Under the pieces are notes generated by a model, which was not told the DNA's origin, ran no database searches, and was given only the letters and a program-made list of their open reading frames with translations. This document shows positions 1 to 64,000 of a DNA stretch of 64,000 nucleotides, one piece after another. The DNA is taken from assembly GCA_017935675.1 (NCBI GenBank), contig JAGBHE010000026.1:17436-81435 (forward strand). The letters are read 5' to 3'. Both the position numbers and the translations under genes were made by a program. Numbering within the stretch: the stretch's first letter is position 1; every line of letters begins with the position of its first letter. Origin of the DNA: Clostridia bacterium. GTDB lineage: Bacteria > Bacillota > Clostridia > UBA1381.

Positions 1-1302
1 TATTGTATAGGACTTGAAGGGAAGAAGCTTCAGATTAAAAATCAGTCGGAAATCATTTCAGAAACGGAAGCGGTCGGCTCCGGCGGTAAATTATTTATTC
101 GTGCGGACGGCGAAAGCATTGAAGCATATTTGATGGACGGAGAAGCATATAGCAGCGTCAGGGCGTCCGGTAATGCAAAAGTCTCAGCGGTGGGGCTTGT
201 CGGAGAGGAGAAGTCCGATATTACATTTGACAGAATATGTGCAGAGGGCATTTCCGATAATATGATAGCGGAAACAGCGTCGGCTGCGGTGGCTCTTTGT
301 GAGAAGAACATATACACTGATATTTTGAAATTAAATGAAAATATTTCAAAGCTGCCCGATACATCAATTAAATCAAGCTATAATCGCCTTGCAGAGATAT
401 TTCTTGAAATGAACAAAAAGATTGTCCCCGAAATTCAGTCCGTATCCGTAAAAGGAAACCATTCGCGCGGCGCTGTTGTTGAAGCGGTTTACATAATAAA
501 TGATGTCGGAGGAAATGCGGCAGAACCGGTTATACAATGGAACGGTCAGACGGGAGAGAAAAGCTTTCGGATACCAAGCTCATCGGGCAGACTTTCCCTG
601 ACGGTTATTCCGGTGAATGTTTTCGGCGAAAAAGGCGTGGGAAAAACCGCGAATTTGTCACTTTCCGCTGCATCATCCGGAGGCGGCGGTTCGGGCGGCT
701 CGGGAGGCGGCAGAATTGCGGGAAGCGTAAAGCAGCCTGAGCCTGATGTTCCTCAGGAGGAGCCGAGAAAATACGCCTTTTTGGATTTACAGAATCATTG
801 GGCAGAGGAAGAAATTAATGATTTGGCAAAGCGGAAAATAGTTCACGGAGTGGAGAATGAGTTTTTCTGCCCCGATGATACGGTAACGAGAGCACAGTTT
901 GCCAAAATGGCAGGTTCATTGCTTGATGAAAGCGGCACCCTGATTTCATTTTCGGATGTTTCCGCGCAGGCATGGTATTATGCGGATGTACAGAAGGCAG
1001 CTGCCGCGGGAATTATGCAGGGAGACGGAAACAAATTTTGGCCGGAAGAAAATATTACACGGGAGGAAATTGCTGTTACGGCGCTGCGCCTGTTTGAACA
1101 TTTAAACGGTAAAAGCGAAAGTAAAGCTCCCTCGGAATTTTCCGACCGTGAGCAGATAAGCAGCTGGGCTGTAGATTCCGTTTTGAAATGTACGTCAATG
1201 AAGCTTATGAGCGGCATGGATGACGGAACCTTCAAGCCGGGAAACAGTGCAACAAGAGCCGAGGCGGCTGTTGTAATATGGAGAATTGTAAAATCTTTAT
1301 AA
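1..1302 (+). CDS. C-terminal part of a large SLH-anchored cell-surface protein (5' end lies upstream of the window)
   Basis: Frame 1 is open from base 1, with no stop before the listed ORF 130..1302. A Gly-rich linker SSGGGGSGGSGGG is followed by three SLH repeats (FLDLQNHWAEEEINDLAKRKIV..TRAQFAKM; FSDVSAQAWYYADVQKAAAAGIM..TREEIAV; FSDREQISSWAVDSVLKCTSMKLM..TRAEAAVV). Confidence 0.8.
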   Translation, partial: YCIGLEGKKLQIKNQSEIISETEAVGSGGKLFIRADGESIEAYLMDGEAYSSVRASGNAKVSAVGLVGEEKSDITFDRICAEGISDNMIAETASAAVALCEKNIYTDILKLNENISKLPDTSIKSSYNRLAEIFLEMNKKIVPEIQSVSVKGNHSRGAVVEAVYIINDVGGNAAEPVIQWNGQTGEKSFRIPSSSGRLSLTVIPVNVFGEKGVGKTANLSLSAASSGGGGSGGSGGGRIAGSVKQPEPDVPQEEPRKYAFLDLQNHWAEEEINDLAKRKIVHGVENEFFCPDDTVTRAQFAKMAGSLLDESGTLISFSDVSAQAWYYADVQKAAAAGIMQGDGNKFWPEENITREEIAVTALRLFEHLNGKSESKAPSEFSDREQISSWAVDSVLKCTSMKLMSGMDDGTFKPGNSATRAEAAVVIWRIVKSL

Positions 1303-1323
1303 CGATGAAAGGAAGAGTGTTTT

Positions 1324-2850
1324 ATGAATTTAAATAAAGTTGCGTCAGCAGTGCTGGCGCTGGTGATGGGTGCTGCTGCCTTGGCAGGCTGTTCGGGTGA
1401 AAAGCAGACAACTGCCGACAATAAGCCGGTTATAAGGCAGCTCAGCCCATATATAAGTGATGATTATAATACATATCCGGTTGCACAGGTGATAGAGGAT
1501 CTGACAGGCTATCATGTGGAATATGATATGCTTCCCCAGGATAAATGGGAGGATAAGCTCAATCTGATACTTTCAAGCGGAGAGGATAATTACGACAGTA
1601 TTACCATCAGAGGTGCGGGAAAGTCAAGGTATGTGGATCTTGCCAATCAGGGCGCACTGACAGATATTACTGACCTGCTTGAGGAATACGGTCCCAATAT
1701 AATTGAAATGGTAGGACGGGATATGCTTGATTCCGCAAAGGTGAACGGACGTATATACGGAATCCCCTCCGGCGGCGGCGCTGACCCTGAACTGCCGATT
1801 ATTGACACTACCCTTGCCTACAGAAAGGATCTTATTGACGCGGCAGGGATAAAGCTGCCTCAGACAACGGAGGAATTCAGAGAATTTTTGAAAGAGATTA
1901 AGGATAAAAATCTGACAGGTAATGAAAGGGGAAGTATACCGCTTGTTTTATCGTCATCGGATTATAATATTAATTCCTTAACCGGTGCATTCGGTGTTTC
2001 GGCTGAAATAATTGAAAAAGACGGAACAGTGTGGAACAGAGTGGAGCTGCCTCAGTATAAGGAATATCTTCAGTATATGAATAGTTTGTATAGTGAAGGA
2101 TTGATTGATACAGAATTTCCGACCAACAAAACAACTACGGTCAATGAAAAAATCACCTCCGGAAAAGCTGTTGTGATGCCGTTCGGTTGGGTGGATTCAT
2201 CGACAATAATGAGTGCAATAAAGGAAACGGATCAGAATGCAGAGATAGAATTTATGACACCGCCTCAGGGTCCTGACGGAAATCAGGGATATGACTGCTA
2301 TGTCGGCGGCCTGGGATGGGATTTGATAACCTTTATTCCCGCAACATGCAAAAATCCGGAGGAGGTTATTAAGTTTTATAATGAAAAGCTTGACAAGGAA
2401 ACCTTTAAGAAAATTACGCTCGGTGATGAAAATGTACATTACACAGTAAATGAAAAGGGAGAATATTATCCTATTCTTCCGAAGTTCTTTGACGAGCGCT
2501 CAAAAAGTAATTTCTATACCGCCGGTATCGACAGGGAAAATTATCCCAAGTACTGGCTGGCAAGACTCCGTAAGGATGAAGTGATGTACAATACGTTCTG
2601 CAAGCTGAACGGCGGAGAATTAGATAAGTACAAATCAGTCAAAAAGGGATTGACGGGTATGCCCTTATCTGCCGAAAGCGCAAAAAATCTCCAATCCATG
2701 AAGCAGATTGTATCCGATTATGCAGTAAAGTTTATCTGCGGAACAGAGTCGTTTGATAATTACGATAAATTTGTGAACGAATGGAAGGAAGCCGGCGGAG
2801 AGCAATATATGAAGGAATATCGTGAATGGTATGAGAGCAAAGAAAAATAA
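1324..2850 (+). CDS. ABC transporter extracellular solute-binding lipoprotein (large LplA-like sugar SBP)
   Basis: 508 aa. Signal peptide with lipobox AALAGCSG, and the size and composition typical of family-1 polysaccharide/oligosaccharide SBPs. RBS GAAAGGAAG lies upstream of the ATG. Confidence 0.8.
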   Translation: MNLNKVASAVLALVMGAAALAGCSGEKQTTADNKPVIRQLSPYISDDYNTYPVAQVIEDLTGYHVEYDMLPQDKWEDKLNLILSSGEDNYDSITIRGAGKSRYVDLANQGALTDITDLLEEYGPNIIEMVGRDMLDSAKVNGRIYGIPSGGGADPELPIIDTTLAYRKDLIDAAGIKLPQTTEEFREFLKEIKDKNLTGNERGSIPLVLSSSDYNINSLTGAFGVSAEIIEKDGTVWNRVELPQYKEYLQYMNSLYSEGLIDTEFPTNKTTTVNEKITSGKAVVMPFGWVDSSTIMSAIKETDQNAEIEFMTPPQGPDGNQGYDCYVGGLGWDLITFIPATCKNPEEVIKFYNEKLDKETFKKITLGDENVHYTVNEKGEYYPILPKFFDERSKSNFYTAGIDRENYPKYWLARLRKDEVMYNTFCKLNGGELDKYKSVKKGLTGMPLSAESAKNLQSMKQIVSDYAVKFICGTESFDNYDKFVNEWKEAGGEQYMKEYREWYESKEK

Positions 2851-2966
2851 CTAAAAGCAAGATGTCCCCCGCCTCTATAGGCGGCGGGTTCCACTTACTT
2901 TTTGGGGGTGGGGGTACAATCCCCCACTGAAACGTTGAATGACGGGGCTTTGCCCCTTATTGAACA
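2851..2966 (+). repeat. 116-nt three-hairpin intergenic element, copy 1 (second copy at 53955-54071)
   Basis: Starts at the first base after the SBP stop codon. Compared with copy 2 I count 4 substitutions and 1 indel. It contains stems cccgcc/ggcggg, gtggggg/cccccac and gggg/cccc. Confidence 0.85.
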
Positions 2967-3050
2967 TGTGAATAGCAAGGGGGTGCTGCTTTGACGCAAC
3001 AGCCCCTTGTGTTTATCGCATATGTGTTAATACGGGAGGGATCTTGCCTG

Positions 3051-4235
3051 ATGAAAAGGATTGATTACAGCATGAGTAAAAGCGCAGAGGAATACGCAGC
3101 GGAGGCATGCGGCGCGATTATGAAAAAATATCCGGCAGAAGAATTGCCGACGATGGACACCTTTTTTTATATAGGCGGAGTTTTTCTTTCCGGCATGCAG
3201 CAGCTTTATTTATGTACCGGAGAAGAAAAATACTTTGATTATATTAAGACATGGGTGGACAGATACGTTTATCCGGACGGAACGGTTTTGGGACATAACA
3301 GGCCTTACGATACGGATTCACCTACCTGGATGATGCGTGCGGTACCGAAAACATTTGACCACAAGCAGCCGGCAATTTTGCTTTTTGATATTTGGCGCAA
3401 AACGGGAGATGAACGCTATAAAAAAGCAATATATAATATTGTGACACCGGTAAAAGCCTGGCCGAAAAACAGTGCGGGAGGTTTTTATCATATGACGTTT
3501 ACAAAAAACCAGATGTGGCTTGACAGCATATATATGATAGGTCCGCTGCTGGCAAAATATTCAAATGCCTTCGGCGAAAAATGGGCGGCTGAATCGGCGG
3601 TAGAGCAGATTGAAATAATGTATCGGTATATGCAGGACGAAAACGGCTTGCTTCGTCATGGCTTTGACCCCTCAAAGGAAAGCGAATGGTCCGATCCTGA
3701 AACAGGCTTGTCACCGACGGTATGGGGGCGCGCCATGGGTTGGTTCACCGTTGCGGCGCTTGATATTCTGGACGAAATCATGCAGGACAGCAAGGAAGCA
3801 AAAAGACTGGCTGAAATTGAACGTGAGATAATGACGAGAATTTTAAAGTACAGGACGGAAAACAGCCTTTGGTGTCAGGTGATTGACTGCCCGCAGCGCG
3901 GCGGTAATTTTGAAGAAATGTCGTGCAGCTGTCTTTTTATATATTCCTTGTATAAGGGTATAAGAAAGGGTGTTTTGGACAGAAGCTGGATACGGTATGC
4001 TGACGAATCTTACAGCGCCGTCATAAAAAAACTCAGATATGACGGTGAGGGGAATCTTGTAATAGGAGGAATATGCGCCGGTACATGTATTGACGACGGA
4101 AGCTATGAGCATTATATAGGCCGTCCTCTTGTAGAAAACGATCTTCACGGAACGGGCGCCTTTGTGCTGATGTGTGCCGAAAGATTGAGGTATGACCGCG
4201 AGTTCAGGACGGAGGGTCAAGCGGCATATCTGTAA
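3051..4235 (+). CDS. Unsaturated glucuronyl / rhamnogalacturonyl hydrolase (GH88/GH105 family), cytoplasmic
   Basis: Motifs WLDSIYMIGPLLAKY, GLLRHGFDPS and WGRAMGWFTVAALDIL match the Glyco_hydro_88 (YteR/UGL) signature. No signal peptide. I prefer the ATG at 3051 (RBS GGGAGGGA) over the TTG at 2991, because the extension overlaps hairpin repeats. Confidence 0.8.
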   Translation: MKRIDYSMSKSAEEYAAEACGAIMKKYPAEELPTMDTFFYIGGVFLSGMQQLYLCTGEEKYFDYIKTWVDRYVYPDGTVLGHNRPYDTDSPTWMMRAVPKTFDHKQPAILLFDIWRKTGDERYKKAIYNIVTPVKAWPKNSAGGFYHMTFTKNQMWLDSIYMIGPLLAKYSNAFGEKWAAESAVEQIEIMYRYMQDENGLLRHGFDPSKESEWSDPETGLSPTVWGRAMGWFTVAALDILDEIMQDSKEAKRLAEIEREIMTRILKYRTENSLWCQVIDCPQRGGNFEEMSCSCLFIYSLYKGIRKGVLDRSWIRYADESYSAVIKKLRYDGEGNLVIGGICAGTCIDDGSYEHYIGRPLVENDLHGTGAFVLMCAERLRYDREFRTEGQAAYL

Positions 4236-4284
4236 TGCGGCGGCAGACTGACGGAGGCTGCTTTAAAAAGATAAGGAGGAGCAT

Positions 4285-7200
4285 ATGATGAGGAAAACAT
4301 ATCTTGTTATAATTTGCATGGCTGTTTTTGCAATGGCTTACACCTCGGTTTCAGCCGCCGGAATTTCGCAGAGTGATAAAACTATAATGCGGACGCATAT
4401 TGTTAATGCCCTGACCTACGATAAAAGTAAAGATTTCAGTGAAGGAGTCAGGGCGGAAACGAACAGGATTAAGGCGTCCGGAGAAAATTATAAAAATCAA
4501 ATTAAAATAGAAAACGGCACTTGGATTGGACTCGGTGATTCTCCGTCTGCGATAAATAACGAATTTTCAAAGGTTCTTGTGATAGCAACCGCGAGTAATT
4601 TAAAAAACGGGGAATGGAATCAAGATGTCAGGAATATGATCAGCGCCCTTTGCAAAAGCGGATATAACGGTAATATCGATAAGACGGACAGCGAATGGTG
4701 GTATTATGAAATCGGGATACCCTTGTCCCTTACAAAGTCATTGCTGCTGACCGAAAGCGCGTATACACGTGAAGAGATTGAAAAGTATTGTGAAACGATT
4801 TGCGGATTTTGCCCTGAAATAGGAAGCAGTAATACGGACGGCTGGAAAGAATCCGGAGCAAACCGCACATGGAAGGCGGAGGTGCTGTTTTACTGCGGAC
4901 TGTTACTTGATAATGAAAAGGGCGACAAATTGATTGCGCATGCAATTGAGGCACTTAGCGATGTATTTAATACGGTAAAAAAATACGACGGCTTTTATGC
5001 GGACGGGTCTTTTATTCAGCATGGCAGAGTTCCGTACACCGGAGCATACGGCAAATTTCTTTTAGAGAGCGCTGCGTTAATTGCATATGCTGTTGACGGA
5101 ACGCAGCTGCAGCTTGGAGCGGATAAGAAAGGCAGAATGCTTGATTGGGCATTAAATTCCTTTGAACCGCTGATGCAAAACGGCGCAGTTATGGCGATGG
5201 TAAGAGGCAGGGCAATAGCACGGTATTATGAAACAGACCATAGTTCGGGACATAATATTATTGACAGTCTTGCAAAAGTAGCCGAGATTACGGAAAGCTC
5301 CGAATTGAGAGGCTGTATTAAAAATCATGTTGTAAATGACAAGTGCGGTAAATTTTCGTGCAGCGCCTTCGGCAGGCAAGTTATTGATGAAATTATTGCC
5401 GATAACGGTATCGGAATAACCGAATCTTCCGACAGTGTACATGTTTTTTCCTCAATGGACAGAGCTGTTTTTTCGCGCGGAGGATTCAAATTCGGGATTG
5501 CCATGTCATCGCAGCGGATATATAATTATGAGGCGGATAACGGCGAGAACATGCGCGGTTGGCATACCGGCAGCGGCATGACATATCTGTACGGGCAAGA
5601 CTCCGAGAATTACGATAAGGGCTTTTGGTGTACTGTTGACCCTTACCGTTTAAGCGGAACAACCGTGGATAATACCGAATATCAAAACGAGGACGGATAT
5701 TATTACCAATCTTCCGAAGCATGGTGCGGAGGCAGTGAGCTTGACGGAAAATACGGCGCTGCGGGAATGTCGATAAAGAAGCCGTGCGGTACTGAATTAA
5801 GCGGAAAAAAATCGTGGTTCTGCATAGGCGATGAAATTATTGCCATGGGAGCCGGAATTACAAATAGCGATAAAACAAAAGAAACGTTTACTGTTATTGA
5901 AAATAAAATAACAGATGGTGACGAAATAAAGATTAACGGAAATGATTTTCAGCAAAGCGGAGATTTTTATAATACTTATTGGATTAATACAGATGATAAA
6001 GACGGAAATAAGACCGGGTACTTCTTCCCTATGCGCGATAAGCTGAGCATAAAATCAGAAACAAGGGAAGGAAACTGGCGCGATATTCATGCCGCGTCTG
6101 ACCGCACAGAGCAAAATACCTTTTTTTCGGTAGTTAAGAAGCATGGAATCGGCGCAAATAATGCAGAGTATGTTTATGTGCTGCTGCCGGGCAAAAATGC
6201 GGGCGAAACGCAAGCCTATGCGCGTACATATATGACCGCGCCGCAGTTTGAATTGATGGAAAACAGTTCAAATGTTCAGGCGGTGAAAAATAAAAACGTT
6301 ACAGCGGCGAATTTCTGGAAAGCGGGAACGGTCGGAGGAATAAGTGTAAACCACGAAGCGTCGGTAATTGTTGCGGAGGACGATGCAAATATAAAGATTT
6401 CACTGTCTGATCCCACGCAGACGGCAGGGGACTCAATACGTTTGGTTCTTGATAAAAAAGCAGCCGGATTTTCGCAAAGGGACTGCGAGATTAAGGTAAT
6501 ATCCGTATCACCGAAAATTATCATTGATGTTGATACGTCGGATTTGCAGGGCAGAAGCGCAGAAATAACCTTTCTGAAAAATGAAATCGGAGCGTATGAT
6601 ACGATTTTCTTAGATTATGTATATAAGCCTGACATGACAACGGGAACCGTAATACAAGGTACGTGGCAGACAGAAACCGGAGAAGCCATATGTTCGGGTC
6701 AGGGGAATAACAAAATCAAGTTTGCTTTGGATAAAGAAATGGACGTGCAGGGCGAAGAAACATATATAATCGAATGGGATCAGTACGCGGGAGCGGAAAT
6801 AAGCAGCAGCGGCAATTTAAAGGATCTTGACGGACAATTTCTGAGCTTTAGCGACGCTGTTTTGGGCGGCGGCTTTAAGCGCAGCCCCGCAGGAGATATT
6901 CGGCCGTTTTTGTGGTGGTATAATACAGGAGGCTTTGCGGATTTAACCGTAAAACAAAATACATGGTATCATATGACGTTGATAGCGGAGCTGCATGGCA
7001 GCAGAAGGGATAAAATGTATTTATATGTAACCGAGGAGGGAAAGACCGCGTCGGGAACTCCTTGCGCTCGGCTTGAGATAAACGGAAATGTTAAATGGAA
7101 GGAATGCTTATTGTTCTGCGGTGGTATGTCTGAGGGAAACGCCGGGTTCAGAAATTTAAGAATAATCAAAACGGACCCACGCATTTCAGAGGCATTTTCC

Positions 7201-7563
7201 CTGATTGAAAGCGGCGGAGTTTACAAAGATGACGAGGCGTGGAATATGGCGCAGACGGCATTCGGCAGCATGGATGAGAAAATCCGGGAATGCGCCGCGG
7301 AAATTTTCAGCGCTTCATTTTCAAAATATAATAATGAAGCCGTTGTTTTAATTGGTGAGAACTATCGGATTGTCAATGCATGCAGTAATTCAAAGTATTT
7401 TTCTGTTATCACACAGCTTGCCGAAAACAATAATATCCGTATCAGCAAAACAGAAATTGAATCCTGCACGGAAAAGGACTTGCCAAAAACGGACGGGCGT
7501 ATTTTTATATGGGAATCACTGAACACGATGAGGCCTTTAAAATGCGTAAGGCTGCAAAGATAA
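4285..7563 (+). CDS. Secreted polysaccharide lyase family 8 (hyaluronate/chondroitin AC/xanthan lyase type) with a C-terminal LamG/DUF1080-like module and a short tail module
   Basis: Signal peptide MMRKTYLVIICMAVFAMAYTSVSA. PL8 hallmarks DGSFIQHGRVPYTGAYGKFLL, NGENMRGWHTGSGMTYLYG and FWCTVDPYRLSGTTV. The C-terminal beta-sandwich ends in GFRNLRIIK. RBS AAGGAGGA. Confidence 0.88.
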   Translation: MMRKTYLVIICMAVFAMAYTSVSAAGISQSDKTIMRTHIVNALTYDKSKDFSEGVRAETNRIKASGENYKNQIKIENGTWIGLGDSPSAINNEFSKVLVIATASNLKNGEWNQDVRNMISALCKSGYNGNIDKTDSEWWYYEIGIPLSLTKSLLLTESAYTREEIEKYCETICGFCPEIGSSNTDGWKESGANRTWKAEVLFYCGLLLDNEKGDKLIAHAIEALSDVFNTVKKYDGFYADGSFIQHGRVPYTGAYGKFLLESAALIAYAVDGTQLQLGADKKGRMLDWALNSFEPLMQNGAVMAMVRGRAIARYYETDHSSGHNIIDSLAKVAEITESSELRGCIKNHVVNDKCGKFSCSAFGRQVIDEIIADNGIGITESSDSVHVFSSMDRAVFSRGGFKFGIAMSSQRIYNYEADNGENMRGWHTGSGMTYLYGQDSENYDKGFWCTVDPYRLSGTTVDNTEYQNEDGYYYQSSEAWCGGSELDGKYGAAGMSIKKPCGTELSGKKSWFCIGDEIIAMGAGITNSDKTKETFTVIENKITDGDEIKINGNDFQQSGDFYNTYWINTDDKDGNKTGYFFPMRDKLSIKSETREGNWRDIHAASDRTEQNTFFSVVKKHGIGANNAEYVYVLLPGKNAGETQAYARTYMTAPQFELMENSSNVQAVKNKNVTAANFWKAGTVGGISVNHEASVIVAEDDANIKISLSDPTQTAGDSIRLVLDKKAAGFSQRDCEIKVISVSPKIIIDVDTSDLQGRSAEITFLKNEIGAYDTIFLDYVYKPDMTTGTVIQGTWQTETGEAICSGQGNNKIKFALDKEMDVQGEETYIIEWDQYAGAEISSSGNLKDLDGQFLSFSDAVLGGGFKRSPAGDIRPFLWWYNTGGFADLTVKQNTWYHMTLIAELHGSRRDKMYLYVTEEGKTASGTPCARLEINGNVKWKECLLFCGGMSEGNAGFRNLRIIKTDPRISEAFSLIESGGVYKDDEAWNMAQTAFGSMDEKIRECAAEIFSASFSKYNNEAVVLIGENYRIVNACSNSKYFSVITQLAENNNIRISKTEIESCTEKDLPKTDGRIFIWESLNTMRPLKCVRLQR

Positions 7564-7582
7564 AAAAAGGGAAGGAAATTAT

Positions 7583-8431
7583 ATGAGAACAGGAAAAATT
7601 GAATTGGGCAAATATTTTAGTGTGCTGAATAATAACGGCAGCTGCCCGTATCTTGATATGTATATTCCGGATAATATGTTCTTGGACAAAGAGAGAAAGC
7701 GCCCGGCTGTTGTCATTTGCCCGGGAGGGGCATATATTGATCTCTCGGACAGAGAAAGCGAGCCTATTGCAATGTTTTTTGTATCGATGGGATTTGCTGC
7801 GTTTGTACTCAATTACAGCACCGATCCGCACCGGTATCCGTCACAGCTTCTGGAGGGGATGGCGTCCGTTACATACATAAGACGTAATGCGGAAGAACTC
7901 GGAATTGCTGATGATAAGATTTTTGTGTGCGGATTTTCCGCAGGAGGTCATCTTGCCGGAAGTATAGGGGTTTTGGGTAACCGCGCGGAATTTTTGTGCC
8001 AAATAGGAGCAAAATGGCAGGAGTGCAGACCGGACGGCATGATTTTATGCTATCCGGTTATTGATGACAGCATTCATTCGGAAAGAATTAACTGCTTTGA
8101 TTTTCTTACCGGAAAAGAGAGCAGCGCCGAGATAAGGGAGGAGGCTTCGCTGAGCAGGCATGTGAGCGGTGACACTCCGCCGGCATTTATTTGGCATACG
8201 CTGAAAGACGCTACCGTGCCGGTAAAAAGCTCAATTGAGATGGCAGACGCACTTGAAAGAAACGGCGTTGTGTTTGAGCTGCATATATTTTCCACAGGAC
8301 CTCATGGACTTAGTTTGTGTAATCATCAGACAGCATCCGCTGATATGCCTCAATATTATAATGAGAGTACAGGTGAATGGAAAACTTTGCTTAAAAACTG
8401 GCTCAGTAATCTGTTTGATATAAAAATATGA
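7583..8431 (+). CDS. Alpha/beta-hydrolase esterase (probable carbohydrate deacetylase), cytoplasmic
   Basis: 282 aa. VVICPGGAYIDLS oxyanion-type region and the nucleophile elbow GFSAGGHLAG (GxSxG). No signal peptide. Confidence 0.7.
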   Translation: MRTGKIELGKYFSVLNNNGSCPYLDMYIPDNMFLDKERKRPAVVICPGGAYIDLSDRESEPIAMFFVSMGFAAFVLNYSTDPHRYPSQLLEGMASVTYIRRNAEELGIADDKIFVCGFSAGGHLAGSIGVLGNRAEFLCQIGAKWQECRPDGMILCYPVIDDSIHSERINCFDFLTGKESSAEIREEASLSRHVSGDTPPAFIWHTLKDATVPVKSSIEMADALERNGVVFELHIFSTGPHGLSLCNHQTASADMPQYYNESTGEWKTLLKNWLSNLFDIKI

Positions 8432-8471
8432 CATGACAGAATATCATAATTTAAGCTTAGGAAGTGATTGA

Positions 8472-9779
8472 ATGGATGCAATAAAATACGAGAAAGAAAT
8501 AAAGGTTCTTTTTGATACAGAAGTATGTGTGGTTGGCGGAGGACCGGCAGGCATAGCCGCGGCCGTAACTGCGGCAAGATGCGGCGCAAGGGTTTGTCTG
8601 TTTGAAAAAGAACAGTGCTTCGGCGGCGCAGCAACCAATGCTAAGGTCCCTGCATTTATGCGGTTTTCCGATGGGGTAAATTTTCTTGCAGGGGGTATCG
8701 GAAGAGAGGTATTTGACCGATTATACGGCGATGAGGATTTTACCAAAATTGAATTTTCCATAGATTGCGAAAAATTAAAATATATTTATGATAATTTGGT
8801 TTGGGAATCCGGTGTCGAATTTTTGTTTGAAACTAATTTGCTGGATGTCATATCGGAAAACGGAGTGATAAGGTACGCTGTTTTCAAGGGTAAGGAAAGA
8901 ATATTTGCCGTAAAAGCGAAAAACTTTATTGATGCAACAGGGGACGGATTTCTTGCCGTATCCGCAGGCGCAAAATATACAGTCGGAGACGGAAAAGGGC
9001 ATATGATGCCGGCTACGTTATGCAGCGTTTGGGGTGATATTGACTGGAATAAGGCTGTGGTTGAGCTGGGAAAGGACCCGGACAACAGATGTTTAAAACA
9101 AGCATTTGAGGACGGAGTATTTACTGTGCAGGATCCCGGCTTGCCCGGAATGTGGAGATTAGACCGGCATTACGGCGGCGGAAATATAGGGCATATATTC
9201 AATGTTGACGGAACAGATGAGAAATCCATCACAGACGCCATGATACAAATGCGCAGAAGGATAAGAGAATATGAATACTATTATACGCATTATCTGGACG
9301 GATATGAAAATGCAAGGCTTCTGTTTACAGCGGACGTTTTGGGAATAAGAGAAACAAGAAGAATTGAATGCGAATATATGGCTCGGAAGGATGATTATAT
9401 AAATCATTCTGTGTTTAAAGACGAAATCGGAAGATATTCATATCCGATAGATATACATTCCTATGCAATCGGTGCGGACGAGGGCCTTGGAGATATATAT
9501 GCAAAGGGTTATGCAAAGGGCAGAAGCTACGGAATATCATACCGCTCTTTACTTCCTGTGGGGCTTAAAAATACTCTTGTAGCAGGAAGATGCGTAGGCG
9601 CTGAGCGGGAAATGTTAGGGTCGATGAGGGTTATGCCCTGCTGCTTTATTACCGGAATGGCGGCAGGCGCCGCATCAGCGCTTGCAGTGCGTCAGGCGGA
9701 GGATATAAGAAGCATAAGTATAGAAAATCTTCAGGATAAGCTTATTGAATTGGGAGCATACCTTCCGTTTAGCCGATAG
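8472..9779 (+). CDS. FAD-dependent oxidoreductase (PUL-associated family), cytoplasmic
   Basis: N-terminal Rossmann dinucleotide motif VCVVGGGPAGIAAAVTAARCGARVCLFEKEQCFGG. 435 aa, no signal peptide. Confidence 0.75.
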   Translation: MDAIKYEKEIKVLFDTEVCVVGGGPAGIAAAVTAARCGARVCLFEKEQCFGGAATNAKVPAFMRFSDGVNFLAGGIGREVFDRLYGDEDFTKIEFSIDCEKLKYIYDNLVWESGVEFLFETNLLDVISENGVIRYAVFKGKERIFAVKAKNFIDATGDGFLAVSAGAKYTVGDGKGHMMPATLCSVWGDIDWNKAVVELGKDPDNRCLKQAFEDGVFTVQDPGLPGMWRLDRHYGGGNIGHIFNVDGTDEKSITDAMIQMRRRIREYEYYYTHYLDGYENARLLFTADVLGIRETRRIECEYMARKDDYINHSVFKDEIGRYSYPIDIHSYAIGADEGLGDIYAKGYAKGRSYGISYRSLLPVGLKNTLVAGRCVGAEREMLGSMRVMPCCFITGMAAGAASALAVRQAEDIRSISIENLQDKLIELGAYLPFSR

Positions 9780-9782
9780 TTT

Positions 9783-9839
9783 AAACAACCATCTTTATTT
9801 GAACTGTATGTGTTTGAATAAAGATGGTTGTTTTTGTTT
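9783..9839 (+). terminator. Rho-independent terminator of locus 0
   Basis: Stem aaacaaccatctttatt / aataaagatggttgttt followed by TTTTGTTT, 4 nt after the stop codon. Confidence 0.85.
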
Positions 9840-9841
9840 AT

Positions 9842-9869
9842 GAACACAAGGGGACGGTTCTCTTGTGTT
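9842..9869 (+). repeat. Palindromic hairpin element (REP-like), copy 1
   Basis: gaacacaaggggacggttctcttgtgtt. It folds into a 12-bp stem (two G-T wobbles on this strand) with a 3-nt loop. The same 28-mer recurs at 31388, and in reverse orientation at 31935, 57996 and 58451. Confidence 0.9.
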
Positions 9870-9998
9870 ACAAATCTTCTCTCAAAGTGAATGCAATCGC
9901 AAAATACACTGTTACGGTTTTTGAAAAAAAAGAAAAAAATGGTAAAGATAGTGATATAATGTTAAGCGACGAAACAAAACCGTACCGAAGGTAATAAT

Positions 9999-10274
9999 AT
10001 GGTTCACTTAGATTATAACACTAAAAAGGTGAACACCTAAATTACGAAAATAAAAACTGAAACTTTAAGTAAATTAGGTTTAAAATCAGAAGCTATAGCA
10101 AAGCAAATGGGTTGCTCGGGCAGAACAGTTCGTCGAGAATTGGCAAGAGGAAAAACAGAGATGTTAAACACAGATTATACAACAAGAATTGAATATAGTG
10201 CTGACATATGCCAGAAAAAACATGATTATAATGCAACAGCAAAAGGTCCGGCATTAAAAATTGCAAATGACTGA
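9999..10274 (+). mobile_element. Decayed N-terminal fragment of an IS30-family transposase (pseudogene)
   Basis: Translation of 10041-10274 gives ..IKTETLSKLGLKSEAIAKQMGCSGRTVRRELARGKTEMLNTDYTTRIEYSADICQKKHDYNATAKGPALKIAND*. This matches the HTH plus linker of Firmicutes IS30 transposases. Upstream, the ..EHLNYE.. piece is in another frame, so there is a frameshift. The catalytic DDE part is absent. Confidence 0.65.
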
Positions 10275-10298
10275 ACAAATTTTGTAAACTTTTTATGC

Positions 10299-10328
10299 TT
10301 GACAAAGAATCAGCCGATATGCTATAAT
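10299..10328 (+). promoter_or_regulatory. Candidate sigma-A promoter of locus A
   Basis: TTGACA (10299-10304), an 18-nt spacer, then TGcTATAAT (extended -10, TATAAT at 10323-10328). It lies about 130 nt upstream of the SBP gene. Confidence 0.55.
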
Positions 10329-10455
10329 AATGTAAATTTGCCGTTTTAAAAAAGTGGTTTTTTGTCTTATTTGTGATTTTATTTGATAATGAGTTCGTGA
10401 AGCGTTATTTCGGGCGGATATAACATATACATGAGTTTGGGAAGGATGACAATAT

Positions 10456-11931
10456 ATGAAATACAGAGTAAAACAGATAGTTATAGTTTGTATTGTGATG
10501 ATATTTTGTTCTGCTTGCTTTAACAGAAATGAAAAGCTGTCGAAGATTACGCTGAAATACGCTTGCAACATGAATTACAATGATGAAACACCGTTTGTGA
10601 AGGAGCTTGAAAAAAAGACCGGCATTAATTTGGAATTTGTAAATATATTTTACGATAATATTGATGAGAAAATGCAGCTTCTGTATTTAACGGATAGTCT
10701 TCCGGATATTATAGAAAATACATGGTCGCAAGTTGACGGCGGAGCTGTAGGAGCATACCGCAGAGGATATATTATGCGTCTTGATGACCTGATAGAGAAA
10801 TACTCTCCGAATTTGCGTGAGTATCTTGCTGCGCACCCACAGGTAGAGAAGAATGTACGGCTTGATGATGGTTATTATGTATATCCGTTTATTCGCGGGG
10901 ATGAAAGACTTAACGTATACAATGGCTTGTGTATACGCACAGACTGGCTGCAGCAGAGCGGGCTTTCTGTTCCTGAAACATTGGATGAGTGGCATAATGT
11001 TTTGCAGACCTTTAAAAGAAAATATAATTGTAAAACTCCGATAGCATTAAAGGCCGGAAGTTCGGATTTTGTATATGCATACGGAATTATCAATAACTTT
11101 TACATAAATAACGGCGAGGTATTCTATGGATATATGCAGCCGGAATACAAGGAATATCTGCAGATGATGAACCAATGGTATAATGAGGGACTTCTTGGTG
11201 AGAACTACCCCAATGAGGTTTATGATGTTGCTTATAGGATGTTTGAGGATGAAGCTTGCGGCGCTTTAGCTACAACTGCCGGTTATGGTATAGGAAGTAT
11301 ACTGAAGCTGGGAATTAATGTTGAAGGAGCGCCTGTGCCTGTAAAGAATAAAGGTCAAAGACCTTTTGCAGGTCAGTATGATTCGGAAATGGTAAATGTG
11401 GGAGCGGTAGCTATTTCAAGCGGATGTAAAAATCCGGAGGCCGCGGCACGTTTTCTGGATTATGGATATGGCGAGGAGGGGATGCTTCTCTATAATTTCG
11501 GTGTATATGGTGAAAGCTATATTATGTCTGATGAAGGGCCGCGTTACACTGATAAAATTATGAAAAGCCGTAATATCGGTGATGAAATGAGTAAATATCT
11601 TAGAGGATTGACCTCAGGACCATTTGTTCAGATGTGGGAATACATGGATCAATATACCTCACAGCCGGAGCAAAAAAGAGCGCTTGAACGCTGGATGCAA
11701 ACAGATGCGGCGGAGCATACCTTACCTGAATTAACCTTTACACAAGAGGAAAACGAAATTCTTTCGATGTTATCATTTAATGAATATGCAAAAGAGATGG
11801 AGCTTAATTTTATTTTAGGAATTACAGATTTTTCAGAATTTGACAATTATTTGGCAGAGTTATCAAAGAGAGGCGCGGATAAGGCACTGGAGATATATCG
11901 GCTTGCATATAAACGATATTGCAGCAGGTAG
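10456..11931 (+). CDS. ABC-type extracellular solute-binding lipoprotein, adjacent to a regulator and with no permease next to it
   Basis: 491 aa. Signal peptide with lipobox MIFCSACF, and family-1 large sugar SBP features. Paralogous to the SBPs at 1324, 27443 and 37075. Confidence 0.78.
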   Translation: MKYRVKQIVIVCIVMIFCSACFNRNEKLSKITLKYACNMNYNDETPFVKELEKKTGINLEFVNIFYDNIDEKMQLLYLTDSLPDIIENTWSQVDGGAVGAYRRGYIMRLDDLIEKYSPNLREYLAAHPQVEKNVRLDDGYYVYPFIRGDERLNVYNGLCIRTDWLQQSGLSVPETLDEWHNVLQTFKRKYNCKTPIALKAGSSDFVYAYGIINNFYINNGEVFYGYMQPEYKEYLQMMNQWYNEGLLGENYPNEVYDVAYRMFEDEACGALATTAGYGIGSILKLGINVEGAPVPVKNKGQRPFAGQYDSEMVNVGAVAISSGCKNPEAAARFLDYGYGEEGMLLYNFGVYGESYIMSDEGPRYTDKIMKSRNIGDEMSKYLRGLTSGPFVQMWEYMDQYTSQPEQKRALERWMQTDAAEHTLPELTFTQEENEILSMLSFNEYAKEMELNFILGITDFSEFDNYLAELSKRGADKALEIYRLAYKRYCSR

Positions 11932-11940
11932 GAGGACTAA

Positions 11941-14220
11941 TTGAGAAAAATGAAACTATTGAGAAAAATATCTCAGAAAAGTATTCTGACAACGTGGTTG
12001 TTATCATATCTGCTAGTTCTGTTTCTGCCAATATTAATGGGAGTGATTTTACTTTTTCAGTCGGTATATGCATCGCACAAGCAGCTTATGTATTATAATA
12101 ATTCAATATCCGCAGCATTAATTTCAGAAAATGACAGAAGCGTAGTGGAGCAGATGCAGGCTGTCACTATGGCTTCGGCAGATGATGAGATTCAGGCATC
12201 AGTTCATATGGAAACACCGATTTCCCCTGAAGAACAAAAGATTTTGTATTCTCTGAAGGAAAAAATGAGTAATTACAATATGAAGTTTTTCGCCGGGACA
12301 AACAATCAGAAATGTTTTATTGTTCTGAAAGGAATTAACCGAGTGGTAGATTCCAAATTTGTAAGCGAAACGGAGCAGTATTACCGTAAAAATTATGATG
12401 AGGAAGGAAAGGATTTTGAGGCATGGCTATCTGCTGTTTTTGATAATAAGTCGGGATATTTTCTGAAAACATTGCCGGACGGTGCTGTCAAGATTTGCTA
12501 TGTAGCATCATTTCCTGATGCTGCTTCGGTGAGAGGGGCTTTTGTCATTGAAAGAGAACTGCCTGATTTGAATAAAATAATATCGGAGCGTGTAAATAAT
12601 ACTTTACTGACGGAATGCGCTGCATTTGCCGGAAACGGAGATATGATTTTTTCAACGCACAAATTGTCAGATTTGTCTGCAGAAGAATTAACGGCGCTGG
12701 CAGAACGTGATGATGAACATGTACGTATTGATGGTCAGAAGTATTATTTGTGTACGCAGACCTCTGATGAAACAGGTCTTAAATATATGGTGGCAGTTTC
12801 GGATCTTACATGGAATAAAATGATTTTTAGTATTCGTATGTTCGGGATACTTATGCTTCTTGTATCTGTAATCGGCGGACTTGTTTTCATCTTTTTTGTG
12901 GTGCGATATAATTATGCACCTATTAAAAGTATTATGGAAAATGTGCATGGGCGAATACCGATGAATGGGAAGCAGAGTCAAAATGAGCTGGAAATCATTC
13001 AGGATGCTCTTTCAAATATAATAAATGAATATATTACTGTAAGCAAGCGTGCAGATACTCAAGCAGAAAAATTGAAAAAGCATGTTATCTGCGATGTCCT
13101 GCTCGGAGAACTGAAAACAAATGACCTAAAAGAATTGGATGTTGACTTTCGAGGAAAAAAGTTTGCAGTGGCATTGTTTGAATTTGAGGATTACGAAAGA
13201 CTTTTTGAGGGTGAAGACGATATCAGTGAGGCTGAAAAATTCAGCACCATACTTTTCGTACTGGAAAATATTGTTCGAGATGTTTTTAAAAACGGATCAA
13301 GAGGATATGTTACACGAATTGACAGCAGAGTGGCGTTGCTGCTGACACTTGACAACTATGAAAAATCGCAAAAAAAGATACGGCTGTTTGATACACTTCT
13401 GGATGTTAAGCACTTTATGGAAGAAAATATGTATATACGCTGTACAATATCGCTCAGCAGCATAGTAAGCACAGTTGATGAAATTGAAATAGCATACAGA
13501 GAAGCGTGCGAGGCACTTCAATATAAGCTTTCATTGGGAACAGAGATTATTATAACCCAGGAAGGTATTACAGTAACGGATAAAAGACGGTATGTGTATT
13601 CGCTGGAAAAGGAGCAAAAGCTTATAAATTATATAAAAACTTCAGATTCTGAAAAGGCTGTTGAGTTGATAGAAGAAATCTTTAAAGAAGGTGATTTATC
13701 GCTGGATATGCTTAAATGTCTTGCATACGGTATGGTTGGTACTATTTTCCGTATTACAGACAGTGAAGGAGATGAAGAATTCGAAGAACTTTCCCGAAAG
13801 CTGCTTGGGTTTGAAACAATTATGGAGCTTAAGGAAATGCTGATCTCTGAAACACAAAAAATGTGTGAACGTTATCAACCCAAGAAGGGGGATTTTCTTT
13901 GTGCAAGAGTGAAGAAGGTTGTAGAGGAGCAATACAGTAACCCTGATTTGTCTGTGGGATATATAGCAGAAATTTTAGGGGTACAGTATGCGTATTTGTC
14001 TGCCGCATTTAAAAGTTACGCCGGTGAGGGAGTTTTGGAGTATATCAGCCGTTTCAGAATTGATAGGAGCAAGGAACTGTTGAAGGACCCGCTTATGTCT
14101 GTTGATAATGTTGCTAAAAAAGTGGGATATACAACAAGCAAGACTTTTATACGAGTATTTAAAAAGCTGGAGGGTGTTACTCCGGCAAGCTACAGAAAGC
14201 ATGCCGTAAGTGAGCAGTAA
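11941..14220 (+). CDS. Membrane-spanning AraC-family one-component transcriptional regulator
   Basis: Two predicted TM helices (about aa 16-39 and 294-321) flank an extracytoplasmic region of about 250 aa. The C-terminal AraC HTH reads YIAEILGVQYAYLSAAFKSY...VGYTTSKTFIRVFKKLEGVTPASYRK. Start is TTG 11941 (5 nt after GGAGGA) or ATG 11950. Confidence 0.8.
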   Translation: MRKMKLLRKISQKSILTTWLLSYLLVLFLPILMGVILLFQSVYASHKQLMYYNNSISAALISENDRSVVEQMQAVTMASADDEIQASVHMETPISPEEQKILYSLKEKMSNYNMKFFAGTNNQKCFIVLKGINRVVDSKFVSETEQYYRKNYDEEGKDFEAWLSAVFDNKSGYFLKTLPDGAVKICYVASFPDAASVRGAFVIERELPDLNKIISERVNNTLLTECAAFAGNGDMIFSTHKLSDLSAEELTALAERDDEHVRIDGQKYYLCTQTSDETGLKYMVAVSDLTWNKMIFSIRMFGILMLLVSVIGGLVFIFFVVRYNYAPIKSIMENVHGRIPMNGKQSQNELEIIQDALSNIINEYITVSKRADTQAEKLKKHVICDVLLGELKTNDLKELDVDFRGKKFAVALFEFEDYERLFEGEDDISEAEKFSTILFVLENIVRDVFKNGSRGYVTRIDSRVALLLTLDNYEKSQKKIRLFDTLLDVKHFMEENMYIRCTISLSSIVSTVDEIEIAYREACEALQYKLSLGTEIIITQEGITVTDKRRYVYSLEKEQKLINYIKTSDSEKAVELIEEIFKEGDLSLDMLKCLAYGMVGTIFRITDSEGDEEFEELSRKLLGFETIMELKEMLISETQKMCERYQPKKGDFLCARVKKVVEEQYSNPDLSVGYIAEILGVQYAYLSAAFKSYAGEGVLEYISRFRIDRSKELLKDPLMSVDNVAKKVGYTTSKTFIRVFKKLEGVTPASYRKHAVSEQ

Positions 14221-14244
14221 ATATTCAGTCAGATTATTAAAAAC

Positions 14245-14293
14245 AAAAAACGTTATTTGTCGGAGCTGACGCTCCCGACAATAACGTTTTTTT
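14245..14293 (+). terminator. Rho-independent terminator after the AraC regulator gene
   Basis: Stem aaaaaacgttatttgtcggagc / gctcccgacaataacgttttttt, with an A-run before it and a T-run after it. Confidence 0.8.
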
Positions 14294-14483
14294 ATCGTAA
14301 AAGCACAGATTAACCTGCAGTAAAGCCTGAAATAAAGGCATTTATTAAAAATTGGGCTATAAACAAATAATTTTGTACCTTGATGAGGACGTGAAAATAA
14401 AGTATAATTATTATAAAAATTATTATAGCAATACGTATGCCGCAGAAACGGCAATGACAGCATTTCAATCAGGAGGTTTAAGC

Positions 14484-17400
14484 ATGAAAATAAATGTAAA
14501 CAGACTTTTGGCATGGACGCTGAGTATATGTTTTATGTTGTCTCAGAATTGTCTTGCCGAAGAGGGAACAGCTTCTTTGACAGCGGAAATTTTGGAGAAA
14601 GAAGATGTTTTGTCGGATGTTATTGAGGGGGATATTCCAGTAATTGATTTAGAACCAAGCCCTTCGGCTTCTGACGTGGCGCCGTCGGAAAACGCGGAAC
14701 CTATATCTGATGAAATTAGCATCAGCATGGCAGATAATGTAATGACTGCTCCTATTGTTACTCTTTCAGAGCAGGAAGCAGTTGAGGCAGACCTTGCGGC
14801 GATTACCGAGGAAAGTATTCTTTCAGTGCCGCTTACCGATGAAGGATATTTGATTGATCCGCTGGAAATTGACCAAATTACAAGCGGAGCAAACGGAAGT
14901 ACAATAACGTGGACTACATCGGATAGTGAAATCATATCAAATGACGGTATGGTAACACGTCCGGCAGAGAATACGTCCGTTGCTGTAACGGCAACTGCAA
15001 AGCTGGGGACAACAGAAGCTTCAAAGACATTTGAGTTTTGCGTTGCAGGTCAGTCAACGAACATAGCAAATATGCATGCTGACATATTCCCGATGTACTT
15101 TGATGATTTTTCCAATACAGAAAAGATAGACAGCAGAATAAAGACCTCGCGTTTTGTTTCGGGAGATACCATGACAGTGGAGAATGGTAAGCTGAAATTC
15201 AATAGAACCCAATGGAGTTCTTCAGAGGCAACAATGGCCTTTTATATGGATGAAGCAGAAAACACGATGAACGGAACATTCATTGCGCAGTATACTCTCA
15301 AAAAGCATACGGGTGTAGTACGAATGAGAATGTATAATGCGAACTGGAACTATATAACTCAGACAGCGTGGGAGGGCAACACGCTGACAATTCAGTACAG
15401 AGATCCGTCAGACTTGTCTAAGAGAAGAACCATATCGATAAACGCACCCACAAATCAGGCACTTAAATTTACTTATCTTTTAAATGTTAATGACTCACGA
15501 CCAACCTTTAGTATGTGGATTAATAACCGCGCTGTACTGACAGATGTTGTTTCTGCTACGGATTTCAGCCCTGCTGCACTTAAGTGGATTCAGTTTTACA
15601 ATATGCAGTACGAAAATTACAATGTCGGTTACTATACGGTTGATAACTTCGGAATTTACAAACTTCTCCCTGAAATGACAGATGAGGAAAGAGTAAAGGC
15701 TGATATAAATGCAATTACATATTCATCACTGATTAAAGGGACAACACCGCTTGACGGAACAGCATATTCTGACTTGGACCTCTCGCCGTATGGTAATAAC
15801 GGAAGTCGTATCATATGGAGCTCGTCAAATGAGGATTATATAAAGACTAACGGAACGGTTATACGCCCAACGGATACAAATGAGGAGGTTACCCTGAAGG
15901 CAAAGGTTATTTCGGGAGCGTACTCAATGGAAAAGGAAATAGTCATAAAAGTGCTGGGAGAACACATTGTGCTTGATGATTTACCGGAGCCGTATGATGG
16001 GTATATCATAAACAATACCTTTGACAGCCCGGATATGGAAAACAAACTTGTTACAAATACTGCCGGCGGAGGAACTGTTGAAATCAAGGACGGGGCACTT
16101 GTTATAAATAAAACAGATTCGGGTTCTGCACAGGTAGGCGCTTCAATTTATCATGGAGCGAGTGACAAAGATGCGGTAACAGGTATCATCGGCATTGAAT
16201 TCGATGTAGAAAACCCAAGCGGCAAAACGGTGCAGATACGAAGTATGGATCCAAACGGACATTTGTATTACAGTATGAGCGGAACTCCCACTAGTATGAG
16301 CGCAAATTATTCTAATGATCCGAATAAGGGGGGAAGCTTCGTATCATTCCCGGTAAACGGTGGAGACATTACACATTTTAATATGATGTTTGATACAGCC
16401 AACAGTTCTTATTGGCTGTGGGTGAACGGTGAGCTTAAGGTTTCAAGAAAGTATTCGCGTGATGTAGGAACGACATCATTAGGCTATACGATGTTTTATA
16501 TAGAAAATGTGAATACTATAAAGATAGACAATTACAAAGTTTATAACGCTCTTATGCCTCATGCATTGCGTCTTGGGTTTGATATAACAGATTTTTCGGA
16601 GGATATACTCTATAGCGAACCTCCGTCAGCCAAAGGTGTTATCAAGTCAAATCTCAATTTGCCGAAGCAGCTTAAATACTACACAAATATTACATGGTCA
16701 AGCAGCAATCCGGAAATAATTAATCCGCATACAGGTGCAGTAACAAGACCGGTTGATACCGATTCCAATCCTATTGTGATATTAACAGCACATCTGGAAA
16801 ACAGCGGAATGGAGGAGGAAAGGCAATTTACATTCCGTGTACTGCGTAATTTTTCAGATTCCGGAAAAATTATGCAGGAGGAAGTAAATACTCTTACATA
16901 TGCAGATATTACAGAGCAGAATCCGGCGGAAATAAAAACCTCTCTCAATCTTTCCGAAAAAGGCTTTTATGGAAATGCAATAACATGGTCTACTGATAAT
17001 TCAGATGTAATTACAAGCAGCGGACAGGTAATAAGACCGAGGTTTGATGAAGAAGATGCAAAGGTTACTCTTACTGCGACTGTTGGAGGAAAATACTCAA
17101 AGGATTTTGAGTTTATTGTAAAAGCAGATGATGCTCCCGTTGACCCTATGTATACTTCCGATGAGGATTTCTTCGGGATATGGAACGGAGGCTCATTTGT
17201 AAAGACTCCACAGCTTGATTACTCATATGAAGGTCTTGAGAAAGTGGAGGAATGTGCAAAGAGAGGAGATTACAGAGGAGCAAAAAATGAACTGTTATCC
17301 TACTTCCGAACAAGGAATATACCTTCGCCGTTGGCTTTAGGAACACGTAAAAACGGTTGGGTTGATGCGCGTGCCGATGGAATATTTGAGTTGTCGGAAG

Positions 17401-20400
17401 AAGCGGCATATTATAAAGGCGTTGCAATGATTACGTCTGATGACTATGAGCCTGTAAGCATTTCGCTGTATAATCCGGGCAATATTTCAAAGGTTAAAGA
17501 TAAAGGTTTTGAGATACTTGCTGCATATAACGAATGTACGTCAGCATACATAATCGGTACTGATACTGAGAACAAGAAGATGGTGCCGGAACTTACTCTT
17601 ACTGTTAACGGTGCTACACGTTCATATCGTGCGACAAAGGCGGCAACAATCCGTGCAGGAAGGTATATAAGTAAGCATCAGGAAGGCAATGATGTTCTTA
17701 CCGCAAAAATGTTCGGTGATTTTCTGGGAGATGAAACCTATCGTGTGCTGCTCAGCTTTGACCTTAGTGACATGGATGTGAATGACACAATAAGTGATGC
17801 ACAGCTTACATTATATGCAAAGAAAAGTGCAACGTATGCTGCAAATAAGAAGATTTATGTAATGCATGACACCTACAGCGGCTGGGATGAAAAAACAGTA
17901 TGCTGGGGAGATTTAAATTTTGTTCTGCACAATTACAACGGTCTTGAGGGCGGATATGACTGGAAGGGTGCAAAAAGCTCGGATATCGAGTTTGCTTATC
18001 AAGTATCAAGATTTATGCACACAAGAAATACACTTACAGAGTATAAATATACAGGAAATGAAAGGTATGCCTATAGTATACTTAGTCAGATAATGGATTT
18101 TATATGTGATACAGGTAATCAGATGCCATATCCGAGAAGCCTTGATACAGGATTGCGTATGCAGCAATGGGTACCGCTGATGAATGCTGTAAAAGATAGC
18201 CCGTATCTTACAGCGGATTTCTGTACGGCATTTATGAAATATATGTATCAGAACTTTAAATATTTCCCAACACGTGTCAATGCAACGGGAAACTGGAGAG
18301 AATATGAGCAGCTTGCGGTAGTATATGCAACTTCGGCATATCCTGAACTTACAAATTCAAAATCAACTCTGGATGCGTCGATTGAATCATGGAAGAATGC
18401 ATTTAACACGAGCTTTATGACTGACGGTACATATATTGAGCCTACATTCGGCTATCATCGCTCAAGCTTTGCGATGTACAGAGATTTCAAAAAAGCATGT
18501 GTAGAATCAAGAATTGAACTGCCCGAAGAGATGGATGAAAGACTGCTGAAAGCCGCGTATTATATGGCACTTTCAAAAGGCTCGGGCGGAGTTGCTCTGC
18601 AATATGGAGATGAGGGCGCCGGTGTGTCTGGTGCAAACGCTTATACAATAGTGTCCGATTGGTATAATGACAGAGAATTCCAATTTATTGACTCTATGGG
18701 AGCAAAGGGAACGGAACCAAACTGGACTTCCTATCATTTCCCGGAGGGAAGATATACATTTATGCGTTCCGACTGGGAAAAGAATGCATTGTGCCTGTTT
18801 ACTAATGTACGAGGCGGTGAGGGCGGACATGACCATGCCGATGATAACGGAATAGTGCTTTCCGACCACGGTAAGCTGCTGCTTGTGGATTCCGGAAAAT
18901 TTACCTATAACAATTATGACCCGGCAAGAATGTACGGTATGTCAACACGCGGTCATAATACCGTTGTAATAAATGACACCTCGCAGAGAAACCCATGGAC
19001 AACGGACATTAATGCTTCAAGAGGGCCAATACACCGTTGGCTGACGAACAGTAAATTTGACTTTCTTTCGCAAAGCACGCAGGCATATCCGGAGCATGAG
19101 CATATGCGAAGCATATTGTTTGTAAAGTCAGGCTTTGCAATTGTATCCGATAAGATTATGCCGAATGAAAAAACAGCGGTAAATAACTATAAGCAGTATT
19201 GGCATATGCTTCCAAATTCAAATATTACTGCGGATAATGAGAAAAGGATGATTTACTCGGATTTCTCTGACGGACAGAATATCCTTATTGCATCTGCCGA
19301 TGAAGCGGAAGCAACACTTGAGGATGGATACTATGAAAGCATCGGCAGCAGTGTGGTAGATGTTAAGGTAGGATATTTTGAAAAAACAGGTGCCGGTGAT
19401 GTTACACTTGATACTATACTTTATTCTACCGATTACGAAAGCGACAGCATCAGTGCAGAGCGAATAGATACAGGAAAGCCGACGGATAAAGCAACGGCGA
19501 TGAAGTTTACAATATCAGAGAAAACAGGAACAACTACATATTGCTACCTGTATAACTATGACTTTGAAAACGGAGGAGCAGTAACGTTTGATAAATACAG
19601 CAGTGACGCACGTATAGCACTTGTAGGCGAAAATGAAAAGGGCGAAATAACCGAGCTTATGATTGCGGATGGAAGCTATATAAATCAAAACGGAAAAACA
19701 CTCATTAAAACCGACAAAACCATAACTGATATTTCTTCAGAAGCAATCGGCAGCAGACTTGAGCTTGTGACCTCTGATGAAAACATTAGACCGGAAGACA
19801 TTCTTGTAAAAGGAACAAGCGTTACAAAGAGCATTCTTTTCAATAAAGAAGCAAAGGTTTACACTGTTTCAGACGGATTATTGCATCCGGGCAGTGCAGC
19901 GGCGGAAGAAAAACTTGAGTCTGATAACAATTCTGACGGAATAGGAGAAAGACCTGGATTTGGTAATATCGGAGGGGGTGCCGGTGGAGGTCCCGGAGGT
20001 AGTTCGGGAGGAAGCCCCGGAGGAGGCTTCGGCGGTAATTCCGGCAGTAATTCAGATGATAACTCAGGCAGCACTGTAGAATCTGTATTTAAGGATATGG
20101 ATAATCATTGGGCTAAGGAATATGTTGAATCACTATATAAAAAGGGAATGGTAAACGGAACAGAGGAAGGATATTTTTCTCCCGACCGTTCAATTTTCAG
20201 AAGTGAGTTTGTCACTATGGTAATGCGTTGCATAGGCGAAAAAAGAAGTGGTGAAACAAGCGGATTCGAGGACGTAAATGCAGATGACTGGTTTGCAGAA
20301 TCCGTAGCAGCAGCTGTAGAATTAGGAATTATTTCCGAGGATAGGTTGTTCAGACCTCAATCGAGCATTACTCGTGAGGAAATGAGTAAAATTCTTTGTA

Positions 20401-20612
20401 ATATCAGTAAATATCTGAACAAGCAGGAAGCCGAAATAAGAGAGCTTACTTTCGCTGATAATGATTTAATCAGCGATTGGGCAAAGGAGTTTGTGGAATA
20501 TGCTGTATCGAACGGTCTGATGAACGGAAAGGATAACAACTGTTTTGATCCACTCGGCAATGCAACAAGGGCAGAGGCAGCAACGGTATTGTATAGACTT
20601 CTGGAAAAATAA
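14484..20612 (+). CDS. 2042-aa secreted, SLH-anchored multidomain protein with a heparinase II/III-like (putative polysaccharide lyase) core
   Basis: RBS AGGAGG then ATG 14484; signal peptide MKINVNRLLAWTLSICFMLSQNCLA. Repeated small Ig-like units (ITWTTSDSEIISNDGMVTRP.., IIWSSSNEDYIKTNGTVIRP.., ITWSSSNPEIINPHTGAVTRP.., ITWSTDNSDVITSSGQVIRP..). Two LamG-like modules, and a DNRLRE/CBM-like insert (YRVLLSFDLSDMDVND..WDEKTVCWGDL). Heparinase II/III signature GGHDHADDNGIVLSDHGKLLLVDSGKFTY..STRGHNTVVIND. Gly-rich linker and three C-terminal SLH repeats. Confidence 0.8.
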   Translation: MKINVNRLLAWTLSICFMLSQNCLAEEGTASLTAEILEKEDVLSDVIEGDIPVIDLEPSPSASDVAPSENAEPISDEISISMADNVMTAPIVTLSEQEAVEADLAAITEESILSVPLTDEGYLIDPLEIDQITSGANGSTITWTTSDSEIISNDGMVTRPAENTSVAVTATAKLGTTEASKTFEFCVAGQSTNIANMHADIFPMYFDDFSNTEKIDSRIKTSRFVSGDTMTVENGKLKFNRTQWSSSEATMAFYMDEAENTMNGTFIAQYTLKKHTGVVRMRMYNANWNYITQTAWEGNTLTIQYRDPSDLSKRRTISINAPTNQALKFTYLLNVNDSRPTFSMWINNRAVLTDVVSATDFSPAALKWIQFYNMQYENYNVGYYTVDNFGIYKLLPEMTDEERVKADINAITYSSLIKGTTPLDGTAYSDLDLSPYGNNGSRIIWSSSNEDYIKTNGTVIRPTDTNEEVTLKAKVISGAYSMEKEIVIKVLGEHIVLDDLPEPYDGYIINNTFDSPDMENKLVTNTAGGGTVEIKDGALVINKTDSGSAQVGASIYHGASDKDAVTGIIGIEFDVENPSGKTVQIRSMDPNGHLYYSMSGTPTSMSANYSNDPNKGGSFVSFPVNGGDITHFNMMFDTANSSYWLWVNGELKVSRKYSRDVGTTSLGYTMFYIENVNTIKIDNYKVYNALMPHALRLGFDITDFSEDILYSEPPSAKGVIKSNLNLPKQLKYYTNITWSSSNPEIINPHTGAVTRPVDTDSNPIVILTAHLENSGMEEERQFTFRVLRNFSDSGKIMQEEVNTLTYADITEQNPAEIKTSLNLSEKGFYGNAITWSTDNSDVITSSGQVIRPRFDEEDAKVTLTATVGGKYSKDFEFIVKADDAPVDPMYTSDEDFFGIWNGGSFVKTPQLDYSYEGLEKVEECAKRGDYRGAKNELLSYFRTRNIPSPLALGTRKNGWVDARADGIFELSEEAAYYKGVAMITSDDYEPVSISLYNPGNISKVKDKGFEILAAYNECTSAYIIGTDTENKKMVPELTLTVNGATRSYRATKAATIRAGRYISKHQEGNDVLTAKMFGDFLGDETYRVLLSFDLSDMDVNDTISDAQLTLYAKKSATYAANKKIYVMHDTYSGWDEKTVCWGDLNFVLHNYNGLEGGYDWKGAKSSDIEFAYQVSRFMHTRNTLTEYKYTGNERYAYSILSQIMDFICDTGNQMPYPRSLDTGLRMQQWVPLMNAVKDSPYLTADFCTAFMKYMYQNFKYFPTRVNATGNWREYEQLAVVYATSAYPELTNSKSTLDASIESWKNAFNTSFMTDGTYIEPTFGYHRSSFAMYRDFKKACVESRIELPEEMDERLLKAAYYMALSKGSGGVALQYGDEGAGVSGANAYTIVSDWYNDREFQFIDSMGAKGTEPNWTSYHFPEGRYTFMRSDWEKNALCLFTNVRGGEGGHDHADDNGIVLSDHGKLLLVDSGKFTYNNYDPARMYGMSTRGHNTVVINDTSQRNPWTTDINASRGPIHRWLTNSKFDFLSQSTQAYPEHEHMRSILFVKSGFAIVSDKIMPNEKTAVNNYKQYWHMLPNSNITADNEKRMIYSDFSDGQNILIASADEAEATLEDGYYESIGSSVVDVKVGYFEKTGAGDVTLDTILYSTDYESDSISAERIDTGKPTDKATAMKFTISEKTGTTTYCYLYNYDFENGGAVTFDKYSSDARIALVGENEKGEITELMIADGSYINQNGKTLIKTDKTITDISSEAIGSRLELVTSDENIRPEDILVKGTSVTKSILFNKEAKVYTVSDGLLHPGSAAAEEKLESDNNSDGIGERPGFGNIGGGAGGGPGGSSGGSPGGGFGGNSGSNSDDNSGSTVESVFKDMDNHWAKEYVESLYKKGMVNGTEEGYFSPDRSIFRSEFVTMVMRCIGEKRSGETSGFEDVNADDWFAESVAAAVELGIISEDRLFRPQSSITREEMSKILCNISKYLNKQEAEIRELTFADNDLISDWAKEFVEYAVSNGLMNGKDNNCFDPLGNATRAEAATVLYRLLEK

Positions 20613-20651
20613 ACAGAGTTAATATAATATAATTTTAAGGAGGATTTTTTT

Positions 20652-22844
20652 ATGAAAAAACAATTTGGCATGGTTGCAGCAATATCAATGTTAGCAGGAT
20701 GTATGATTCCGGGCACGGTTGTATTTGCCGCAACAGACACGGTACAGGCGGATGCTGACGCACTTACAGTGGAGGATATTCTGACTGTACCTATTGGCAG
20801 TAACGGATATCTTATTGATAATCTTGACCTTGACATAGTTACAAAGGGTGAGATTAACGAAAGCCCGATTACATGGAGCAGCAGTAATGCAGACGTAATC
20901 AGTACGGCAGGTATAATTACACGTCCGACAGAAACAACTGATGTTACGCTTACTGCAACAATTGGCACGGATTCCGATACTGTAACAAAGGATTTTAATT
21001 TTACAGTTCCGGCTAAGGGTGTTTCGGTAAATGGTATGCCTGTAGTGGGTGATAAGATTTATGAGGACACCTTCAGCGACGGTGAAATAAGTGACAAAAT
21101 TATACTTTTAGGAAAAGCTGATAATGATATTCTTGAGGAGAAGGAAGGAAAATTTTTAATAGATACAAAAACTTGGGGCAGCGGCAAAGAGCCGGGAATA
21201 AAAATCGTGGCACAGTCGAATGAGAATTGTGTTTATGAATACACCATGGACCTTGGCATAGGCGTGAGCGGTGAAGCCTGTCATTATGTCAGAAACTGTA
21301 TTGACTATTATTCAGTAGACGGTCATCCGAACTGGAAAAATGAAACTCCGTACTATCTGGAATGGAGTGGTGCGTCAGACCCCGATAAGAAAAATAATCC
21401 GATTACACTAAAAGGTGTAAGTGAAAAATACTATAAGGTTTCAGGTGGTAAGCTTAAGGTAACAGTTTATTTCGACTTCGCAAACAAACAGTATTCAATG
21501 TGGCTCAACAATGAGATTGCTTTTGAAAACATACCATTTAGATCAGGTAGTTACGGTCAGGCAAAAATGGTTGAAGCTTTAAAGATATTCACGGTAACTG
21601 CCGGAAGTTTTAACGGAAGGGGACCTATCTATGTGGATAACTTCAAGGCATATAAGGCTTCAAAATCAGACCTGTTTGTTGACGCTGAGGGTATTGAGAA
21701 TGATATACTCACAGGTGAGACAGTAACAAATGCTGACGGAACAAAATATCTTATGGACAATCTTTCATTTGAAAAAACTGAAGGCTCAAACGGTTCAACA
21801 ATTTCGTATGAGGTAAGCAACCCGTCAGTTATAGATGAAAATGGTGTTGTTACAAGAGATGTTGTTGACAGAGCTGTAACCGTAACCGCAACGGTAAAAG
21901 ATGCGACAGGCAGTGAGCTTGTAAAGACATTTGATTATATTGTTCCCGGTAAATATCACGCTGTAAGTGTCGGCGATCTTCCGGCAAAGGGTGAAAATCT
22001 GACGGCCGGAACAGTAACTAAGAAGGGTGACACATACATTACCGAATGGAGTGCAGAGGGTGATAGGATTTCATTTACATCTGAAGAGGGTAAGGGTGAA
22101 CCGGGATTTAATTATAAATACAGCAGCCCTCTTACAGGAAAGTTTATACAAAGGGTATCATTTAAATCAACCAGTGACGGACTTAGATTACGTATATCCG
22201 ACAGCAAGTATAATAGATTCCTGACAATTTATAAATCCAAAAATGAATTAGGGCTGGAGGTCGATGGTTACAAAAATAAGTATACAATTAACGGCAGTGA
22301 GGTGCAGGAGCTTGATTTGCTGTTTGATTTTACAGGAGAAACCCCATCGATTACTCCATATTTAAATGGTACAATGCAGGGAGATTCTATAACTGTAAAT
22401 GTACCTAATAGAAATTTAATGTATATTGCAACTGAGCATATGTGTGGTACTACTATGATGGGTTACCAATGGGGTCCCGGTACGACCGAAATTTACAGCC
22501 TTGCTGCAAATAAAGTGATTGATGCAAGCTCTTATCCTGAATTTATGAAGGGCGATGCAGTATTCAGCAATGCAGGAACTCCTGTAAAAGGCAGCAATAA
22601 GGTTACTGTTCCCATTATCAAGACAACAGCGGGTGAGCAGACAGCGATGGTGTTCTATGCAATATATAGTGCTGACGGAACTCTTAAGGGGGTGTCTTTA
22701 GAGCCGGTAACATTAAGCAATGCTTCTCATCAGGAATATGAAGTAGAAATAATCCTGGATTCTGTATCAGGCGGCGAAACTCATAAGGTATTTATCTGGA
22801 ATGGAGATATAGTACCGCTTTCAGCAGAGCCGTTTCCTGCATAA
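20652..22844 (+). CDS. 730-aa secreted protein of unknown function (Ig-like units, two LamG-like modules, conserved C-terminal tail module)
   Basis: Signal peptide MKKQFGMVAAISMLAGCMIPGTVVFA. Units ITWSSSNADVISTAGIITRP and ISYEVSNPSVIDENGVVTRD. The modules end in YVDNFKAYK and TTEIYSLAANK. The tail reads ..AMVFYAIYSADGTLKGV..HKVFIWNGDIVPL. Confidence 0.7.
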   Translation: MKKQFGMVAAISMLAGCMIPGTVVFAATDTVQADADALTVEDILTVPIGSNGYLIDNLDLDIVTKGEINESPITWSSSNADVISTAGIITRPTETTDVTLTATIGTDSDTVTKDFNFTVPAKGVSVNGMPVVGDKIYEDTFSDGEISDKIILLGKADNDILEEKEGKFLIDTKTWGSGKEPGIKIVAQSNENCVYEYTMDLGIGVSGEACHYVRNCIDYYSVDGHPNWKNETPYYLEWSGASDPDKKNNPITLKGVSEKYYKVSGGKLKVTVYFDFANKQYSMWLNNEIAFENIPFRSGSYGQAKMVEALKIFTVTAGSFNGRGPIYVDNFKAYKASKSDLFVDAEGIENDILTGETVTNADGTKYLMDNLSFEKTEGSNGSTISYEVSNPSVIDENGVVTRDVVDRAVTVTATVKDATGSELVKTFDYIVPGKYHAVSVGDLPAKGENLTAGTVTKKGDTYITEWSAEGDRISFTSEEGKGEPGFNYKYSSPLTGKFIQRVSFKSTSDGLRLRISDSKYNRFLTIYKSKNELGLEVDGYKNKYTINGSEVQELDLLFDFTGETPSITPYLNGTMQGDSITVNVPNRNLMYIATEHMCGTTMMGYQWGPGTTEIYSLAANKVIDASSYPEFMKGDAVFSNAGTPVKGSNKVTVPIIKTTAGEQTAMVFYAIYSADGTLKGVSLEPVTLSNASHQEYEVEIILDSVSGGETHKVFIWNGDIVPLSAEPFPA

Positions 22845-22972
22845 TAAAAAGCATGGTATTTAATTAAGCAGTATGCCTGAAAACAAAGCATAGAGTTTCG
22901 GGAGGAGCAGACTCTCTCATCCTTCCGAAGCAATGCTTCGTATATAAAACGACAATAATAAGGAGATGCAAA

Positions 22973-24745
22973 ATGATAAAGGAAAGAGTGTTTGATATCA
23001 CCGGATTTTCGTTTGAAGGAAAAATAGATGAAATTTCTTTTGACGGAGTATATGTTCACCGCAGCGGCAGCGAGGCGGTTATCGGTTATAATACAAAGGC
23101 TCAGAAAGCGCGCTGCTTCTTTATGCTTTCAAAACTTTGCTCGGAGGGAAAGGAAAGCTTTGAAATAAAAGAGAGACCGGTGTTTGATTTGTGCGGTCCT
23201 ATGCTGGATTTGTCCCGCGGCGGCGTAATGAGAAAGGACGCGGTTAAACGCTATATCGACAGAACAGCCGCTCTCGGTTTTAATATGCTTATGCTGTATA
23301 CTGAGGATATATACGAGATGAAGGAATATCCCATGTTCGGTTATCTTCGCGGACGGTACAGCGAGGCTGATTTAAAGGAAATGGACGATTATGCTTTTGA
23401 AATGGGTGTTGAGCTGATACCGTGTATTCAGACTTTAGGTCATCTTGCAAATTATATAAAATGGGGCGAAGCTGCTGAATTTGCGGAAAATTCCTCGGTG
23501 CTTTTGGTTGATGAGGAAAAAACATATAAATTTATTGAAACAGAAATTAAAACTATGAGAAAATGCCTTCGTTCAAACAAAATACATATTGGTATGGATG
23601 AGGCAGTCGGACTCGGATGTGGAAAATATCTTGAAAAGCACGGAATACATAACAAACTGGATATTTTTAACAGACATCTAAAAAGGGTGCTTGATATTAC
23701 AAAAAAATATAATTATTCTCCGATGATATGGGGAGATATGTATTTTTCGGAAATAAACGGCAATTATTACTACGAACCGGACGCCGTTATTCCGGACAAG
23801 GCAATAGCGGATGCACCGGAAGAGCCTGAACTGGTATTCTGGGATTATTATCATACATATTATGATTATTACGATACAAAACTTGCGCAGTATGCGCGTT
23901 TCCCGAATACTTCGTCTTTTGCCGGCGGCGTGTGGACAATGGCTGGTTTTGCGCCTAATTTCAGATATACTTATGATTCTATGATACCTGCCCTGCAGTG
24001 CTGTGTTGACAGAGGTGTAAAAACCGTCATTGCAACAATGTGGGCGGACGGTGGCTGTGAAACAGACTTTTTTGACGCATTTGACGGTCTGGCTGTTTTT
24101 TCGGAATATTGCTATAAAGGTAAGGAATGTACGGAGGAGGATATTTATTCCGTTGCCGCACATATTACAAATTCGGGAGCAGATTTTATTGACGCTGTTG
24201 CATCCTTCCATTTTGGTCTGAAAGGTCCGGAGGGACTGGGAAAAGGACTTGTGTACTGCGACCCGATTATTAATCTTCTTTGCTATGATTTTGACTATGA
24301 CAGGGTGGCGGAGGTTTGTGAAAAAGCAATTAATACTTTTGACAAGTACCGCAGTCATCCGCGTTATACTTATTATAATTCATTATTTAATATAATTTTG
24401 AAAAAGGCTGAGCTTCTGGATAGACTGCAAAAGGAATACAAGGCAGATAATAGGGAATATTTGAACGAAACTGCTGAAAAAGCAATTCCCGAGCTGCAAA
24501 AACTCTATAAGCAGTTCTATGCTGCATTCAGTGAAAATTGGCTGGCTGTAAACAAGCCGTTTGGCTATGAAGTGTTTGCACAGCGTTTCGGCGGAATAGA
24601 GTTTAGACTTGTATATACGCAGGAGCAGCTTCGAAAATACTGTGCCGGAGAAATTGAAAGGATTGAGGAGCTTGATGAAGAAATTATTACAGGGCTTAAC
24701 AAACCATGGCGATATGCTAATAGCTATATGAACACCAACGGATGA
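22973..24745 (+). CDS. GH20-like glycoside hydrolase (putative beta-N-acetylhexosaminidase), cytoplasmic
   Basis: GFNMLMLYTEDIYEMKEYPMFGYLRGRYS, LIPCIQTLGHL and IHIGMDEA (the D-E pair position of GH20 HxGGDE). No signal peptide. Confidence 0.6.
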   Translation: MIKERVFDITGFSFEGKIDEISFDGVYVHRSGSEAVIGYNTKAQKARCFFMLSKLCSEGKESFEIKERPVFDLCGPMLDLSRGGVMRKDAVKRYIDRTAALGFNMLMLYTEDIYEMKEYPMFGYLRGRYSEADLKEMDDYAFEMGVELIPCIQTLGHLANYIKWGEAAEFAENSSVLLVDEEKTYKFIETEIKTMRKCLRSNKIHIGMDEAVGLGCGKYLEKHGIHNKLDIFNRHLKRVLDITKKYNYSPMIWGDMYFSEINGNYYYEPDAVIPDKAIADAPEEPELVFWDYYHTYYDYYDTKLAQYARFPNTSSFAGGVWTMAGFAPNFRYTYDSMIPALQCCVDRGVKTVIATMWADGGCETDFFDAFDGLAVFSEYCYKGKECTEEDIYSVAAHITNSGADFIDAVASFHFGLKGPEGLGKGLVYCDPIINLLCYDFDYDRVAEVCEKAINTFDKYRSHPRYTYYNSLFNIILKKAELLDRLQKEYKADNREYLNETAEKAIPELQKLYKQFYAAFSENWLAVNKPFGYEVFAQRFGGIEFRLVYTQEQLRKYCAGEIERIEELDEEIITGLNKPWRYANSYMNTNG

Positions 24746-24782
24746 TTTTTTTGCACAGTATTGCTTGAAAGGAGTTAATATA

Positions 24783-27413
24783 ATGAAAAGATTTTTAAGC
24801 ATAGCCTTGTGTATCTGTTTCATATTATCTGCCGTACCGGCAGCACTGGCACAGACAGATTATACAGAAGAGATTACGAGGGTTTGCAGTCTCGGTATCA
24901 TGGGTAACGTGGAGGATGGAGACTTTAGAGCAGATGATAAAATTACAAGAGCGGAATTTACGGCTGTAATATGCAGAATGTTTTCCTATGACAATATAGG
25001 AGGACAGGACACTGTATTTACAGATGTTCCTTCTTCGCACTGGGCAAGCGGATTTATTTCCTTTGCACATAATATAGGATGGATTAACGGTGTCGGAAAC
25101 GGACTTTTTCTGCCTGAAGCAGAAATTACTTATGGCGAGGCAGTAAAAATATTGGTATGCGTGCTGAACTATGACTTCGGACCGGGTGAGATAACATTTC
25201 CCGGAGGATATATAAGCATTGCGGGTTCAATAGGAATACGTAAGAATGCCGTAGACAGCTCGGAGGCAATTACAAGAGCTCAGACAGCAGGGATTATTGA
25301 CAACGCACTGGATATATATCCTATGGAGTGGAATAGCGACGGAGACCTGGTAAAGAGTGACAAAACACTCTTTGAAACCATATCAGACCGAAAGGAACTT
25401 GGTCATTACAGCGGAATTCTTACTTCAACGGGTAATTACAGCATTATCAATAAAAAAAGTGTAGACAGGGCTGTTACTGTAGATGATATACAGTTTTATA
25501 CAGATAAGAATTATGATGAATATCTTGGACAATATGTAGATGCTTATTATAATACGGATAGTTATGAAATTGTTGAAATAAGTCCTGTGCAAAGGCGGAA
25601 TATTGTTGTTGAAATTCCGGCAGAGGATACAGAGGTACATACAACCGGTATTGACTATTATGGTGGTGGTCCACGAAAAAAGACTATAAAAATCAATTCG
25701 GAAACAATTTTCCTTCTTAACGGCGATATAGTGCAGCCATCAGAGATTGGCTCGGTATATCACGGAAAGTTCAAGGCAGTTGAGAATAATCGTGACAGCA
25801 TTTATGATGTTATTTTGATTACAAAAGCTGAAAGCTTTATCGTAGAAAGCGTATCAGCAGAAAATATGGCTGTTTATTTTAAGGACGAAAAGACATATCA
25901 TGGACGAAAGGGTTTTGTTTTTAAGTTTGACGATGCGGACAAAACATATAATATCACTGATAAGAACGGCGAAAGTCGGGAATTTTCGGATATTGAGCCG
26001 GGATGCAGTATTTCGTTTGTGGGAAACAGCGATGAAAGCGTTGTAACCGCATATGTAAATAATGAAAAATGTTCGGGAAAAATTGAGGGTATCAGTCCGA
26101 GCGAAGGCGAAGTGGTAATTAACGGTAAAACTTATCAGATGGGTAAGGATGCAGACGGAAATGATACATTTAATCCTTCTAACATAATTGAGGGTGAATT
26201 TGTTATTGATGCATTTGGGTACATTATAGGAGCATGGGAAAAACAAAATACCAAATTTGCCTACGCGTATGTTGAAAATGCGTATATAGACGAATCGGGA
26301 ACAGAGATGATCATAAGACTGGTTAAGGGAACAGAGCCGGTCGAAGAAGTGAAAACTATTAATAATAACAGGATTGTGTCATATTATCTGCAAAATTCAG
26401 CCATAGAAACATTCAAGCTTGCAGATAAAGTGATTTACGGCAATAATCCAATAAACGCAAAGGGAAGCAAGATTTCATCTGCCGTACTTGATCCGGCAGG
26501 GCTTAAGAACAGTATTGTAGGCTATACATTGGACAATGACGGAAAAATTAACAAGCTCAATGTTTATAGCGTACCGACTAATCTTCCGAGTTATGAATTT
26601 AATGCAGATATTTTCTCTTTCGGCGGAATGCGTGTAAGCAGAGGCTTTATAAAGGATGAGCATACAATGATGGTCTGCGTACCGAATGCAGTGCGTTCAA
26701 GAGAGGATTATAATGTTAATGTCAAGATAACGGATGACAGCTCATATTCGGTATACGGAATTTTGGGAGTAAGTGAAAACGAGTATGGAAGTGCAAAAGC
26801 AAATGCAGAACCCTGCGATATAATTATTCTCAAGTCAGACATGGACTCTACGCTTCCTTCAAATATATCATCAGACAGCGATATATGTATAGTAGGAAAA
26901 TCTGTTATTTCCTTAAATGAGGACAATGAACTCAGATATGAGTTAGATATATTGAACGGCAGTGCAAAGAAAACCTATTATGCACCCGAAGGCAGCGTTG
27001 CATATGCAGACGCCGCTAAACTGAGAAAGGGCGACTTAATTCAATTTACCGCAAATTCAAAGAACGAATTTACCGGTATAAAAAAGAGAGCGTCAGTTCA
27101 GGGCTTGAAGGAGTATACCGGTATTGACAATGTTTACGGTGAGGTTACGGAGGTAACATATAACACATATGATTATTTCAGCAATGAAATGGTAGATATG
27201 CTCAGCGTGAACACCGGTGACGGTGTAACGGATATAAGAATCTACAAGGATGACGGACAGAAGGTTTATCTTTATGACAGAAAGTCGGGATATATATATC
27301 CGTCATCAACAGCGGATTTGTTATCTTCAGACTATTTCGGAGATGAGGCAAGCAAGGTGTTTGCTCTTATGCAGGATGGTGATGCAGAAGCCATTGTTGT
27401 TATATGGGATTAA
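24783..27413 (+). CDS. 876-aa secreted protein with N-terminal SLH repeats and a long uncharacterised C-terminal region
   Basis: RBS AAGGAG then ATG 24783; signal peptide MKRFLSIALCICFILSAVPAALA. SLH repeats ..GDFRADDKITRAEFTAVICRMF and FTDVPSSHWASGFISFAHNIGWINGVGNGLFLPEAEITYGEAVKIL. Collinear distant paralogue of 44176-46854. Confidence 0.75.
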   Translation: MKRFLSIALCICFILSAVPAALAQTDYTEEITRVCSLGIMGNVEDGDFRADDKITRAEFTAVICRMFSYDNIGGQDTVFTDVPSSHWASGFISFAHNIGWINGVGNGLFLPEAEITYGEAVKILVCVLNYDFGPGEITFPGGYISIAGSIGIRKNAVDSSEAITRAQTAGIIDNALDIYPMEWNSDGDLVKSDKTLFETISDRKELGHYSGILTSTGNYSIINKKSVDRAVTVDDIQFYTDKNYDEYLGQYVDAYYNTDSYEIVEISPVQRRNIVVEIPAEDTEVHTTGIDYYGGGPRKKTIKINSETIFLLNGDIVQPSEIGSVYHGKFKAVENNRDSIYDVILITKAESFIVESVSAENMAVYFKDEKTYHGRKGFVFKFDDADKTYNITDKNGESREFSDIEPGCSISFVGNSDESVVTAYVNNEKCSGKIEGISPSEGEVVINGKTYQMGKDADGNDTFNPSNIIEGEFVIDAFGYIIGAWEKQNTKFAYAYVENAYIDESGTEMIIRLVKGTEPVEEVKTINNNRIVSYYLQNSAIETFKLADKVIYGNNPINAKGSKISSAVLDPAGLKNSIVGYTLDNDGKINKLNVYSVPTNLPSYEFNADIFSFGGMRVSRGFIKDEHTMMVCVPNAVRSREDYNVNVKITDDSSYSVYGILGVSENEYGSAKANAEPCDIIILKSDMDSTLPSNISSDSDICIVGKSVISLNEDNELRYELDILNGSAKKTYYAPEGSVAYADAAKLRKGDLIQFTANSKNEFTGIKKRASVQGLKEYTGIDNVYGEVTEVTYNTYDYFSNEMVDMLSVNTGDGVTDIRIYKDDGQKVYLYDRKSGYIYPSSTADLLSSDYFGDEASKVFALMQDGDAEAIVVIWD

Positions 27414-27442
27414 AAAACAATTTGATATAAAGGAGAATGATT

Positions 27443-29032
27443 ATGAAAATAAGAAAAAGTTTAGCATTGATTATTGCATGTGCAGCGGCTGTATCAGTAG
27501 TAGGCGGCTGCTCGGGTAGCGAAAAAAATGTAGGAACAGGAGCTATCAGCAAGGTTACTACCACGGACGAATATCCAATTGAAAGCAATGAAAAAATAAC
27601 ATATTTCTGTAATATGAGTGATGTCGCTGAAAGTATGAATGAAACAGAATTCGGAAAGGCTCTGGTAGAGCAGACCGGTATACAAGTAGAATTTCAGCAC
27701 CCTACTGCCGGCAGCAGTTCCGACTCATTCAACCTGATGATTGCCAGCGGTGAATATCCCGATATAATTGAGAACAGCTGGGCAAATTTTGGTTTATCAA
27801 AGAGTATTTCAGATGGTGTTGCCATACCTCTTAACGAGGTGGTAGAAAAGGTATCGCCTAATTTTAAAAAGTTACTTGAAGAGCATTCCGAAATTAAAAG
27901 AGATATTACAACAAACGATGGGGATATAGCCATGTATCCTTTCTATAGAGGAGACGATTTGCTTTGTACATATGTTGGGGCAATGGTAAGAGAAGATATC
28001 CTTGATGAGCTTGGAATGGAGCTTCCGGAAACCATTGACGAATGGGAAGCAATGCTGCGTGCATTTAAGGGTAAGGTAGAGGTTCCGTGCTATGTTGATC
28101 TTACACCTTCAAAGATGAGAGGTGTTGATATGTTCCTCGGAGCATATAACGTAGATTCAGACCTTTATGTAGACAACGGAAAGGTGAAATTTGGTCCGTG
28201 TGAGGACGGCTTCCGTCAGTGGGTTGAAAAAATGATTGCATGGTATAATGAAGGACTTATTGAAAAAGATTTCGCAAATATAGATTCAAAGCGCGTTACC
28301 TCTCTTGTGGTAGGCGGTCAGATGGGCGCTGTAATGGGCTACTGCGGCAGTAATTTCGGTACATGGCTGCCAACATTAAAGGAAAAAAATCCGGAAGCGA
28401 AACTCGTACCGGTAAAATATCCCGTAATGAATAAAGGAGACCGTCCTCAGTTCGGACACAAAGAGCCGAGAGTTTTAGGAATTGGTGCAGTCATCAGTAC
28501 ACAATGTAAAAATCCGGAAATTGCTGCGCGTTTGCTTGATTTTGGCTATTCTGAAAAGGGACATATGCTCTATAATTTCGGAATTGAAGGCGAGTCCTAT
28601 AAAATGAAGGACAATGTTCCTACGTATACCTCGAAAATTCTAAATTCCGAAGAAGAACTTAGTCTTCCAATTTCCAAGGCACTTGAGCTGTATACAAGAG
28701 TATCAGCAAGCGCTCCGTTTGTGCAGGATAAAGGATATATTACGCAGTATTACCGCAATGAAACACAGCGTGAAGCTCTTAAAATTTGGTCAGACAATGC
28801 AGAGGAAGAGCATTATCTGCCGCTGGTGCAGTTTACAACGGAAGAAAATCAGAAGCAGTCTAAGATTATGAGCGACATACGTACATATGTTGACGAAGCA
28901 GTTTTGAAAATGATTATGGGAGTGACGCCGATATCTGAGTATGACTCATTTGTTTCTACAATAAAATCAATGGGAATAGATAAGGCTGTTGAAATTAATC
29001 AGAAGGCTTATGACAGGTATTTGTCCAAATAA
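27443..29032 (+). CDS. ABC transporter solute-binding lipoprotein (LplA-like)
   Basis: Lipobox VVGGCSGS, family-1 large sugar SBP, directly followed by two permease genes. ATG 27443 has better RBS spacing than 27437. Confidence 0.8.
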   Translation: MKIRKSLALIIACAAAVSVVGGCSGSEKNVGTGAISKVTTTDEYPIESNEKITYFCNMSDVAESMNETEFGKALVEQTGIQVEFQHPTAGSSSDSFNLMIASGEYPDIIENSWANFGLSKSISDGVAIPLNEVVEKVSPNFKKLLEEHSEIKRDITTNDGDIAMYPFYRGDDLLCTYVGAMVREDILDELGMELPETIDEWEAMLRAFKGKVEVPCYVDLTPSKMRGVDMFLGAYNVDSDLYVDNGKVKFGPCEDGFRQWVEKMIAWYNEGLIEKDFANIDSKRVTSLVVGGQMGAVMGYCGSNFGTWLPTLKEKNPEAKLVPVKYPVMNKGDRPQFGHKEPRVLGIGAVISTQCKNPEIAARLLDFGYSEKGHMLYNFGIEGESYKMKDNVPTYTSKILNSEEELSLPISKALELYTRVSASAPFVQDKGYITQYYRNETQREALKIWSDNAEEEHYLPLVQFTTEENQKQSKIMSDIRTYVDEAVLKMIMGVTPISEYDSFVSTIKSMGIDKAVEINQKAYDRYLSK

Positions 29033-29048
29033 TTGAAGAAGGTGTATT

Positions 29049-29990
29049 ATGCGTAGCAAAATTGAAAAAACACATCAACGCAGATTAAAGGAAACCATTT
29101 TCCGCGACCTTAAGCAGAATGGTTCGCTGTATATTTTGATACTGCCGGTTTTAGCATTTTATATTATATTTGCATACGGTCCGATGTACGGCGCGCTTAT
29201 AGCATTTAAGGATTTTTCTCCTGCAAAGGGAATTTTGGGAAGTAACTGGGTAGGTTTGGCGCATTTTAAAGATTTTCTGACAAGTCATTATTTTTTCAGA
29301 TTACTGAAAAATACTCTGACTATCAGTATTTCAACACTTGTTGTAACTTTTCCGTCTGCTATTATATTCGCTTTGCTTATTAACGAAATAAGAACAAAGT
29401 GGTTTGCTAAAACAGTTCAGACTATAACCTATATGCCGCATTTTATTTCTTTGGTCGTAATGTGCGGTCTGGTAACGAATTTTACCTCATCAGGCGGAAT
29501 AATAAATGATTTGGCAGCTTTATTCAGATTTGAACGAAAGACACTCCTAAATGATCCGAGGTACTTTGTGCCTATTTATGTTGTATCTGATTTGTGGCAG
29601 CATATGGGTTGGAATTCAATTATTTATCTGGCGGCACTTGCAGGTATTGATCAGGGACTGTATGAGGCGGCAAGTCTTGACGGCGCGGGCCGCTTTCGTC
29701 AGACCATATTAATTACAATACCATGTATTATGCCGACTATAATAATTATGTTTATATTAGCGGTAGGCAAAATTGTAAATGTCGGTTATGAAAAAATTAT
29801 ATTACTGTATAACCCTGTCACATATGAGAAGGCAGACGTAATTTCCAGCTTTGTTTATAGAAAAGGTCTGGAGGATATGCAGTTCAGCTATTCTACAGCT
29901 GTCGGTTTGTTTAATTCACTGGTTACGTTTATTCTGGTTACAATAACAAACTTTTTGAGCCGTAAATATCAGGGAGTGGGGTTATGGTAA
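29049..29990 (+). CDS. Sugar ABC transporter permease (LplB/MalF-like)
   Basis: 313 aa, multiple TM helices, and the EAA-loop motif EAASLDGAGRFRQTILITIPCIMP. Confidence 0.85.
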   Translation: MRSKIEKTHQRRLKETIFRDLKQNGSLYILILPVLAFYIIFAYGPMYGALIAFKDFSPAKGILGSNWVGLAHFKDFLTSHYFFRLLKNTLTISISTLVVTFPSAIIFALLINEIRTKWFAKTVQTITYMPHFISLVVMCGLVTNFTSSGGIINDLAALFRFERKTLLNDPRYFVPIYVVSDLWQHMGWNSIIYLAALAGIDQGLYEAASLDGAGRFRQTILITIPCIMPTIIIMFILAVGKIVNVGYEKIILLYNPVTYEKADVISSFVYRKGLEDMQFSYSTAVGLFNSLVTFILVTITNFLSRKYQGVGLW

Positions 29991-30026
29991 ACAGAAAAAA
30001 GTTTAAATAAATTTTCGTTCACCGTA

Positions 30027-30066
30027 TCTTTTTAATGCACATATTTATATGTGTGCATTAAAAAGA
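30027..30066 (+). promoter_or_regulatory. Strong intercistronic hairpin between the two permease genes of locus A
   Basis: tctttttaatgcacatat / atgtgtgcattaaaaaga, 18-bp arms with one mismatch and a 4-nt loop. It sits inside a 143-nt gap. Confidence 0.6.
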
Positions 30067-30133
30067 GGTGCTATTAGGAATTTATTTGAAGCTTATGTTT
30101 GTGCTTTTTGGCACAGAAAGGAATGATTATAAA

Positions 30134-31015
30134 ATGTTAGATAAACCGACATGGCAACAGCGTATATTCGGAATAGTAAATGGCAGTATAATGATTATAC
30201 TGATGATAGTTATGTTCTATCCGGTGTGGTATGTATTCTGTGCGTCATTTTCCAATGCAAATGAATTTATAGCGTATGATGGTGTGCTGCTTTTGCCGAT
30301 TAAGCCGACGATAGCTGCATATGAGGGCGCTTTCAGACACCCTCTGATTTTTGATTCATATTTGAATACGCTGTTTATAGTTATCGTGGGAACGGCGCTC
30401 AGTACCATTTTGACAGCTATTGCTGCATATTTTATGAGTAGAAAAAACGTATTTTTTAAGCGGCCCATTTCTCTTATGATAATTTTTACGATGTATTTTA
30501 ACGGAGGACTTGTTCCGCTGTATTTAATCGTAAAGAATTTGGGACTTTTAGACAGCATTGCTTCATTGATTTTGCCATCGCTGCTTTCGGTATATAATAT
30601 AGTAGTAATGCGTGCCGGATTTGATTCTCTGCCGGATAGCATTGAGGAATCGGCTAAAATTGACGGAGCCGGACATATAATTATTCTGTTCCGGATTTTG
30701 CTCCCGATTGTATTGCCTACTGTTGCCGTTATAATATTGTATTACGGAGTAAGCTACTGGAATGCATGGTTTAATGCGTCAATATTTATGAAGAGCAGAA
30801 ATAAATTTCCGCTTCAGCTTGTTCTGAGACAAATATTGCTTGAGAATGAGACGAATGAAATGTCATCAGGAATTGATACGGGAGACCAAATGGCATTAAG
30901 CGAAACAATCAAGCATGCAGTCACAATGATTGCAACTATACCTGTACTGTGCCTGTATCCGCTTTTGCAGAAATACTTTATTAAAGGTATAATGATAGGC
31001 GCTGTTAAGGGATAA
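30134..31015 (+). CDS. Sugar ABC transporter permease (LplC/MalG-like)
   Basis: 293 aa from ATG 30134. TM-rich, with EAA-loop ESAKIDGAGHIIILFRILLPIVLP. Confidence 0.85.
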   Translation: MLDKPTWQQRIFGIVNGSIMIILMIVMFYPVWYVFCASFSNANEFIAYDGVLLLPIKPTIAAYEGAFRHPLIFDSYLNTLFIVIVGTALSTILTAIAAYFMSRKNVFFKRPISLMIIFTMYFNGGLVPLYLIVKNLGLLDSIASLILPSLLSVYNIVVMRAGFDSLPDSIEESAKIDGAGHIIILFRILLPIVLPTVAVIILYYGVSYWNAWFNASIFMKSRNKFPLQLVLRQILLENETNEMSSGIDTGDQMALSETIKHAVTMIATIPVLCLYPLLQKYFIKGIMIGAVKG

Positions 31016-31092
31016 GTGCGCCCAGAAAAGGGAGGACTTCACATCGTGAGGTGTGATTTCACTTGATTGAATGAAAAAAACGGTTCATTTCT

Positions 31093-31121
31093 AACACAAT
31101 AGAACAACCATCCCCTTGTGT
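31093..31121 (-). repeat. Degenerate copy of the palindromic hairpin element, at the left edge of the right direct repeat
   Basis: aacacaatagaacaaccatccccttgtgt versus consensus aacacaagagaaccgtccccttgtgtt (one substitution in the left arm, loop altered and 2 nt longer). Confidence 0.55.
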
Positions 31122-31124
31122 AAT

Positions 31125-31325
31125 GTAGCAGGAAGATGCGTAGGTGCTGAGCGGGAAATGTTAGGGTCGATGAGGGTTATGCCCTGCTGCTTTATTACCG
31201 GAATGGCGGCAGGCGCCGCATCAGCGCTTGCAGTGCGTCAGGCGGAGGATATAAGAAGCATAAGTATAAAAAATCTTCAGGATAAGCTTATTGAATTGTG
31301 AGCATATCTTCCGTTTAGCCGATAG
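31125..31325 (+). pseudogene. Duplicated 3' fragment of the FAD-oxidoreductase gene (non-functional)
   Basis: Corresponds to codons for ..VAGRCVGAEREMLGSMRVMPCCFITGMAAGAASALAVRQAEDIRSISI(E>K)NLQDKLIEL, with a premature TGA at 31299-31301. It has no N-terminal 85% of the protein and no RBS or start context. Confidence 0.9.
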
Positions 31326-31328
31326 TTT

Positions 31329-31385
31329 AAACAACCATCTTTATTTGAACTGTATGTGTTTGAATAAAGATGGTTGTTTTTGTTT
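31329..31385 (+). terminator. Duplicate copy of the locus-0 terminator, now positioned after locus A
   Basis: Identical to 9783-9839. Confidence 0.8.
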
Positions 31386-31387
31386 AT

Positions 31388-31415
31388 GAACACAAGGGGA
31401 CGGTTCTCTTGTGTT
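31388..31415 (+). repeat. Palindromic hairpin element, copy 2
   Basis: Identical to 9842-9869. Confidence 0.9.
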
Positions 31416-31548
31416 ACAAATCATCTTTTAAAGTGAATTCCATCGCAAATTATACTGTTGCATTTACTTTGCAAATTTCCTATTACCGGATATAAGAAAT
31501 AGTTTCCTTGATATAATAATCGTCTCAGGTATATATTTATGAATATCT

Positions 31549-31782
31549 TTATTTGGATTGTCTAAAATCAAGCAATTCACTTTCTGTAATATCAAGCGCA
31601 CTTGCTAAAAGGCATATTTTTCCAAATGTATCTCCCGTAAACATATTAGGATTTTCTAATTTGCGTATTGTTGAAATGCTGACCTTTGCTTTTTCTGCTA
31701 ATTGTTCTTGTGTCATTAGCCTTAATTTTCTATAATAGGCAATATTCAACCCTAAAGCTATTAATTTTTCACCATAAGTCAT
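31549..31782 (-). CDS. Small XRE-family helix-turn-helix transcriptional regulator
   Basis: 77 aa. HTH_3-type sequence YRKLRLMTQEQLAEKAKVSISTIRKLE. It is the only minus-strand gene within the PUL super-cluster. Confidence 0.75.
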   Translation of the reverse strand: MTYGEKLIALGLNIAYYRKLRLMTQEQLAEKAKVSISTIRKLENPNMFTGDTFGKICLLASALDITESELLDFRQSK

Positions 31783-31862
31783 TGTTTAAGCACCTTTATT
31801 ATTTGAATTTTTAATGTATTAATTATATAACAATTTCGTCAAATTATACATATCCTACATAT

Positions 31863-31895
31863 GGCTAAATAATCAATCATATTGATTATTTAGCC
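31863..31895. promoter_or_regulatory. Perfect 15-bp-arm palindrome upstream of the XRE gene (candidate operator)
   Basis: ggctaaataatcaat cat attgattatttagcc, located 81 nt upstream of the XRE start codon. Confidence 0.5.
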
Positions 31896-31934
31896 TTTAC
31901 AAATAATTATATATACATATATATTACAATGATA

Positions 31935-31963
31935 GAACACAAGAGAACCGTCCCCTTGTGTTC
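31935..31963 (-). repeat. Palindromic hairpin element, copy in reverse orientation
   Basis: gaacacaagagaaccgtccccttgtgttc is the exact reverse complement of the 28-mer at 9842 and 31388. Confidence 0.9.
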
Positions 31964-32101
31964 CCGGAGATGGGGTATGTATGGTAATTAAAATAAAAAG
32001 TCGTATTTCGCCCCTATAAATTGTTATAAAAAAGTCGTACCTCGCCCTATTAATATCAAAATAAATATGATAAAATATAAATAAACAGTCTCATTATATT
32101 G

Positions 32102-32130
32102 TTGAATTATTTCATACTATTGTGTATAAT
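32102..32130 (+). promoter_or_regulatory. Candidate sigma-A promoter of locus B
   Basis: TTGAAT (32102-32107), a 17-nt spacer, then TATAAT (32125-32130). It lies 38 nt upstream of the response-regulator ATG. Confidence 0.45.
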
Positions 32131-32167
32131 ATTATTATATTATTTTGATTTTATGAAAGGGTAAAAA

Positions 32168-33355
32168 ATGATACATGCTATTATAATTGACGATGAAAGC
32201 ATCGCGAGGGAAACGCTGTATAAATACTGCAGAAAATATGCACCGAATTTTGAGATTGTAAAAAGCTTTGATAATGGTGCCGATGCTATTTCGTATTTAG
32301 AATCCAATGATGTGGATTTAGTGTTTACCGATATAAAAATGCCCGGAATATCCGGCATAGATATTACAAAGTGGATTTATGAAAACAAGCCGTATATAAA
32401 GGTTGTTGTAGTCAGCGGATACAGCGATTTTTATTATGCTAAGCAGGCAATGGACTATGGTGCGGTATATTACCTTTTGAAGGTAATTGATATTGACAGC
32501 TTCAAAAGTCTTGTAAATAAAATTACAAGAGAGTATAATCAAAGGTTATATAACTATAAAACCGTAGAATTAAAAGAGTTTTTCTTTGATGTTATTTACG
32601 GTGCATTTAACAGCTATACACAAATGAGTGATAGGTTCAGGGAAGTATGCCAATTGTTGGAGGGAGATGCGTGCTGCAGATTAATTAATATAAATTTTAA
32701 TGAATTAGATTCATTTCTTAATGATAAATGGCATTACAGCAAAGAGAGATTTCAAAATGCCATAGTTAATATTATTCAAAAGACATATTGCGAATGCTTC
32801 GCCATGCCGATTGGTGAAAACAAATCCTTGTACGGATATTTGCTGCTTTTTCCGGGCTCTGATTCCAAACAGATACAGAATACGGTGATTATTGAAAAAA
32901 TACATGAGATTATGGGGATGGGATGCACTATAAATTCTGAAGAGATGACTGTTGCACAGTTATATGATAAATATAATGACAGCAATGCCGCTTCAGAAAA
33001 AACAGAGCCCGGAAAAGTTGATACCGCAAACGGAAAAGTAAAAAATATTCTTGTTGAGCGGGTTAAAGAATATATAGAAAAAAATTATTCAAATGGCATA
33101 CTAAAGAATGATGTGGCTGATTACTTTAATATAAATAAAGACTATTTGGGGAGAAAATTTAAGGAGGAGACAGGCAAGAGTATAACCGAGTATATGCTTG
33201 AAATAAGAATTAACAAAGCCAAACAGCTTATAGAGCAAAACTACAGCTTTTCAGAAATATGCTACAGAGTCGGATATATAGATACAAGAAATTTCAGAAG
33301 ACTGTTTCAGAAGGCAACGGGAATGACAATGCAGGAGTATAAGGATAGTTTGTAA
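32168..33355 (+). CDS. Two-component response regulator with AraC-type HTH output (YesN-like)
   Basis: Receiver domain (IIDDESIARETL, DLVFTDIKMPGISGIDI) and C-terminal AraC HTH (ICYRVGYIDTRNFRRLFQKATGMTMQEYK). Confidence 0.88.
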   Translation: MIHAIIIDDESIARETLYKYCRKYAPNFEIVKSFDNGADAISYLESNDVDLVFTDIKMPGISGIDITKWIYENKPYIKVVVVSGYSDFYYAKQAMDYGAVYYLLKVIDIDSFKSLVNKITREYNQRLYNYKTVELKEFFFDVIYGAFNSYTQMSDRFREVCQLLEGDACCRLININFNELDSFLNDKWHYSKERFQNAIVNIIQKTYCECFAMPIGENKSLYGYLLLFPGSDSKQIQNTVIIEKIHEIMGMGCTINSEEMTVAQLYDKYNDSNAASEKTEPGKVDTANGKVKNILVERVKEYIEKNYSNGILKNDVADYFNINKDYLGRKFKEETGKSITEYMLEIRINKAKQLIEQNYSFSEICYRVGYIDTRNFRRLFQKATGMTMQEYKDSL

Positions 33356-33370
33356 AGGAGTAAAGCTGAA

Positions 33371-35092
33371 ATGCTGAATAAAAATTTTTCTGTTTTTTGG
33401 AGAAAGTATGGATTTAAAAGTATTGCGGTCAAAAACTCTTTAAAGTTATTTTGTGTTTTCCTTATGATACTTATCATACCGATTTCTATCATATACAATC
33501 TGACACTCAGTAATCTCAGGCAAAACAGTTTAAAGATGAGCGGGGACAATGTAAAGAAAATCGGTGCGACTCTGGAGACGCTGATACGTGATACAGAGTA
33601 TATGGCGGTTGAAATGCTTGCTGATAATGAGATAACATACTTCCTTACATCAACAAAACTAAATGATTATAATATAAATGACATTACAGATAAAATTGCA
33701 GCATATATGTCAGGGAAAAATATCATTCAATCGGTTTATTTATATAATGAAACAAACGATATGGTCTGCAATAATACAGAGTGTGTACCCTTTGCCCAAT
33801 TTGCGGATCAATCTTGGCGCAGGTATTATGAGTTGGAAATGCCGGAAAAGTATTATCTGTATTCAAGGAATATAGATAATACGGCGTATAATGTTTTTAC
33901 CCTGATAAAAAAGAAGGTAAACGGAAACGGCGGAATAATTCTGAATATTGATTTAAATGCCATGGAAAGATATATTTCAGAATTTTTCTTAGAGGATAAC
34001 GGCTTCTATATTGTTTCAAAAGATGGAGTTATGTACACTAATCTTTTGAAAAGCAAGCGTAATAACAAAATAGAAAAAAATATTGCCGAAATGATTAACA
34101 GCGATAAAACTGAGAAATTTATGACGGTTGACGGCGATAGAATATGCGTCTCAATAGGAAAATCTGATTATTACGGATGGTATTATGTAAATGTTATTCA
34201 TAGTATGAATGATGTCAGAGGAATACGCAGCACTTTTATTTTCGGTGTTATTATATTTCTGACAGTAATGTTTATATTGATTGCTTTGGCTGTTGTAATG
34301 TCGATGAATAACATATCTCAGATAATTAACATATTGGATTTGTTTGATAACAGAGAAATATATAATAATCTTACAAATAATGAGATTTCAGCGATAGCGA
34401 GTAAAATAATGCTGCTCATGGATGACAATGAGAAGTTGAAGAGTGAAGTGCAGTCAAGAAGCGAAGAATACGAAAAGTGGAAGATTAAAGCGCTGCAGAC
34501 GCAGATAACACCGCATTTTTTAAATAATACTCTTGCTGTTATAAATCTTAAAGTAATTGATACAATTGAAGATGATGAAGATATATCAAGAATGATATCA
34601 AGGCTTTCAAATATTCTTGATTATACTCTTATCACTGATAAAATATTTGTTACATTGAGAGAAGAGCTCAGTTTTATTGAAGCATATATTTCACTGCTTA
34701 AGCTCAGGTATAACAATTTAAGCATCAGTATAAATGTTCCCGATGAATTTATGGATTATTTTGTTCTGCGTATGTCACTTCAGCCTATTATTGAGAATGC
34801 GGTTTTTTATAATGGGAAGGAGTATGCCAATGTGTATGTCGAATGTGAGAAAAACGGGGATTTGCTTGAATTGACAATAACCGATAACGGTAACGGAATG
34901 CCGGAAAAAAGAATTGAGGAAATAAGGAAATCTTTTGAGGATGATGATACACAGCAGTCACCGATAGGTGTAAAGAATGTATTTAAACGTCTTAAGGCGG
35001 CATTCGGGAACCGGGCTGACATTAATATTATAAGTGAGGAGGGCGTATTCTCAAAGGTTATTTTGACAATACCGATTGGTGAAAAAAGATAA
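33371..35092 (+). CDS. Sensor histidine kinase (YesM/LytS-type His_kinase plus HATPase_c) with an extracytoplasmic sensor domain
   Basis: Two TM segments flank a domain of about 250 aa. Phospho-acceptor motif ALQTQITPHFLNNTLAVI and ATPase motif ITDNGNGMPEKRI. Confidence 0.88.
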   Translation: MLNKNFSVFWRKYGFKSIAVKNSLKLFCVFLMILIIPISIIYNLTLSNLRQNSLKMSGDNVKKIGATLETLIRDTEYMAVEMLADNEITYFLTSTKLNDYNINDITDKIAAYMSGKNIIQSVYLYNETNDMVCNNTECVPFAQFADQSWRRYYELEMPEKYYLYSRNIDNTAYNVFTLIKKKVNGNGGIILNIDLNAMERYISEFFLEDNGFYIVSKDGVMYTNLLKSKRNNKIEKNIAEMINSDKTEKFMTVDGDRICVSIGKSDYYGWYYVNVIHSMNDVRGIRSTFIFGVIIFLTVMFILIALAVVMSMNNISQIINILDLFDNREIYNNLTNNEISAIASKIMLLMDDNEKLKSEVQSRSEEYEKWKIKALQTQITPHFLNNTLAVINLKVIDTIEDDEDISRMISRLSNILDYTLITDKIFVTLREELSFIEAYISLLKLRYNNLSISINVPDEFMDYFVLRMSLQPIIENAVFYNGKEYANVYVECEKNGDLLELTITDNGNGMPEKRIEEIRKSFEDDDTQQSPIGVKNVFKRLKAAFGNRADINIISEEGVFSKVILTIPIGEKR

Positions 35093-35156
35093 AAGTATAT
35101 TAATACAGATTAACGCGATAATAACAGCATCTTAATGAAAGGATTTGTAGTGTGAA

Positions 35157-36107
35157 ATGAAAACCGGAAACAATGTAGCGTTTAATGCAAAAAGGTCATA
35201 TAAGAAAAGTGTGAAAAAGGATATCAGGCAAATGGATATGATGGTTTTGCCGGGTTTTTTACTGACACTTGTATTTTGTTATATACCGATGTTCGGAGTT
35301 ATTCTTGCGTTTAAAGACTTCAATCCGAATGTGGGTATTTTAGCCAGCAAATGGGTGGGGTTTGATAACTTTAAATTCTTCTTTGAATCAAATGACTGTC
35401 TGGTTCTTGTAAGGAACACGGTGCTGTATGCCCTGTGGTTTATAGTAGTCGGAAATTTTTCAAATATTGTTTTTGCCATACTTTGCTACAACATTAAAAG
35501 AAAATGGGCGCTTAAATATTATCAAACTACAGCGATACTGCCTACATTTATGTCGATTGTATTGGTTTCATATATAGTGTACGTAATTCTTGCCCCAAGA
35601 TCAGGTGTTTTAAACAGATTATTAACGAGCGTTGGATATCAGCCGGTAGACTGGTATGCAGATCCTAAATACTGGCCGTTTATTTTAACTCTGGTAAAGG
35701 TATGGAACGGTGTGGGCTACGGAAGCCTCCTGTACTATGCAACCATGGTCGGAATAGACGAGAGCTTGTTTGAGGCAGCAGAGATGGACGGAGCAAATAA
35801 AATGATGCAGATCATCCATATAATCATTCCTGAAATAATGGGGTTATTGTGCTTGCAGGTAATTATGGGAGTTGGTTATGCCATGAGCGGGGATTTTGGT
35901 TTGTTCTATCAGATTCCGAGAAATATCGGGCTGCTGTATCCGACAACTGATATATTGAATACATACATTTTCAGAGCCCTGCAGGCGGGGACAAGTATGG
36001 GAAGAACCACAGCAATAGGATTATTCCAATCTGTTTCGGGCGTCATTCTTCTTTTGGTATGCAATGCATTCATCAGAAAAGTTGACAGTGATAAGGCAAT
36101 GTTTTAA
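35157..36107 (+). CDS. Sugar ABC transporter permease (LplB-like)
   Basis: TM-rich, with EAA-loop EAAEMDGANKMMQIIHIIIPEIM. Confidence 0.85.
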   Translation: MKTGNNVAFNAKRSYKKSVKKDIRQMDMMVLPGFLLTLVFCYIPMFGVILAFKDFNPNVGILASKWVGFDNFKFFFESNDCLVLVRNTVLYALWFIVVGNFSNIVFAILCYNIKRKWALKYYQTTAILPTFMSIVLVSYIVYVILAPRSGVLNRLLTSVGYQPVDWYADPKYWPFILTLVKVWNGVGYGSLLYYATMVGIDESLFEAAEMDGANKMMQIIHIIIPEIMGLLCLQVIMGVGYAMSGDFGLFYQIPRNIGLLYPTTDILNTYIFRALQAGTSMGRTTAIGLFQSVSGVILLLVCNAFIRKVDSDKAMF

Positions 36108-36135
36108 TAAATGCCTGCGGAAAGGAATGATATTT

Positions 36136-37017
36136 ATGAAAAAGAAAAATTACGCGGGAAGGATAGTATTAAATGCTGTGCTGATACTGATGAGTTTAGG
36201 ATATATTGTCCCGATATTATTAATGATAGCCATTTCGTTTTCAAGTGAGCAATCGGTAAGAGACTACGGTTATATGTTAATTCCGAAACAGTTTTCACTT
36301 GAAGCATATTATCAGGTGTTTAAGAACCCGATGAAAATTATCAACGCATACAAGGTAACGATTTTATTTACGGTACTTGCAACAGCTCTTTCTGTAGTTA
36401 TACAGACCCTGATGGCATATCCCTTGTCCAGAGCAAATTATAATAAAAAGAAATTTCTTACCGTATATTTAATGATAACAATGTTTTTTAGCGGTGGTTT
36501 GGTACCGAGCTATATTTTGAATACGCAGTATCTGCATATAGGAAATACTTTTTGGATTTATATATTCCCGGGACTTGTGAGCGCATGGAATGTAATTTTG
36601 TTTAAAACATTTTTTAAGGGCTTGCCTGAGGGGTTGGTTGAAGCAGCGAAGCTTGACGGCGCGAGTGAATTTATGGTTTACAGAAGGATAATAATGCCTC
36701 TGTCAACTCCGATAATAGCTTGTATTGCATTTACAACGGCTCTTGCAAAGTGGAATGATTGGAATACATCGCTGCTTTATATAAGACGAAGTGATTTGTA
36801 CTCGCTTCAGTATTTACTGCAGAGGATAATTAATGAATCTGATTATATAAAGAGTATGCAGGGTACTGCAGCATCGTCCTTGGTTGGCACGGAGCTTCCG
36901 GCTGAGACTATGAAGTATGCTGTTGCAATATTAGCCGCCGGACCGATGATGATTGTGTTCCCGTTTTTTCAGAAATACTTTGCCAAGGGTCTTGTAGTAG
37001 GTTCCGTTAAGGGATAA
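36136..37017 (+). CDS. Sugar ABC transporter permease (LplC-like)
   Basis: ATG 36136 (MKKKNYAG..) lies after GGAAAGGAATG. EAA-loop EAAKLDGASEFMVYRRIIMPLSTP. The upstream ORF extension overlaps the previous gene and is unlikely to be translated. Confidence 0.85.
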   Translation: MKKKNYAGRIVLNAVLILMSLGYIVPILLMIAISFSSEQSVRDYGYMLIPKQFSLEAYYQVFKNPMKIINAYKVTILFTVLATALSVVIQTLMAYPLSRANYNKKKFLTVYLMITMFFSGGLVPSYILNTQYLHIGNTFWIYIFPGLVSAWNVILFKTFFKGLPEGLVEAAKLDGASEFMVYRRIIMPLSTPIIACIAFTTALAKWNDWNTSLLYIRRSDLYSLQYLLQRIINESDYIKSMQGTAASSLVGTELPAETMKYAVAILAAGPMMIVFPFFQKYFAKGLVVGSVKG

Positions 37018-37074
37018 TTAATGATATTTTTTATCACAATAAAAACAAATAAAGAGGAAAGGAAAGATTTAAAA

Positions 37075-38556
37075 ATGAAAATCAAACAGGTGTTATCAGC
37101 CGCTGTGGCAGGATGTATGCTTACAGCAATTTTATCCGGATGCGGCACAAATGAGGAGAAAAGCATTACTTTAAAATATGTAATGCCGGGACCGGGTATT
37201 CAGGAAAATTCAAAGGAGGTCTGGTCAGTTTTTAATGACGAGCTGCATGAAAGATTACCGGGTGTTTCTGTGGATTTTGAGGTTATTCCTCTATCTGAAT
37301 ATAAGCAAAAGATTATGTTGATGATGGCGGCAAGAGAAAAGATAGATATAGTGAATAATTACAGCCTTGATTTTGCTACGGAGATTGCCAACGGCTCTTT
37401 TGCCGAAATGAATGATCTTCTCGATAAGTACGGAAAAGAGCTCAAAGAAGCATTACCCGAGTGGATATGGGATTATGAAACTGTAAACGGTAAGATTTAC
37501 GGTGTTCCCACATATCAGATGATGGGACAGACAAGATGTATATGTTTTATAAAGGAATACGCCGATCAATATCTTGATACCGATGCATTAAGAGCGGCAA
37601 TTGATTCGGCGCCTACCTTCTCACAGAATGTATATGACATTTTAGGGAAGTATTGCGAGGATCTTAAGGCAAACGGTATTGATTTTGAAACTACCGATAC
37701 ATTAAATCCAAAGGGATATGATACGGTTACAAATCAGTATTCTGTAGTTATGGGTGATGACAAGTGTCAGGTTGTTAACAGATATGCAAATGATGCGGCA
37801 AAAATCAAATATGAAAATGCCGCACAGTGGTATAAAAAGGGATATATCAGGGATGATGTTCTTTCTGCCGAGGATATCAGCTCATTAAAAGGCAAAAAAG
37901 ACGGCTTTGCTTTCTGGGATGAAATATATTCTCCTTATGCGGAAGAAGAGCTTTTCAAAAAATACGGAAATGAAATTACTGCAGTTCCGTATGATTTAGA
38001 GCCGCCCATCGGAGGTACGGCATTAGCAGGCGGAACCTCAATTGCAGCATCAAGCAAATATCCCGAACAGGCAATGCAGATTATAAACCTTATTCAGAGC
38101 GACAAGGAATTATATAATTTGCTGGTATACGGGCGTGAAGGCATTGAATATGAAAAAATCGGTGAAGACAGAATAGAAACAAAATATGATGCATCACAAG
38201 CAAGTGAAAATGATTCTTACGGGTTGTATAAATGGATTGTAGGAAATACAGAACGCGCATACTCAAACCAATCTGAACCGGATACATACAAGGAATGGGC
38301 GTTTAATGAAATTAATGCTTCATCCAATCGTTCAAGGATTATAGGTTTTTTGCCGGACACAAGCAGCTTTGCAGACAGAATTACTCAAACAGATGCTATA
38401 AAAACACAGTACTCAAATGTACTCTGGAATGGCGTTAAGGGTGACGATTGGGAAGCATACTATAATGAGTTTGTTGAAAAGCTTAATATTGCGGGAGACG
38501 ATGTAATTAAATCGGAATTACAGAAGCAAATAGATGAATTCCTGAAAGATAAATAA
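37075..38556 (+). CDS. ABC transporter solute-binding lipoprotein
   Basis: MKIKQVLSAAVAGCMLTAILSGCG lipobox; family-1 large sugar SBP. Confidence 0.8.
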   Translation: MKIKQVLSAAVAGCMLTAILSGCGTNEEKSITLKYVMPGPGIQENSKEVWSVFNDELHERLPGVSVDFEVIPLSEYKQKIMLMMAAREKIDIVNNYSLDFATEIANGSFAEMNDLLDKYGKELKEALPEWIWDYETVNGKIYGVPTYQMMGQTRCICFIKEYADQYLDTDALRAAIDSAPTFSQNVYDILGKYCEDLKANGIDFETTDTLNPKGYDTVTNQYSVVMGDDKCQVVNRYANDAAKIKYENAAQWYKKGYIRDDVLSAEDISSLKGKKDGFAFWDEIYSPYAEEELFKKYGNEITAVPYDLEPPIGGTALAGGTSIAASSKYPEQAMQIINLIQSDKELYNLLVYGREGIEYEKIGEDRIETKYDASQASENDSYGLYKWIVGNTERAYSNQSEPDTYKEWAFNEINASSNRSRIIGFLPDTSSFADRITQTDAIKTQYSNVLWNGVKGDDWEAYYNEFVEKLNIAGDDVIKSELQKQIDEFLKDK

Positions 38557-38624
38557 TTTAAATTTTGAAATTATGGAGTAATTTACTCCGTAAAATAAAA
38601 TTAATAGAGAAAGGAAGTTAGATT

Positions 38625-41213
38625 ATGAAATCTACAAAACTAACAAAAATTTCGGCTCTGATTTCTGCTGCAGCATTATGTGCCGGAATATTTTCAGCTT
38701 TGGTTTATGCAGAAGAAACCACCTATGTAACCGAACGTATTTATGTTGACAAAACGGTTATGCTGTGCCATGACAAGGCAAATCCTAAAATAGAGGTGGA
38801 TAGTGACTATATCGCCTTGAATTATAATACTACAGGTATATTATCCTTTGACCTGGGGTACACAGGAAATGTATCGTCTGTTAAGCTGGGAATTGCAAAG
38901 TGGAACGGAGCAGGCGAATTATATGAGTACGGGTTGAATAATGCGGTGTATGACGACTACAAAATGAATGAGGGGGATTTTAATACCTGGGATAGCTTTG
39001 TTCCCGAACTGAGTACATCAGCATACAAACTCACATCTACTAAGGATGCTTTTAATAACTACGACGAAATTGACATCACCGATTTTGCAGCACAAATAAA
39101 CAGCTCAAGATATTTATCAATCGGTTTAAAAAAGGAGGGCAGTTTAAACAATGTATGTTTATGGGCAAAAGCATTGGCATTCCAGCCATATATTGAAGTT
39201 ACAAGAGATGTAACTATGAACGCTTCGGATTTTGTTGAGGCAGTAAACAATTCAACAGATGAAATCGGGGTTGAGGCTGCTATAGAGAATTATGCGCAGG
39301 CAACGGGCTTGGATTATAAACGCTACAGCATGATAGATCATTGCGATATATTTGCAAAGGAATTGGCAGGTAAGCATTATGCAAGCTTTGAACAGTTAAA
39401 AGCTGATTTTAATGCTATGCTTGATAAATATGTTCCTAAAACTGAAATTCCATGTGAATTTTTTGCAGGCTTTAACGGCGGTGAATTTAACTGTCTCGGA
39501 AAGGCAACAGATTCAAAAACAATAAAGGATACAAATTCAAATACAATAATTATCGGATATAAAACTGACAAGGTCAATCCGCAGACATTAAAGGGCGTAA
39601 GTGTAAGGTTCAAACAGGCAACAGATAATACATCACCTTATAAAATGGGATTTATGTTAAAGTACATATTATCAGATACATATCCCAAGATTGAATACGG
39701 CGGGTCAAGTACAGAGGTTTATCGGAACTGGAAGGATTTTCTCGCACAGGAAACTGCCATAAACAAGAAAATTGATATCAGCGAATTAAAGGACGATACT
39801 TTCTATGCAGACATGCCTGAGCTTGTTGCACCCTTGAGCGGAAATGCGGGTAAAGAGTTAGTGCTTCATGCAACAATTCCCACCAATGATAAGAATAACA
39901 GAAATGTATTCAATTTGTATATGGATTCATCAATTATTTTATATGATGATATTTCCGCTTCATATGTCAGTCTGCAGAATATCTTAGACGGCGTTGCATC
40001 AGAGAAAGAAATAAAGGAATGGGCAGAGGAGTTTGGTCCAAGCTACAATATTGATGTACATGCCTTGTATAATATGGACGGTGTTTATAAGGCTCTTGCA
40101 GGCAAGAGGTTTAATAATATTGACGAATTTTGTGCAGGCTTTACCGCAGCTGTAGAAAGTAATTATGTTACAAAGTATATCAGATCAAATGCTGACGTAA
40201 CACGTGCCGGCGGCGGCGCGGAATATGAATTCAACAATACCGGTCTTATTACCGGAAACGGAAACGGCTGGAATATGGTTATTAACTCGTTTAAGATACC
40301 TGCCGGCAGATATGTTAAGAATATGTCATATGTTGTAACGTATGGATATAATTATACGGCCGGTCAGGAAATTCAGATTCGAAAATATTCAACAAGCGAA
40401 ATTCCTGCTGTTCCTGACGGAACAAAATATGAAAAAGGAACAGCTGAGCATACAGCCTGGGTGAATTACTTCGATAAGGAAATGAAGGTACCGAACCTTG
40501 AGAATTATACACTCTCAGAGGACGCAGGTATTGGTCAAACAACAGAAGTTAAACTTTCTGAGGATATGTTAACGGATGTTCAGGCAGGCGCTGCTCAACT
40601 TAATTTAGCTGTTACCGGTTCGGGTAATTTACAAATGTACAGTACTTATAACACTTCAGGCAAGGTACCGTCACAGTTAAAGGTTGTATACGATAAGACG
40701 GCGTTTGATACATATCTTTTAAACGCGGTCAACAGTGCGGCAAATGCAAATGATGTAGCAGCCGCTCTTAATGAGTACAGCCTTGCACTTGCTGATTATG
40801 AAGGCTATGAAGCTTTATGCGACAATGCAAAGAAACTTGTAAGCGAAGAAGTATATGGCAGAGAATATGCAAGCGTATCTGAAATCGATGCCGTATTAAG
40901 TGATTTTGCAGCTAAGTATAACGGACAGAAGTTCGTTATTAAGAGTGCTGCCGATAATAACGGAACAATCAGCGCAGAAATAGTAAATGTAGAAGGTGAA
41001 GCACAAAGCCCTGTATTATTTGCCGCATATTATAACAATAATGTGATGGTAAACATGGTAACATATTCAGGAACGGATATTCCTGCAGAAGCTTACGGGA
41101 AAGCTAACTGTACGATCGGTTCATACAATGGTGCATATGACAGTGTAAAGGTATTTATATTCAAATCTTTTAATACAATTGAACCCTGGGCAAAATCATT
41201 TGATGTTAAATAA
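38625..41213 (+). CDS. 862-aa secreted protein of unknown function: three [beta-sandwich + ~70-aa helical] units plus the conserved C-terminal tail module
   Basis: Signal peptide ..LCAGIFSALVYA. Three helical segments share a pattern (ASDFVEAVNNSTDEIGVEAAIENYAQATGLDYKRY.., YVSLQNILDGVASEKEIKEWAEEFGPSYNIDVHALY.., FDTYLLNAVNSAANANDVAAALNEYSLALADYEGY..). The first sandwich has a DNRLRE-like ILSFDLGY..VSSVKLGI stretch. The tail reads ..VLFAAYYNNNVMVNM..VKVFIFKSFNTIEPW. Confidence 0.65.
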   Translation: MKSTKLTKISALISAAALCAGIFSALVYAEETTYVTERIYVDKTVMLCHDKANPKIEVDSDYIALNYNTTGILSFDLGYTGNVSSVKLGIAKWNGAGELYEYGLNNAVYDDYKMNEGDFNTWDSFVPELSTSAYKLTSTKDAFNNYDEIDITDFAAQINSSRYLSIGLKKEGSLNNVCLWAKALAFQPYIEVTRDVTMNASDFVEAVNNSTDEIGVEAAIENYAQATGLDYKRYSMIDHCDIFAKELAGKHYASFEQLKADFNAMLDKYVPKTEIPCEFFAGFNGGEFNCLGKATDSKTIKDTNSNTIIIGYKTDKVNPQTLKGVSVRFKQATDNTSPYKMGFMLKYILSDTYPKIEYGGSSTEVYRNWKDFLAQETAINKKIDISELKDDTFYADMPELVAPLSGNAGKELVLHATIPTNDKNNRNVFNLYMDSSIILYDDISASYVSLQNILDGVASEKEIKEWAEEFGPSYNIDVHALYNMDGVYKALAGKRFNNIDEFCAGFTAAVESNYVTKYIRSNADVTRAGGGAEYEFNNTGLITGNGNGWNMVINSFKIPAGRYVKNMSYVVTYGYNYTAGQEIQIRKYSTSEIPAVPDGTKYEKGTAEHTAWVNYFDKEMKVPNLENYTLSEDAGIGQTTEVKLSEDMLTDVQAGAAQLNLAVTGSGNLQMYSTYNTSGKVPSQLKVVYDKTAFDTYLLNAVNSAANANDVAAALNEYSLALADYEGYEALCDNAKKLVSEEVYGREYASVSEIDAVLSDFAAKYNGQKFVIKSAADNNGTISAEIVNVEGEAQSPVLFAAYYNNNVMVNMVTYSGTDIPAEAYGKANCTIGSYNGAYDSVKVFIFKSFNTIEPWAKSFDVK

Positions 41214-41308
41214 GCATTCATAACATAGAAGTAATTCAAAATCATAAGAAGCTTTATGGGGCTGCATTGCAGCAGCCTCATAAAGCTTACATAAGGAGGA
41301 GCTTGAAA

Positions 41309-44161
41309 ATGACTAAATGGGCATTATATGTTAAAATAAGCTTATTGGCTTGCTTTACAATGATAATACCAAATGCAGTCATGGCTGAAGAATGCAGTAT
41401 TAACTTATCTGAAATCAATCAATGGACATCGGCGGAGGAATCAAAGTCGGACAGCGATAGATTTGTTTCAAATAATGGTGAATTATACTATTATGATAAG
41501 GGAGGAATAATTACAGACTCAAATACAGAAGAGTCCGGGTATACTTTATATCATGATTTTGATACACCGGTTTCCGGTGATGTATATATAAAATTTAAGG
41601 TGAAATGCGACAGAAGTCCGGATTTCCAGGGTATCAGCTTTCTTTCAACAAAAATTAACGGCAGCTATGTTAATTCAAGAGTGTCTCCTTCAAATACAAG
41701 AATAATGCGTTGTGAGTTTTCAAACAGATTAAGAAATATAACCGGAGACCGGGATGCTGTCATCCCGGAATACAACTATATTGACGGTTACTGGTATTCG
41801 TATGATGTAACATTGCATCTGACAGGTTCGACAATCGGAAATACCGCTGATATATCAATAAAGAATGATGCAGTTGACGGGAATAAATTAAATGTCAGCT
41901 TCAAAGATGTACAGATTAACGGAGGCGGTGTATTGGGAAGCATTGTTATTAACAGTGCAGACCGAAGAAAACAAACTCTGCAGAGTGAAATGCATATAAA
42001 GGATTTTACCGTAACATTTAATAAGGCTCCGGATGAAAATGATAATAAAATTACAATAAAGCTTGATGGCAGTAAGCGTCAAAGATTTAACGGTTTGGGT
42101 GTCAATGCGGGCAGTGCATTTGAGATTCATTCGGATGAAGCAGTAAGAGATGAAATGCTTGATAAGATTTTTAATGATCTGGATGTGGATAAATTAAGAA
42201 TATGGGTCAATGTGGGTATTTATATGCAGAAGGACGAGAATGGTAATATTGTTTATGATCTCGACGCCGCGAATCCTTATATCCGGGATACAAGGTTTAA
42301 TATGCTTGAAGGCTTTTGGTATAATTATGAACGGGCAAAGGATTATGGGATGATGTCAATTAACGATATTATCGATAAATATAATATAAATGAAGTTTTA
42401 CTTGCTCCCGGCGGATTGTCGGGGGACAATTATAAAGTGCCGGCATGGATGCGGGGAAACGTTGAGGATCCATACACAGGTGAAATCCTTTCGGATATGC
42501 TTTTACCTGAAAATGCTCCTGTATACGGAGAAGCGCTGGCACGGTTGATTTATGATGTAAGGGATAAATATAATGTGAAAATAACAGCTGCAACAATCTT
42601 TAATGAGCTTGGCGGCTGTATAACAGATAGAGAAATATTAACGATTATTAAAACCTTGAGAAATAAACTTGATGAATACGGACTGAATTATGTTAAAATA
42701 TTAGCACCTGAGTATTCAACCAACAGTTTGAGCAGATTATCAAGGTTTATGAATTATATAAAGCAGGATCCTGAGGCTTATGATATAATATTCGGCTTTG
42801 CAAATCATTCATACAGCTGCGGAACCGGCAGGGCAGAGGAAGAATTTATACTGGAAAGCTCAAAGCCGTTATGGATGACTGAAATATGTGAAGAGGGTGA
42901 GCTGACCGGCGGAGGTTACAGCGAGTGTGCACATACAGCAGGAATATTCCTGTCTGATCTGAACCATATGGTTTCGGATTGGTATTACTTTATAGCAGCA
43001 AATGCTGTGCATGAAAACAGACTGTTTACGGTGGGCGGCACATTGATGTATTCTACATATTCGGGCACATCAAATATAATACCGCCTGAGGAGAGAAAAT
43101 ATCATGCCGGCTATACACAAAGACCGATTTATGCATATTTAAAACAAACAGTAGATGCAATCCCCAAAGGAACTGTGATGACCAAATGCATAAGCAACCG
43201 TGAGGGTGACATGGAGCTGAGCGACATCAATGATAATAAGCTGTACGCAGCTGCCGGTGAAAATCCCGACGGCGGTATATCTATTGCATTATTAAACAAT
43301 ACGAGTACAGAAAAACAGTTAATTGAATTTAATGCAAATAATTCATCAAGGGTGTTTGCTGATGAAGTGATTACCGTTGATGTTGATTTGTCTGAATATG
43401 ATATAAACGAAAATATTGAGTTTAATGTAATATCAACATCACCCGACGGTGAAATTGTCGATATGGGAAAAATCACTGCCCATGACTCTAAATTAAGCAT
43501 ATCTGTAAGACCCGCGGAATTAATTACACTGGTAAGCAGCGGGGCGGTAAAGAGCATGTACAGTGCAGGGATAAACAAACAAACGCACAATGTATTTGTA
43601 GAAGGTGTATTAAAACAGCCCTTTAATAAGGATACAGAAATAAATATAATGTTAGCAAAAAAGGACAGTGACGGAAATGTTTCGGATATTGCGTATGTAA
43701 ACAGCACATATCCGGATGATTATGGAAGATATTCAATGAAGTTCAGCCTTCCGGAGTATATGTGTGAAGAAGGTAGGTTAAACGGATATAAGCTGTATGC
43801 ATATCATAATTCAAATAATCTGGTGAATGATTATATTCTTAAAGTTGAGTCGGGCGGAATATTGGATGTGGATTACAACACATTTAATTCCGGAAAACTT
43901 AATGCTGACATAACAAATCCTTACGGAAATAATGAAGCTTATAAGATTATTGTCGGATTTTATGACATTAACGGCAGACTTATATCCTGTCAGATGTCAG
44001 AAGAAAAAGACATAAGCTATGAGAGCTTCACAAAGGAGTCCGGCAGCAATGAACAAATCAGCTATGAAGCACCGGCAGGAACCGTAAAAATAAAAGCATT
44101 TGTTTTCGGACGCGGTTCGGCAATGACACCGATGGACGAATGTGTTCAGACAATGTATTAA
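41309..44161 (+). CDS. 950-aa secreted putative clan GH-A glycoside hydrolase (GH30-like TIM barrel) with an N-terminal lectin-like module and C-terminal beta-modules
   Basis: RBS AAGGAGGAG then ATG 41309; signal peptide ..IIPNAVMA. RQRFNGLGVNAGSAFE.., KLRIWVNVG, PAWMRGN, TIFNELGG (acid/base-type NE), FGFANHSYS and PLWMTEICEEG (nucleophile-type TE). Tail ..YKIIVGFYDINGRLIS..IKAFVFGRGSAMTPM. Confidence 0.5.
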   Translation: MTKWALYVKISLLACFTMIIPNAVMAEECSINLSEINQWTSAEESKSDSDRFVSNNGELYYYDKGGIITDSNTEESGYTLYHDFDTPVSGDVYIKFKVKCDRSPDFQGISFLSTKINGSYVNSRVSPSNTRIMRCEFSNRLRNITGDRDAVIPEYNYIDGYWYSYDVTLHLTGSTIGNTADISIKNDAVDGNKLNVSFKDVQINGGGVLGSIVINSADRRKQTLQSEMHIKDFTVTFNKAPDENDNKITIKLDGSKRQRFNGLGVNAGSAFEIHSDEAVRDEMLDKIFNDLDVDKLRIWVNVGIYMQKDENGNIVYDLDAANPYIRDTRFNMLEGFWYNYERAKDYGMMSINDIIDKYNINEVLLAPGGLSGDNYKVPAWMRGNVEDPYTGEILSDMLLPENAPVYGEALARLIYDVRDKYNVKITAATIFNELGGCITDREILTIIKTLRNKLDEYGLNYVKILAPEYSTNSLSRLSRFMNYIKQDPEAYDIIFGFANHSYSCGTGRAEEEFILESSKPLWMTEICEEGELTGGGYSECAHTAGIFLSDLNHMVSDWYYFIAANAVHENRLFTVGGTLMYSTYSGTSNIIPPEERKYHAGYTQRPIYAYLKQTVDAIPKGTVMTKCISNREGDMELSDINDNKLYAAAGENPDGGISIALLNNTSTEKQLIEFNANNSSRVFADEVITVDVDLSEYDINENIEFNVISTSPDGEIVDMGKITAHDSKLSISVRPAELITLVSSGAVKSMYSAGINKQTHNVFVEGVLKQPFNKDTEINIMLAKKDSDGNVSDIAYVNSTYPDDYGRYSMKFSLPEYMCEEGRLNGYKLYAYHNSNNLVNDYILKVESGGILDVDYNTFNSGKLNADITNPYGNNEAYKIIVGFYDINGRLISCQMSEEKDISYESFTKESGSNEQISYEAPAGTVKIKAFVFGRGSAMTPMDECVQTMY

Positions 44162-44175
44162 AAAGGAGCATAAAA

Positions 44176-46854
44176 ATGTTAAAGAAATTTATTTTATTCG
44201 TATGTTGTTTTACAGTGTTTGCGGCAGGTATGTCTGCTGACATTGCAGCTGCTGAAGAAGATAATGTATTAATCTCAAAATATGATGAAACAGCGCCATA
44301 TATTACAGTTTTGAAGGAAATAGGTGTTTTACAGCCTGATGAGGCGGGAGATTTAAAATTAGATTATGAGCTTAACCGTATGGATTTTGCGCATCTTGTA
44401 TGCAGGATGTTCAATGCTAATGCAGACAGTGATATTGAGGTTATCAAATATGTAATGGATACCGGTATTATGGTTGGCAGCGGTGACAATTTCCGCGGCG
44501 GGGACAGTATAACATATGATGAGGCAGCAGCAGTAATGATTAAGGCTCTTGGTTATGGTTTTTATGCAGAGAACAGCGGAGGATATCCGTCAGGATATTT
44601 AAAAAAGGCTGCTGAGCTCGGGATATTAAATAAGCTTGAAAATATAGCGGGGCATTCTTCTGTATCCAGGGGATATGCTGCAAGATTGATATTTAATACC
44701 ATGTGTGCAGACATGCCCAAAAGACAAATAGGCAGTGATTTTGATTTTACCCCTGATGCCGGTAACACTATTTTTTCAACTTATCACTCGATTTATGAAA
44801 AATCGGGACAAGTTACTGCAAATGAGTTTACTGTTTTGTACGGAACAAGCGAACCGGATAAAAACCAGGTTGCAGTCCTTGATGAGATTTACGATATAGG
44901 GGATCTGGACTTGCCGGATAAGCTGGGTTATACGGTTAATATTATTTATAAGGATGATGAGGCTTCAGCAAACAGGAGAATTTTGTGTTACGAGTTGGAC
45001 AGCAATAACAATTACGATATTACAATTGACAGTGAGGATATAGAATCAATTGATGAGAATTATATTACTTATTATGAAGGAAGCAGCCGAAAAAGAATAA
45101 AAAACGATGTCAGTCTTTTTGTGTATAACGGAAAGGTTGTAAATATTGATTACAGTCTGATGATTCCGGGCAGCGGAAGTCTGACGCTGATAGGTACTCA
45201 TAGAAATGAATACAGTATAGCTATAGCTCACGATATAAAAACATATGTCGTTAACGGAACGGTAATTGATAAAGAAATGGTTTTTGATAAGTTAAGCAAG
45301 TCTGTATTGATGCTTGACGGCAACGATAAGAAGGTGTCCGTTAAATTCAGTGACAGCAGCAGCGAACTATCAATTGACGCACTTCAGGAAAATGACGTAT
45401 TGGCTGTTGAGGAAAGTGATGACGGAAGGATAATTAAAATTGTTGTATACAGGGATAATTTTTATACCGGTATTATCAGCGGAAGAACTGAGGATGAGTA
45501 CATTGTAGACGGATACAATATAAAGATAAGCAAAGAGCTTCTCGGTGCGTTTGAGGCAGGAAACAGCAATCTGCCTGTAATTCAGCTCGGCAGGTCATAT
45601 AAGGTGCTGTTAAATGACAGAAATGAAATTGCGTTTATAATTGACAGCAATGCTGAAACCAACGGCTATGGTTATTTGCTGCGTCTGGCTGCCGACAGTG
45701 ATGAAGAGGAAAAAGTTTATATTGAAATTTTCACAGCTTCGGGAAGTACAGCTAACCTTGAACTGGCGCAGAGAGTGAAATTAAACGGATATTCGGGAAG
45801 AAAACCATCATATGTTCTGAATGCAATAGGAAATTCCGGAAGCGGCATACAGCAAGTAATATACTATCAGACTAATTCTGACGGAGATGTAAACGTTTTG
45901 GAAACGGCTGTTGATGGGTATGACAGAGAAAGGTTTTCATGTGACTATGCGTCTGATATGGATCCGTCCAGACAACTTGAATATTATTCAAAAACATTCG
46001 GACATAGATATACCTTAAAAAGCGGAGGGGTTATATTCCAGAAAAATCCCGATGTACCCGGGGTCAGCCTTACAGACAGGGATATTAAAGTTGTTTCATT
46101 GGAGGATATAACAGCGCAAAAGGCATATTATGTGGATGTATATGATGCAGAGCTTTCAGGCGAAGCATCGTTGCTTGTAATAACACAGGAGGTATATGAA
46201 AAGCTTGAAGAGGAAACTGCCGGATATTTGATTATATCAAGCTTTGGAACGGGATTAAATTCAGAAGAAGAAACTCTTGATTATATTGTAGGCTCAACAA
46301 AGGATGAGCAGAATGTAAAGCTGTTTGTATCCAGTGATGTGAAAATGGCAGTTCAGGAAGCAGAAAACTTAGGAAATGAAACTCATCCATACAAGTATTA
46401 CAGTTATATAAATGATATATCAGACCTGAAACGTGGAGATGTAATACGTTATACTACAAATGCATACGGTGAGATAAATGTATACGGACCGATGTTCCTG
46501 TCACCTTTTGAACATCCTGAACTTGTATATGAAGATGACGCATATATTGATACAGAATCGGCTCATTATGCCGCCGGATGGACGGCATGGTGTCATATGT
46601 ATGATGTAACACCTGATTTTTTGAGCTTCAGGTCAACAAGAGTTGCAGCTCCCGGCTCCAACGGCGAAAAGGTTAACTCAGTGTTTGTTCATGATTCGAG
46701 AACCCCTGTGTATTTGTGCGACAGAAGTTCAAAGGATATAACTAAAATAACCTGTAATGATATAGTGACGTTAAGAAAGTCAGAAAGCGCAGCTGATAAT
46801 ATGCTTATCAGAGTATTTCAGGGAATGGTGAAGTTTATAGTGATTTACAGATAA
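44176..46854 (+). CDS. 892-aa secreted protein with degenerate N-terminal SLH repeats; paralogue of 24783-27413
   Basis: Signal peptide MLKKFILFVCCFTVFAAGMSADIAAA. SLH-like ..VMDTGIMVGSGDNFRGGDSITYDEAAAVMIKAL and GYLKKAAELGILNK..VSRGYAARLIFNTM. Collinear similarity with the locus A protein continues through the C-terminus. Confidence 0.7.
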   Translation: MLKKFILFVCCFTVFAAGMSADIAAAEEDNVLISKYDETAPYITVLKEIGVLQPDEAGDLKLDYELNRMDFAHLVCRMFNANADSDIEVIKYVMDTGIMVGSGDNFRGGDSITYDEAAAVMIKALGYGFYAENSGGYPSGYLKKAAELGILNKLENIAGHSSVSRGYAARLIFNTMCADMPKRQIGSDFDFTPDAGNTIFSTYHSIYEKSGQVTANEFTVLYGTSEPDKNQVAVLDEIYDIGDLDLPDKLGYTVNIIYKDDEASANRRILCYELDSNNNYDITIDSEDIESIDENYITYYEGSSRKRIKNDVSLFVYNGKVVNIDYSLMIPGSGSLTLIGTHRNEYSIAIAHDIKTYVVNGTVIDKEMVFDKLSKSVLMLDGNDKKVSVKFSDSSSELSIDALQENDVLAVEESDDGRIIKIVVYRDNFYTGIISGRTEDEYIVDGYNIKISKELLGAFEAGNSNLPVIQLGRSYKVLLNDRNEIAFIIDSNAETNGYGYLLRLAADSDEEEKVYIEIFTASGSTANLELAQRVKLNGYSGRKPSYVLNAIGNSGSGIQQVIYYQTNSDGDVNVLETAVDGYDRERFSCDYASDMDPSRQLEYYSKTFGHRYTLKSGGVIFQKNPDVPGVSLTDRDIKVVSLEDITAQKAYYVDVYDAELSGEASLLVITQEVYEKLEEETAGYLIISSFGTGLNSEEETLDYIVGSTKDEQNVKLFVSSDVKMAVQEAENLGNETHPYKYYSYINDISDLKRGDVIRYTTNAYGEINVYGPMFLSPFEHPELVYEDDAYIDTESAHYAAGWTAWCHMYDVTPDFLSFRSTRVAAPGSNGEKVNSVFVHDSRTPVYLCDRSSKDITKITCNDIVTLRKSESAADNMLIRVFQGMVKFIVIYR

Positions 46855-46882
46855 GCTTTGTTATATAGAAGGGAGGATGCAT

Positions 46883-49800
46883 ATGAAAGCAAGGTTAAAA
46901 ATTGTTGCAGCTTTGACAATTGCCGTGGTACTGAGCGCTGCATCTATAATATGCAATGCAGCTGATGACGGTTATATTACCAAGGAGGACATACCGCAAA
47001 TTAAAGAACAGACAGTATTTGACTATGACGCATTAAACGGTGATATATCTGAGGGACTTTTGGCAAATTTTGATTTTAACAGTGAAAATTCCGCGGCGGA
47101 GCTTTATGATAATGTAAATAATATTAAAGCTGATGTTATCGCCGGCAGGCCGGGCTGGTATACTCAGGCTAATGAGAATATAAGAGAATGGGACTATTCA
47201 GGGGAAAAGCTGGATTACGTTGACCCGCAGTCTTATTTGGGCTCCTTATCCACAAGCGACGGCATGCCTCGTTTTACAAAAAGAAAAAAGGGTGCCATAG
47301 GATCTTATATAGGTTTTTATAATCCTATGGCAAGTGTTGAAGTAGAGAATAATGATAAAATTCCCGCTGCAAACAACGATGAATATTCCATATCCTTCTG
47401 GGTTAAGGGAAATGATAATAGTTTGCGTAATAATTGCGTAATTTATGAAGAAAGGGGAAGGGGAAAATCCTATATTAAATTTGTGACCTCCGTGAGAAAT
47501 TTGCAGTATCATTATTATGCAGGCGGGTTTTTAAGAGTAATTATGGCAGATGAAAACGGAAATATTATTCTTGACAAAAAAACCGAAGGATTTCCTTTTG
47601 ACCTGTCATGGCATATGATTACATGGACAGATAAAAACGGAGAAGCATCTGTTTATATAGACGGGGAAAAGGATAGTACAGATTTTTCTTATGACGTGTC
47701 CAAAAAGCCGAGGTTTTTAAAATCATTTATCGGAACTCCGGCGGATGAGGTTGGCGATGCAGGAGACAGGTGCACAAATTTCTATTATGGTGCGGTTGAT
47801 GATTTTTATTTTTATAACAGGGTAATAACTCAACCGGAAATGAAGCAGCTTTTTTACAAAGCAAAAACAGGCCGTATGGCATGGGTAGAATTTGAAAACG
47901 GTATTTCCGATTATTATAACAATCTTGCATTATCAGGCAAGCCGGAATTGGTAAAAGGAATAAAAGGAAATGCAATAAGGCTTTCTGATGAAATTTCATC
48001 AAGCAAGCACCCGTCAATGTGTTTTGAAAATTCATTTACGGCAGCTTTTTGGATAAAGGTTGATAAAAACGGTGAAAACACAGTAATATCCAGAGGAAAT
48101 GATGATTTTAATGTAATTGTGGGAGATAATATAGCTTTTACAATAACTCAGACAGACGGAAAGAAGGTCAGTGTAAGCTCGCCCTTGCCCGAAAGGGATA
48201 AATGGTTTCATGTGGGTGCGGCTGCGGACGGCAGTAAAATTATATTGTACATTAATGCAGAAAAGGCAGATGAGGCGGAGTATGACGGAAAAATTCAGCT
48301 CAGCGGGAATATTTCTGTCTCAAAGGGTGACGATATCGGTATAATTGACGAGCTTAATATCTATAATTACGGCTGTTCTCAGACGGAGTTGAAGCTTTAT
48401 CAGGATATGCAGCCTGATTATATAAGAGAAACTGCAGTTACATTATATAATATGCTTGATGTAAACAATCCCTGTGTCCGTGATGTTGTGAATTTATATA
48501 GGTCAGGAGATTACAGCGGAATGCTTGATAAATTCAGGGATTTTTATTTTGAGCTTATTGATGAGGAAATTCTTCCGCAGGTTGAAAATTCTGTTGCAAA
48601 CGGAACATGGATATATTACGGGTATGACGATGAGGCAGTTGCATACGGACGCGGCTTCAGTATGGCGTCTTTTGATGATATAGGTGAGTTTGGAGATATT
48701 AACTGGGAATACGGTGCATTTGGTGAAAACGTTCAGTATCATCACCAAACTGTTGATTATTGGCAATGGAATCTGCAAACAATGGAACAGCTGAACTATA
48801 AAATGTATATTCAATTCGGGCAGGAAGAATATTTTGAAAGGTATTTTAAATTTACAAGAGATTTGGCGCTGCATAGATATAATATGCTTGTGGCTAACAA
48901 ATCGGAATGGAATGCAGTAGGCTTTCAGCAGCCGCTGCACCCGAATGTCGGTCAGACTGCTTTGGAGGATTTATGTACAAATTCATATTACTTTATTAAA
49001 ACAAATCCTGAGCTTGCAAGACGTTACCTGTCATCAACGGCTCTTGTAGAACAATTAAGGGAAGGAGCATCAAGATACCTGTCTCAGTTACTTTCGGTAA
49101 CTTCATACGGAAATCATGAATATGACAGTATTTCAATGGCATCACAATATGCATTGAGATTTAAAGGCCTGAAAATATCAAATGAAGTGTATAAGCAGTT
49201 TATGTATTTTTTTGAACAGGCGGTTAAAAAAGAAATGATGAGAGACGGCACGGGCTATGAGGCTACATGGCACTATAATTCTACCATGCCGTTCAGATTT
49301 GGTCAGGCATATGACATGTTCATGGGTTTGGGTTATTCCGATAAGAAATATGCAATGATGCAGTTAAAAAATCAGATTATAATGCGTGCAAGAATGATAG
49401 CCTGTCATATTATGCCATACGGAAAAAGCTTTATAGGAACAGGCTCAAGCGGCGGCGCGGCTCTTTCTGACAGTGACATTTTAGGCGGAAAAGACGCAGA
49501 AGACAATTTTGACACATCTATGAATGTCAAGCTGCTCGGAGGAAATTCTGTTGTAAAAAATGATCCTCTTATCAATCAATTGAAAAATGTCGCGGATAAC
49601 AAAGGCGATGTTCCCGCATTTACAAGCATGACATTTCCTTATCTGGGGAATTCCATATTAAGAACCGGATGGAGTGACAACGACAGAATGGCATATCTGA
49701 CAGGAAGTAAGTTCAGACAAAAGGAGGCTTGTGAAAAGAATGCTTTTCAATTAGCGGGATATGGAAGATTACTATTGGGAAGAGGCGGACATTCACAGGG

Positions 49801-50839
49801 AAATGCCGCCCTTGGACCTCAGGGTGACTATGCATTTACTTCACTCGGAAACAATACGGTAAATGTAGATGATAATGTACAGTCACCCCCTGACTCTTAT
49901 ATAACAAATTACCGTACAGAGCCAATAAATTACAGATTTTTAGCATCTGATGACTTTGACTTTGCGGAAGGCTTGTATGATGAAGGCTATGTAAATTATG
50001 ATACATTCTTAAAGAAAAGTGATGAGAAAAATAACATCTATACAAATCTTGGAAAAGTAGACGCAAAGGACGTTGAGCATCACAGGCAGGTTATATCTGT
50101 AAAAAATAAAGATGTATATATTATTTTTGATAGAATGAAAGCCAAGGACGAGCACGAATATCATCAGGAGTGGCATATTCCGTCAAGCTTCCCGGAAGAT
50201 ACGGTAAAGAATACAAATGATGGATTTATTACTGCCGATGACCGCGGGGCAAATGTTGCGATGTACCAGTTTTATAATGATAAAACTACATCTGAAAAGT
50301 ATTACGGCTGGGTAAATGAAGATGAAACATTGGCACGCGGCTGGGAAATGCGTCTTTATTCAGGCAGTTGGGATAAGGCAACTGATGTGCGCTTTAATTT
50401 CAAGGCTAAGGGCGATACTGTTCTTGTAACAGTAATTACACCGTTAAAGGATACCGAAGAAATAATAAAGTCGAAGAAAAATATCGGCAGCGGCACACAG
50501 CAGGGATTTGAGATAGAGCTTACAGACGGAACTATACTTAAATTGCTTACAGATGTTTCACCGAGGGAGCTGCAAATTGCTGATGTATCAACCAAAGCCT
50601 CAACATTATTGGTGGTTGAGGAACCCGGCAGTAACAAAAAGGGTATTGTTCTGGACGCATCAAGCCTTAGTGTAAACGGCAAAAAGATTGATTGCAGATA
50701 CAATAATAGTTTTGAATTTTCATATGGAGATAATACAAGTGTATCACCAATCAAAATACCACAGACGTTTAAATGGGTTGAGCAGGACGGTAATTTGGTC
50801 CCGAAGTATCAGAATATTGATCTTGAAAATTTAAAGTAA
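46883..50839 (+). CDS. 1318-aa secreted protein: two LamG (concanavalin-like) domains plus a divergent heparinase II/III-like region
   Basis: RBS GGGAGG then ATG 46883. LamG signatures YSISFWVKG..WHMITWTDKNGEASVYIDGEK..AVDDFYFYNRVITQPEMKQLF and FTAAFWIKV..KWFHVGAAADGSKIILYINAEK..IDELNIYNYGCSQTELKLY. The heparinase-like stretch FPYLGNSILRTGWSDNDRMAYL..LAGYGRLLLGRGG..NNTVNVDDNVQ aligns to the canonical stretch of the 14484 protein. Confidence 0.6.
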   Translation: MKARLKIVAALTIAVVLSAASIICNAADDGYITKEDIPQIKEQTVFDYDALNGDISEGLLANFDFNSENSAAELYDNVNNIKADVIAGRPGWYTQANENIREWDYSGEKLDYVDPQSYLGSLSTSDGMPRFTKRKKGAIGSYIGFYNPMASVEVENNDKIPAANNDEYSISFWVKGNDNSLRNNCVIYEERGRGKSYIKFVTSVRNLQYHYYAGGFLRVIMADENGNIILDKKTEGFPFDLSWHMITWTDKNGEASVYIDGEKDSTDFSYDVSKKPRFLKSFIGTPADEVGDAGDRCTNFYYGAVDDFYFYNRVITQPEMKQLFYKAKTGRMAWVEFENGISDYYNNLALSGKPELVKGIKGNAIRLSDEISSSKHPSMCFENSFTAAFWIKVDKNGENTVISRGNDDFNVIVGDNIAFTITQTDGKKVSVSSPLPERDKWFHVGAAADGSKIILYINAEKADEAEYDGKIQLSGNISVSKGDDIGIIDELNIYNYGCSQTELKLYQDMQPDYIRETAVTLYNMLDVNNPCVRDVVNLYRSGDYSGMLDKFRDFYFELIDEEILPQVENSVANGTWIYYGYDDEAVAYGRGFSMASFDDIGEFGDINWEYGAFGENVQYHHQTVDYWQWNLQTMEQLNYKMYIQFGQEEYFERYFKFTRDLALHRYNMLVANKSEWNAVGFQQPLHPNVGQTALEDLCTNSYYFIKTNPELARRYLSSTALVEQLREGASRYLSQLLSVTSYGNHEYDSISMASQYALRFKGLKISNEVYKQFMYFFEQAVKKEMMRDGTGYEATWHYNSTMPFRFGQAYDMFMGLGYSDKKYAMMQLKNQIIMRARMIACHIMPYGKSFIGTGSSGGAALSDSDILGGKDAEDNFDTSMNVKLLGGNSVVKNDPLINQLKNVADNKGDVPAFTSMTFPYLGNSILRTGWSDNDRMAYLTGSKFRQKEACEKNAFQLAGYGRLLLGRGGHSQGNAALGPQGDYAFTSLGNNTVNVDDNVQSPPDSYITNYRTEPINYRFLASDDFDFAEGLYDEGYVNYDTFLKKSDEKNNIYTNLGKVDAKDVEHHRQVISVKNKDVYIIFDRMKAKDEHEYHQEWHIPSSFPEDTVKNTNDGFITADDRGANVAMYQFYNDKTTSEKYYGWVNEDETLARGWEMRLYSGSWDKATDVRFNFKAKGDTVLVTVITPLKDTEEIIKSKKNIGSGTQQGFEIELTDGTILKLLTDVSPRELQIADVSTKASTLLVVEEPGSNKKGIVLDASSLSVNGKKIDCRYNNSFEFSYGDNTSVSPIKIPQTFKWVEQDGNLVPKYQNIDLENLK

Positions 50840-50855
50840 TTGGAGGGATACACAA

Positions 50856-53800
50856 TTGAAAGCAAAGAAGATATTAAGTGAGATATTAGTATTATCAATG
50901 TTTTGCGGCGGACTGTCTGCGGGGGCAAAGGGCTCTGAGGTGAATCTTGAAAAGTATCTTGATAAAGGCGAGGGCACATATGCAATTAATATGACTGATA
51001 ACAGACCGTTTAACGGAGCTTATGTTGTAAGCAAAGACGGAAAGCTTTGTTTCAGGGGCGAGTTCATAAAACCCGTAAGCGGAAGAACAGGCAGCGTCAA
51101 TACCGGTATTCAGGTGTTTAATGCGGGAAAGGATTTAAATGCTGCGAAAAAAGGTATAATAAAGGTAAAAGCAAATATACTGCACGAGGGAGACAAAACA
51201 GGAACAGAGTGTTTTGCAACGTCTTTGGGATTCCTCAATGCAGATGCAAGCAAAGAAACGGCATACTACGGCGGAAGGGTATATACCAATAAAATAACAA
51301 CACAGACCAATAAGGACATAAAAAATAGTGACGGAGGGTATTATGCTTTAGATGAAGGCTGGAACAGTGTAGTATTTGCAGTAAATACTGAGAAGGCAGT
51401 TGAAAAGGTATATCTTAATGATGAAATGATTTGTCCCGAAACATCTGTAAATGCCGATATATCAGGAGGCTGCAAGGTTTGGTACTGGGCATATTTCGGC
51501 GGACCGAGGGATGATTCGTCTTTTTACACAAGTGATTATGTTTTTGTAAACTATGATTGTGAAGAAGATATAGAAGCTGCAATTAATGACGCTGAAAATG
51601 AAATGAACCAGTGCAGCATTGACATTGCAAGGGATGTTATTGAACAGTATGCACCGGATGAGGATAAGCAGAATTATATTAAAATAATTGATGAATTACA
51701 AGAAGTGCTGGACAGCTCTGCTGAACTCTCGGATATGTCTGTTTCATACGGTACATTATCACCTGCGTTTTCAAAAGAAATAACTGAATACAAGGTTTCG
51801 CTTCCTTACGGCAGCACTGAGGTGCCTGATGTGAGCTTGAAAACGCTTTCTCCCATGGCAGAGACTGAAGTTGTAAAAGCTGACAGTATAAACGGCGAAA
51901 CAATAATAACAGTTACTTCAAAGGATGGCATGAGTAAAAATATATATTCAATATCTTATGAAGTTGAAAAGAATACGGATGCTTCTATAAGGGAAATCAG
52001 TGCAAAGGACTGTACACTTTCGCCTTCATTTTCTTCTCAGGTGAAGGATTATTATATAAATGTTCCGTACGGAACATCATCAGCTCCGGTGATTAGTGTT
52101 GAAATGAATGACAGCAATGCCGAATATGATATAGTTTATCCTGACGGAATAGGAGATATTATCATAAATACATTGGCTGATAATGGGATTGATTCCTGTA
52201 CATACGTTTTGCATATGAATGTTTTGCCGCCTTTTTCAATTGAAAATGTATTGGTAAACGGAACCGATAAAACAATTGTAAGTGCGGATGTATTAATTGA
52301 TAAAAATTTTGATAAACCTTATGATATATATACATCAGTATACAGAAGGAGCGGTCAGGATATAGTTCCTTTGGCATGTGACAAAAAGCATTTTGAGGCA
52401 GGCTCTGCGGAGAATGAGAAGCATATTGCCGAATTCGGCAATATCAGCTATTCAGATGAATTGAGTGCACATGTAGTTATTGATGCGGCAGAGCAGGAAG
52501 AAAAATCAGAAACAATCGTTGTTACAGTTGATAATAAGGTTGTTAATCACTTGGAAGCGTTGACAGTAAATGCGGAAAATGTATATAGTAAAACCGTTCA
52601 GCTCAGAATAGCTGACAGTTCAGGCAATGTGCGCTTCTTTGAAGAGATTGAAACAGCAGATAACAGTATATCAAAAAGATATATTATGCCCGATGAAAAT
52701 TTATGGGAAGACGGAACATATACAATCTTTATTATAGACGGAAATAAATATAATACGGTTTTGTATGAGTTAAGACCGCTGTCTGATGACACATCGCTTA
52801 AATCTGTGACAACACAATACGGTGACGCATTATTTTCTGAGGATAAAATGTCATACACAATTCTTGTTCCGTATGGAACAGAAACAATTCCCGAGGTGAA
52901 GATAGAAACATCAGATAAAAATGCTGGATATAATTTAATTCCTGCGGTATCTGTTCCCGACAGGGGAAAGATTGTTGTAACGGCTGAGGATAAAACTGAA
53001 AAAACATATGATTTGCTCTATAGCTGGAATACAAATTGTGCATATTTAAAGGAGCTGTCAGCAGCAGGTGCTTCATTTACAAAGGCTTTTAATAAAACGG
53101 TTATGGATTATGAGGCAAAATTATCAGCCGGAACTGATTTTGTGCCGAAAATTAATGCGATAAGCGTTGATCCGAATGCAAAGGTTGATATTTCATATCC
53201 TTCTTCGGTAAAAGGAACTGCGGTAATTACAGTGGTTTCACAGGACCAGACAGAAAAAATGATTTACCGTATATACTTTTCTGTTAAAAACAGCAGCTCC
53301 GGCGGAGGCGGAGGCGGGAGCAGAGCTTATTCGGGCTCCGGCAATAAAGCTGTTCCCAATATAATTAATTCAACATTGGATGATAACAAGACAGAACCGC
53401 CGGACGATATTGATTCGGAAGCGTTTGAGGATATTTCTGATCATTGGGCAAAGAATGAAATTATTAAAATGAAGAATTATGGATATATAAAGGGTAAGGA
53501 CAATAAAAAATTCTTTCCTGACGATAACATTACAAGAGCTGAATTTTGCGAAATAATTGTTAAAGCATTGAGCTTAGAGCAAAATGATGATGGTGCAGTG
53601 TTTGATGACGTTCCTGAAAATTCATGGTTTTACAATAGTATAAGGGCTGCAAAGAGTGCTGAGATTATTGGCGGATACGGAAATCTGTTTAAGCCTGACA
53701 ACAATATTTCCAGAGAAGAGATGGCTTGTATTATTTACAGAACATATTTGATTTACAAGACTGATGATATTAATTCGAAGTCAGATTTTGAGGATTTTGA

Positions 53801-53954
53801 TGAAGTATCACAATGGGCCGGTGAGGCTGTTTCCGCCATAGCAGGACTTGGAATAATAAATGGCAAGGACAACAATAAATTTGAACCGAAATCCGATGCA
53901 ACACGTGCAGAGGCAGTTGTTATTATTAACAGACTTTTTGAAAAAATAAAATAA
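50856..53954 (+). CDS. 1032-aa SLH-anchored surface protein with an N-terminal lectin-like module and four cadherin-like beta-sandwich repeats
   Basis: TTG start after GGAGGGA, with a signal peptide. Four repeats of the type LSDMSVSYGTLSPAFSKEITEYKVSLPYGSTEVPDV.., IREISAKDCTLSPSFSSQVKDYYINVPYGTSSAP.., LKSVTTQYGDALFSEDKMSYTILVPYGTETIPEV.. and LKELSAAGASFTKAFNKTVMDYEAKLSAGTDFVP... Gly-rich linker SSSGGGGGGS, then three SLH repeats. Confidence 0.75.
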   Translation: MKAKKILSEILVLSMFCGGLSAGAKGSEVNLEKYLDKGEGTYAINMTDNRPFNGAYVVSKDGKLCFRGEFIKPVSGRTGSVNTGIQVFNAGKDLNAAKKGIIKVKANILHEGDKTGTECFATSLGFLNADASKETAYYGGRVYTNKITTQTNKDIKNSDGGYYALDEGWNSVVFAVNTEKAVEKVYLNDEMICPETSVNADISGGCKVWYWAYFGGPRDDSSFYTSDYVFVNYDCEEDIEAAINDAENEMNQCSIDIARDVIEQYAPDEDKQNYIKIIDELQEVLDSSAELSDMSVSYGTLSPAFSKEITEYKVSLPYGSTEVPDVSLKTLSPMAETEVVKADSINGETIITVTSKDGMSKNIYSISYEVEKNTDASIREISAKDCTLSPSFSSQVKDYYINVPYGTSSAPVISVEMNDSNAEYDIVYPDGIGDIIINTLADNGIDSCTYVLHMNVLPPFSIENVLVNGTDKTIVSADVLIDKNFDKPYDIYTSVYRRSGQDIVPLACDKKHFEAGSAENEKHIAEFGNISYSDELSAHVVIDAAEQEEKSETIVVTVDNKVVNHLEALTVNAENVYSKTVQLRIADSSGNVRFFEEIETADNSISKRYIMPDENLWEDGTYTIFIIDGNKYNTVLYELRPLSDDTSLKSVTTQYGDALFSEDKMSYTILVPYGTETIPEVKIETSDKNAGYNLIPAVSVPDRGKIVVTAEDKTEKTYDLLYSWNTNCAYLKELSAAGASFTKAFNKTVMDYEAKLSAGTDFVPKINAISVDPNAKVDISYPSSVKGTAVITVVSQDQTEKMIYRIYFSVKNSSSGGGGGGSRAYSGSGNKAVPNIINSTLDDNKTEPPDDIDSEAFEDISDHWAKNEIIKMKNYGYIKGKDNKKFFPDDNITRAEFCEIIVKALSLEQNDDGAVFDDVPENSWFYNSIRAAKSAEIIGGYGNLFKPDNNISREEMACIIYRTYLIYKTDDINSKSDFEDFDEVSQWAGEAVSAIAGLGIINGKDNNKFEPKSDATRAEAVVIINRLFEKIK

Positions 53955-54071
53955 CTAAAAGCAAGATGTTCCCCGCCTCTATAGGAGGCGGGTTCCACTT
54001 ACTTTTTTGGGGTGGGGGGTACAATCCCCCACCGAAACGTTGAATGACGGGGCTTTGCCCCTTATTGAACA
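53955..54071 (+). repeat. 117-nt three-hairpin intergenic element, copy 2 (see 2851-2966)
   Basis: Begins at the first base after the stop codon of the cadherin-like/SLH gene and ends 55 nt before the fucosidase ATG. Confidence 0.85.
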
Positions 54072-54126
54072 GTATATTATCGGACAGCTGCAGCTGTCCG
54101 ATAATTGGGAAATGGGAGTTTTTATA

Positions 54127-55857
54127 ATGTTATCGGAAAATGATAAACAAATACAATGGTTTAAAAATGCAAAATTAGGATTGTTTATACATTGGGGGCT
54201 TTATGCGGCAGCCGAGGGCTTCTGGAACGGGAAGGAAATCTCCGGAATCGGAGAGTGGATTGCTGCTAAGGCGCAAATCCCGAATGATGAATACGAAAAG
54301 CTTGCCCGGAAGATGACTTGTGAAAGGTTCAATCCCGATGAATGGGCAAGGCTGGCAAGTGATGCGGGCATGAAGTATTGCGTTTTTACTGCCAAGCACC
54401 ATGAGGGATTTGCCATGTATGACACAAAATATGATGATTATTCAATTGTTAAGCGTTCACCGTACGGAAAGGATATTGCAGGACAAATATCAGATTCTAT
54501 GAGAAAGCATAATATAGTTCCGTGTTTTTATTATTCTCATGCAATAGATTTTCATGAAAAAAATGCAATGGGGAACACATGGTATTATGAAACTCCCGAG
54601 GACGAGCGTGATTTTGCAGGCTATATTAACACAAAATGCAAGACGCAGTTGAAGGAGCTTCTGACAAATTACGGCGACTTGGGTCTGATATGGATGGATG
54701 TCCCGAAGGGTATAACAGAGGAAACGGCGCGGGAGTTAAAAGAATATGTTAAATCGTTTCAGCCTGATTGCTTAGTCAACGGCAGAATAGGCGGTACACT
54801 CGATATGGGTGATTACGGCTGTATGGGTGATAATCAGATTCCTACAGGTAAGCTGGATGGCTGTTGGGAAACAGCATCTACAATGAACGACACATGGGGC
54901 TATAAGCGCAATGATCATAATTTCAAGTCCGTAAAGGAAATTATTGAATTATTATGTGCAATAGTTTCAAAGGGAGCTAATCTTTTATTAAATATCGGAC
55001 CTACAAGCTCGGGAGAAATACCTGAAGAGAGTATATACATACTTAAAGAGCTTGGAAAATGGATGAAGATAAACGGCGAGGCGATTTATGATACACAAGC
55101 TTCACCGTTTAAATCCGATTTTACTTTCGGGCAATGCTGTCAAAAGGATAATATACTGTATTTCTTTGTTACGGGAAATCAGAAAAAAATAACTGTTAAA
55201 GGTATAAAAAACAGGGTGCAGTCTGTCAGCGTGTTAGGTATAGGTGATGCAGAGTTTACGCAGGGTGATGTGCTTGAGATTGAGATTTGTGAGCATGGTG
55301 AATATGTTACAGCTGTAAAAGTGATTCTTGACGGGAATGCTGATATATCTGAAGGCTTGTATGCCCAGGAAAGAGACAGTCTGTTTTTGCCCGCATATCT
55401 TGCAAATATAATAAAAAACGGTAATACACAAGCAATAGATAAGACTGATGAGGATGCGGCTGTTGATGCTGAACACTTCAATCTGAAAACAGCAGATGAA
55501 ATATGTATTTCGCCGTCAGGAACAGTTGAAAATTGGGTTAGTGCAAAAGATTATATAAGCTGGAAGTTTTATTCGGATGCTTGGGGTGAATATGAAGCGG
55601 TTGTTTACACTATGTCAAAAAAGTATGTCCCATGGGAAGGCAGTCAGACATTACATTTTGAGTGTAACGGTGAGTCATTGCCCGTAAAGCTCAAATCGGA
55701 TATTAAGGGTACGGGAGCAAATAAGAAATACTTTGATGAAACCGGAACTTTATTGGGCAGGACAGTTATACGAAAAGGTGAAAATACCTTTAATCTTTTT
55801 GCCGATAGTATTCCAAATGACTTGAGTATAAGTAAGGTTGTTCTGAAGCGGATTTAG
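54127..55857 (+). CDS. Alpha-L-fucosidase (GH29), cytoplasmic
   Basis: WFKNAKLGLFIHWGLYA and YCVFTAKHHEGFAMYDT are GH29 hallmarks. ATG 54127 follows GGGAG. The ORF-track extension from 54007 is translated repeat element. Confidence 0.85.
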   Translation: MLSENDKQIQWFKNAKLGLFIHWGLYAAAEGFWNGKEISGIGEWIAAKAQIPNDEYEKLARKMTCERFNPDEWARLASDAGMKYCVFTAKHHEGFAMYDTKYDDYSIVKRSPYGKDIAGQISDSMRKHNIVPCFYYSHAIDFHEKNAMGNTWYYETPEDERDFAGYINTKCKTQLKELLTNYGDLGLIWMDVPKGITEETARELKEYVKSFQPDCLVNGRIGGTLDMGDYGCMGDNQIPTGKLDGCWETASTMNDTWGYKRNDHNFKSVKEIIELLCAIVSKGANLLLNIGPTSSGEIPEESIYILKELGKWMKINGEAIYDTQASPFKSDFTFGQCCQKDNILYFFVTGNQKKITVKGIKNRVQSVSVLGIGDAEFTQGDVLEIEICEHGEYVTAVKVILDGNADISEGLYAQERDSLFLPAYLANIIKNGNTQAIDKTDEDAAVDAEHFNLKTADEICISPSGTVENWVSAKDYISWKFYSDAWGEYEAVVYTMSKKYVPWEGSQTLHFECNGESLPVKLKSDIKGTGANKKYFDETGTLLGRTVIRKGENTFNLFADSIPNDLSISKVVLKRI

Positions 55858-55914
55858 AAAAACGTGTTTATGATTTATCGGAATAAATGGAATAATGTTT
55901 TTGGAGGGCTGGTT

Positions 55915-57870
55915 TTGAAAAGTATGTGGATGTGGTATTATGGTGATTTTGAAATGTATCATTCGCAGAGGGTGCATTTAAGAAGAATGGAAAGAGATGT
56001 ATGTTTTCCTGCGTTCTGGAAGCTGCCTGAGGCATATACTAATGTAATGTTCAAAAAAAATTTTACGCTTGAAGAAACTGAGGTTTTCAGAGTTACTGCA
56101 AAAGGCGTGGGATTTGTTAAGGTAAATAACAAAAAGTATAGTTTTGATAAGGATATTGAACTTACAAAGGGTGAATATGAAATAATTATTGCTGTCAGCA
56201 ATCTGAACGGTTTACCTTGTGCGTACGTTGAAGGGAAAACAATTGTCAGTAACAATACATGGCTTTCGGATTGTTATGACTACAGATGGACTCCGGCAGG
56301 CACTAATGAAAAGTATTCTGATAAATCAGATGACCCGAATGTTTTTAAATTTTCTTATAGGGAATTAATCCCTGTTTCGGTAAAAAAGATTAACGGCGGA
56401 GTGTTATATGATTATGGTGAGGAAACCTTTGCAAGGTTAAAGTTTAATAAAATCGGAGCAGGGTATGTATTTTACGGTGAAACAGAACAGGAAGCGCTTG
56501 ATACTGAAAACAGCTATACTTATCATTGCCTGACAGAGGAGGATGAGGGAATATTAAAAGAAGGGAAAGCCTTCAGGTATGTCTTTATTCCGGAATCAAA
56601 AAATGCAGATGTTGATTTTACTGCATATTATGAATATATTCCGCATACGAAAAAGGGTGAATTTAAATGCTCTGATGAGGAACTTACAAAAATATGGGAG
56701 GTTGCTGCACACACATTTGAATTAAACAGCAGAGAGTTTTATCTTGACGGGATAAAACGCGACAGATGGGTTTGGTCCGGGGATTCATATCAGAGTTATT
56801 TTATTAACAGATATTTGTTTTTTGATGAGGATATAGTAAGGAGAACTATCACGTGCCTCGGTTCAAAGGGTGAGATAAAGCTGCACATTAATACCATTAT
56901 GGATTATACCTTTTACTGGATAATGAGTATATACGACTATTATGAAATGACAGGTGATATTGAATTTGTCAGAAATATTTATCCGAGAGTGAAAGCATAT
57001 ATGAATTTCATTATGTCAAGATTAGATGAGAACGGATTTGCATCAAAGCAAGATAATGATTGGATTTTTATAGATTGGGCAGATATTGATAAGGAAGGCG
57101 CGGTTTGTGCAGAACAAATGCTTCTGATGAGGTGCATTGAGAGCTATATAAGAATATTAAATGTATTGGGCGAGAAGTGCGGTGAATATAAGGAAAAGTT
57201 CCTTGATTTAAAGGAAAAAGTAAATTTATATTTCTGGAATGAAGAAAAGGGAGCGTTTATTGACAGCTTTAAATCGGGAAAAAATAATGTTTCGCGCCAT
57301 GCGAATATATTTGCTCTTTTATTTGGCTATGCTGCAGAAGACAGGAGAAAAAAAATAATCGAAAATGTAATTTTAAATGATGAAGTTGAGCAAATAAAAA
57401 CTCCGTACTTTAAATTTTATGAGCTTGAAGCATTATGTAATGTTGAGCGGTATGATGAAGTTATAAAAAGAATGAAAGAATATTGGGGTGCGATGCTGAA
57501 AATAGGCGCAACATCCTTTTGGGAAGAATTTGATGTGAATCGTCCGTGGCAGGAACAGCTTGGAAATTACAATCTGAAATATGCAATGAGCTTGTGTCAT
57601 GCATGGGGGTCAAGCCCGATATACCTGATAGGCAGGTACATATTAGGAATAAGGCCTACGGGAATTGGTTATGAAACATTTGAGGTTAAACCTGTTATTG
57701 ATTGCTTTGAAGATTTGGAAGCAAAAATACCAATCAAGAACGGTTTTGTAAGTATTGCTAAACATAACAATGTTGCGGAGATATTATCTGATCGTGACGG
57801 AGGAACATTGATTAACAGAGGTTGTGTTTATCAAATCAAGAGGAATGAACCTGTTATATTAAAGCTTTAG
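55915..57870 (+). CDS. GH78-like six-hairpin glycosidase (putative alpha-L-rhamnosidase), cytoplasmic
   Basis: DGIKRDRWVWSGDSYQS, ATSFWEEFD and SLCHAWGSSPIYL resemble the Bac_rhamnosid6H catalytic domain. Start is TTG 55915 (6 nt after GGAGGG) or ATG 55924. It is shorter than classical GH78 enzymes. Confidence 0.55.
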   Translation: MKSMWMWYYGDFEMYHSQRVHLRRMERDVCFPAFWKLPEAYTNVMFKKNFTLEETEVFRVTAKGVGFVKVNNKKYSFDKDIELTKGEYEIIIAVSNLNGLPCAYVEGKTIVSNNTWLSDCYDYRWTPAGTNEKYSDKSDDPNVFKFSYRELIPVSVKKINGGVLYDYGEETFARLKFNKIGAGYVFYGETEQEALDTENSYTYHCLTEEDEGILKEGKAFRYVFIPESKNADVDFTAYYEYIPHTKKGEFKCSDEELTKIWEVAAHTFELNSREFYLDGIKRDRWVWSGDSYQSYFINRYLFFDEDIVRRTITCLGSKGEIKLHINTIMDYTFYWIMSIYDYYEMTGDIEFVRNIYPRVKAYMNFIMSRLDENGFASKQDNDWIFIDWADIDKEGAVCAEQMLLMRCIESYIRILNVLGEKCGEYKEKFLDLKEKVNLYFWNEEKGAFIDSFKSGKNNVSRHANIFALLFGYAAEDRRKKIIENVILNDEVEQIKTPYFKFYELEALCNVERYDEVIKRMKEYWGAMLKIGATSFWEEFDVNRPWQEQLGNYNLKYAMSLCHAWGSSPIYLIGRYILGIRPTGIGYETFEVKPVIDCFEDLEAKIPIKNGFVSIAKHNNVAEILSDRDGGTLINRGCVYQIKRNEPVILKL

Positions 57871-57995
57871 AATGATTTTTATACTGATAAATGAAATTCT
57901 TTTCTGTATTTATTATGAAATAAGGTTAGTTGACTATATATTAGGACGGCTGACCTTTTTGTATGCGGAAATATTTTTTTTCGTGTCCTGCAATC

Positions 57996-58029
57996 AAAAA
58001 CACAGGAGAACCGTCCCCGTGTGTTTTTT
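57996..58029 (-). terminator. Variant of the palindromic hairpin element flanked by an A-run and a T-run: likely bidirectional terminator closing locus B
   Basis: aaaaacacaggagaaccgtccccgtgtgtttttt. Confidence 0.6.
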
Positions 58030-58079
58030 GGCCGGAAAAGTGAGGTATTGAACAGTTTTTTATGCAATAAAAAAACTGA

Positions 58080-58145
58080 CAGCAAAAATATCGGTTTATA
58101 TGAAAGTGAGGTTAATAAACCGGATATTTTTGCTGAGCAGCTAAC
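58080..58145. other. Long (about 20-bp arm) hairpin in the convergent intergenic region
   Basis: cagcaaaaatatcggtttat ... ataaaccggatatttttgctg, with a one-nt bulge. It is preceded by a second AT-rich hairpin at 58053-58078. Confidence 0.5.
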
Positions 58146-58446
58146 AAATATGAAATCTTTCCCGGCAACAAAGGATTGATTACAATATTATTATAGCTTA
58201 ATTTATCTTAAATGTAAATATTGATTTACAACTCGGTTGAAAATCGCCGCAAAACGGTCAACAATTAAAATTTTTTTAGATACTTCGCTGTAATTCTATC
58301 ACTTCACATCGCCTAAATAATGTGCTTTTTAGATAATAATGATGGAATTTTATCCCTTGAAAAAATATATTTTTATTGTTTATTAAATTCAATTTCGGCA
58401 GTGCTTAACAAAACAGGGAGAACTGCCGCCGCTCTTCTATGTTCCG

Positions 58447-58483
58447 GAGCGAACACAAGAGAACCGTCCCCTTGTGTTCGCTC
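58447..58483 (-). repeat. Palindromic hairpin element with extended stem, directly downstream of the minus-strand membrane-protein gene
   Basis: ggagcgaacacaagagaaccgtccccttgtgttcgctc. Confidence 0.85.
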
Positions 58484-58490
58484 TATAAAT

Positions 58491-59057
58491 TTATACGGAA
58501 ATTTGTTTACGTGCAGCAATGTCTTTTCTGTAAAGCAATTTAAATAGTGTACGCACAAAAGGCTGTATGAAAAAAAGCTGTGTGAAGAACGCAAACGGGA
58601 AATTAAAGCAGACAAGCTTAAACCAGTTTGCAAGCAGCGTTATTATATTAAAGCCCGTGTAATACGGATAATACAAAAATGCCGCAATAAAACTCATTGA
58701 CGGACACATCAAACCCACCGTTGCACAGATTATTGTCGTTTCAAAGAGCACGGGATGAGTGGTTTGCGGTTCAAATACTTTGCACGCAAGCTTAAATGAA
58801 CACGGACTGCCCATAAATATTTCAAGGCAGTACGCAAGGCAGAATTCAATTACAATTACCGTCCATATCGGCAGGTATGTACCGAGCATATAAACCCCGC
58901 CCTGCCTGTTGATTGCGTCCAGAACACTGTTTGTATTGTTAAGTGACATTAACAGGCTCCCGTTTACCGCATACAGGCTGTACAAAACATAGGCATGAAC
59001 GGTAATAATGACTGTAAGCAATGCAAAAATACATCTTTGGAATTGGTTTCTTGGCAT
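58491..59057 (-). CDS. Integral membrane protein, DUF2798-like
   Basis: 188 aa from MPRNQFQRCIFALLTVIITVHAYV.., with RBS AGGAGG. Four or more TM helices, and a C-terminal NFPFAFFTQLFFIQPFVRTLFKLL that resembles DUF2798. The family call is from memory. Confidence 0.45.
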   Translation of the reverse strand: MPRNQFQRCIFALLTVIITVHAYVLYSLYAVNGSLLMSLNNTNSVLDAINRQGGVYMLGTYLPIWTVIVIEFCLAYCLEIFMGSPCSFKLACKVFEPQTTHPVLFETTIICATVGLMCPSMSFIAAFLYYPYYTGFNIITLLANWFKLVCFNFPFAFFTQLFFIQPFVRTLFKLLYRKDIAARKQISV

Positions 59058-59078
59058 AAAAAATCCTCCTTTAAACGC

Positions 59079-59156
59079 AAAAAAATACACATGATAATAC
59101 CTGCTGATAAAAATCGTGCCGTAATCAGATTTACATACCAAAGGTATAACATGTGT
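59079..59156 (-). promoter_or_regulatory. Terminator-like hairpin plus U-tract inside the 5' leader of the DUF2798-like gene (candidate attenuator)
   Basis: On the minus strand, acacatgttatacct ...(39 nt with an inner ctgat/atcag stem)... aggtattatcatgtgt is followed by ATTTTTTT, and then the RBS 9 nt later. Confidence 0.5.
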
Positions 59157-59199
59157 CGTTTGCGAATTATTAAATTATATGTGTGAAAACCACTGTTAC

Positions 59200-59228
59200 A
59201 TAATAACACATATTGAGGATTATGTCAA
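59200..59228 (-). promoter_or_regulatory. Candidate sigma-A promoter
   Basis: On the minus strand: TTGACA, a 17-nt spacer, then TATTAT. It lies between the phosphatase stop codon and the leader hairpin. Confidence 0.5.
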
Positions 59229-59266
59229 GAGCGTCATAACAGATTTTATGCAATATGCGCACAGCT

Positions 59267-59737
59267 TTAAAAAGAATTCTGCTGCCGAAGCTTCTTTTTT
59301 ATTTCTGACATCAAAGCGGCGCAGCCGAGGGTGACGTCCTCATAGGTTCGGTTGAAATCGTGGGTGTACCACGGGTCGCTGATATCCCTGCCGAGCTCGG
59401 CAAATTCAAGGAGGCGGTGTATTTTACGGCTGTCACCGAGGATTTTTTTCATATTTGATATATTGGCACTGTCCATACCGATAAAATAATCATATTTTGG
59501 CAGGTCGCTTTTTTCAAGTCTTACTGCTGCCCGGGATTCAAAAGGTATACCGTGCTCTGTCAGTACCTTTTGTGTTCCCCTGTGAATGTCACAGCCTATT
59601 GCTTCAAGGCTCGTCGCCGCAGAAGCTGCAAAAATTTTATCCGATAAATTCTCCTTTTCCGCCATAGCCTTCATAACAAATTCACACATAGGACTTCTGC
59701 AAATATTGCCGTGGCAGACGAATAATATTCTTATCAT
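59267..59737 (-). CDS. Low-molecular-weight protein tyrosine/arginine phosphatase
   Basis: P-loop ILFVCHGNICRSPM (CX5R-S); 156 aa. Confidence 0.88.
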   Translation of the reverse strand: MIRILFVCHGNICRSPMCEFVMKAMAEKENLSDKIFAASAATSLEAIGCDIHRGTQKVLTEHGIPFESRAAVRLEKSDLPKYDYFIGMDSANISNMKKILGDSRKIHRLLEFAELGRDISDPWYTHDFNRTYEDVTLGCAALMSEIKKKLRQQNSF

Positions 59738-59775
59738 TTTTTAAATCCTCCCGTTAAATGACTGACAAATTGCAG

Positions 59776-60714
59776 CTATCTGCTTTTAAATTCAATGTCG
59801 CCGAGTGTTTCTGTTTCTCCGCTGCGCTTAATAAGGAGAACTGAGAAGCTGTGTCCTGCGATTTTAAAACCGGTTTCCTCACAGAGGCTTTTTGTCCCTT
59901 GTGAGCCGAGAACGTAAAAGGCGGTAGATAGCGCGTCTGCTGCTGCTCCGCATTCCGAAACTACCGTAACGGAGGCAAGGTCGGTCTTAGCCGGGTACCC
60001 TGTTTTCGGATCGATTATATGCTCATATGTGATTCCCTCTTCCTCGAAGCGGCGTTCATAGCCGCCGGAGGTTACAACGGCGCAGTCATTGGCGCTTATA
60101 TAGCCGACATAGTCTGACCTTCCCGACGGATCCTTCACCCCGATATTCCACGGGCTTCCGTCCGGCTTCACGCCAACAGTCTGAATATTTCCTCCGAGGG
60201 AAATGATAGCAGAGGTGACATTGCGCTCTTTTAAAAGCTTTTTTATATTATCACCTGTATATCCTTTTGCAATTCCTCCGAAATCAACAGAAAAGCCCTC
60301 CGGAAGTGATATATGTCCTCCGTCGGTATTTATGCGGGTGTAGTCTACGTATTTCAGCTTTTCCTCTATCTCGTTTTGCTCGGGAACGCGGAAGCTGTTG
60401 TTCCAGAACCCCCACAGGTCGCACACTGGTGAAACCGTTATATCAAACGCACCGGAGACAGCCTTGCTTATTTCACAAGCAAAAGTCGCAAGAGAGGCTG
60501 TTTCTTCATTATTTAAATCAAGACTATCCTTTTTGAAAAGGTTGTCCGCTCTGTATATTTCTTTTCTGACTGCTTTAGCATCCTCATTCGTCCCCGAAAG
60601 GCTGATGCTCATAAAGGTATCCATTGCAAACATATCATCATGAACCTGCTGCCCCTGACCGCAGGAGCATAACACAGCAGTCAAAAAACACAGCAGAAGC
60701 TTTTTTGTTTTCAT
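59776..60714 (-). CDS. apbE: FAD:protein FMN transferase (ApbE family) lipoprotein
   Basis: Lipobox AVLCSCG, the ApbE motif FGGIAKGY, and size 312 aa. It overlaps the upstream gene by 4 nt. Confidence 0.8.
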   Translation of the reverse strand: MKTKKLLLCFLTAVLCSCGQGQQVHDDMFAMDTFMSISLSGTNEDAKAVRKEIYRADNLFKKDSLDLNNEETASLATFACEISKAVSGAFDITVSPVCDLWGFWNNSFRVPEQNEIEEKLKYVDYTRINTDGGHISLPEGFSVDFGGIAKGYTGDNIKKLLKERNVTSAIISLGGNIQTVGVKPDGSPWNIGVKDPSGRSDYVGYISANDCAVVTSGGYERRFEEEGITYEHIIDPKTGYPAKTDLASVTVVSECGAAADALSTAFYVLGSQGTKSLCEETGFKIAGHSFSVLLIKRSGETETLGDIEFKSR

Positions 60715-61232
60715 TTGCCCTCCTTAAGACCGTGAAACAGTGAGGAAATGTATTTATTTCTCACACAGTATGATGCCGCAAGACCTGTAAACAATCCGGC
60801 GGCAATTCCAACTGACAGGAGCACCGGGAAATATATGAATACCGAGGTGCTTTTTAAAATAACCGCTGCGGCACAAAGCTGGGCGGCGTTATGGCATACC
60901 GCTCCGCAAATTCCGATAAGGGGAATATTTTTTTTCCCTGTTAACGCACACAGCACAGACATAATAAAAAAGCTGAAAAGACCTCCGGCAAGGCTGTACA
61001 GAATTGCTATGCCGGAGGCACAGATAACCGAGGAAAGCACAATCCGTATAAGCAGGACGGAAAGGCTGCCCTGCCGCGTCCACAAAACAAGGGTTATCAG
61101 AGTTATTATGTTGGAAAGACCGAGCCTGAAGCCGTATATCGGTACAGGAACCGGTATCTGATTTTCAATGATGAAAATAGTAAGGGCGGCGGCTGTTAAA
61201 ACCGCGCCCGTTGTTATTTCCCTTACCTTCAA
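60711..61232 (-). CDS. Gx transporter family membrane protein (heptaprenyl diphosphate synthase component I-like)
   Basis: 173 aa with 5 TM helices. LTAAALTIFIIENQIPVPVPIYGFRLGLSNIITLI is typical of this family. TTG start after GGGGGGA. Confidence 0.6.
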   Translation of the reverse strand: MKVREITTGAVLTAAALTIFIIENQIPVPVPIYGFRLGLSNIITLITLVLWTRQGSLSVLLIRIVLSSVICASGIAILYSLAGGLFSFFIMSVLCALTGKKNIPLIGICGAVCHNAAQLCAAAVILKSTSVFIYFPVLLSVGIAAGLFTGLAASYCVRNKYISSLFHGLKEGK

Positions 61233-61262
61233 GTTTTTTTCCCCCCGAATCTGAACTTAATA

Positions 61263-62684
61263 CTACGCAAGCTCCAGAGAAAAGGTAAACTTCGTATATT
61301 TTACGGAGCTTCCCTCCTTTGCCTCATGGCTGTCTACCCATATGCTCTGCTGATGCAGCACCATAATATTTTTAACAAACGAAAGCCCAAGCCCGGCGCC
61401 GCCTGTATGGCTCGTCCGCGACTTATCGGTTTTATAAAACCTGTCAAATACATGCGGCAGTTCGGATTTTTCAATACCCTCTCCGAAATTCCCGACGCTG
61501 AAATACGACTTTTTATGGTCTGACCATATTTTAATATCAATATTCGTGTTCGGATAGCTGAACTTTATTGCATTATCAACAAGATTGATAAGAACCCTCT
61601 GGATCGCGTCACGGTCAGCACATACCATAAGTGATTCTTTTGAAAAATCAACATCCAGATCAAGCTGCTTTTCATTGATTTTCTGCTCAAGCCCGATTAT
61701 GCATATTCTCACAAGCTCCACAAAATCAAATTCCGAAACGTTCAGCTTGTATTCACTGCTTGACATTTTACTCATTTCAAGCATATCGGTTACAAGTTTT
61801 TTAAGACGATTTGACTCGTCAAGAACGATTTTCAGATAATCCTCCTGTTTTTCCGGTGGTATTGTGCCGTCAAGTATTCCGCCGACAAAGCCGGCTATGC
61901 TTGTCATAGGAGTCCGCAGCTCATGGGAAATGTCGCTGACAAACCTTGAGCGCATATCCTCAAGCTTTTCAAGAGAGTCCGCCATAAAGTTAAACGAAGA
62001 GGCAAGCTGACATATTTCATCACGCCCCGTAACGGTTATTCTTTCGCCGAAATTTCCGGCAGCAATATCAAGGGCAGCTTCGTTTATTTTGTTAATCGGT
62101 ATTGAGATTTTAGCCGACTGTCTGTAAATAAGTGCAAATGCCACTATGATTGAAATTGTTGTGGCGAGCAAAAACCAGAACATCAGGCCGCCGACCATTT
62201 TTGTAAGAGTAGGCATAAGAGTATTGATATACATACCGCCTATTTTGTTGCCGTAGTATTCTATGGGGATTGCAACAGTAAACACCTTACCGCTGTAAGC
62301 GCCGCCGAAATGACCTGCCACCCTGATAATTTCACCGTCTTTTACAGAGCTGACATATTCCTCCGGTATGGATTCAATTCCATCGGCTGTGCTTTCAATC
62401 ACCGTTCCGTCAAGGTTTGCAACCACAATATCAGCGTCAAGAAATTCCGCCCAGTTATCAAGGGTTTCTTTATAAAAATTTCTTGATCTGATATTATTGT
62501 TTTCCACCTGGAGATAGCCTGTCCAGTAATTAATGGTTTTTGAGACCTTAAGCGCCATTTCGTACTGCCTGTCGCAGACGTAGTTGTTTATAAAAACAGA
62601 CAGCGCTGCGGAAACGGACAGAAATACGACAAGCAGCACCAAGATGTTTGTCCAGAAAAGTCTTTCAAAAATACTTTTGAACAT
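61263..62684 (-). CDS. Sensor histidine kinase (HAMP, HisKA, HATPase_c)
   Basis: H-box SHELRTPMTSI, G-box GGAGLGLSFVKNI, and two TM segments. The start overlaps the response-regulator stop codon (TAATG). Confidence 0.9.
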   Translation of the reverse strand: MFKSIFERLFWTNILVLLVVFLSVSAALSVFINNYVCDRQYEMALKVSKTINYWTGYLQVENNNIRSRNFYKETLDNWAEFLDADIVVANLDGTVIESTADGIESIPEEYVSSVKDGEIIRVAGHFGGAYSGKVFTVAIPIEYYGNKIGGMYINTLMPTLTKMVGGLMFWFLLATTISIIVAFALIYRQSAKISIPINKINEAALDIAAGNFGERITVTGRDEICQLASSFNFMADSLEKLEDMRSRFVSDISHELRTPMTSIAGFVGGILDGTIPPEKQEDYLKIVLDESNRLKKLVTDMLEMSKMSSSEYKLNVSEFDFVELVRICIIGLEQKINEKQLDLDVDFSKESLMVCADRDAIQRVLINLVDNAIKFSYPNTNIDIKIWSDHKKSYFSVGNFGEGIEKSELPHVFDRFYKTDKSRTSHTGGAGLGLSFVKNIMVLHQQSIWVDSHEAKEGSSVKYTKFTFSLELA

Positions 62685-63370
62685 TATCTTACCTCAAACT
62701 TATATCCGACTCCCCATACTGTTTTGAGCTGCCAGTTACCCTCAACGCCTTCAAGCTTTTCGCGGAGTCTTTTTATATGAACGTCAACGGTTCTTGAATC
62801 TCCGAAATAATCAAAGCCCCATACTTCTTCAAGCAGCTGTTCTCTGGTGAAAACCCTGTTCGGGTTTGAAGCAAGGAAATAAAGAAGCTCCAGCTCTTTC
62901 GGCGGAATTTCAACAATGTTTCCGGAAATTTTCAGCTCATAATTGGAAAGATTGATTGAAAGATTCGGGAAAACAATCTCCTTCATCGCCTGTGTATCCT
63001 TTGATTCAAACCTTCTGAGCACAGCCTTCACTCTGGCAATAAGCTCTTTAGGCTCAAAGGGCTTTACAATATAATCATCTGCGCCGAGCTCCAGGCCGAG
63101 AACCTTATCAAAGGTCTCACCTTTTGCGGTAAGCATAATGATCGGTATATTGCTTATGCGCCTTATTTCACGGCACACCTGCCAGCCGTCCATTTCCGGC
63201 ATCATAACATCAAGAATTACAATTGACGGAGCCTCCTCTTTGAAAAGCTGCAGCGCCTTGTTTCCGTTTGGAGCCACGTTTGTTTTAAATCCTTCTTTTT
63301 CTAAGTACAGCTTTATAAGCTCAGCGATATGTGCGTCATCATCAACTATCAGTACCTTATTATTTGCCAT
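62684..63370 (-). CDS. OmpR-family response regulator
   Basis: VLIVDDD, LDVMMPEMDG, and winged-helix C-terminus TVWGVGYKF. Confidence 0.92.
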   Translation of the reverse strand: MANNKVLIVDDDAHIAELIKLYLEKEGFKTNVAPNGNKALQLFKEEAPSIVILDVMMPEMDGWQVCREIRRISNIPIIMLTAKGETFDKVLGLELGADDYIVKPFEPKELIARVKAVLRRFESKDTQAMKEIVFPNLSINLSNYELKISGNIVEIPPKELELLYFLASNPNRVFTREQLLEEVWGFDYFGDSRTVDVHIKRLREKLEGVEGNWQLKTVWGVGYKFEVR

Positions 63371-63565
63371 GGTATTTTCCTCCTTAACTTTTCTGCCGAT
63401 ACAGTACGGCTTTTGTAAGCAGCACAGTTTTTAATAATAATATTATTATAACATAAAAATGTAAAATAATAAATAGGCTTGATGATTTTTTTATAATATT
63501 ATATAATAAAATTAATAGAAAATTCATAAACTCAGTGAGTTTTATGTCAAAACTATATGTTTCGG

Positions 63566-64000
63566 TTATCTTTCCGCTGAGCCGGCTTTTCTTTCATATG
63601 CCAGCAGAAAAAGAATGACGATAATGGTAATACATATAACAGCGTGGAGAGACGCCATCACAAAGGCTGTGCTTAATGCATAGCTTTTTTCTGCAAAAAC
63701 AGGTGTGTATGAGGTGAGCTTTATAAGAATAACCGTGATTGCGCCCGAAAAAAGCCCGTGCATTACCTTACCGAGAAAATACGGCTTCATGCTCAGGTGA
63801 TATTTTGCGGCAACGGCAAGCACCTGCATGTGTACGCTTAAGCCTGCAAAGCCCGTAACAATCGATGACATGACGAGACGGACGGGTATGGGTGCTCCGG
63901 AGGCGGCAATGAAAACGTTTCCGCTTGAAAACTCAAACAGTCCGTACACAACAGGCGGCACCTCAAACGGAACAAGACCGAGGAAAAGCCGTGACGCTAC
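63566..64000 (-). CDS. ylbJ: C-terminal part of a YlbJ-like sporulation integral membrane protein (5' end lies beyond the window)
   Basis: The frame stays open to base 64000. ..GLFEFSSGN..VTGFAGLSVHMQVLAVAAKYHLSMKPYFLGKVMHGLFSG.. resembles the YlbJ/nucleoside-recognition C-terminus. Confidence 0.55.
   Translation of the reverse strand, partial: VASRLFLGLVPFEVPPVVYGLFEFSSGNVFIAASGAPIPVRLVMSSIVTGFAGLSVHMQVLAVAAKYHLSMKPYFLGKVMHGLFSGAITVILIKLTSYTPVFAEKSYALSTAFVMASLHAVICITIIVILFLLAYERKAGSAER

Follow-up and report, generated by a model that had tools for sequence, protein, structure and literature searches.

The window analysed here, a 64-kb stretch of clostridial DNA, carries an ABC-type PUL (locus A) enclosed between two direct repeats of 298 nt which, judged from sequence comparison, are a product of recombination and neither a chance similarity nor an artefact. 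Our overall reading, to which we assign an about even chance, is that the pair descends from an older duplication of 335 bp whose core has been gene-converted, and that the unit it delimits is open to duplication, excision and deletion. All data used are short-read metagenome assemblies.

Every factual statement of the first-pass annotation was borne out. The two copies (9579-9876 and 31125-31422, both on the + strand) are of equal length, as claimed there, and differ at only four positions: 9599/31145 (C/T; site 1), 9723/31269 (G/A; site 2), 9753/31299 (G/T; site 3), and 9761/31307 (C/T; site 4). Identity over the 298-nt core is 98.7%, and the pair is the longest direct repeat within the window. 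Its 5' boundary is abrupt (8/48 matches ahead of it). The decay of similarity reported for the next 37 nt was also reproduced, with 30 of 37 positions (81%) matching between 9877-9913 and 31423-31459 (both +), a result with a chance probability of P~2e-10. Past this edge the left and right flanks are at background (14/47 matches), and no residual homology above shuffled controls was found between the left-copy flank Y and the right flank Z. The step in identity from core (4/298 mismatches) to edge (7/37) is significant (Fisher p=2.8e-5). Site 1 lies 21 nt inside the left edge of the repeat, and the 277 nt that follow it differ only by a single three-SNP cluster (sites 2-4). A homogenised core with diverged edges, as displayed by this pair, is the pattern of concerted evolution. 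With the 37-nt edge down to 81% identity and a mismatch only 21 nt inside the left boundary, the event does not appear to be fresh. The scar had been called recent; the step points instead to a duplication of older date whose core was later gene-converted, or to a more complex origin.

The coding part of each copy corresponds to the final 201 nt of a FAD-dependent oxidoreductase gene (435 aa; 8472-9779, +; PF12831, Pfam E=4.7e-95), which is the last gene of locus 0. The left copy holds this gene tail, an intrinsic terminator and a REP-like hairpin, and the right copy holds a dead fragment of the gene together with its own terminator and hairpin. That the fragment is dead was borne out: a GGA>TGA change at 31299 (TGA at 31299-31301) deletes the C-terminal GA(Y/F)LP motif, which is conserved among oxidoreductase homologs. 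At the sequence level, the TGA of the right copy is a derived state, as is probably the Glu at site 2 of the left; each copy would have mutated since the pair was last identical. The nearest oxidoreductase found was 76% identical, with downstream synteny not kept. A genome scan for the pre-insertion state returned only relatives of at most 73% identity, none with downstream synteny, and two homolog contexts (P0010 and P0003) gave no empty-site information; none of the relatives recovered was near enough to reveal the layout before insertion or to date the duplication. A 77-aa ORF after a Ructibacterium oxidoreductase was considered as a homolog of the XRE-family gene described below and was rejected by its sequence.

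Downstream of the coding part, the left-copy terminator (9785-9831) has a 22-bp stem followed by a T-run, and its counterpart in the right copy (31331-31377) is the sole strong terminator downstream of locus A. The hairpin (9843-9869 in the left copy and 31389-31415 in the right) is a 27-nt imperfect palindrome that is dispersed and intergenic, with five copies within the window and 108 exact JGI matches. In other contigs it forms inverted doublets and alternating-orientation arrays with a 124-nt period, and it thus has the REP/BIME character of a dispersed palindromic element with alternating clusters. Rfam matched no family over the window, hairpin included, IMG/VR yielded no hairpin match, and no RAYT (TnpA_REP) transposase gene occurs within the 64 kb. 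The possibility that the 37-nt edge belongs to this dispersed element was rejected, and because the hairpin flanks are unconserved across the five aligned copies we regard the edge as true older homology. Hairpin-type elements stand at either end of the block of high identity, a position that hints at a possible causal part in the rearrangement.

The element at the left end of the block lies in spacer X (31016-31124, +), between the second permease gene and the right copy. The spacer contains two hairpins, one weak and the other REP-like, inverted and decayed (31093-31121), and the latter, as first noticed by eye, directly abuts the start of the right copy. This abutment is what would be seen if the right copy were the relic of a paralogous oxidoreductase that once ended locus A, was truncated at the REP hairpin and was later gene-converted. 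PF12831 oxidoreductases regularly close lyase-type loci, one adjoining a heparinase II/III-like gene in the homolog contexts, and locus A encodes such a lyase. However, spacer X shows no residual similarity to the oxidoreductase gene body (score 22 versus a null of 18±2), and Imp-YgjV and a second lyase, not an oxidoreductase, follow the cassette in the related species, so that we consider a paralog relic very improbable. On the same grounds (a spacer devoid of gene-body homology, and a relative's cassette with no oxidoreductase after the permease), the earlier proposal of a truncated second, very recently duplicated oxidoreductase was not sustained.

The interior, from repeat to repeat, was confirmed to be one complete ABC-type PUL plus an IS30 remnant. 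The cassette itself (10252-31015, +) was delimited by Pfam, by a gene order as in relatives and by the limits of homology to relatives L040 and L035, which begins at ~10252 and ends at 31015. Its genes encode a SBP, an AraC-type regulator, a lyase of 2086 aa (aBig_2/heparinase II-III/SLH), an aBig_2 protein, a GH20, a SLH protein, a second SBP and two permeases, and its promoter (10299-10328) matches the consensus at 12/12 positions. Right flank Z opens with the gene for an XRE-family HTH protein of 77 aa (31549-31782, -; Pfam HTH_3 E=1e-8), past which lies locus B, with a response regulator/histidine kinase from 32168. The cassette gene order is kept in relatives while the neighbours differ on either side: L040 has a GH88 upstream, L035 has the Imp-YgjV and second lyase genes downstream, and unrelated genes, with no oxidoreductase among them, follow the last permease in a related species. 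The cassette is a conserved, relocatable module. Foreignness of locus A, as implied in the first-pass annotation, was not supported: the tetranucleotide correlation between loci A and B (r=0.974) equals the within-locus value. It is locus 0 that is the compositional outlier; locus A matches locus B, and is therefore not distinct from both of its flanks as a genomic island would be. No recombinase gene of the kind carried by integrase islands was present among the annotated ORFs covering 10456-31015, the Pfam-annotated ORFs of the unit include no replication or partition genes, and plasmid and phage collections gave no match to 9579-31459.

The decayed IS30 fragment reported just inward of the left copy was recovered by tblastn, which aligned it at 59% aa identity with residues 21-96 of a 353-aa protein annotated as an IS30-family transposase. 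The remnant (9925-10274, +; left limit uncertain within 9914-9955) comprises a leader and about the first 96 codons, frameshifted and truncated at ~10274. DNA similarity begins at 9955, and Pfam and NCBIfam yielded HTH matches that were sub-threshold only. A single truncated remnant on the left side, with no IS-like sequence at the right end of locus A, does not amount to an IS30 composite transposon. As an alternative origin, the 37-nt edge could derive from the terminus of an IS30-like element present at both sites. Considered as an IS30 terminal repeat, it has no inverted or additional copy anywhere, and it bears no similarity to the left end of an intact IS30 relative, the ends of which had been located with the help of empty sites.

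At least five independent short-read assemblies contain both copies along with the junctions unique to each. Assemblies containing both copies with their own flanks were made at k=31, k=55, and k=141, and several long scaffolds span the two copies. Among Logan contigs (k=31), ends fall at 9629 (=9599+30) and at 31175 (=31145+30), with starts at 9847 (=9877-30), and k=55 scaffolds end at 31200. These contig ends, which fall at the k offsets predicted from two copies, together with the recurring junctions lead us to conclude that the duplication is not an assembly artefact. On the one hand, every dataset is short-read metagenomic and the phase of sites 2-4 is inconsistent across assemblies, as might be seen if the second copy were a mis-join or collapsed strain variation. 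On the other hand, the permease-spacer-repeat junction (T at site 1) and the repeat-XRE junction (T at site 4) were recovered independently at k=31/55/141 from several samples, and contigs end exactly at the predicted k-1 offsets, which makes an artefact hardly credible. The check for an empty site or a deletion junction came back negative: exact look-ups with the oxidoreductase, XRE, response regulator, esterase, first SBP, and last permease genes returned only the integrated layout or repeat-ending contigs, and a 61-nt core probe scanned against JGI returned nothing.

The compared assemblies are at least 99.9% identical, mostly at least 99.98%, and present sites 2-4 in three phase configurations. 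Site 1 and the differences in the 37-nt edge stay with their own copy in every assembly. At sites 2-4 the window has GGC in the left copy and ATT in the right, scaffold_992 has GGC in both copies, and scaffold_5567 and the MEGAHIT contig k141_190661 have ATT beside the left-copy flank. Collapsing of bubbles could mimic the phase switches seen at k=55. Contig k141_190661 consists of window positions 17097-31422 joined to 9877-15118. It is identical at 986/986 nt to the predicted junction of the end of locus A, the repeat and the start of locus A, and its length plus a gap of 1,978 nt equals the 21,546-bp unit. The two remaining contigs from that sample stop at 9718 and 31304, which we infer to be k=119 branch points expected only if the T of site 4 joins both flanks. 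The junction has the form expected from a circle or a tandem duplication, and it could also be an assembler effect, a chimera formed if the copies in that sample were identical over 277 nt and the two other graph edges were lost at low coverage. We infer that the recombinant contigs reflect real molecules; the two copies seem still to be recombining in natural populations, and the cassette may be duplicated or lost. The suggestion that the repeats are a substrate for homologous recombination is plausible; one contig from another sample has the exact reciprocal junction.

Contig k141_190661 also invites a stronger statement, namely that in some populations locus A is a separate 21.5-kb circle or a tandem amplification and that the layout of the window is one coexisting form. 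The contig is a circular permutation of the unit, the chromosomal-side contigs of its sample stop at the repeat, and an excess of ATT arms would also account for the ATT in the left copy of scaffold_5567. However, this form was seen in one contig only, from an assembler using no read pairs, four assemblies link oxidoreductase, repeat and locus A and three link permease, repeat and XRE gene, and the unit is devoid of replication and partition genes; we find the statement decidedly doubtful.

The same junction bears on the main reading of the first-pass annotation, a recent one-step Campbell-type integration of circular DNA carrying locus A and an oxidoreductase fragment, with no later gene conversion. 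Such an event would explain why gene-tail direct repeats bracket a complete cassette with one copy on an intact gene and the other truncated, why the cassette occupies differing contexts among relatives, why the exact circle-type junction is present as a contig, and why the core differences are just four. The 81% edge would then reflect prior divergence of donor and recipient, or an IS30-like terminal sequence. However, the duplicated segment is uneven in identity, and the step (p=3e-5 in round figures) is unexpected from a single event between uniformly diverged partners. The compositional discontinuity between loci A and B, a recombinase gene within the interval, an empty site in look-ups or scans, and a plasmid or phage match are all absent. 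A Campbell-type route may have been taken; in its recent one-step form we consider it rather unlikely.

We favor the older duplication with a converted core. Under this reading, a 335-bp piece (the 201-nt gene tail, the terminator, the REP-like hairpin, and 44 nt past the hairpin) would have been duplicated as locus A, carrying an IS30 element on its left side, arrived downstream of the oxidoreductase gene. Insertion may have proceeded by single-crossover or 'ends-in' homologous insertion or by a REP/IS30-associated duplication. One copy would have been kept with the live gene and the dead copy left beyond the other end of the cassette, for which it is now predicted to serve as transcription terminator. 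RecA-type gene conversion would keep the 277-nt core near-identical. Unequal or intramolecular crossover could duplicate the 21,546-bp unit of cassette and one repeat in tandem, excise it as a circle, or delete it. In length and identity the repeats (277-nt core to 298 nt, at least 98.7%) are above the minimal efficient processing segment, as in amplifiable units.

That the 298-bp repeats make the PUL cassette copy-number-variable in gut populations, through tandem amplification or a 21.5-kb circle formed by homologous recombination, is in our view rather doubtful. If true, the dosage of a glycan locus could be tuned, or the locus shed, without dedicated mobile-element machinery, and the permuted contig and phase-switched SNP cluster would be footprints of copy-number variation. 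Likewise, if the recombinant forms are real, the presence and copy number of a glycan locus in uncultured gut Clostridia would be set by a gene-tail repeat pair, a cheap way for carbohydrate-degrading capacity to change rapidly in dosage or to be lost. Our literature search found nothing specific on PUL amplification through direct repeats. For assembly and binning, the lesson is that a 300-bp repeat with few SNPs yields mutually inconsistent haplotype phases across assemblers, and caution is advised with 'dead gene fragments' and truncated proteins from MAGs, such as the 427-aa form in the protein database.

Among known systems, Campbell-type integration (suicide plasmids, integrative vectors) likewise duplicates the homology segment on either side and leaves one copy completing the gene, but here identity is non-uniform, the insert has neither a donor replicon nor an origin or selectable function, and a circular donor is not known. 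Integrase-mediated islands at gene 3' ends (attL/attR) also have cargo between direct repeats by which the end of the gene is restored; locus A differs in the absence of an integrase or recombinase, in repeats of ~300 bp versus 15-60 bp, and in having no compositional signal against locus B. The hairpin resembles REP/BIME elements in being a 27-nt intergenic palindrome with inverted doublets and alternating arrays, placed at both ends of the high-identity block, and join-points of REP-associated rearrangements were reportedly described by Shyamala et al. in 1990. Unlike known REP/BIME elements, it is a Clostridia family with no Rfam model match and no RAYT gene seen in the window. Finally, RecA-dependent duplication, amplification and deletion via non-tandem direct repeats is said to have been treated by Anderson & Roth, Sandegren & Andersson, and Reams & Roth. 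In those systems IS elements, rrn operons or REP clusters usually act as the repeats, whereas here they are a gene tail and terminator, and amplification is only a possibility. Like those systems, locus A is a 21-kb unit flanked by a direct repeat whose ~300 bp far exceed the minimal processing segment, with the predicted novel junction in one contig and a homogenised core with diverged edges. The structure is otherwise an ordinary product of bacterial genome rearrangement.

The segments 9579-9876 and 31125-31422 aligned without gaps over 298 nt and differed at only four positions, the same ones reported by the first-pass annotation: 9599/31145 (C in the left copy, T in the right), 9723/31269 (G/A), 9753/31299 (G/T), and 9761/31307 (C/T), designated here sites 1 to 4. 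The two copies are separated by 21,546 bp from start to start. Each carries the final 201 nt of the ORF at 8472-9779, which encodes a 435-aa FAD-dependent oxidoreductase (PF12831, E=4.7e-95), followed by an intrinsic terminator with a 22-bp stem and a T-run (9785-9831 and 31331-31377) and by a second hairpin (9843-9869 and 31389-31415); the 105-nt stretch with both hairpins has a folding z of -7.6. The left boundary is abrupt (8/48 matches upstream), while the decay of similarity previously described on the right was recovered as 30/37 identical positions between 9877-9913 and 31423-31459 (P~2e-10 by chance), past which the copies are at background similarity (14/47 matches). The first 368 codons of the oxidoreductase gene are absent from the right copy, and the TGA already noticed there (GGA>TGA at 31299) cuts the last eight codons, including the GA(Y/F)LP motif conserved across nearly all homologs. 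The right copy is dead as a gene, yet it supplies the terminator of the cassette between the copies, the sole strong one downstream of the last permease. With 43% GC, it is a fragment resembling upstream locus 0 (44.3%) placed between two AT-richer loci, A (39.5%) and B (37.2%).

The window comes from short-read metagenome data assembled for an uncultured Clostridia lineage whose closest genomes, judged by the oxidoreductase, are Ructibacterium gallinarum and an uncultured Clostridia MAG (72-73% amino-acid identity). Its sequence recurs in several other assemblies at ≥99.9% identity (mostly ≥99.98%). An assembly artefact, raised by the first-pass annotation as a possible source of the second copy, is very unlikely because contigs in these short-read assemblies end where a two-copy repeat predicts and the unique junctions recur independently. 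Specifically, Logan k=31 contigs stop at 9629 (9599+30) and 31175 (31145+30) and begin at 9847 (9877-30), and k=55-type scaffolds stop at 31200 (31146+54). The long scaffolds scaffold_992 and scaffold_1155 pass through both copies, and the junctions of the repeat with the spacer on its left (31016-31124; T at site 1) and with the right flank (T at site 4) were each found in independent assemblies.

Locus 0 (130-9779) encodes an SLH protein, SBP, GH88, PL8 lyase, BD-FAE esterase, and the oxidoreductase. The decayed IS30 fragment noted inside the left repeat (from about 9925 or 9955 to 10274) was confirmed as a 77-aa frame with 59% identity to an annotated IS30-family transposase of 353 aa from Clostridium sp. 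CM028 (over its residues 21-96), with only sub-threshold HTH matches in Pfam and NCBIfam. Leader DNA is conserved from about 9955, possibly 9925, and since the left end of an intact relative (ends mapped via empty sites) is separated from the ATG by 169 nt, the remnant is probably missing its left terminus in addition to the right two-thirds. Locus A (about 10252-31015) is, as had been proposed, a PUL, with a perfect TTGACA-18-TATAAT promoter (10299-10328), SBP, AraC-type regulator, giant lyase (14352-20612; a 2086-aa aBig_2/heparinase II-III/SLH protein), aBig_2 protein, GH20, SLH protein, a further SBP, and two permeases. The spacer holds a weak hairpin and, at 31093-31121, the degenerate hairpin previously seen, a decayed inverted copy of a dispersed element. 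From 31460 the right flank contains an XRE gene on the minus strand (31549-31782), a further copy of the hairpin at 31936-31962, and then locus B. The latter opens with a response regulator/histidine kinase at 32168, continues with permeases and an SBP, and ends near 57870 with large glycosidases. The annotated ORFs of locus A include no recombinase gene. Compared by composition with its neighbours, locus A is not an island relative to locus B because their tetranucleotide correlation (0.974) is as high as that between halves of one locus (0.965); correlations with locus 0 were 0.881 for A and 0.862 for B. An integrase-type island is not supported on either count.

In a related species (L035-L037; permease 79% identical), the order giant lyase, aBig_2, GH20, SLH, SBP, permease, permease is kept, followed by its own terminator, Imp-YgjV, and a second lyase. 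Another relative, L040 (first SBP 73% identical), has a divergent GH88 gene upstream of the SBP. Since these neighbours differ and homology spans only from about 10252, the cut-off of the IS30 remnant, to the permease stop codon at 31015, the comparison indicates that the cassette did not ancestrally have the oxidoreductase and IS30 on one side or the gene tail and XRE gene on the other, and that it was placed at its present site. The alternative that the right copy is a truncated, duplicated second oxidoreductase gene is weakened by the lack of an oxidoreductase gene at the cassette end in relatives and of residual homology to the gene body in the spacer. Oxidoreductase homologs are typically the last gene in lyase/SLH loci with unrelated genes downstream, and no reference for the pre-insertion state was found among their contexts. 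In L036:1-2100 (SRR25571938), two adjacent large serine-recombinase genes (Resolvase/Recombinase/Zn_ribbon) interrupt the locus-A-like cluster upstream of GH20, where L035 has the giant lyase and aBig_2 genes. Separately, a k=55 and a k=141 assembly, made independently from two samples, are interrupted at 15118/15127 and both resume at exactly 17097; 15119-17096 has no tandem or long internal repeat and probably represents a part of the surface lyase that varies between strains.

The repeats had been regarded as a recent recombination scar. However, mismatches rise significantly from 4/298 to 7/37 (Fisher p=2.8e-5), and the 37-nt edge is not part of the dispersed hairpin, whose five window copies share nothing outside about 29 nt; the 37-nt motif had no occurrence elsewhere. 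These observations are most simply read as an older duplication, at least 335 nt long, with a re-homogenised core. Edge differences (one 21 nt from the left boundary and seven within the last 37 nt) would escape conversion by lying too near the end of homology. Comparison with homologs indicates that the TGA is derived in the right copy, and the left copy's Glu at site 2 is probably derived because the right copy's Lys is the commoner state; each copy has acquired changes since the two were identical.

Site 1 and the 37-nt differences stay with their own copy in every assembly, but sites 2-4, which lie within 39 nt, do not. With site 1, sites 2-4, and the flank (Y, leading into locus A; Z, leading to XRE) given in order, the window reads C;GGC;Y and T;ATT;Z, scaffold_992 (SAMN15830109) C;GGC;Y and T;GGC;Z, and scaffold_5567 (SAMN15830104) C;ATT;Y with the right copy not covered. 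From the last configuration comes the protein-database entry P0001 (L010:5616-6899), a "truncated" oxidoreductase of 427 aa that ends with the right-copy TGA. It most likely arose when a bubble was collapsed across the repeat during k=55 assembly, or else through a real conversion, and exemplifies a repeat-induced annotation artefact. In the MEGAHIT assembly ERZ28018929, contig k141_190661 joins 17097-31422 directly to 9877-15118, in the order last permease, spacer, repeat with four right-type bases, left-copy flank, IS30 remnant, and first SBP. Its junction is identical to the predicted recombinant over 986 nt, and with the 1,978-nt gap it amounts to the 21,546-bp unit of cassette plus one repeat. 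The locus-0-side contig stops at 9718 and the XRE-side contig at 31304; given how MEGAHIT iterates its graph, we interpret these as k=119 branch points, the second of which arises only if T at site 4 joins both flanks in the reads. The phase changes, of a kind that k=55 assemblers produce by collapsing bubbles, and the junction contig, a unitig that can cross a 277-nt identical repeat if the other two edges drop out, are consistent with gene conversion, with crossover (giving a tandem duplication or an excised circle), or with both. Ongoing recombination between the copies is likely but unproven. In the same assembly, SNPs at 32670 and 32674, 4 nt apart, split the response regulator (32168-33355) into 168-aa and 183-aa ORFs, and SNP density is 3 in 3.3 kb on the locus B contig (L003) versus 1 in about 16.5 kb in locus A. 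In SAMN15830134, two scaffolds share exactly 55 nt (8523-8577) within the oxidoreductase FAD-binding motif region, which indicates a graph branch at a conserved motif common to other genes or strains in the sample.

The hairpin AACACAAGGGGACGGTTCTCTTGTGTT (27 nt) has five copies in the window, all intergenic: the two within the repeats, 31936-31962, 57999-58025, and 58452-58478. A total of 108 exact matches were found in JGI metagenome contigs, with inverted doublets and alternating-orientation arrays of 124-nt period (e.g., L093:2760-3560 and L041:180-270), against none in IMG/VR and no Rfam model. It behaves like a REP/BIME element and may represent a so far undescribed family of REPs in gut Clostridia. 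In bacteria, REP sequences are known sites at which duplications join, and some IS elements target them. Here, the high-identity block ends 7 nt past an intact copy, and the decayed inverted copy adjoins the left end of the right repeat; a role in rearrangement is suggested by position only. A second direct-repeat pair (2839-2966 and 53943-54071; about 130 nt, 93-96% identical, 51.1 kb apart) brackets part of locus 0 and loci A and B. It is a three-hairpin intergenic element (fold z=-4.1) whose copies begin at the stop codon of an SBP gene and of an SLH-protein gene, and is probably multicopy in the genome because several assemblies break inside it (contigs begin at 2857, 2912, and 2937).

Taken together, a 335-bp duplication brackets an IS30-associated, relocatable PUL cassette. 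Loss of locus A through the repeats, as the first-pass annotation foresaw, stands insofar as their length and similarity suffice for RecA-dependent exchange; the loss itself we infer. The duplication would have arisen on entry of the cassette, through a recombination event that also duplicated the homologous target; candidate routes are a single-crossover or 'ends-in' insertion and a REP/IS30-associated duplication with a later deletion. It may be older than its core identity suggests, the core being kept alike by conversion, and the unit could be duplicated, excised, or lost. An IS30 composite transposon is not supported (one decayed remnant, on the left side). The same holds for a plasmid or phage origin, 9579-31459 having no match in plasmid and phage collections, for the right copy as the remnant of a second oxidoreductase gene, and for an artefact. 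The main interest lies in the possibility that a whole glycan-utilization locus varies in copy number or presence by means of two gene-tail repeats, together with a methodological caution on the haplotype phase of repeats in metagenome assemblies. The structure is a real repeat-flanked, recombination-prone segment, and such segments are already known.
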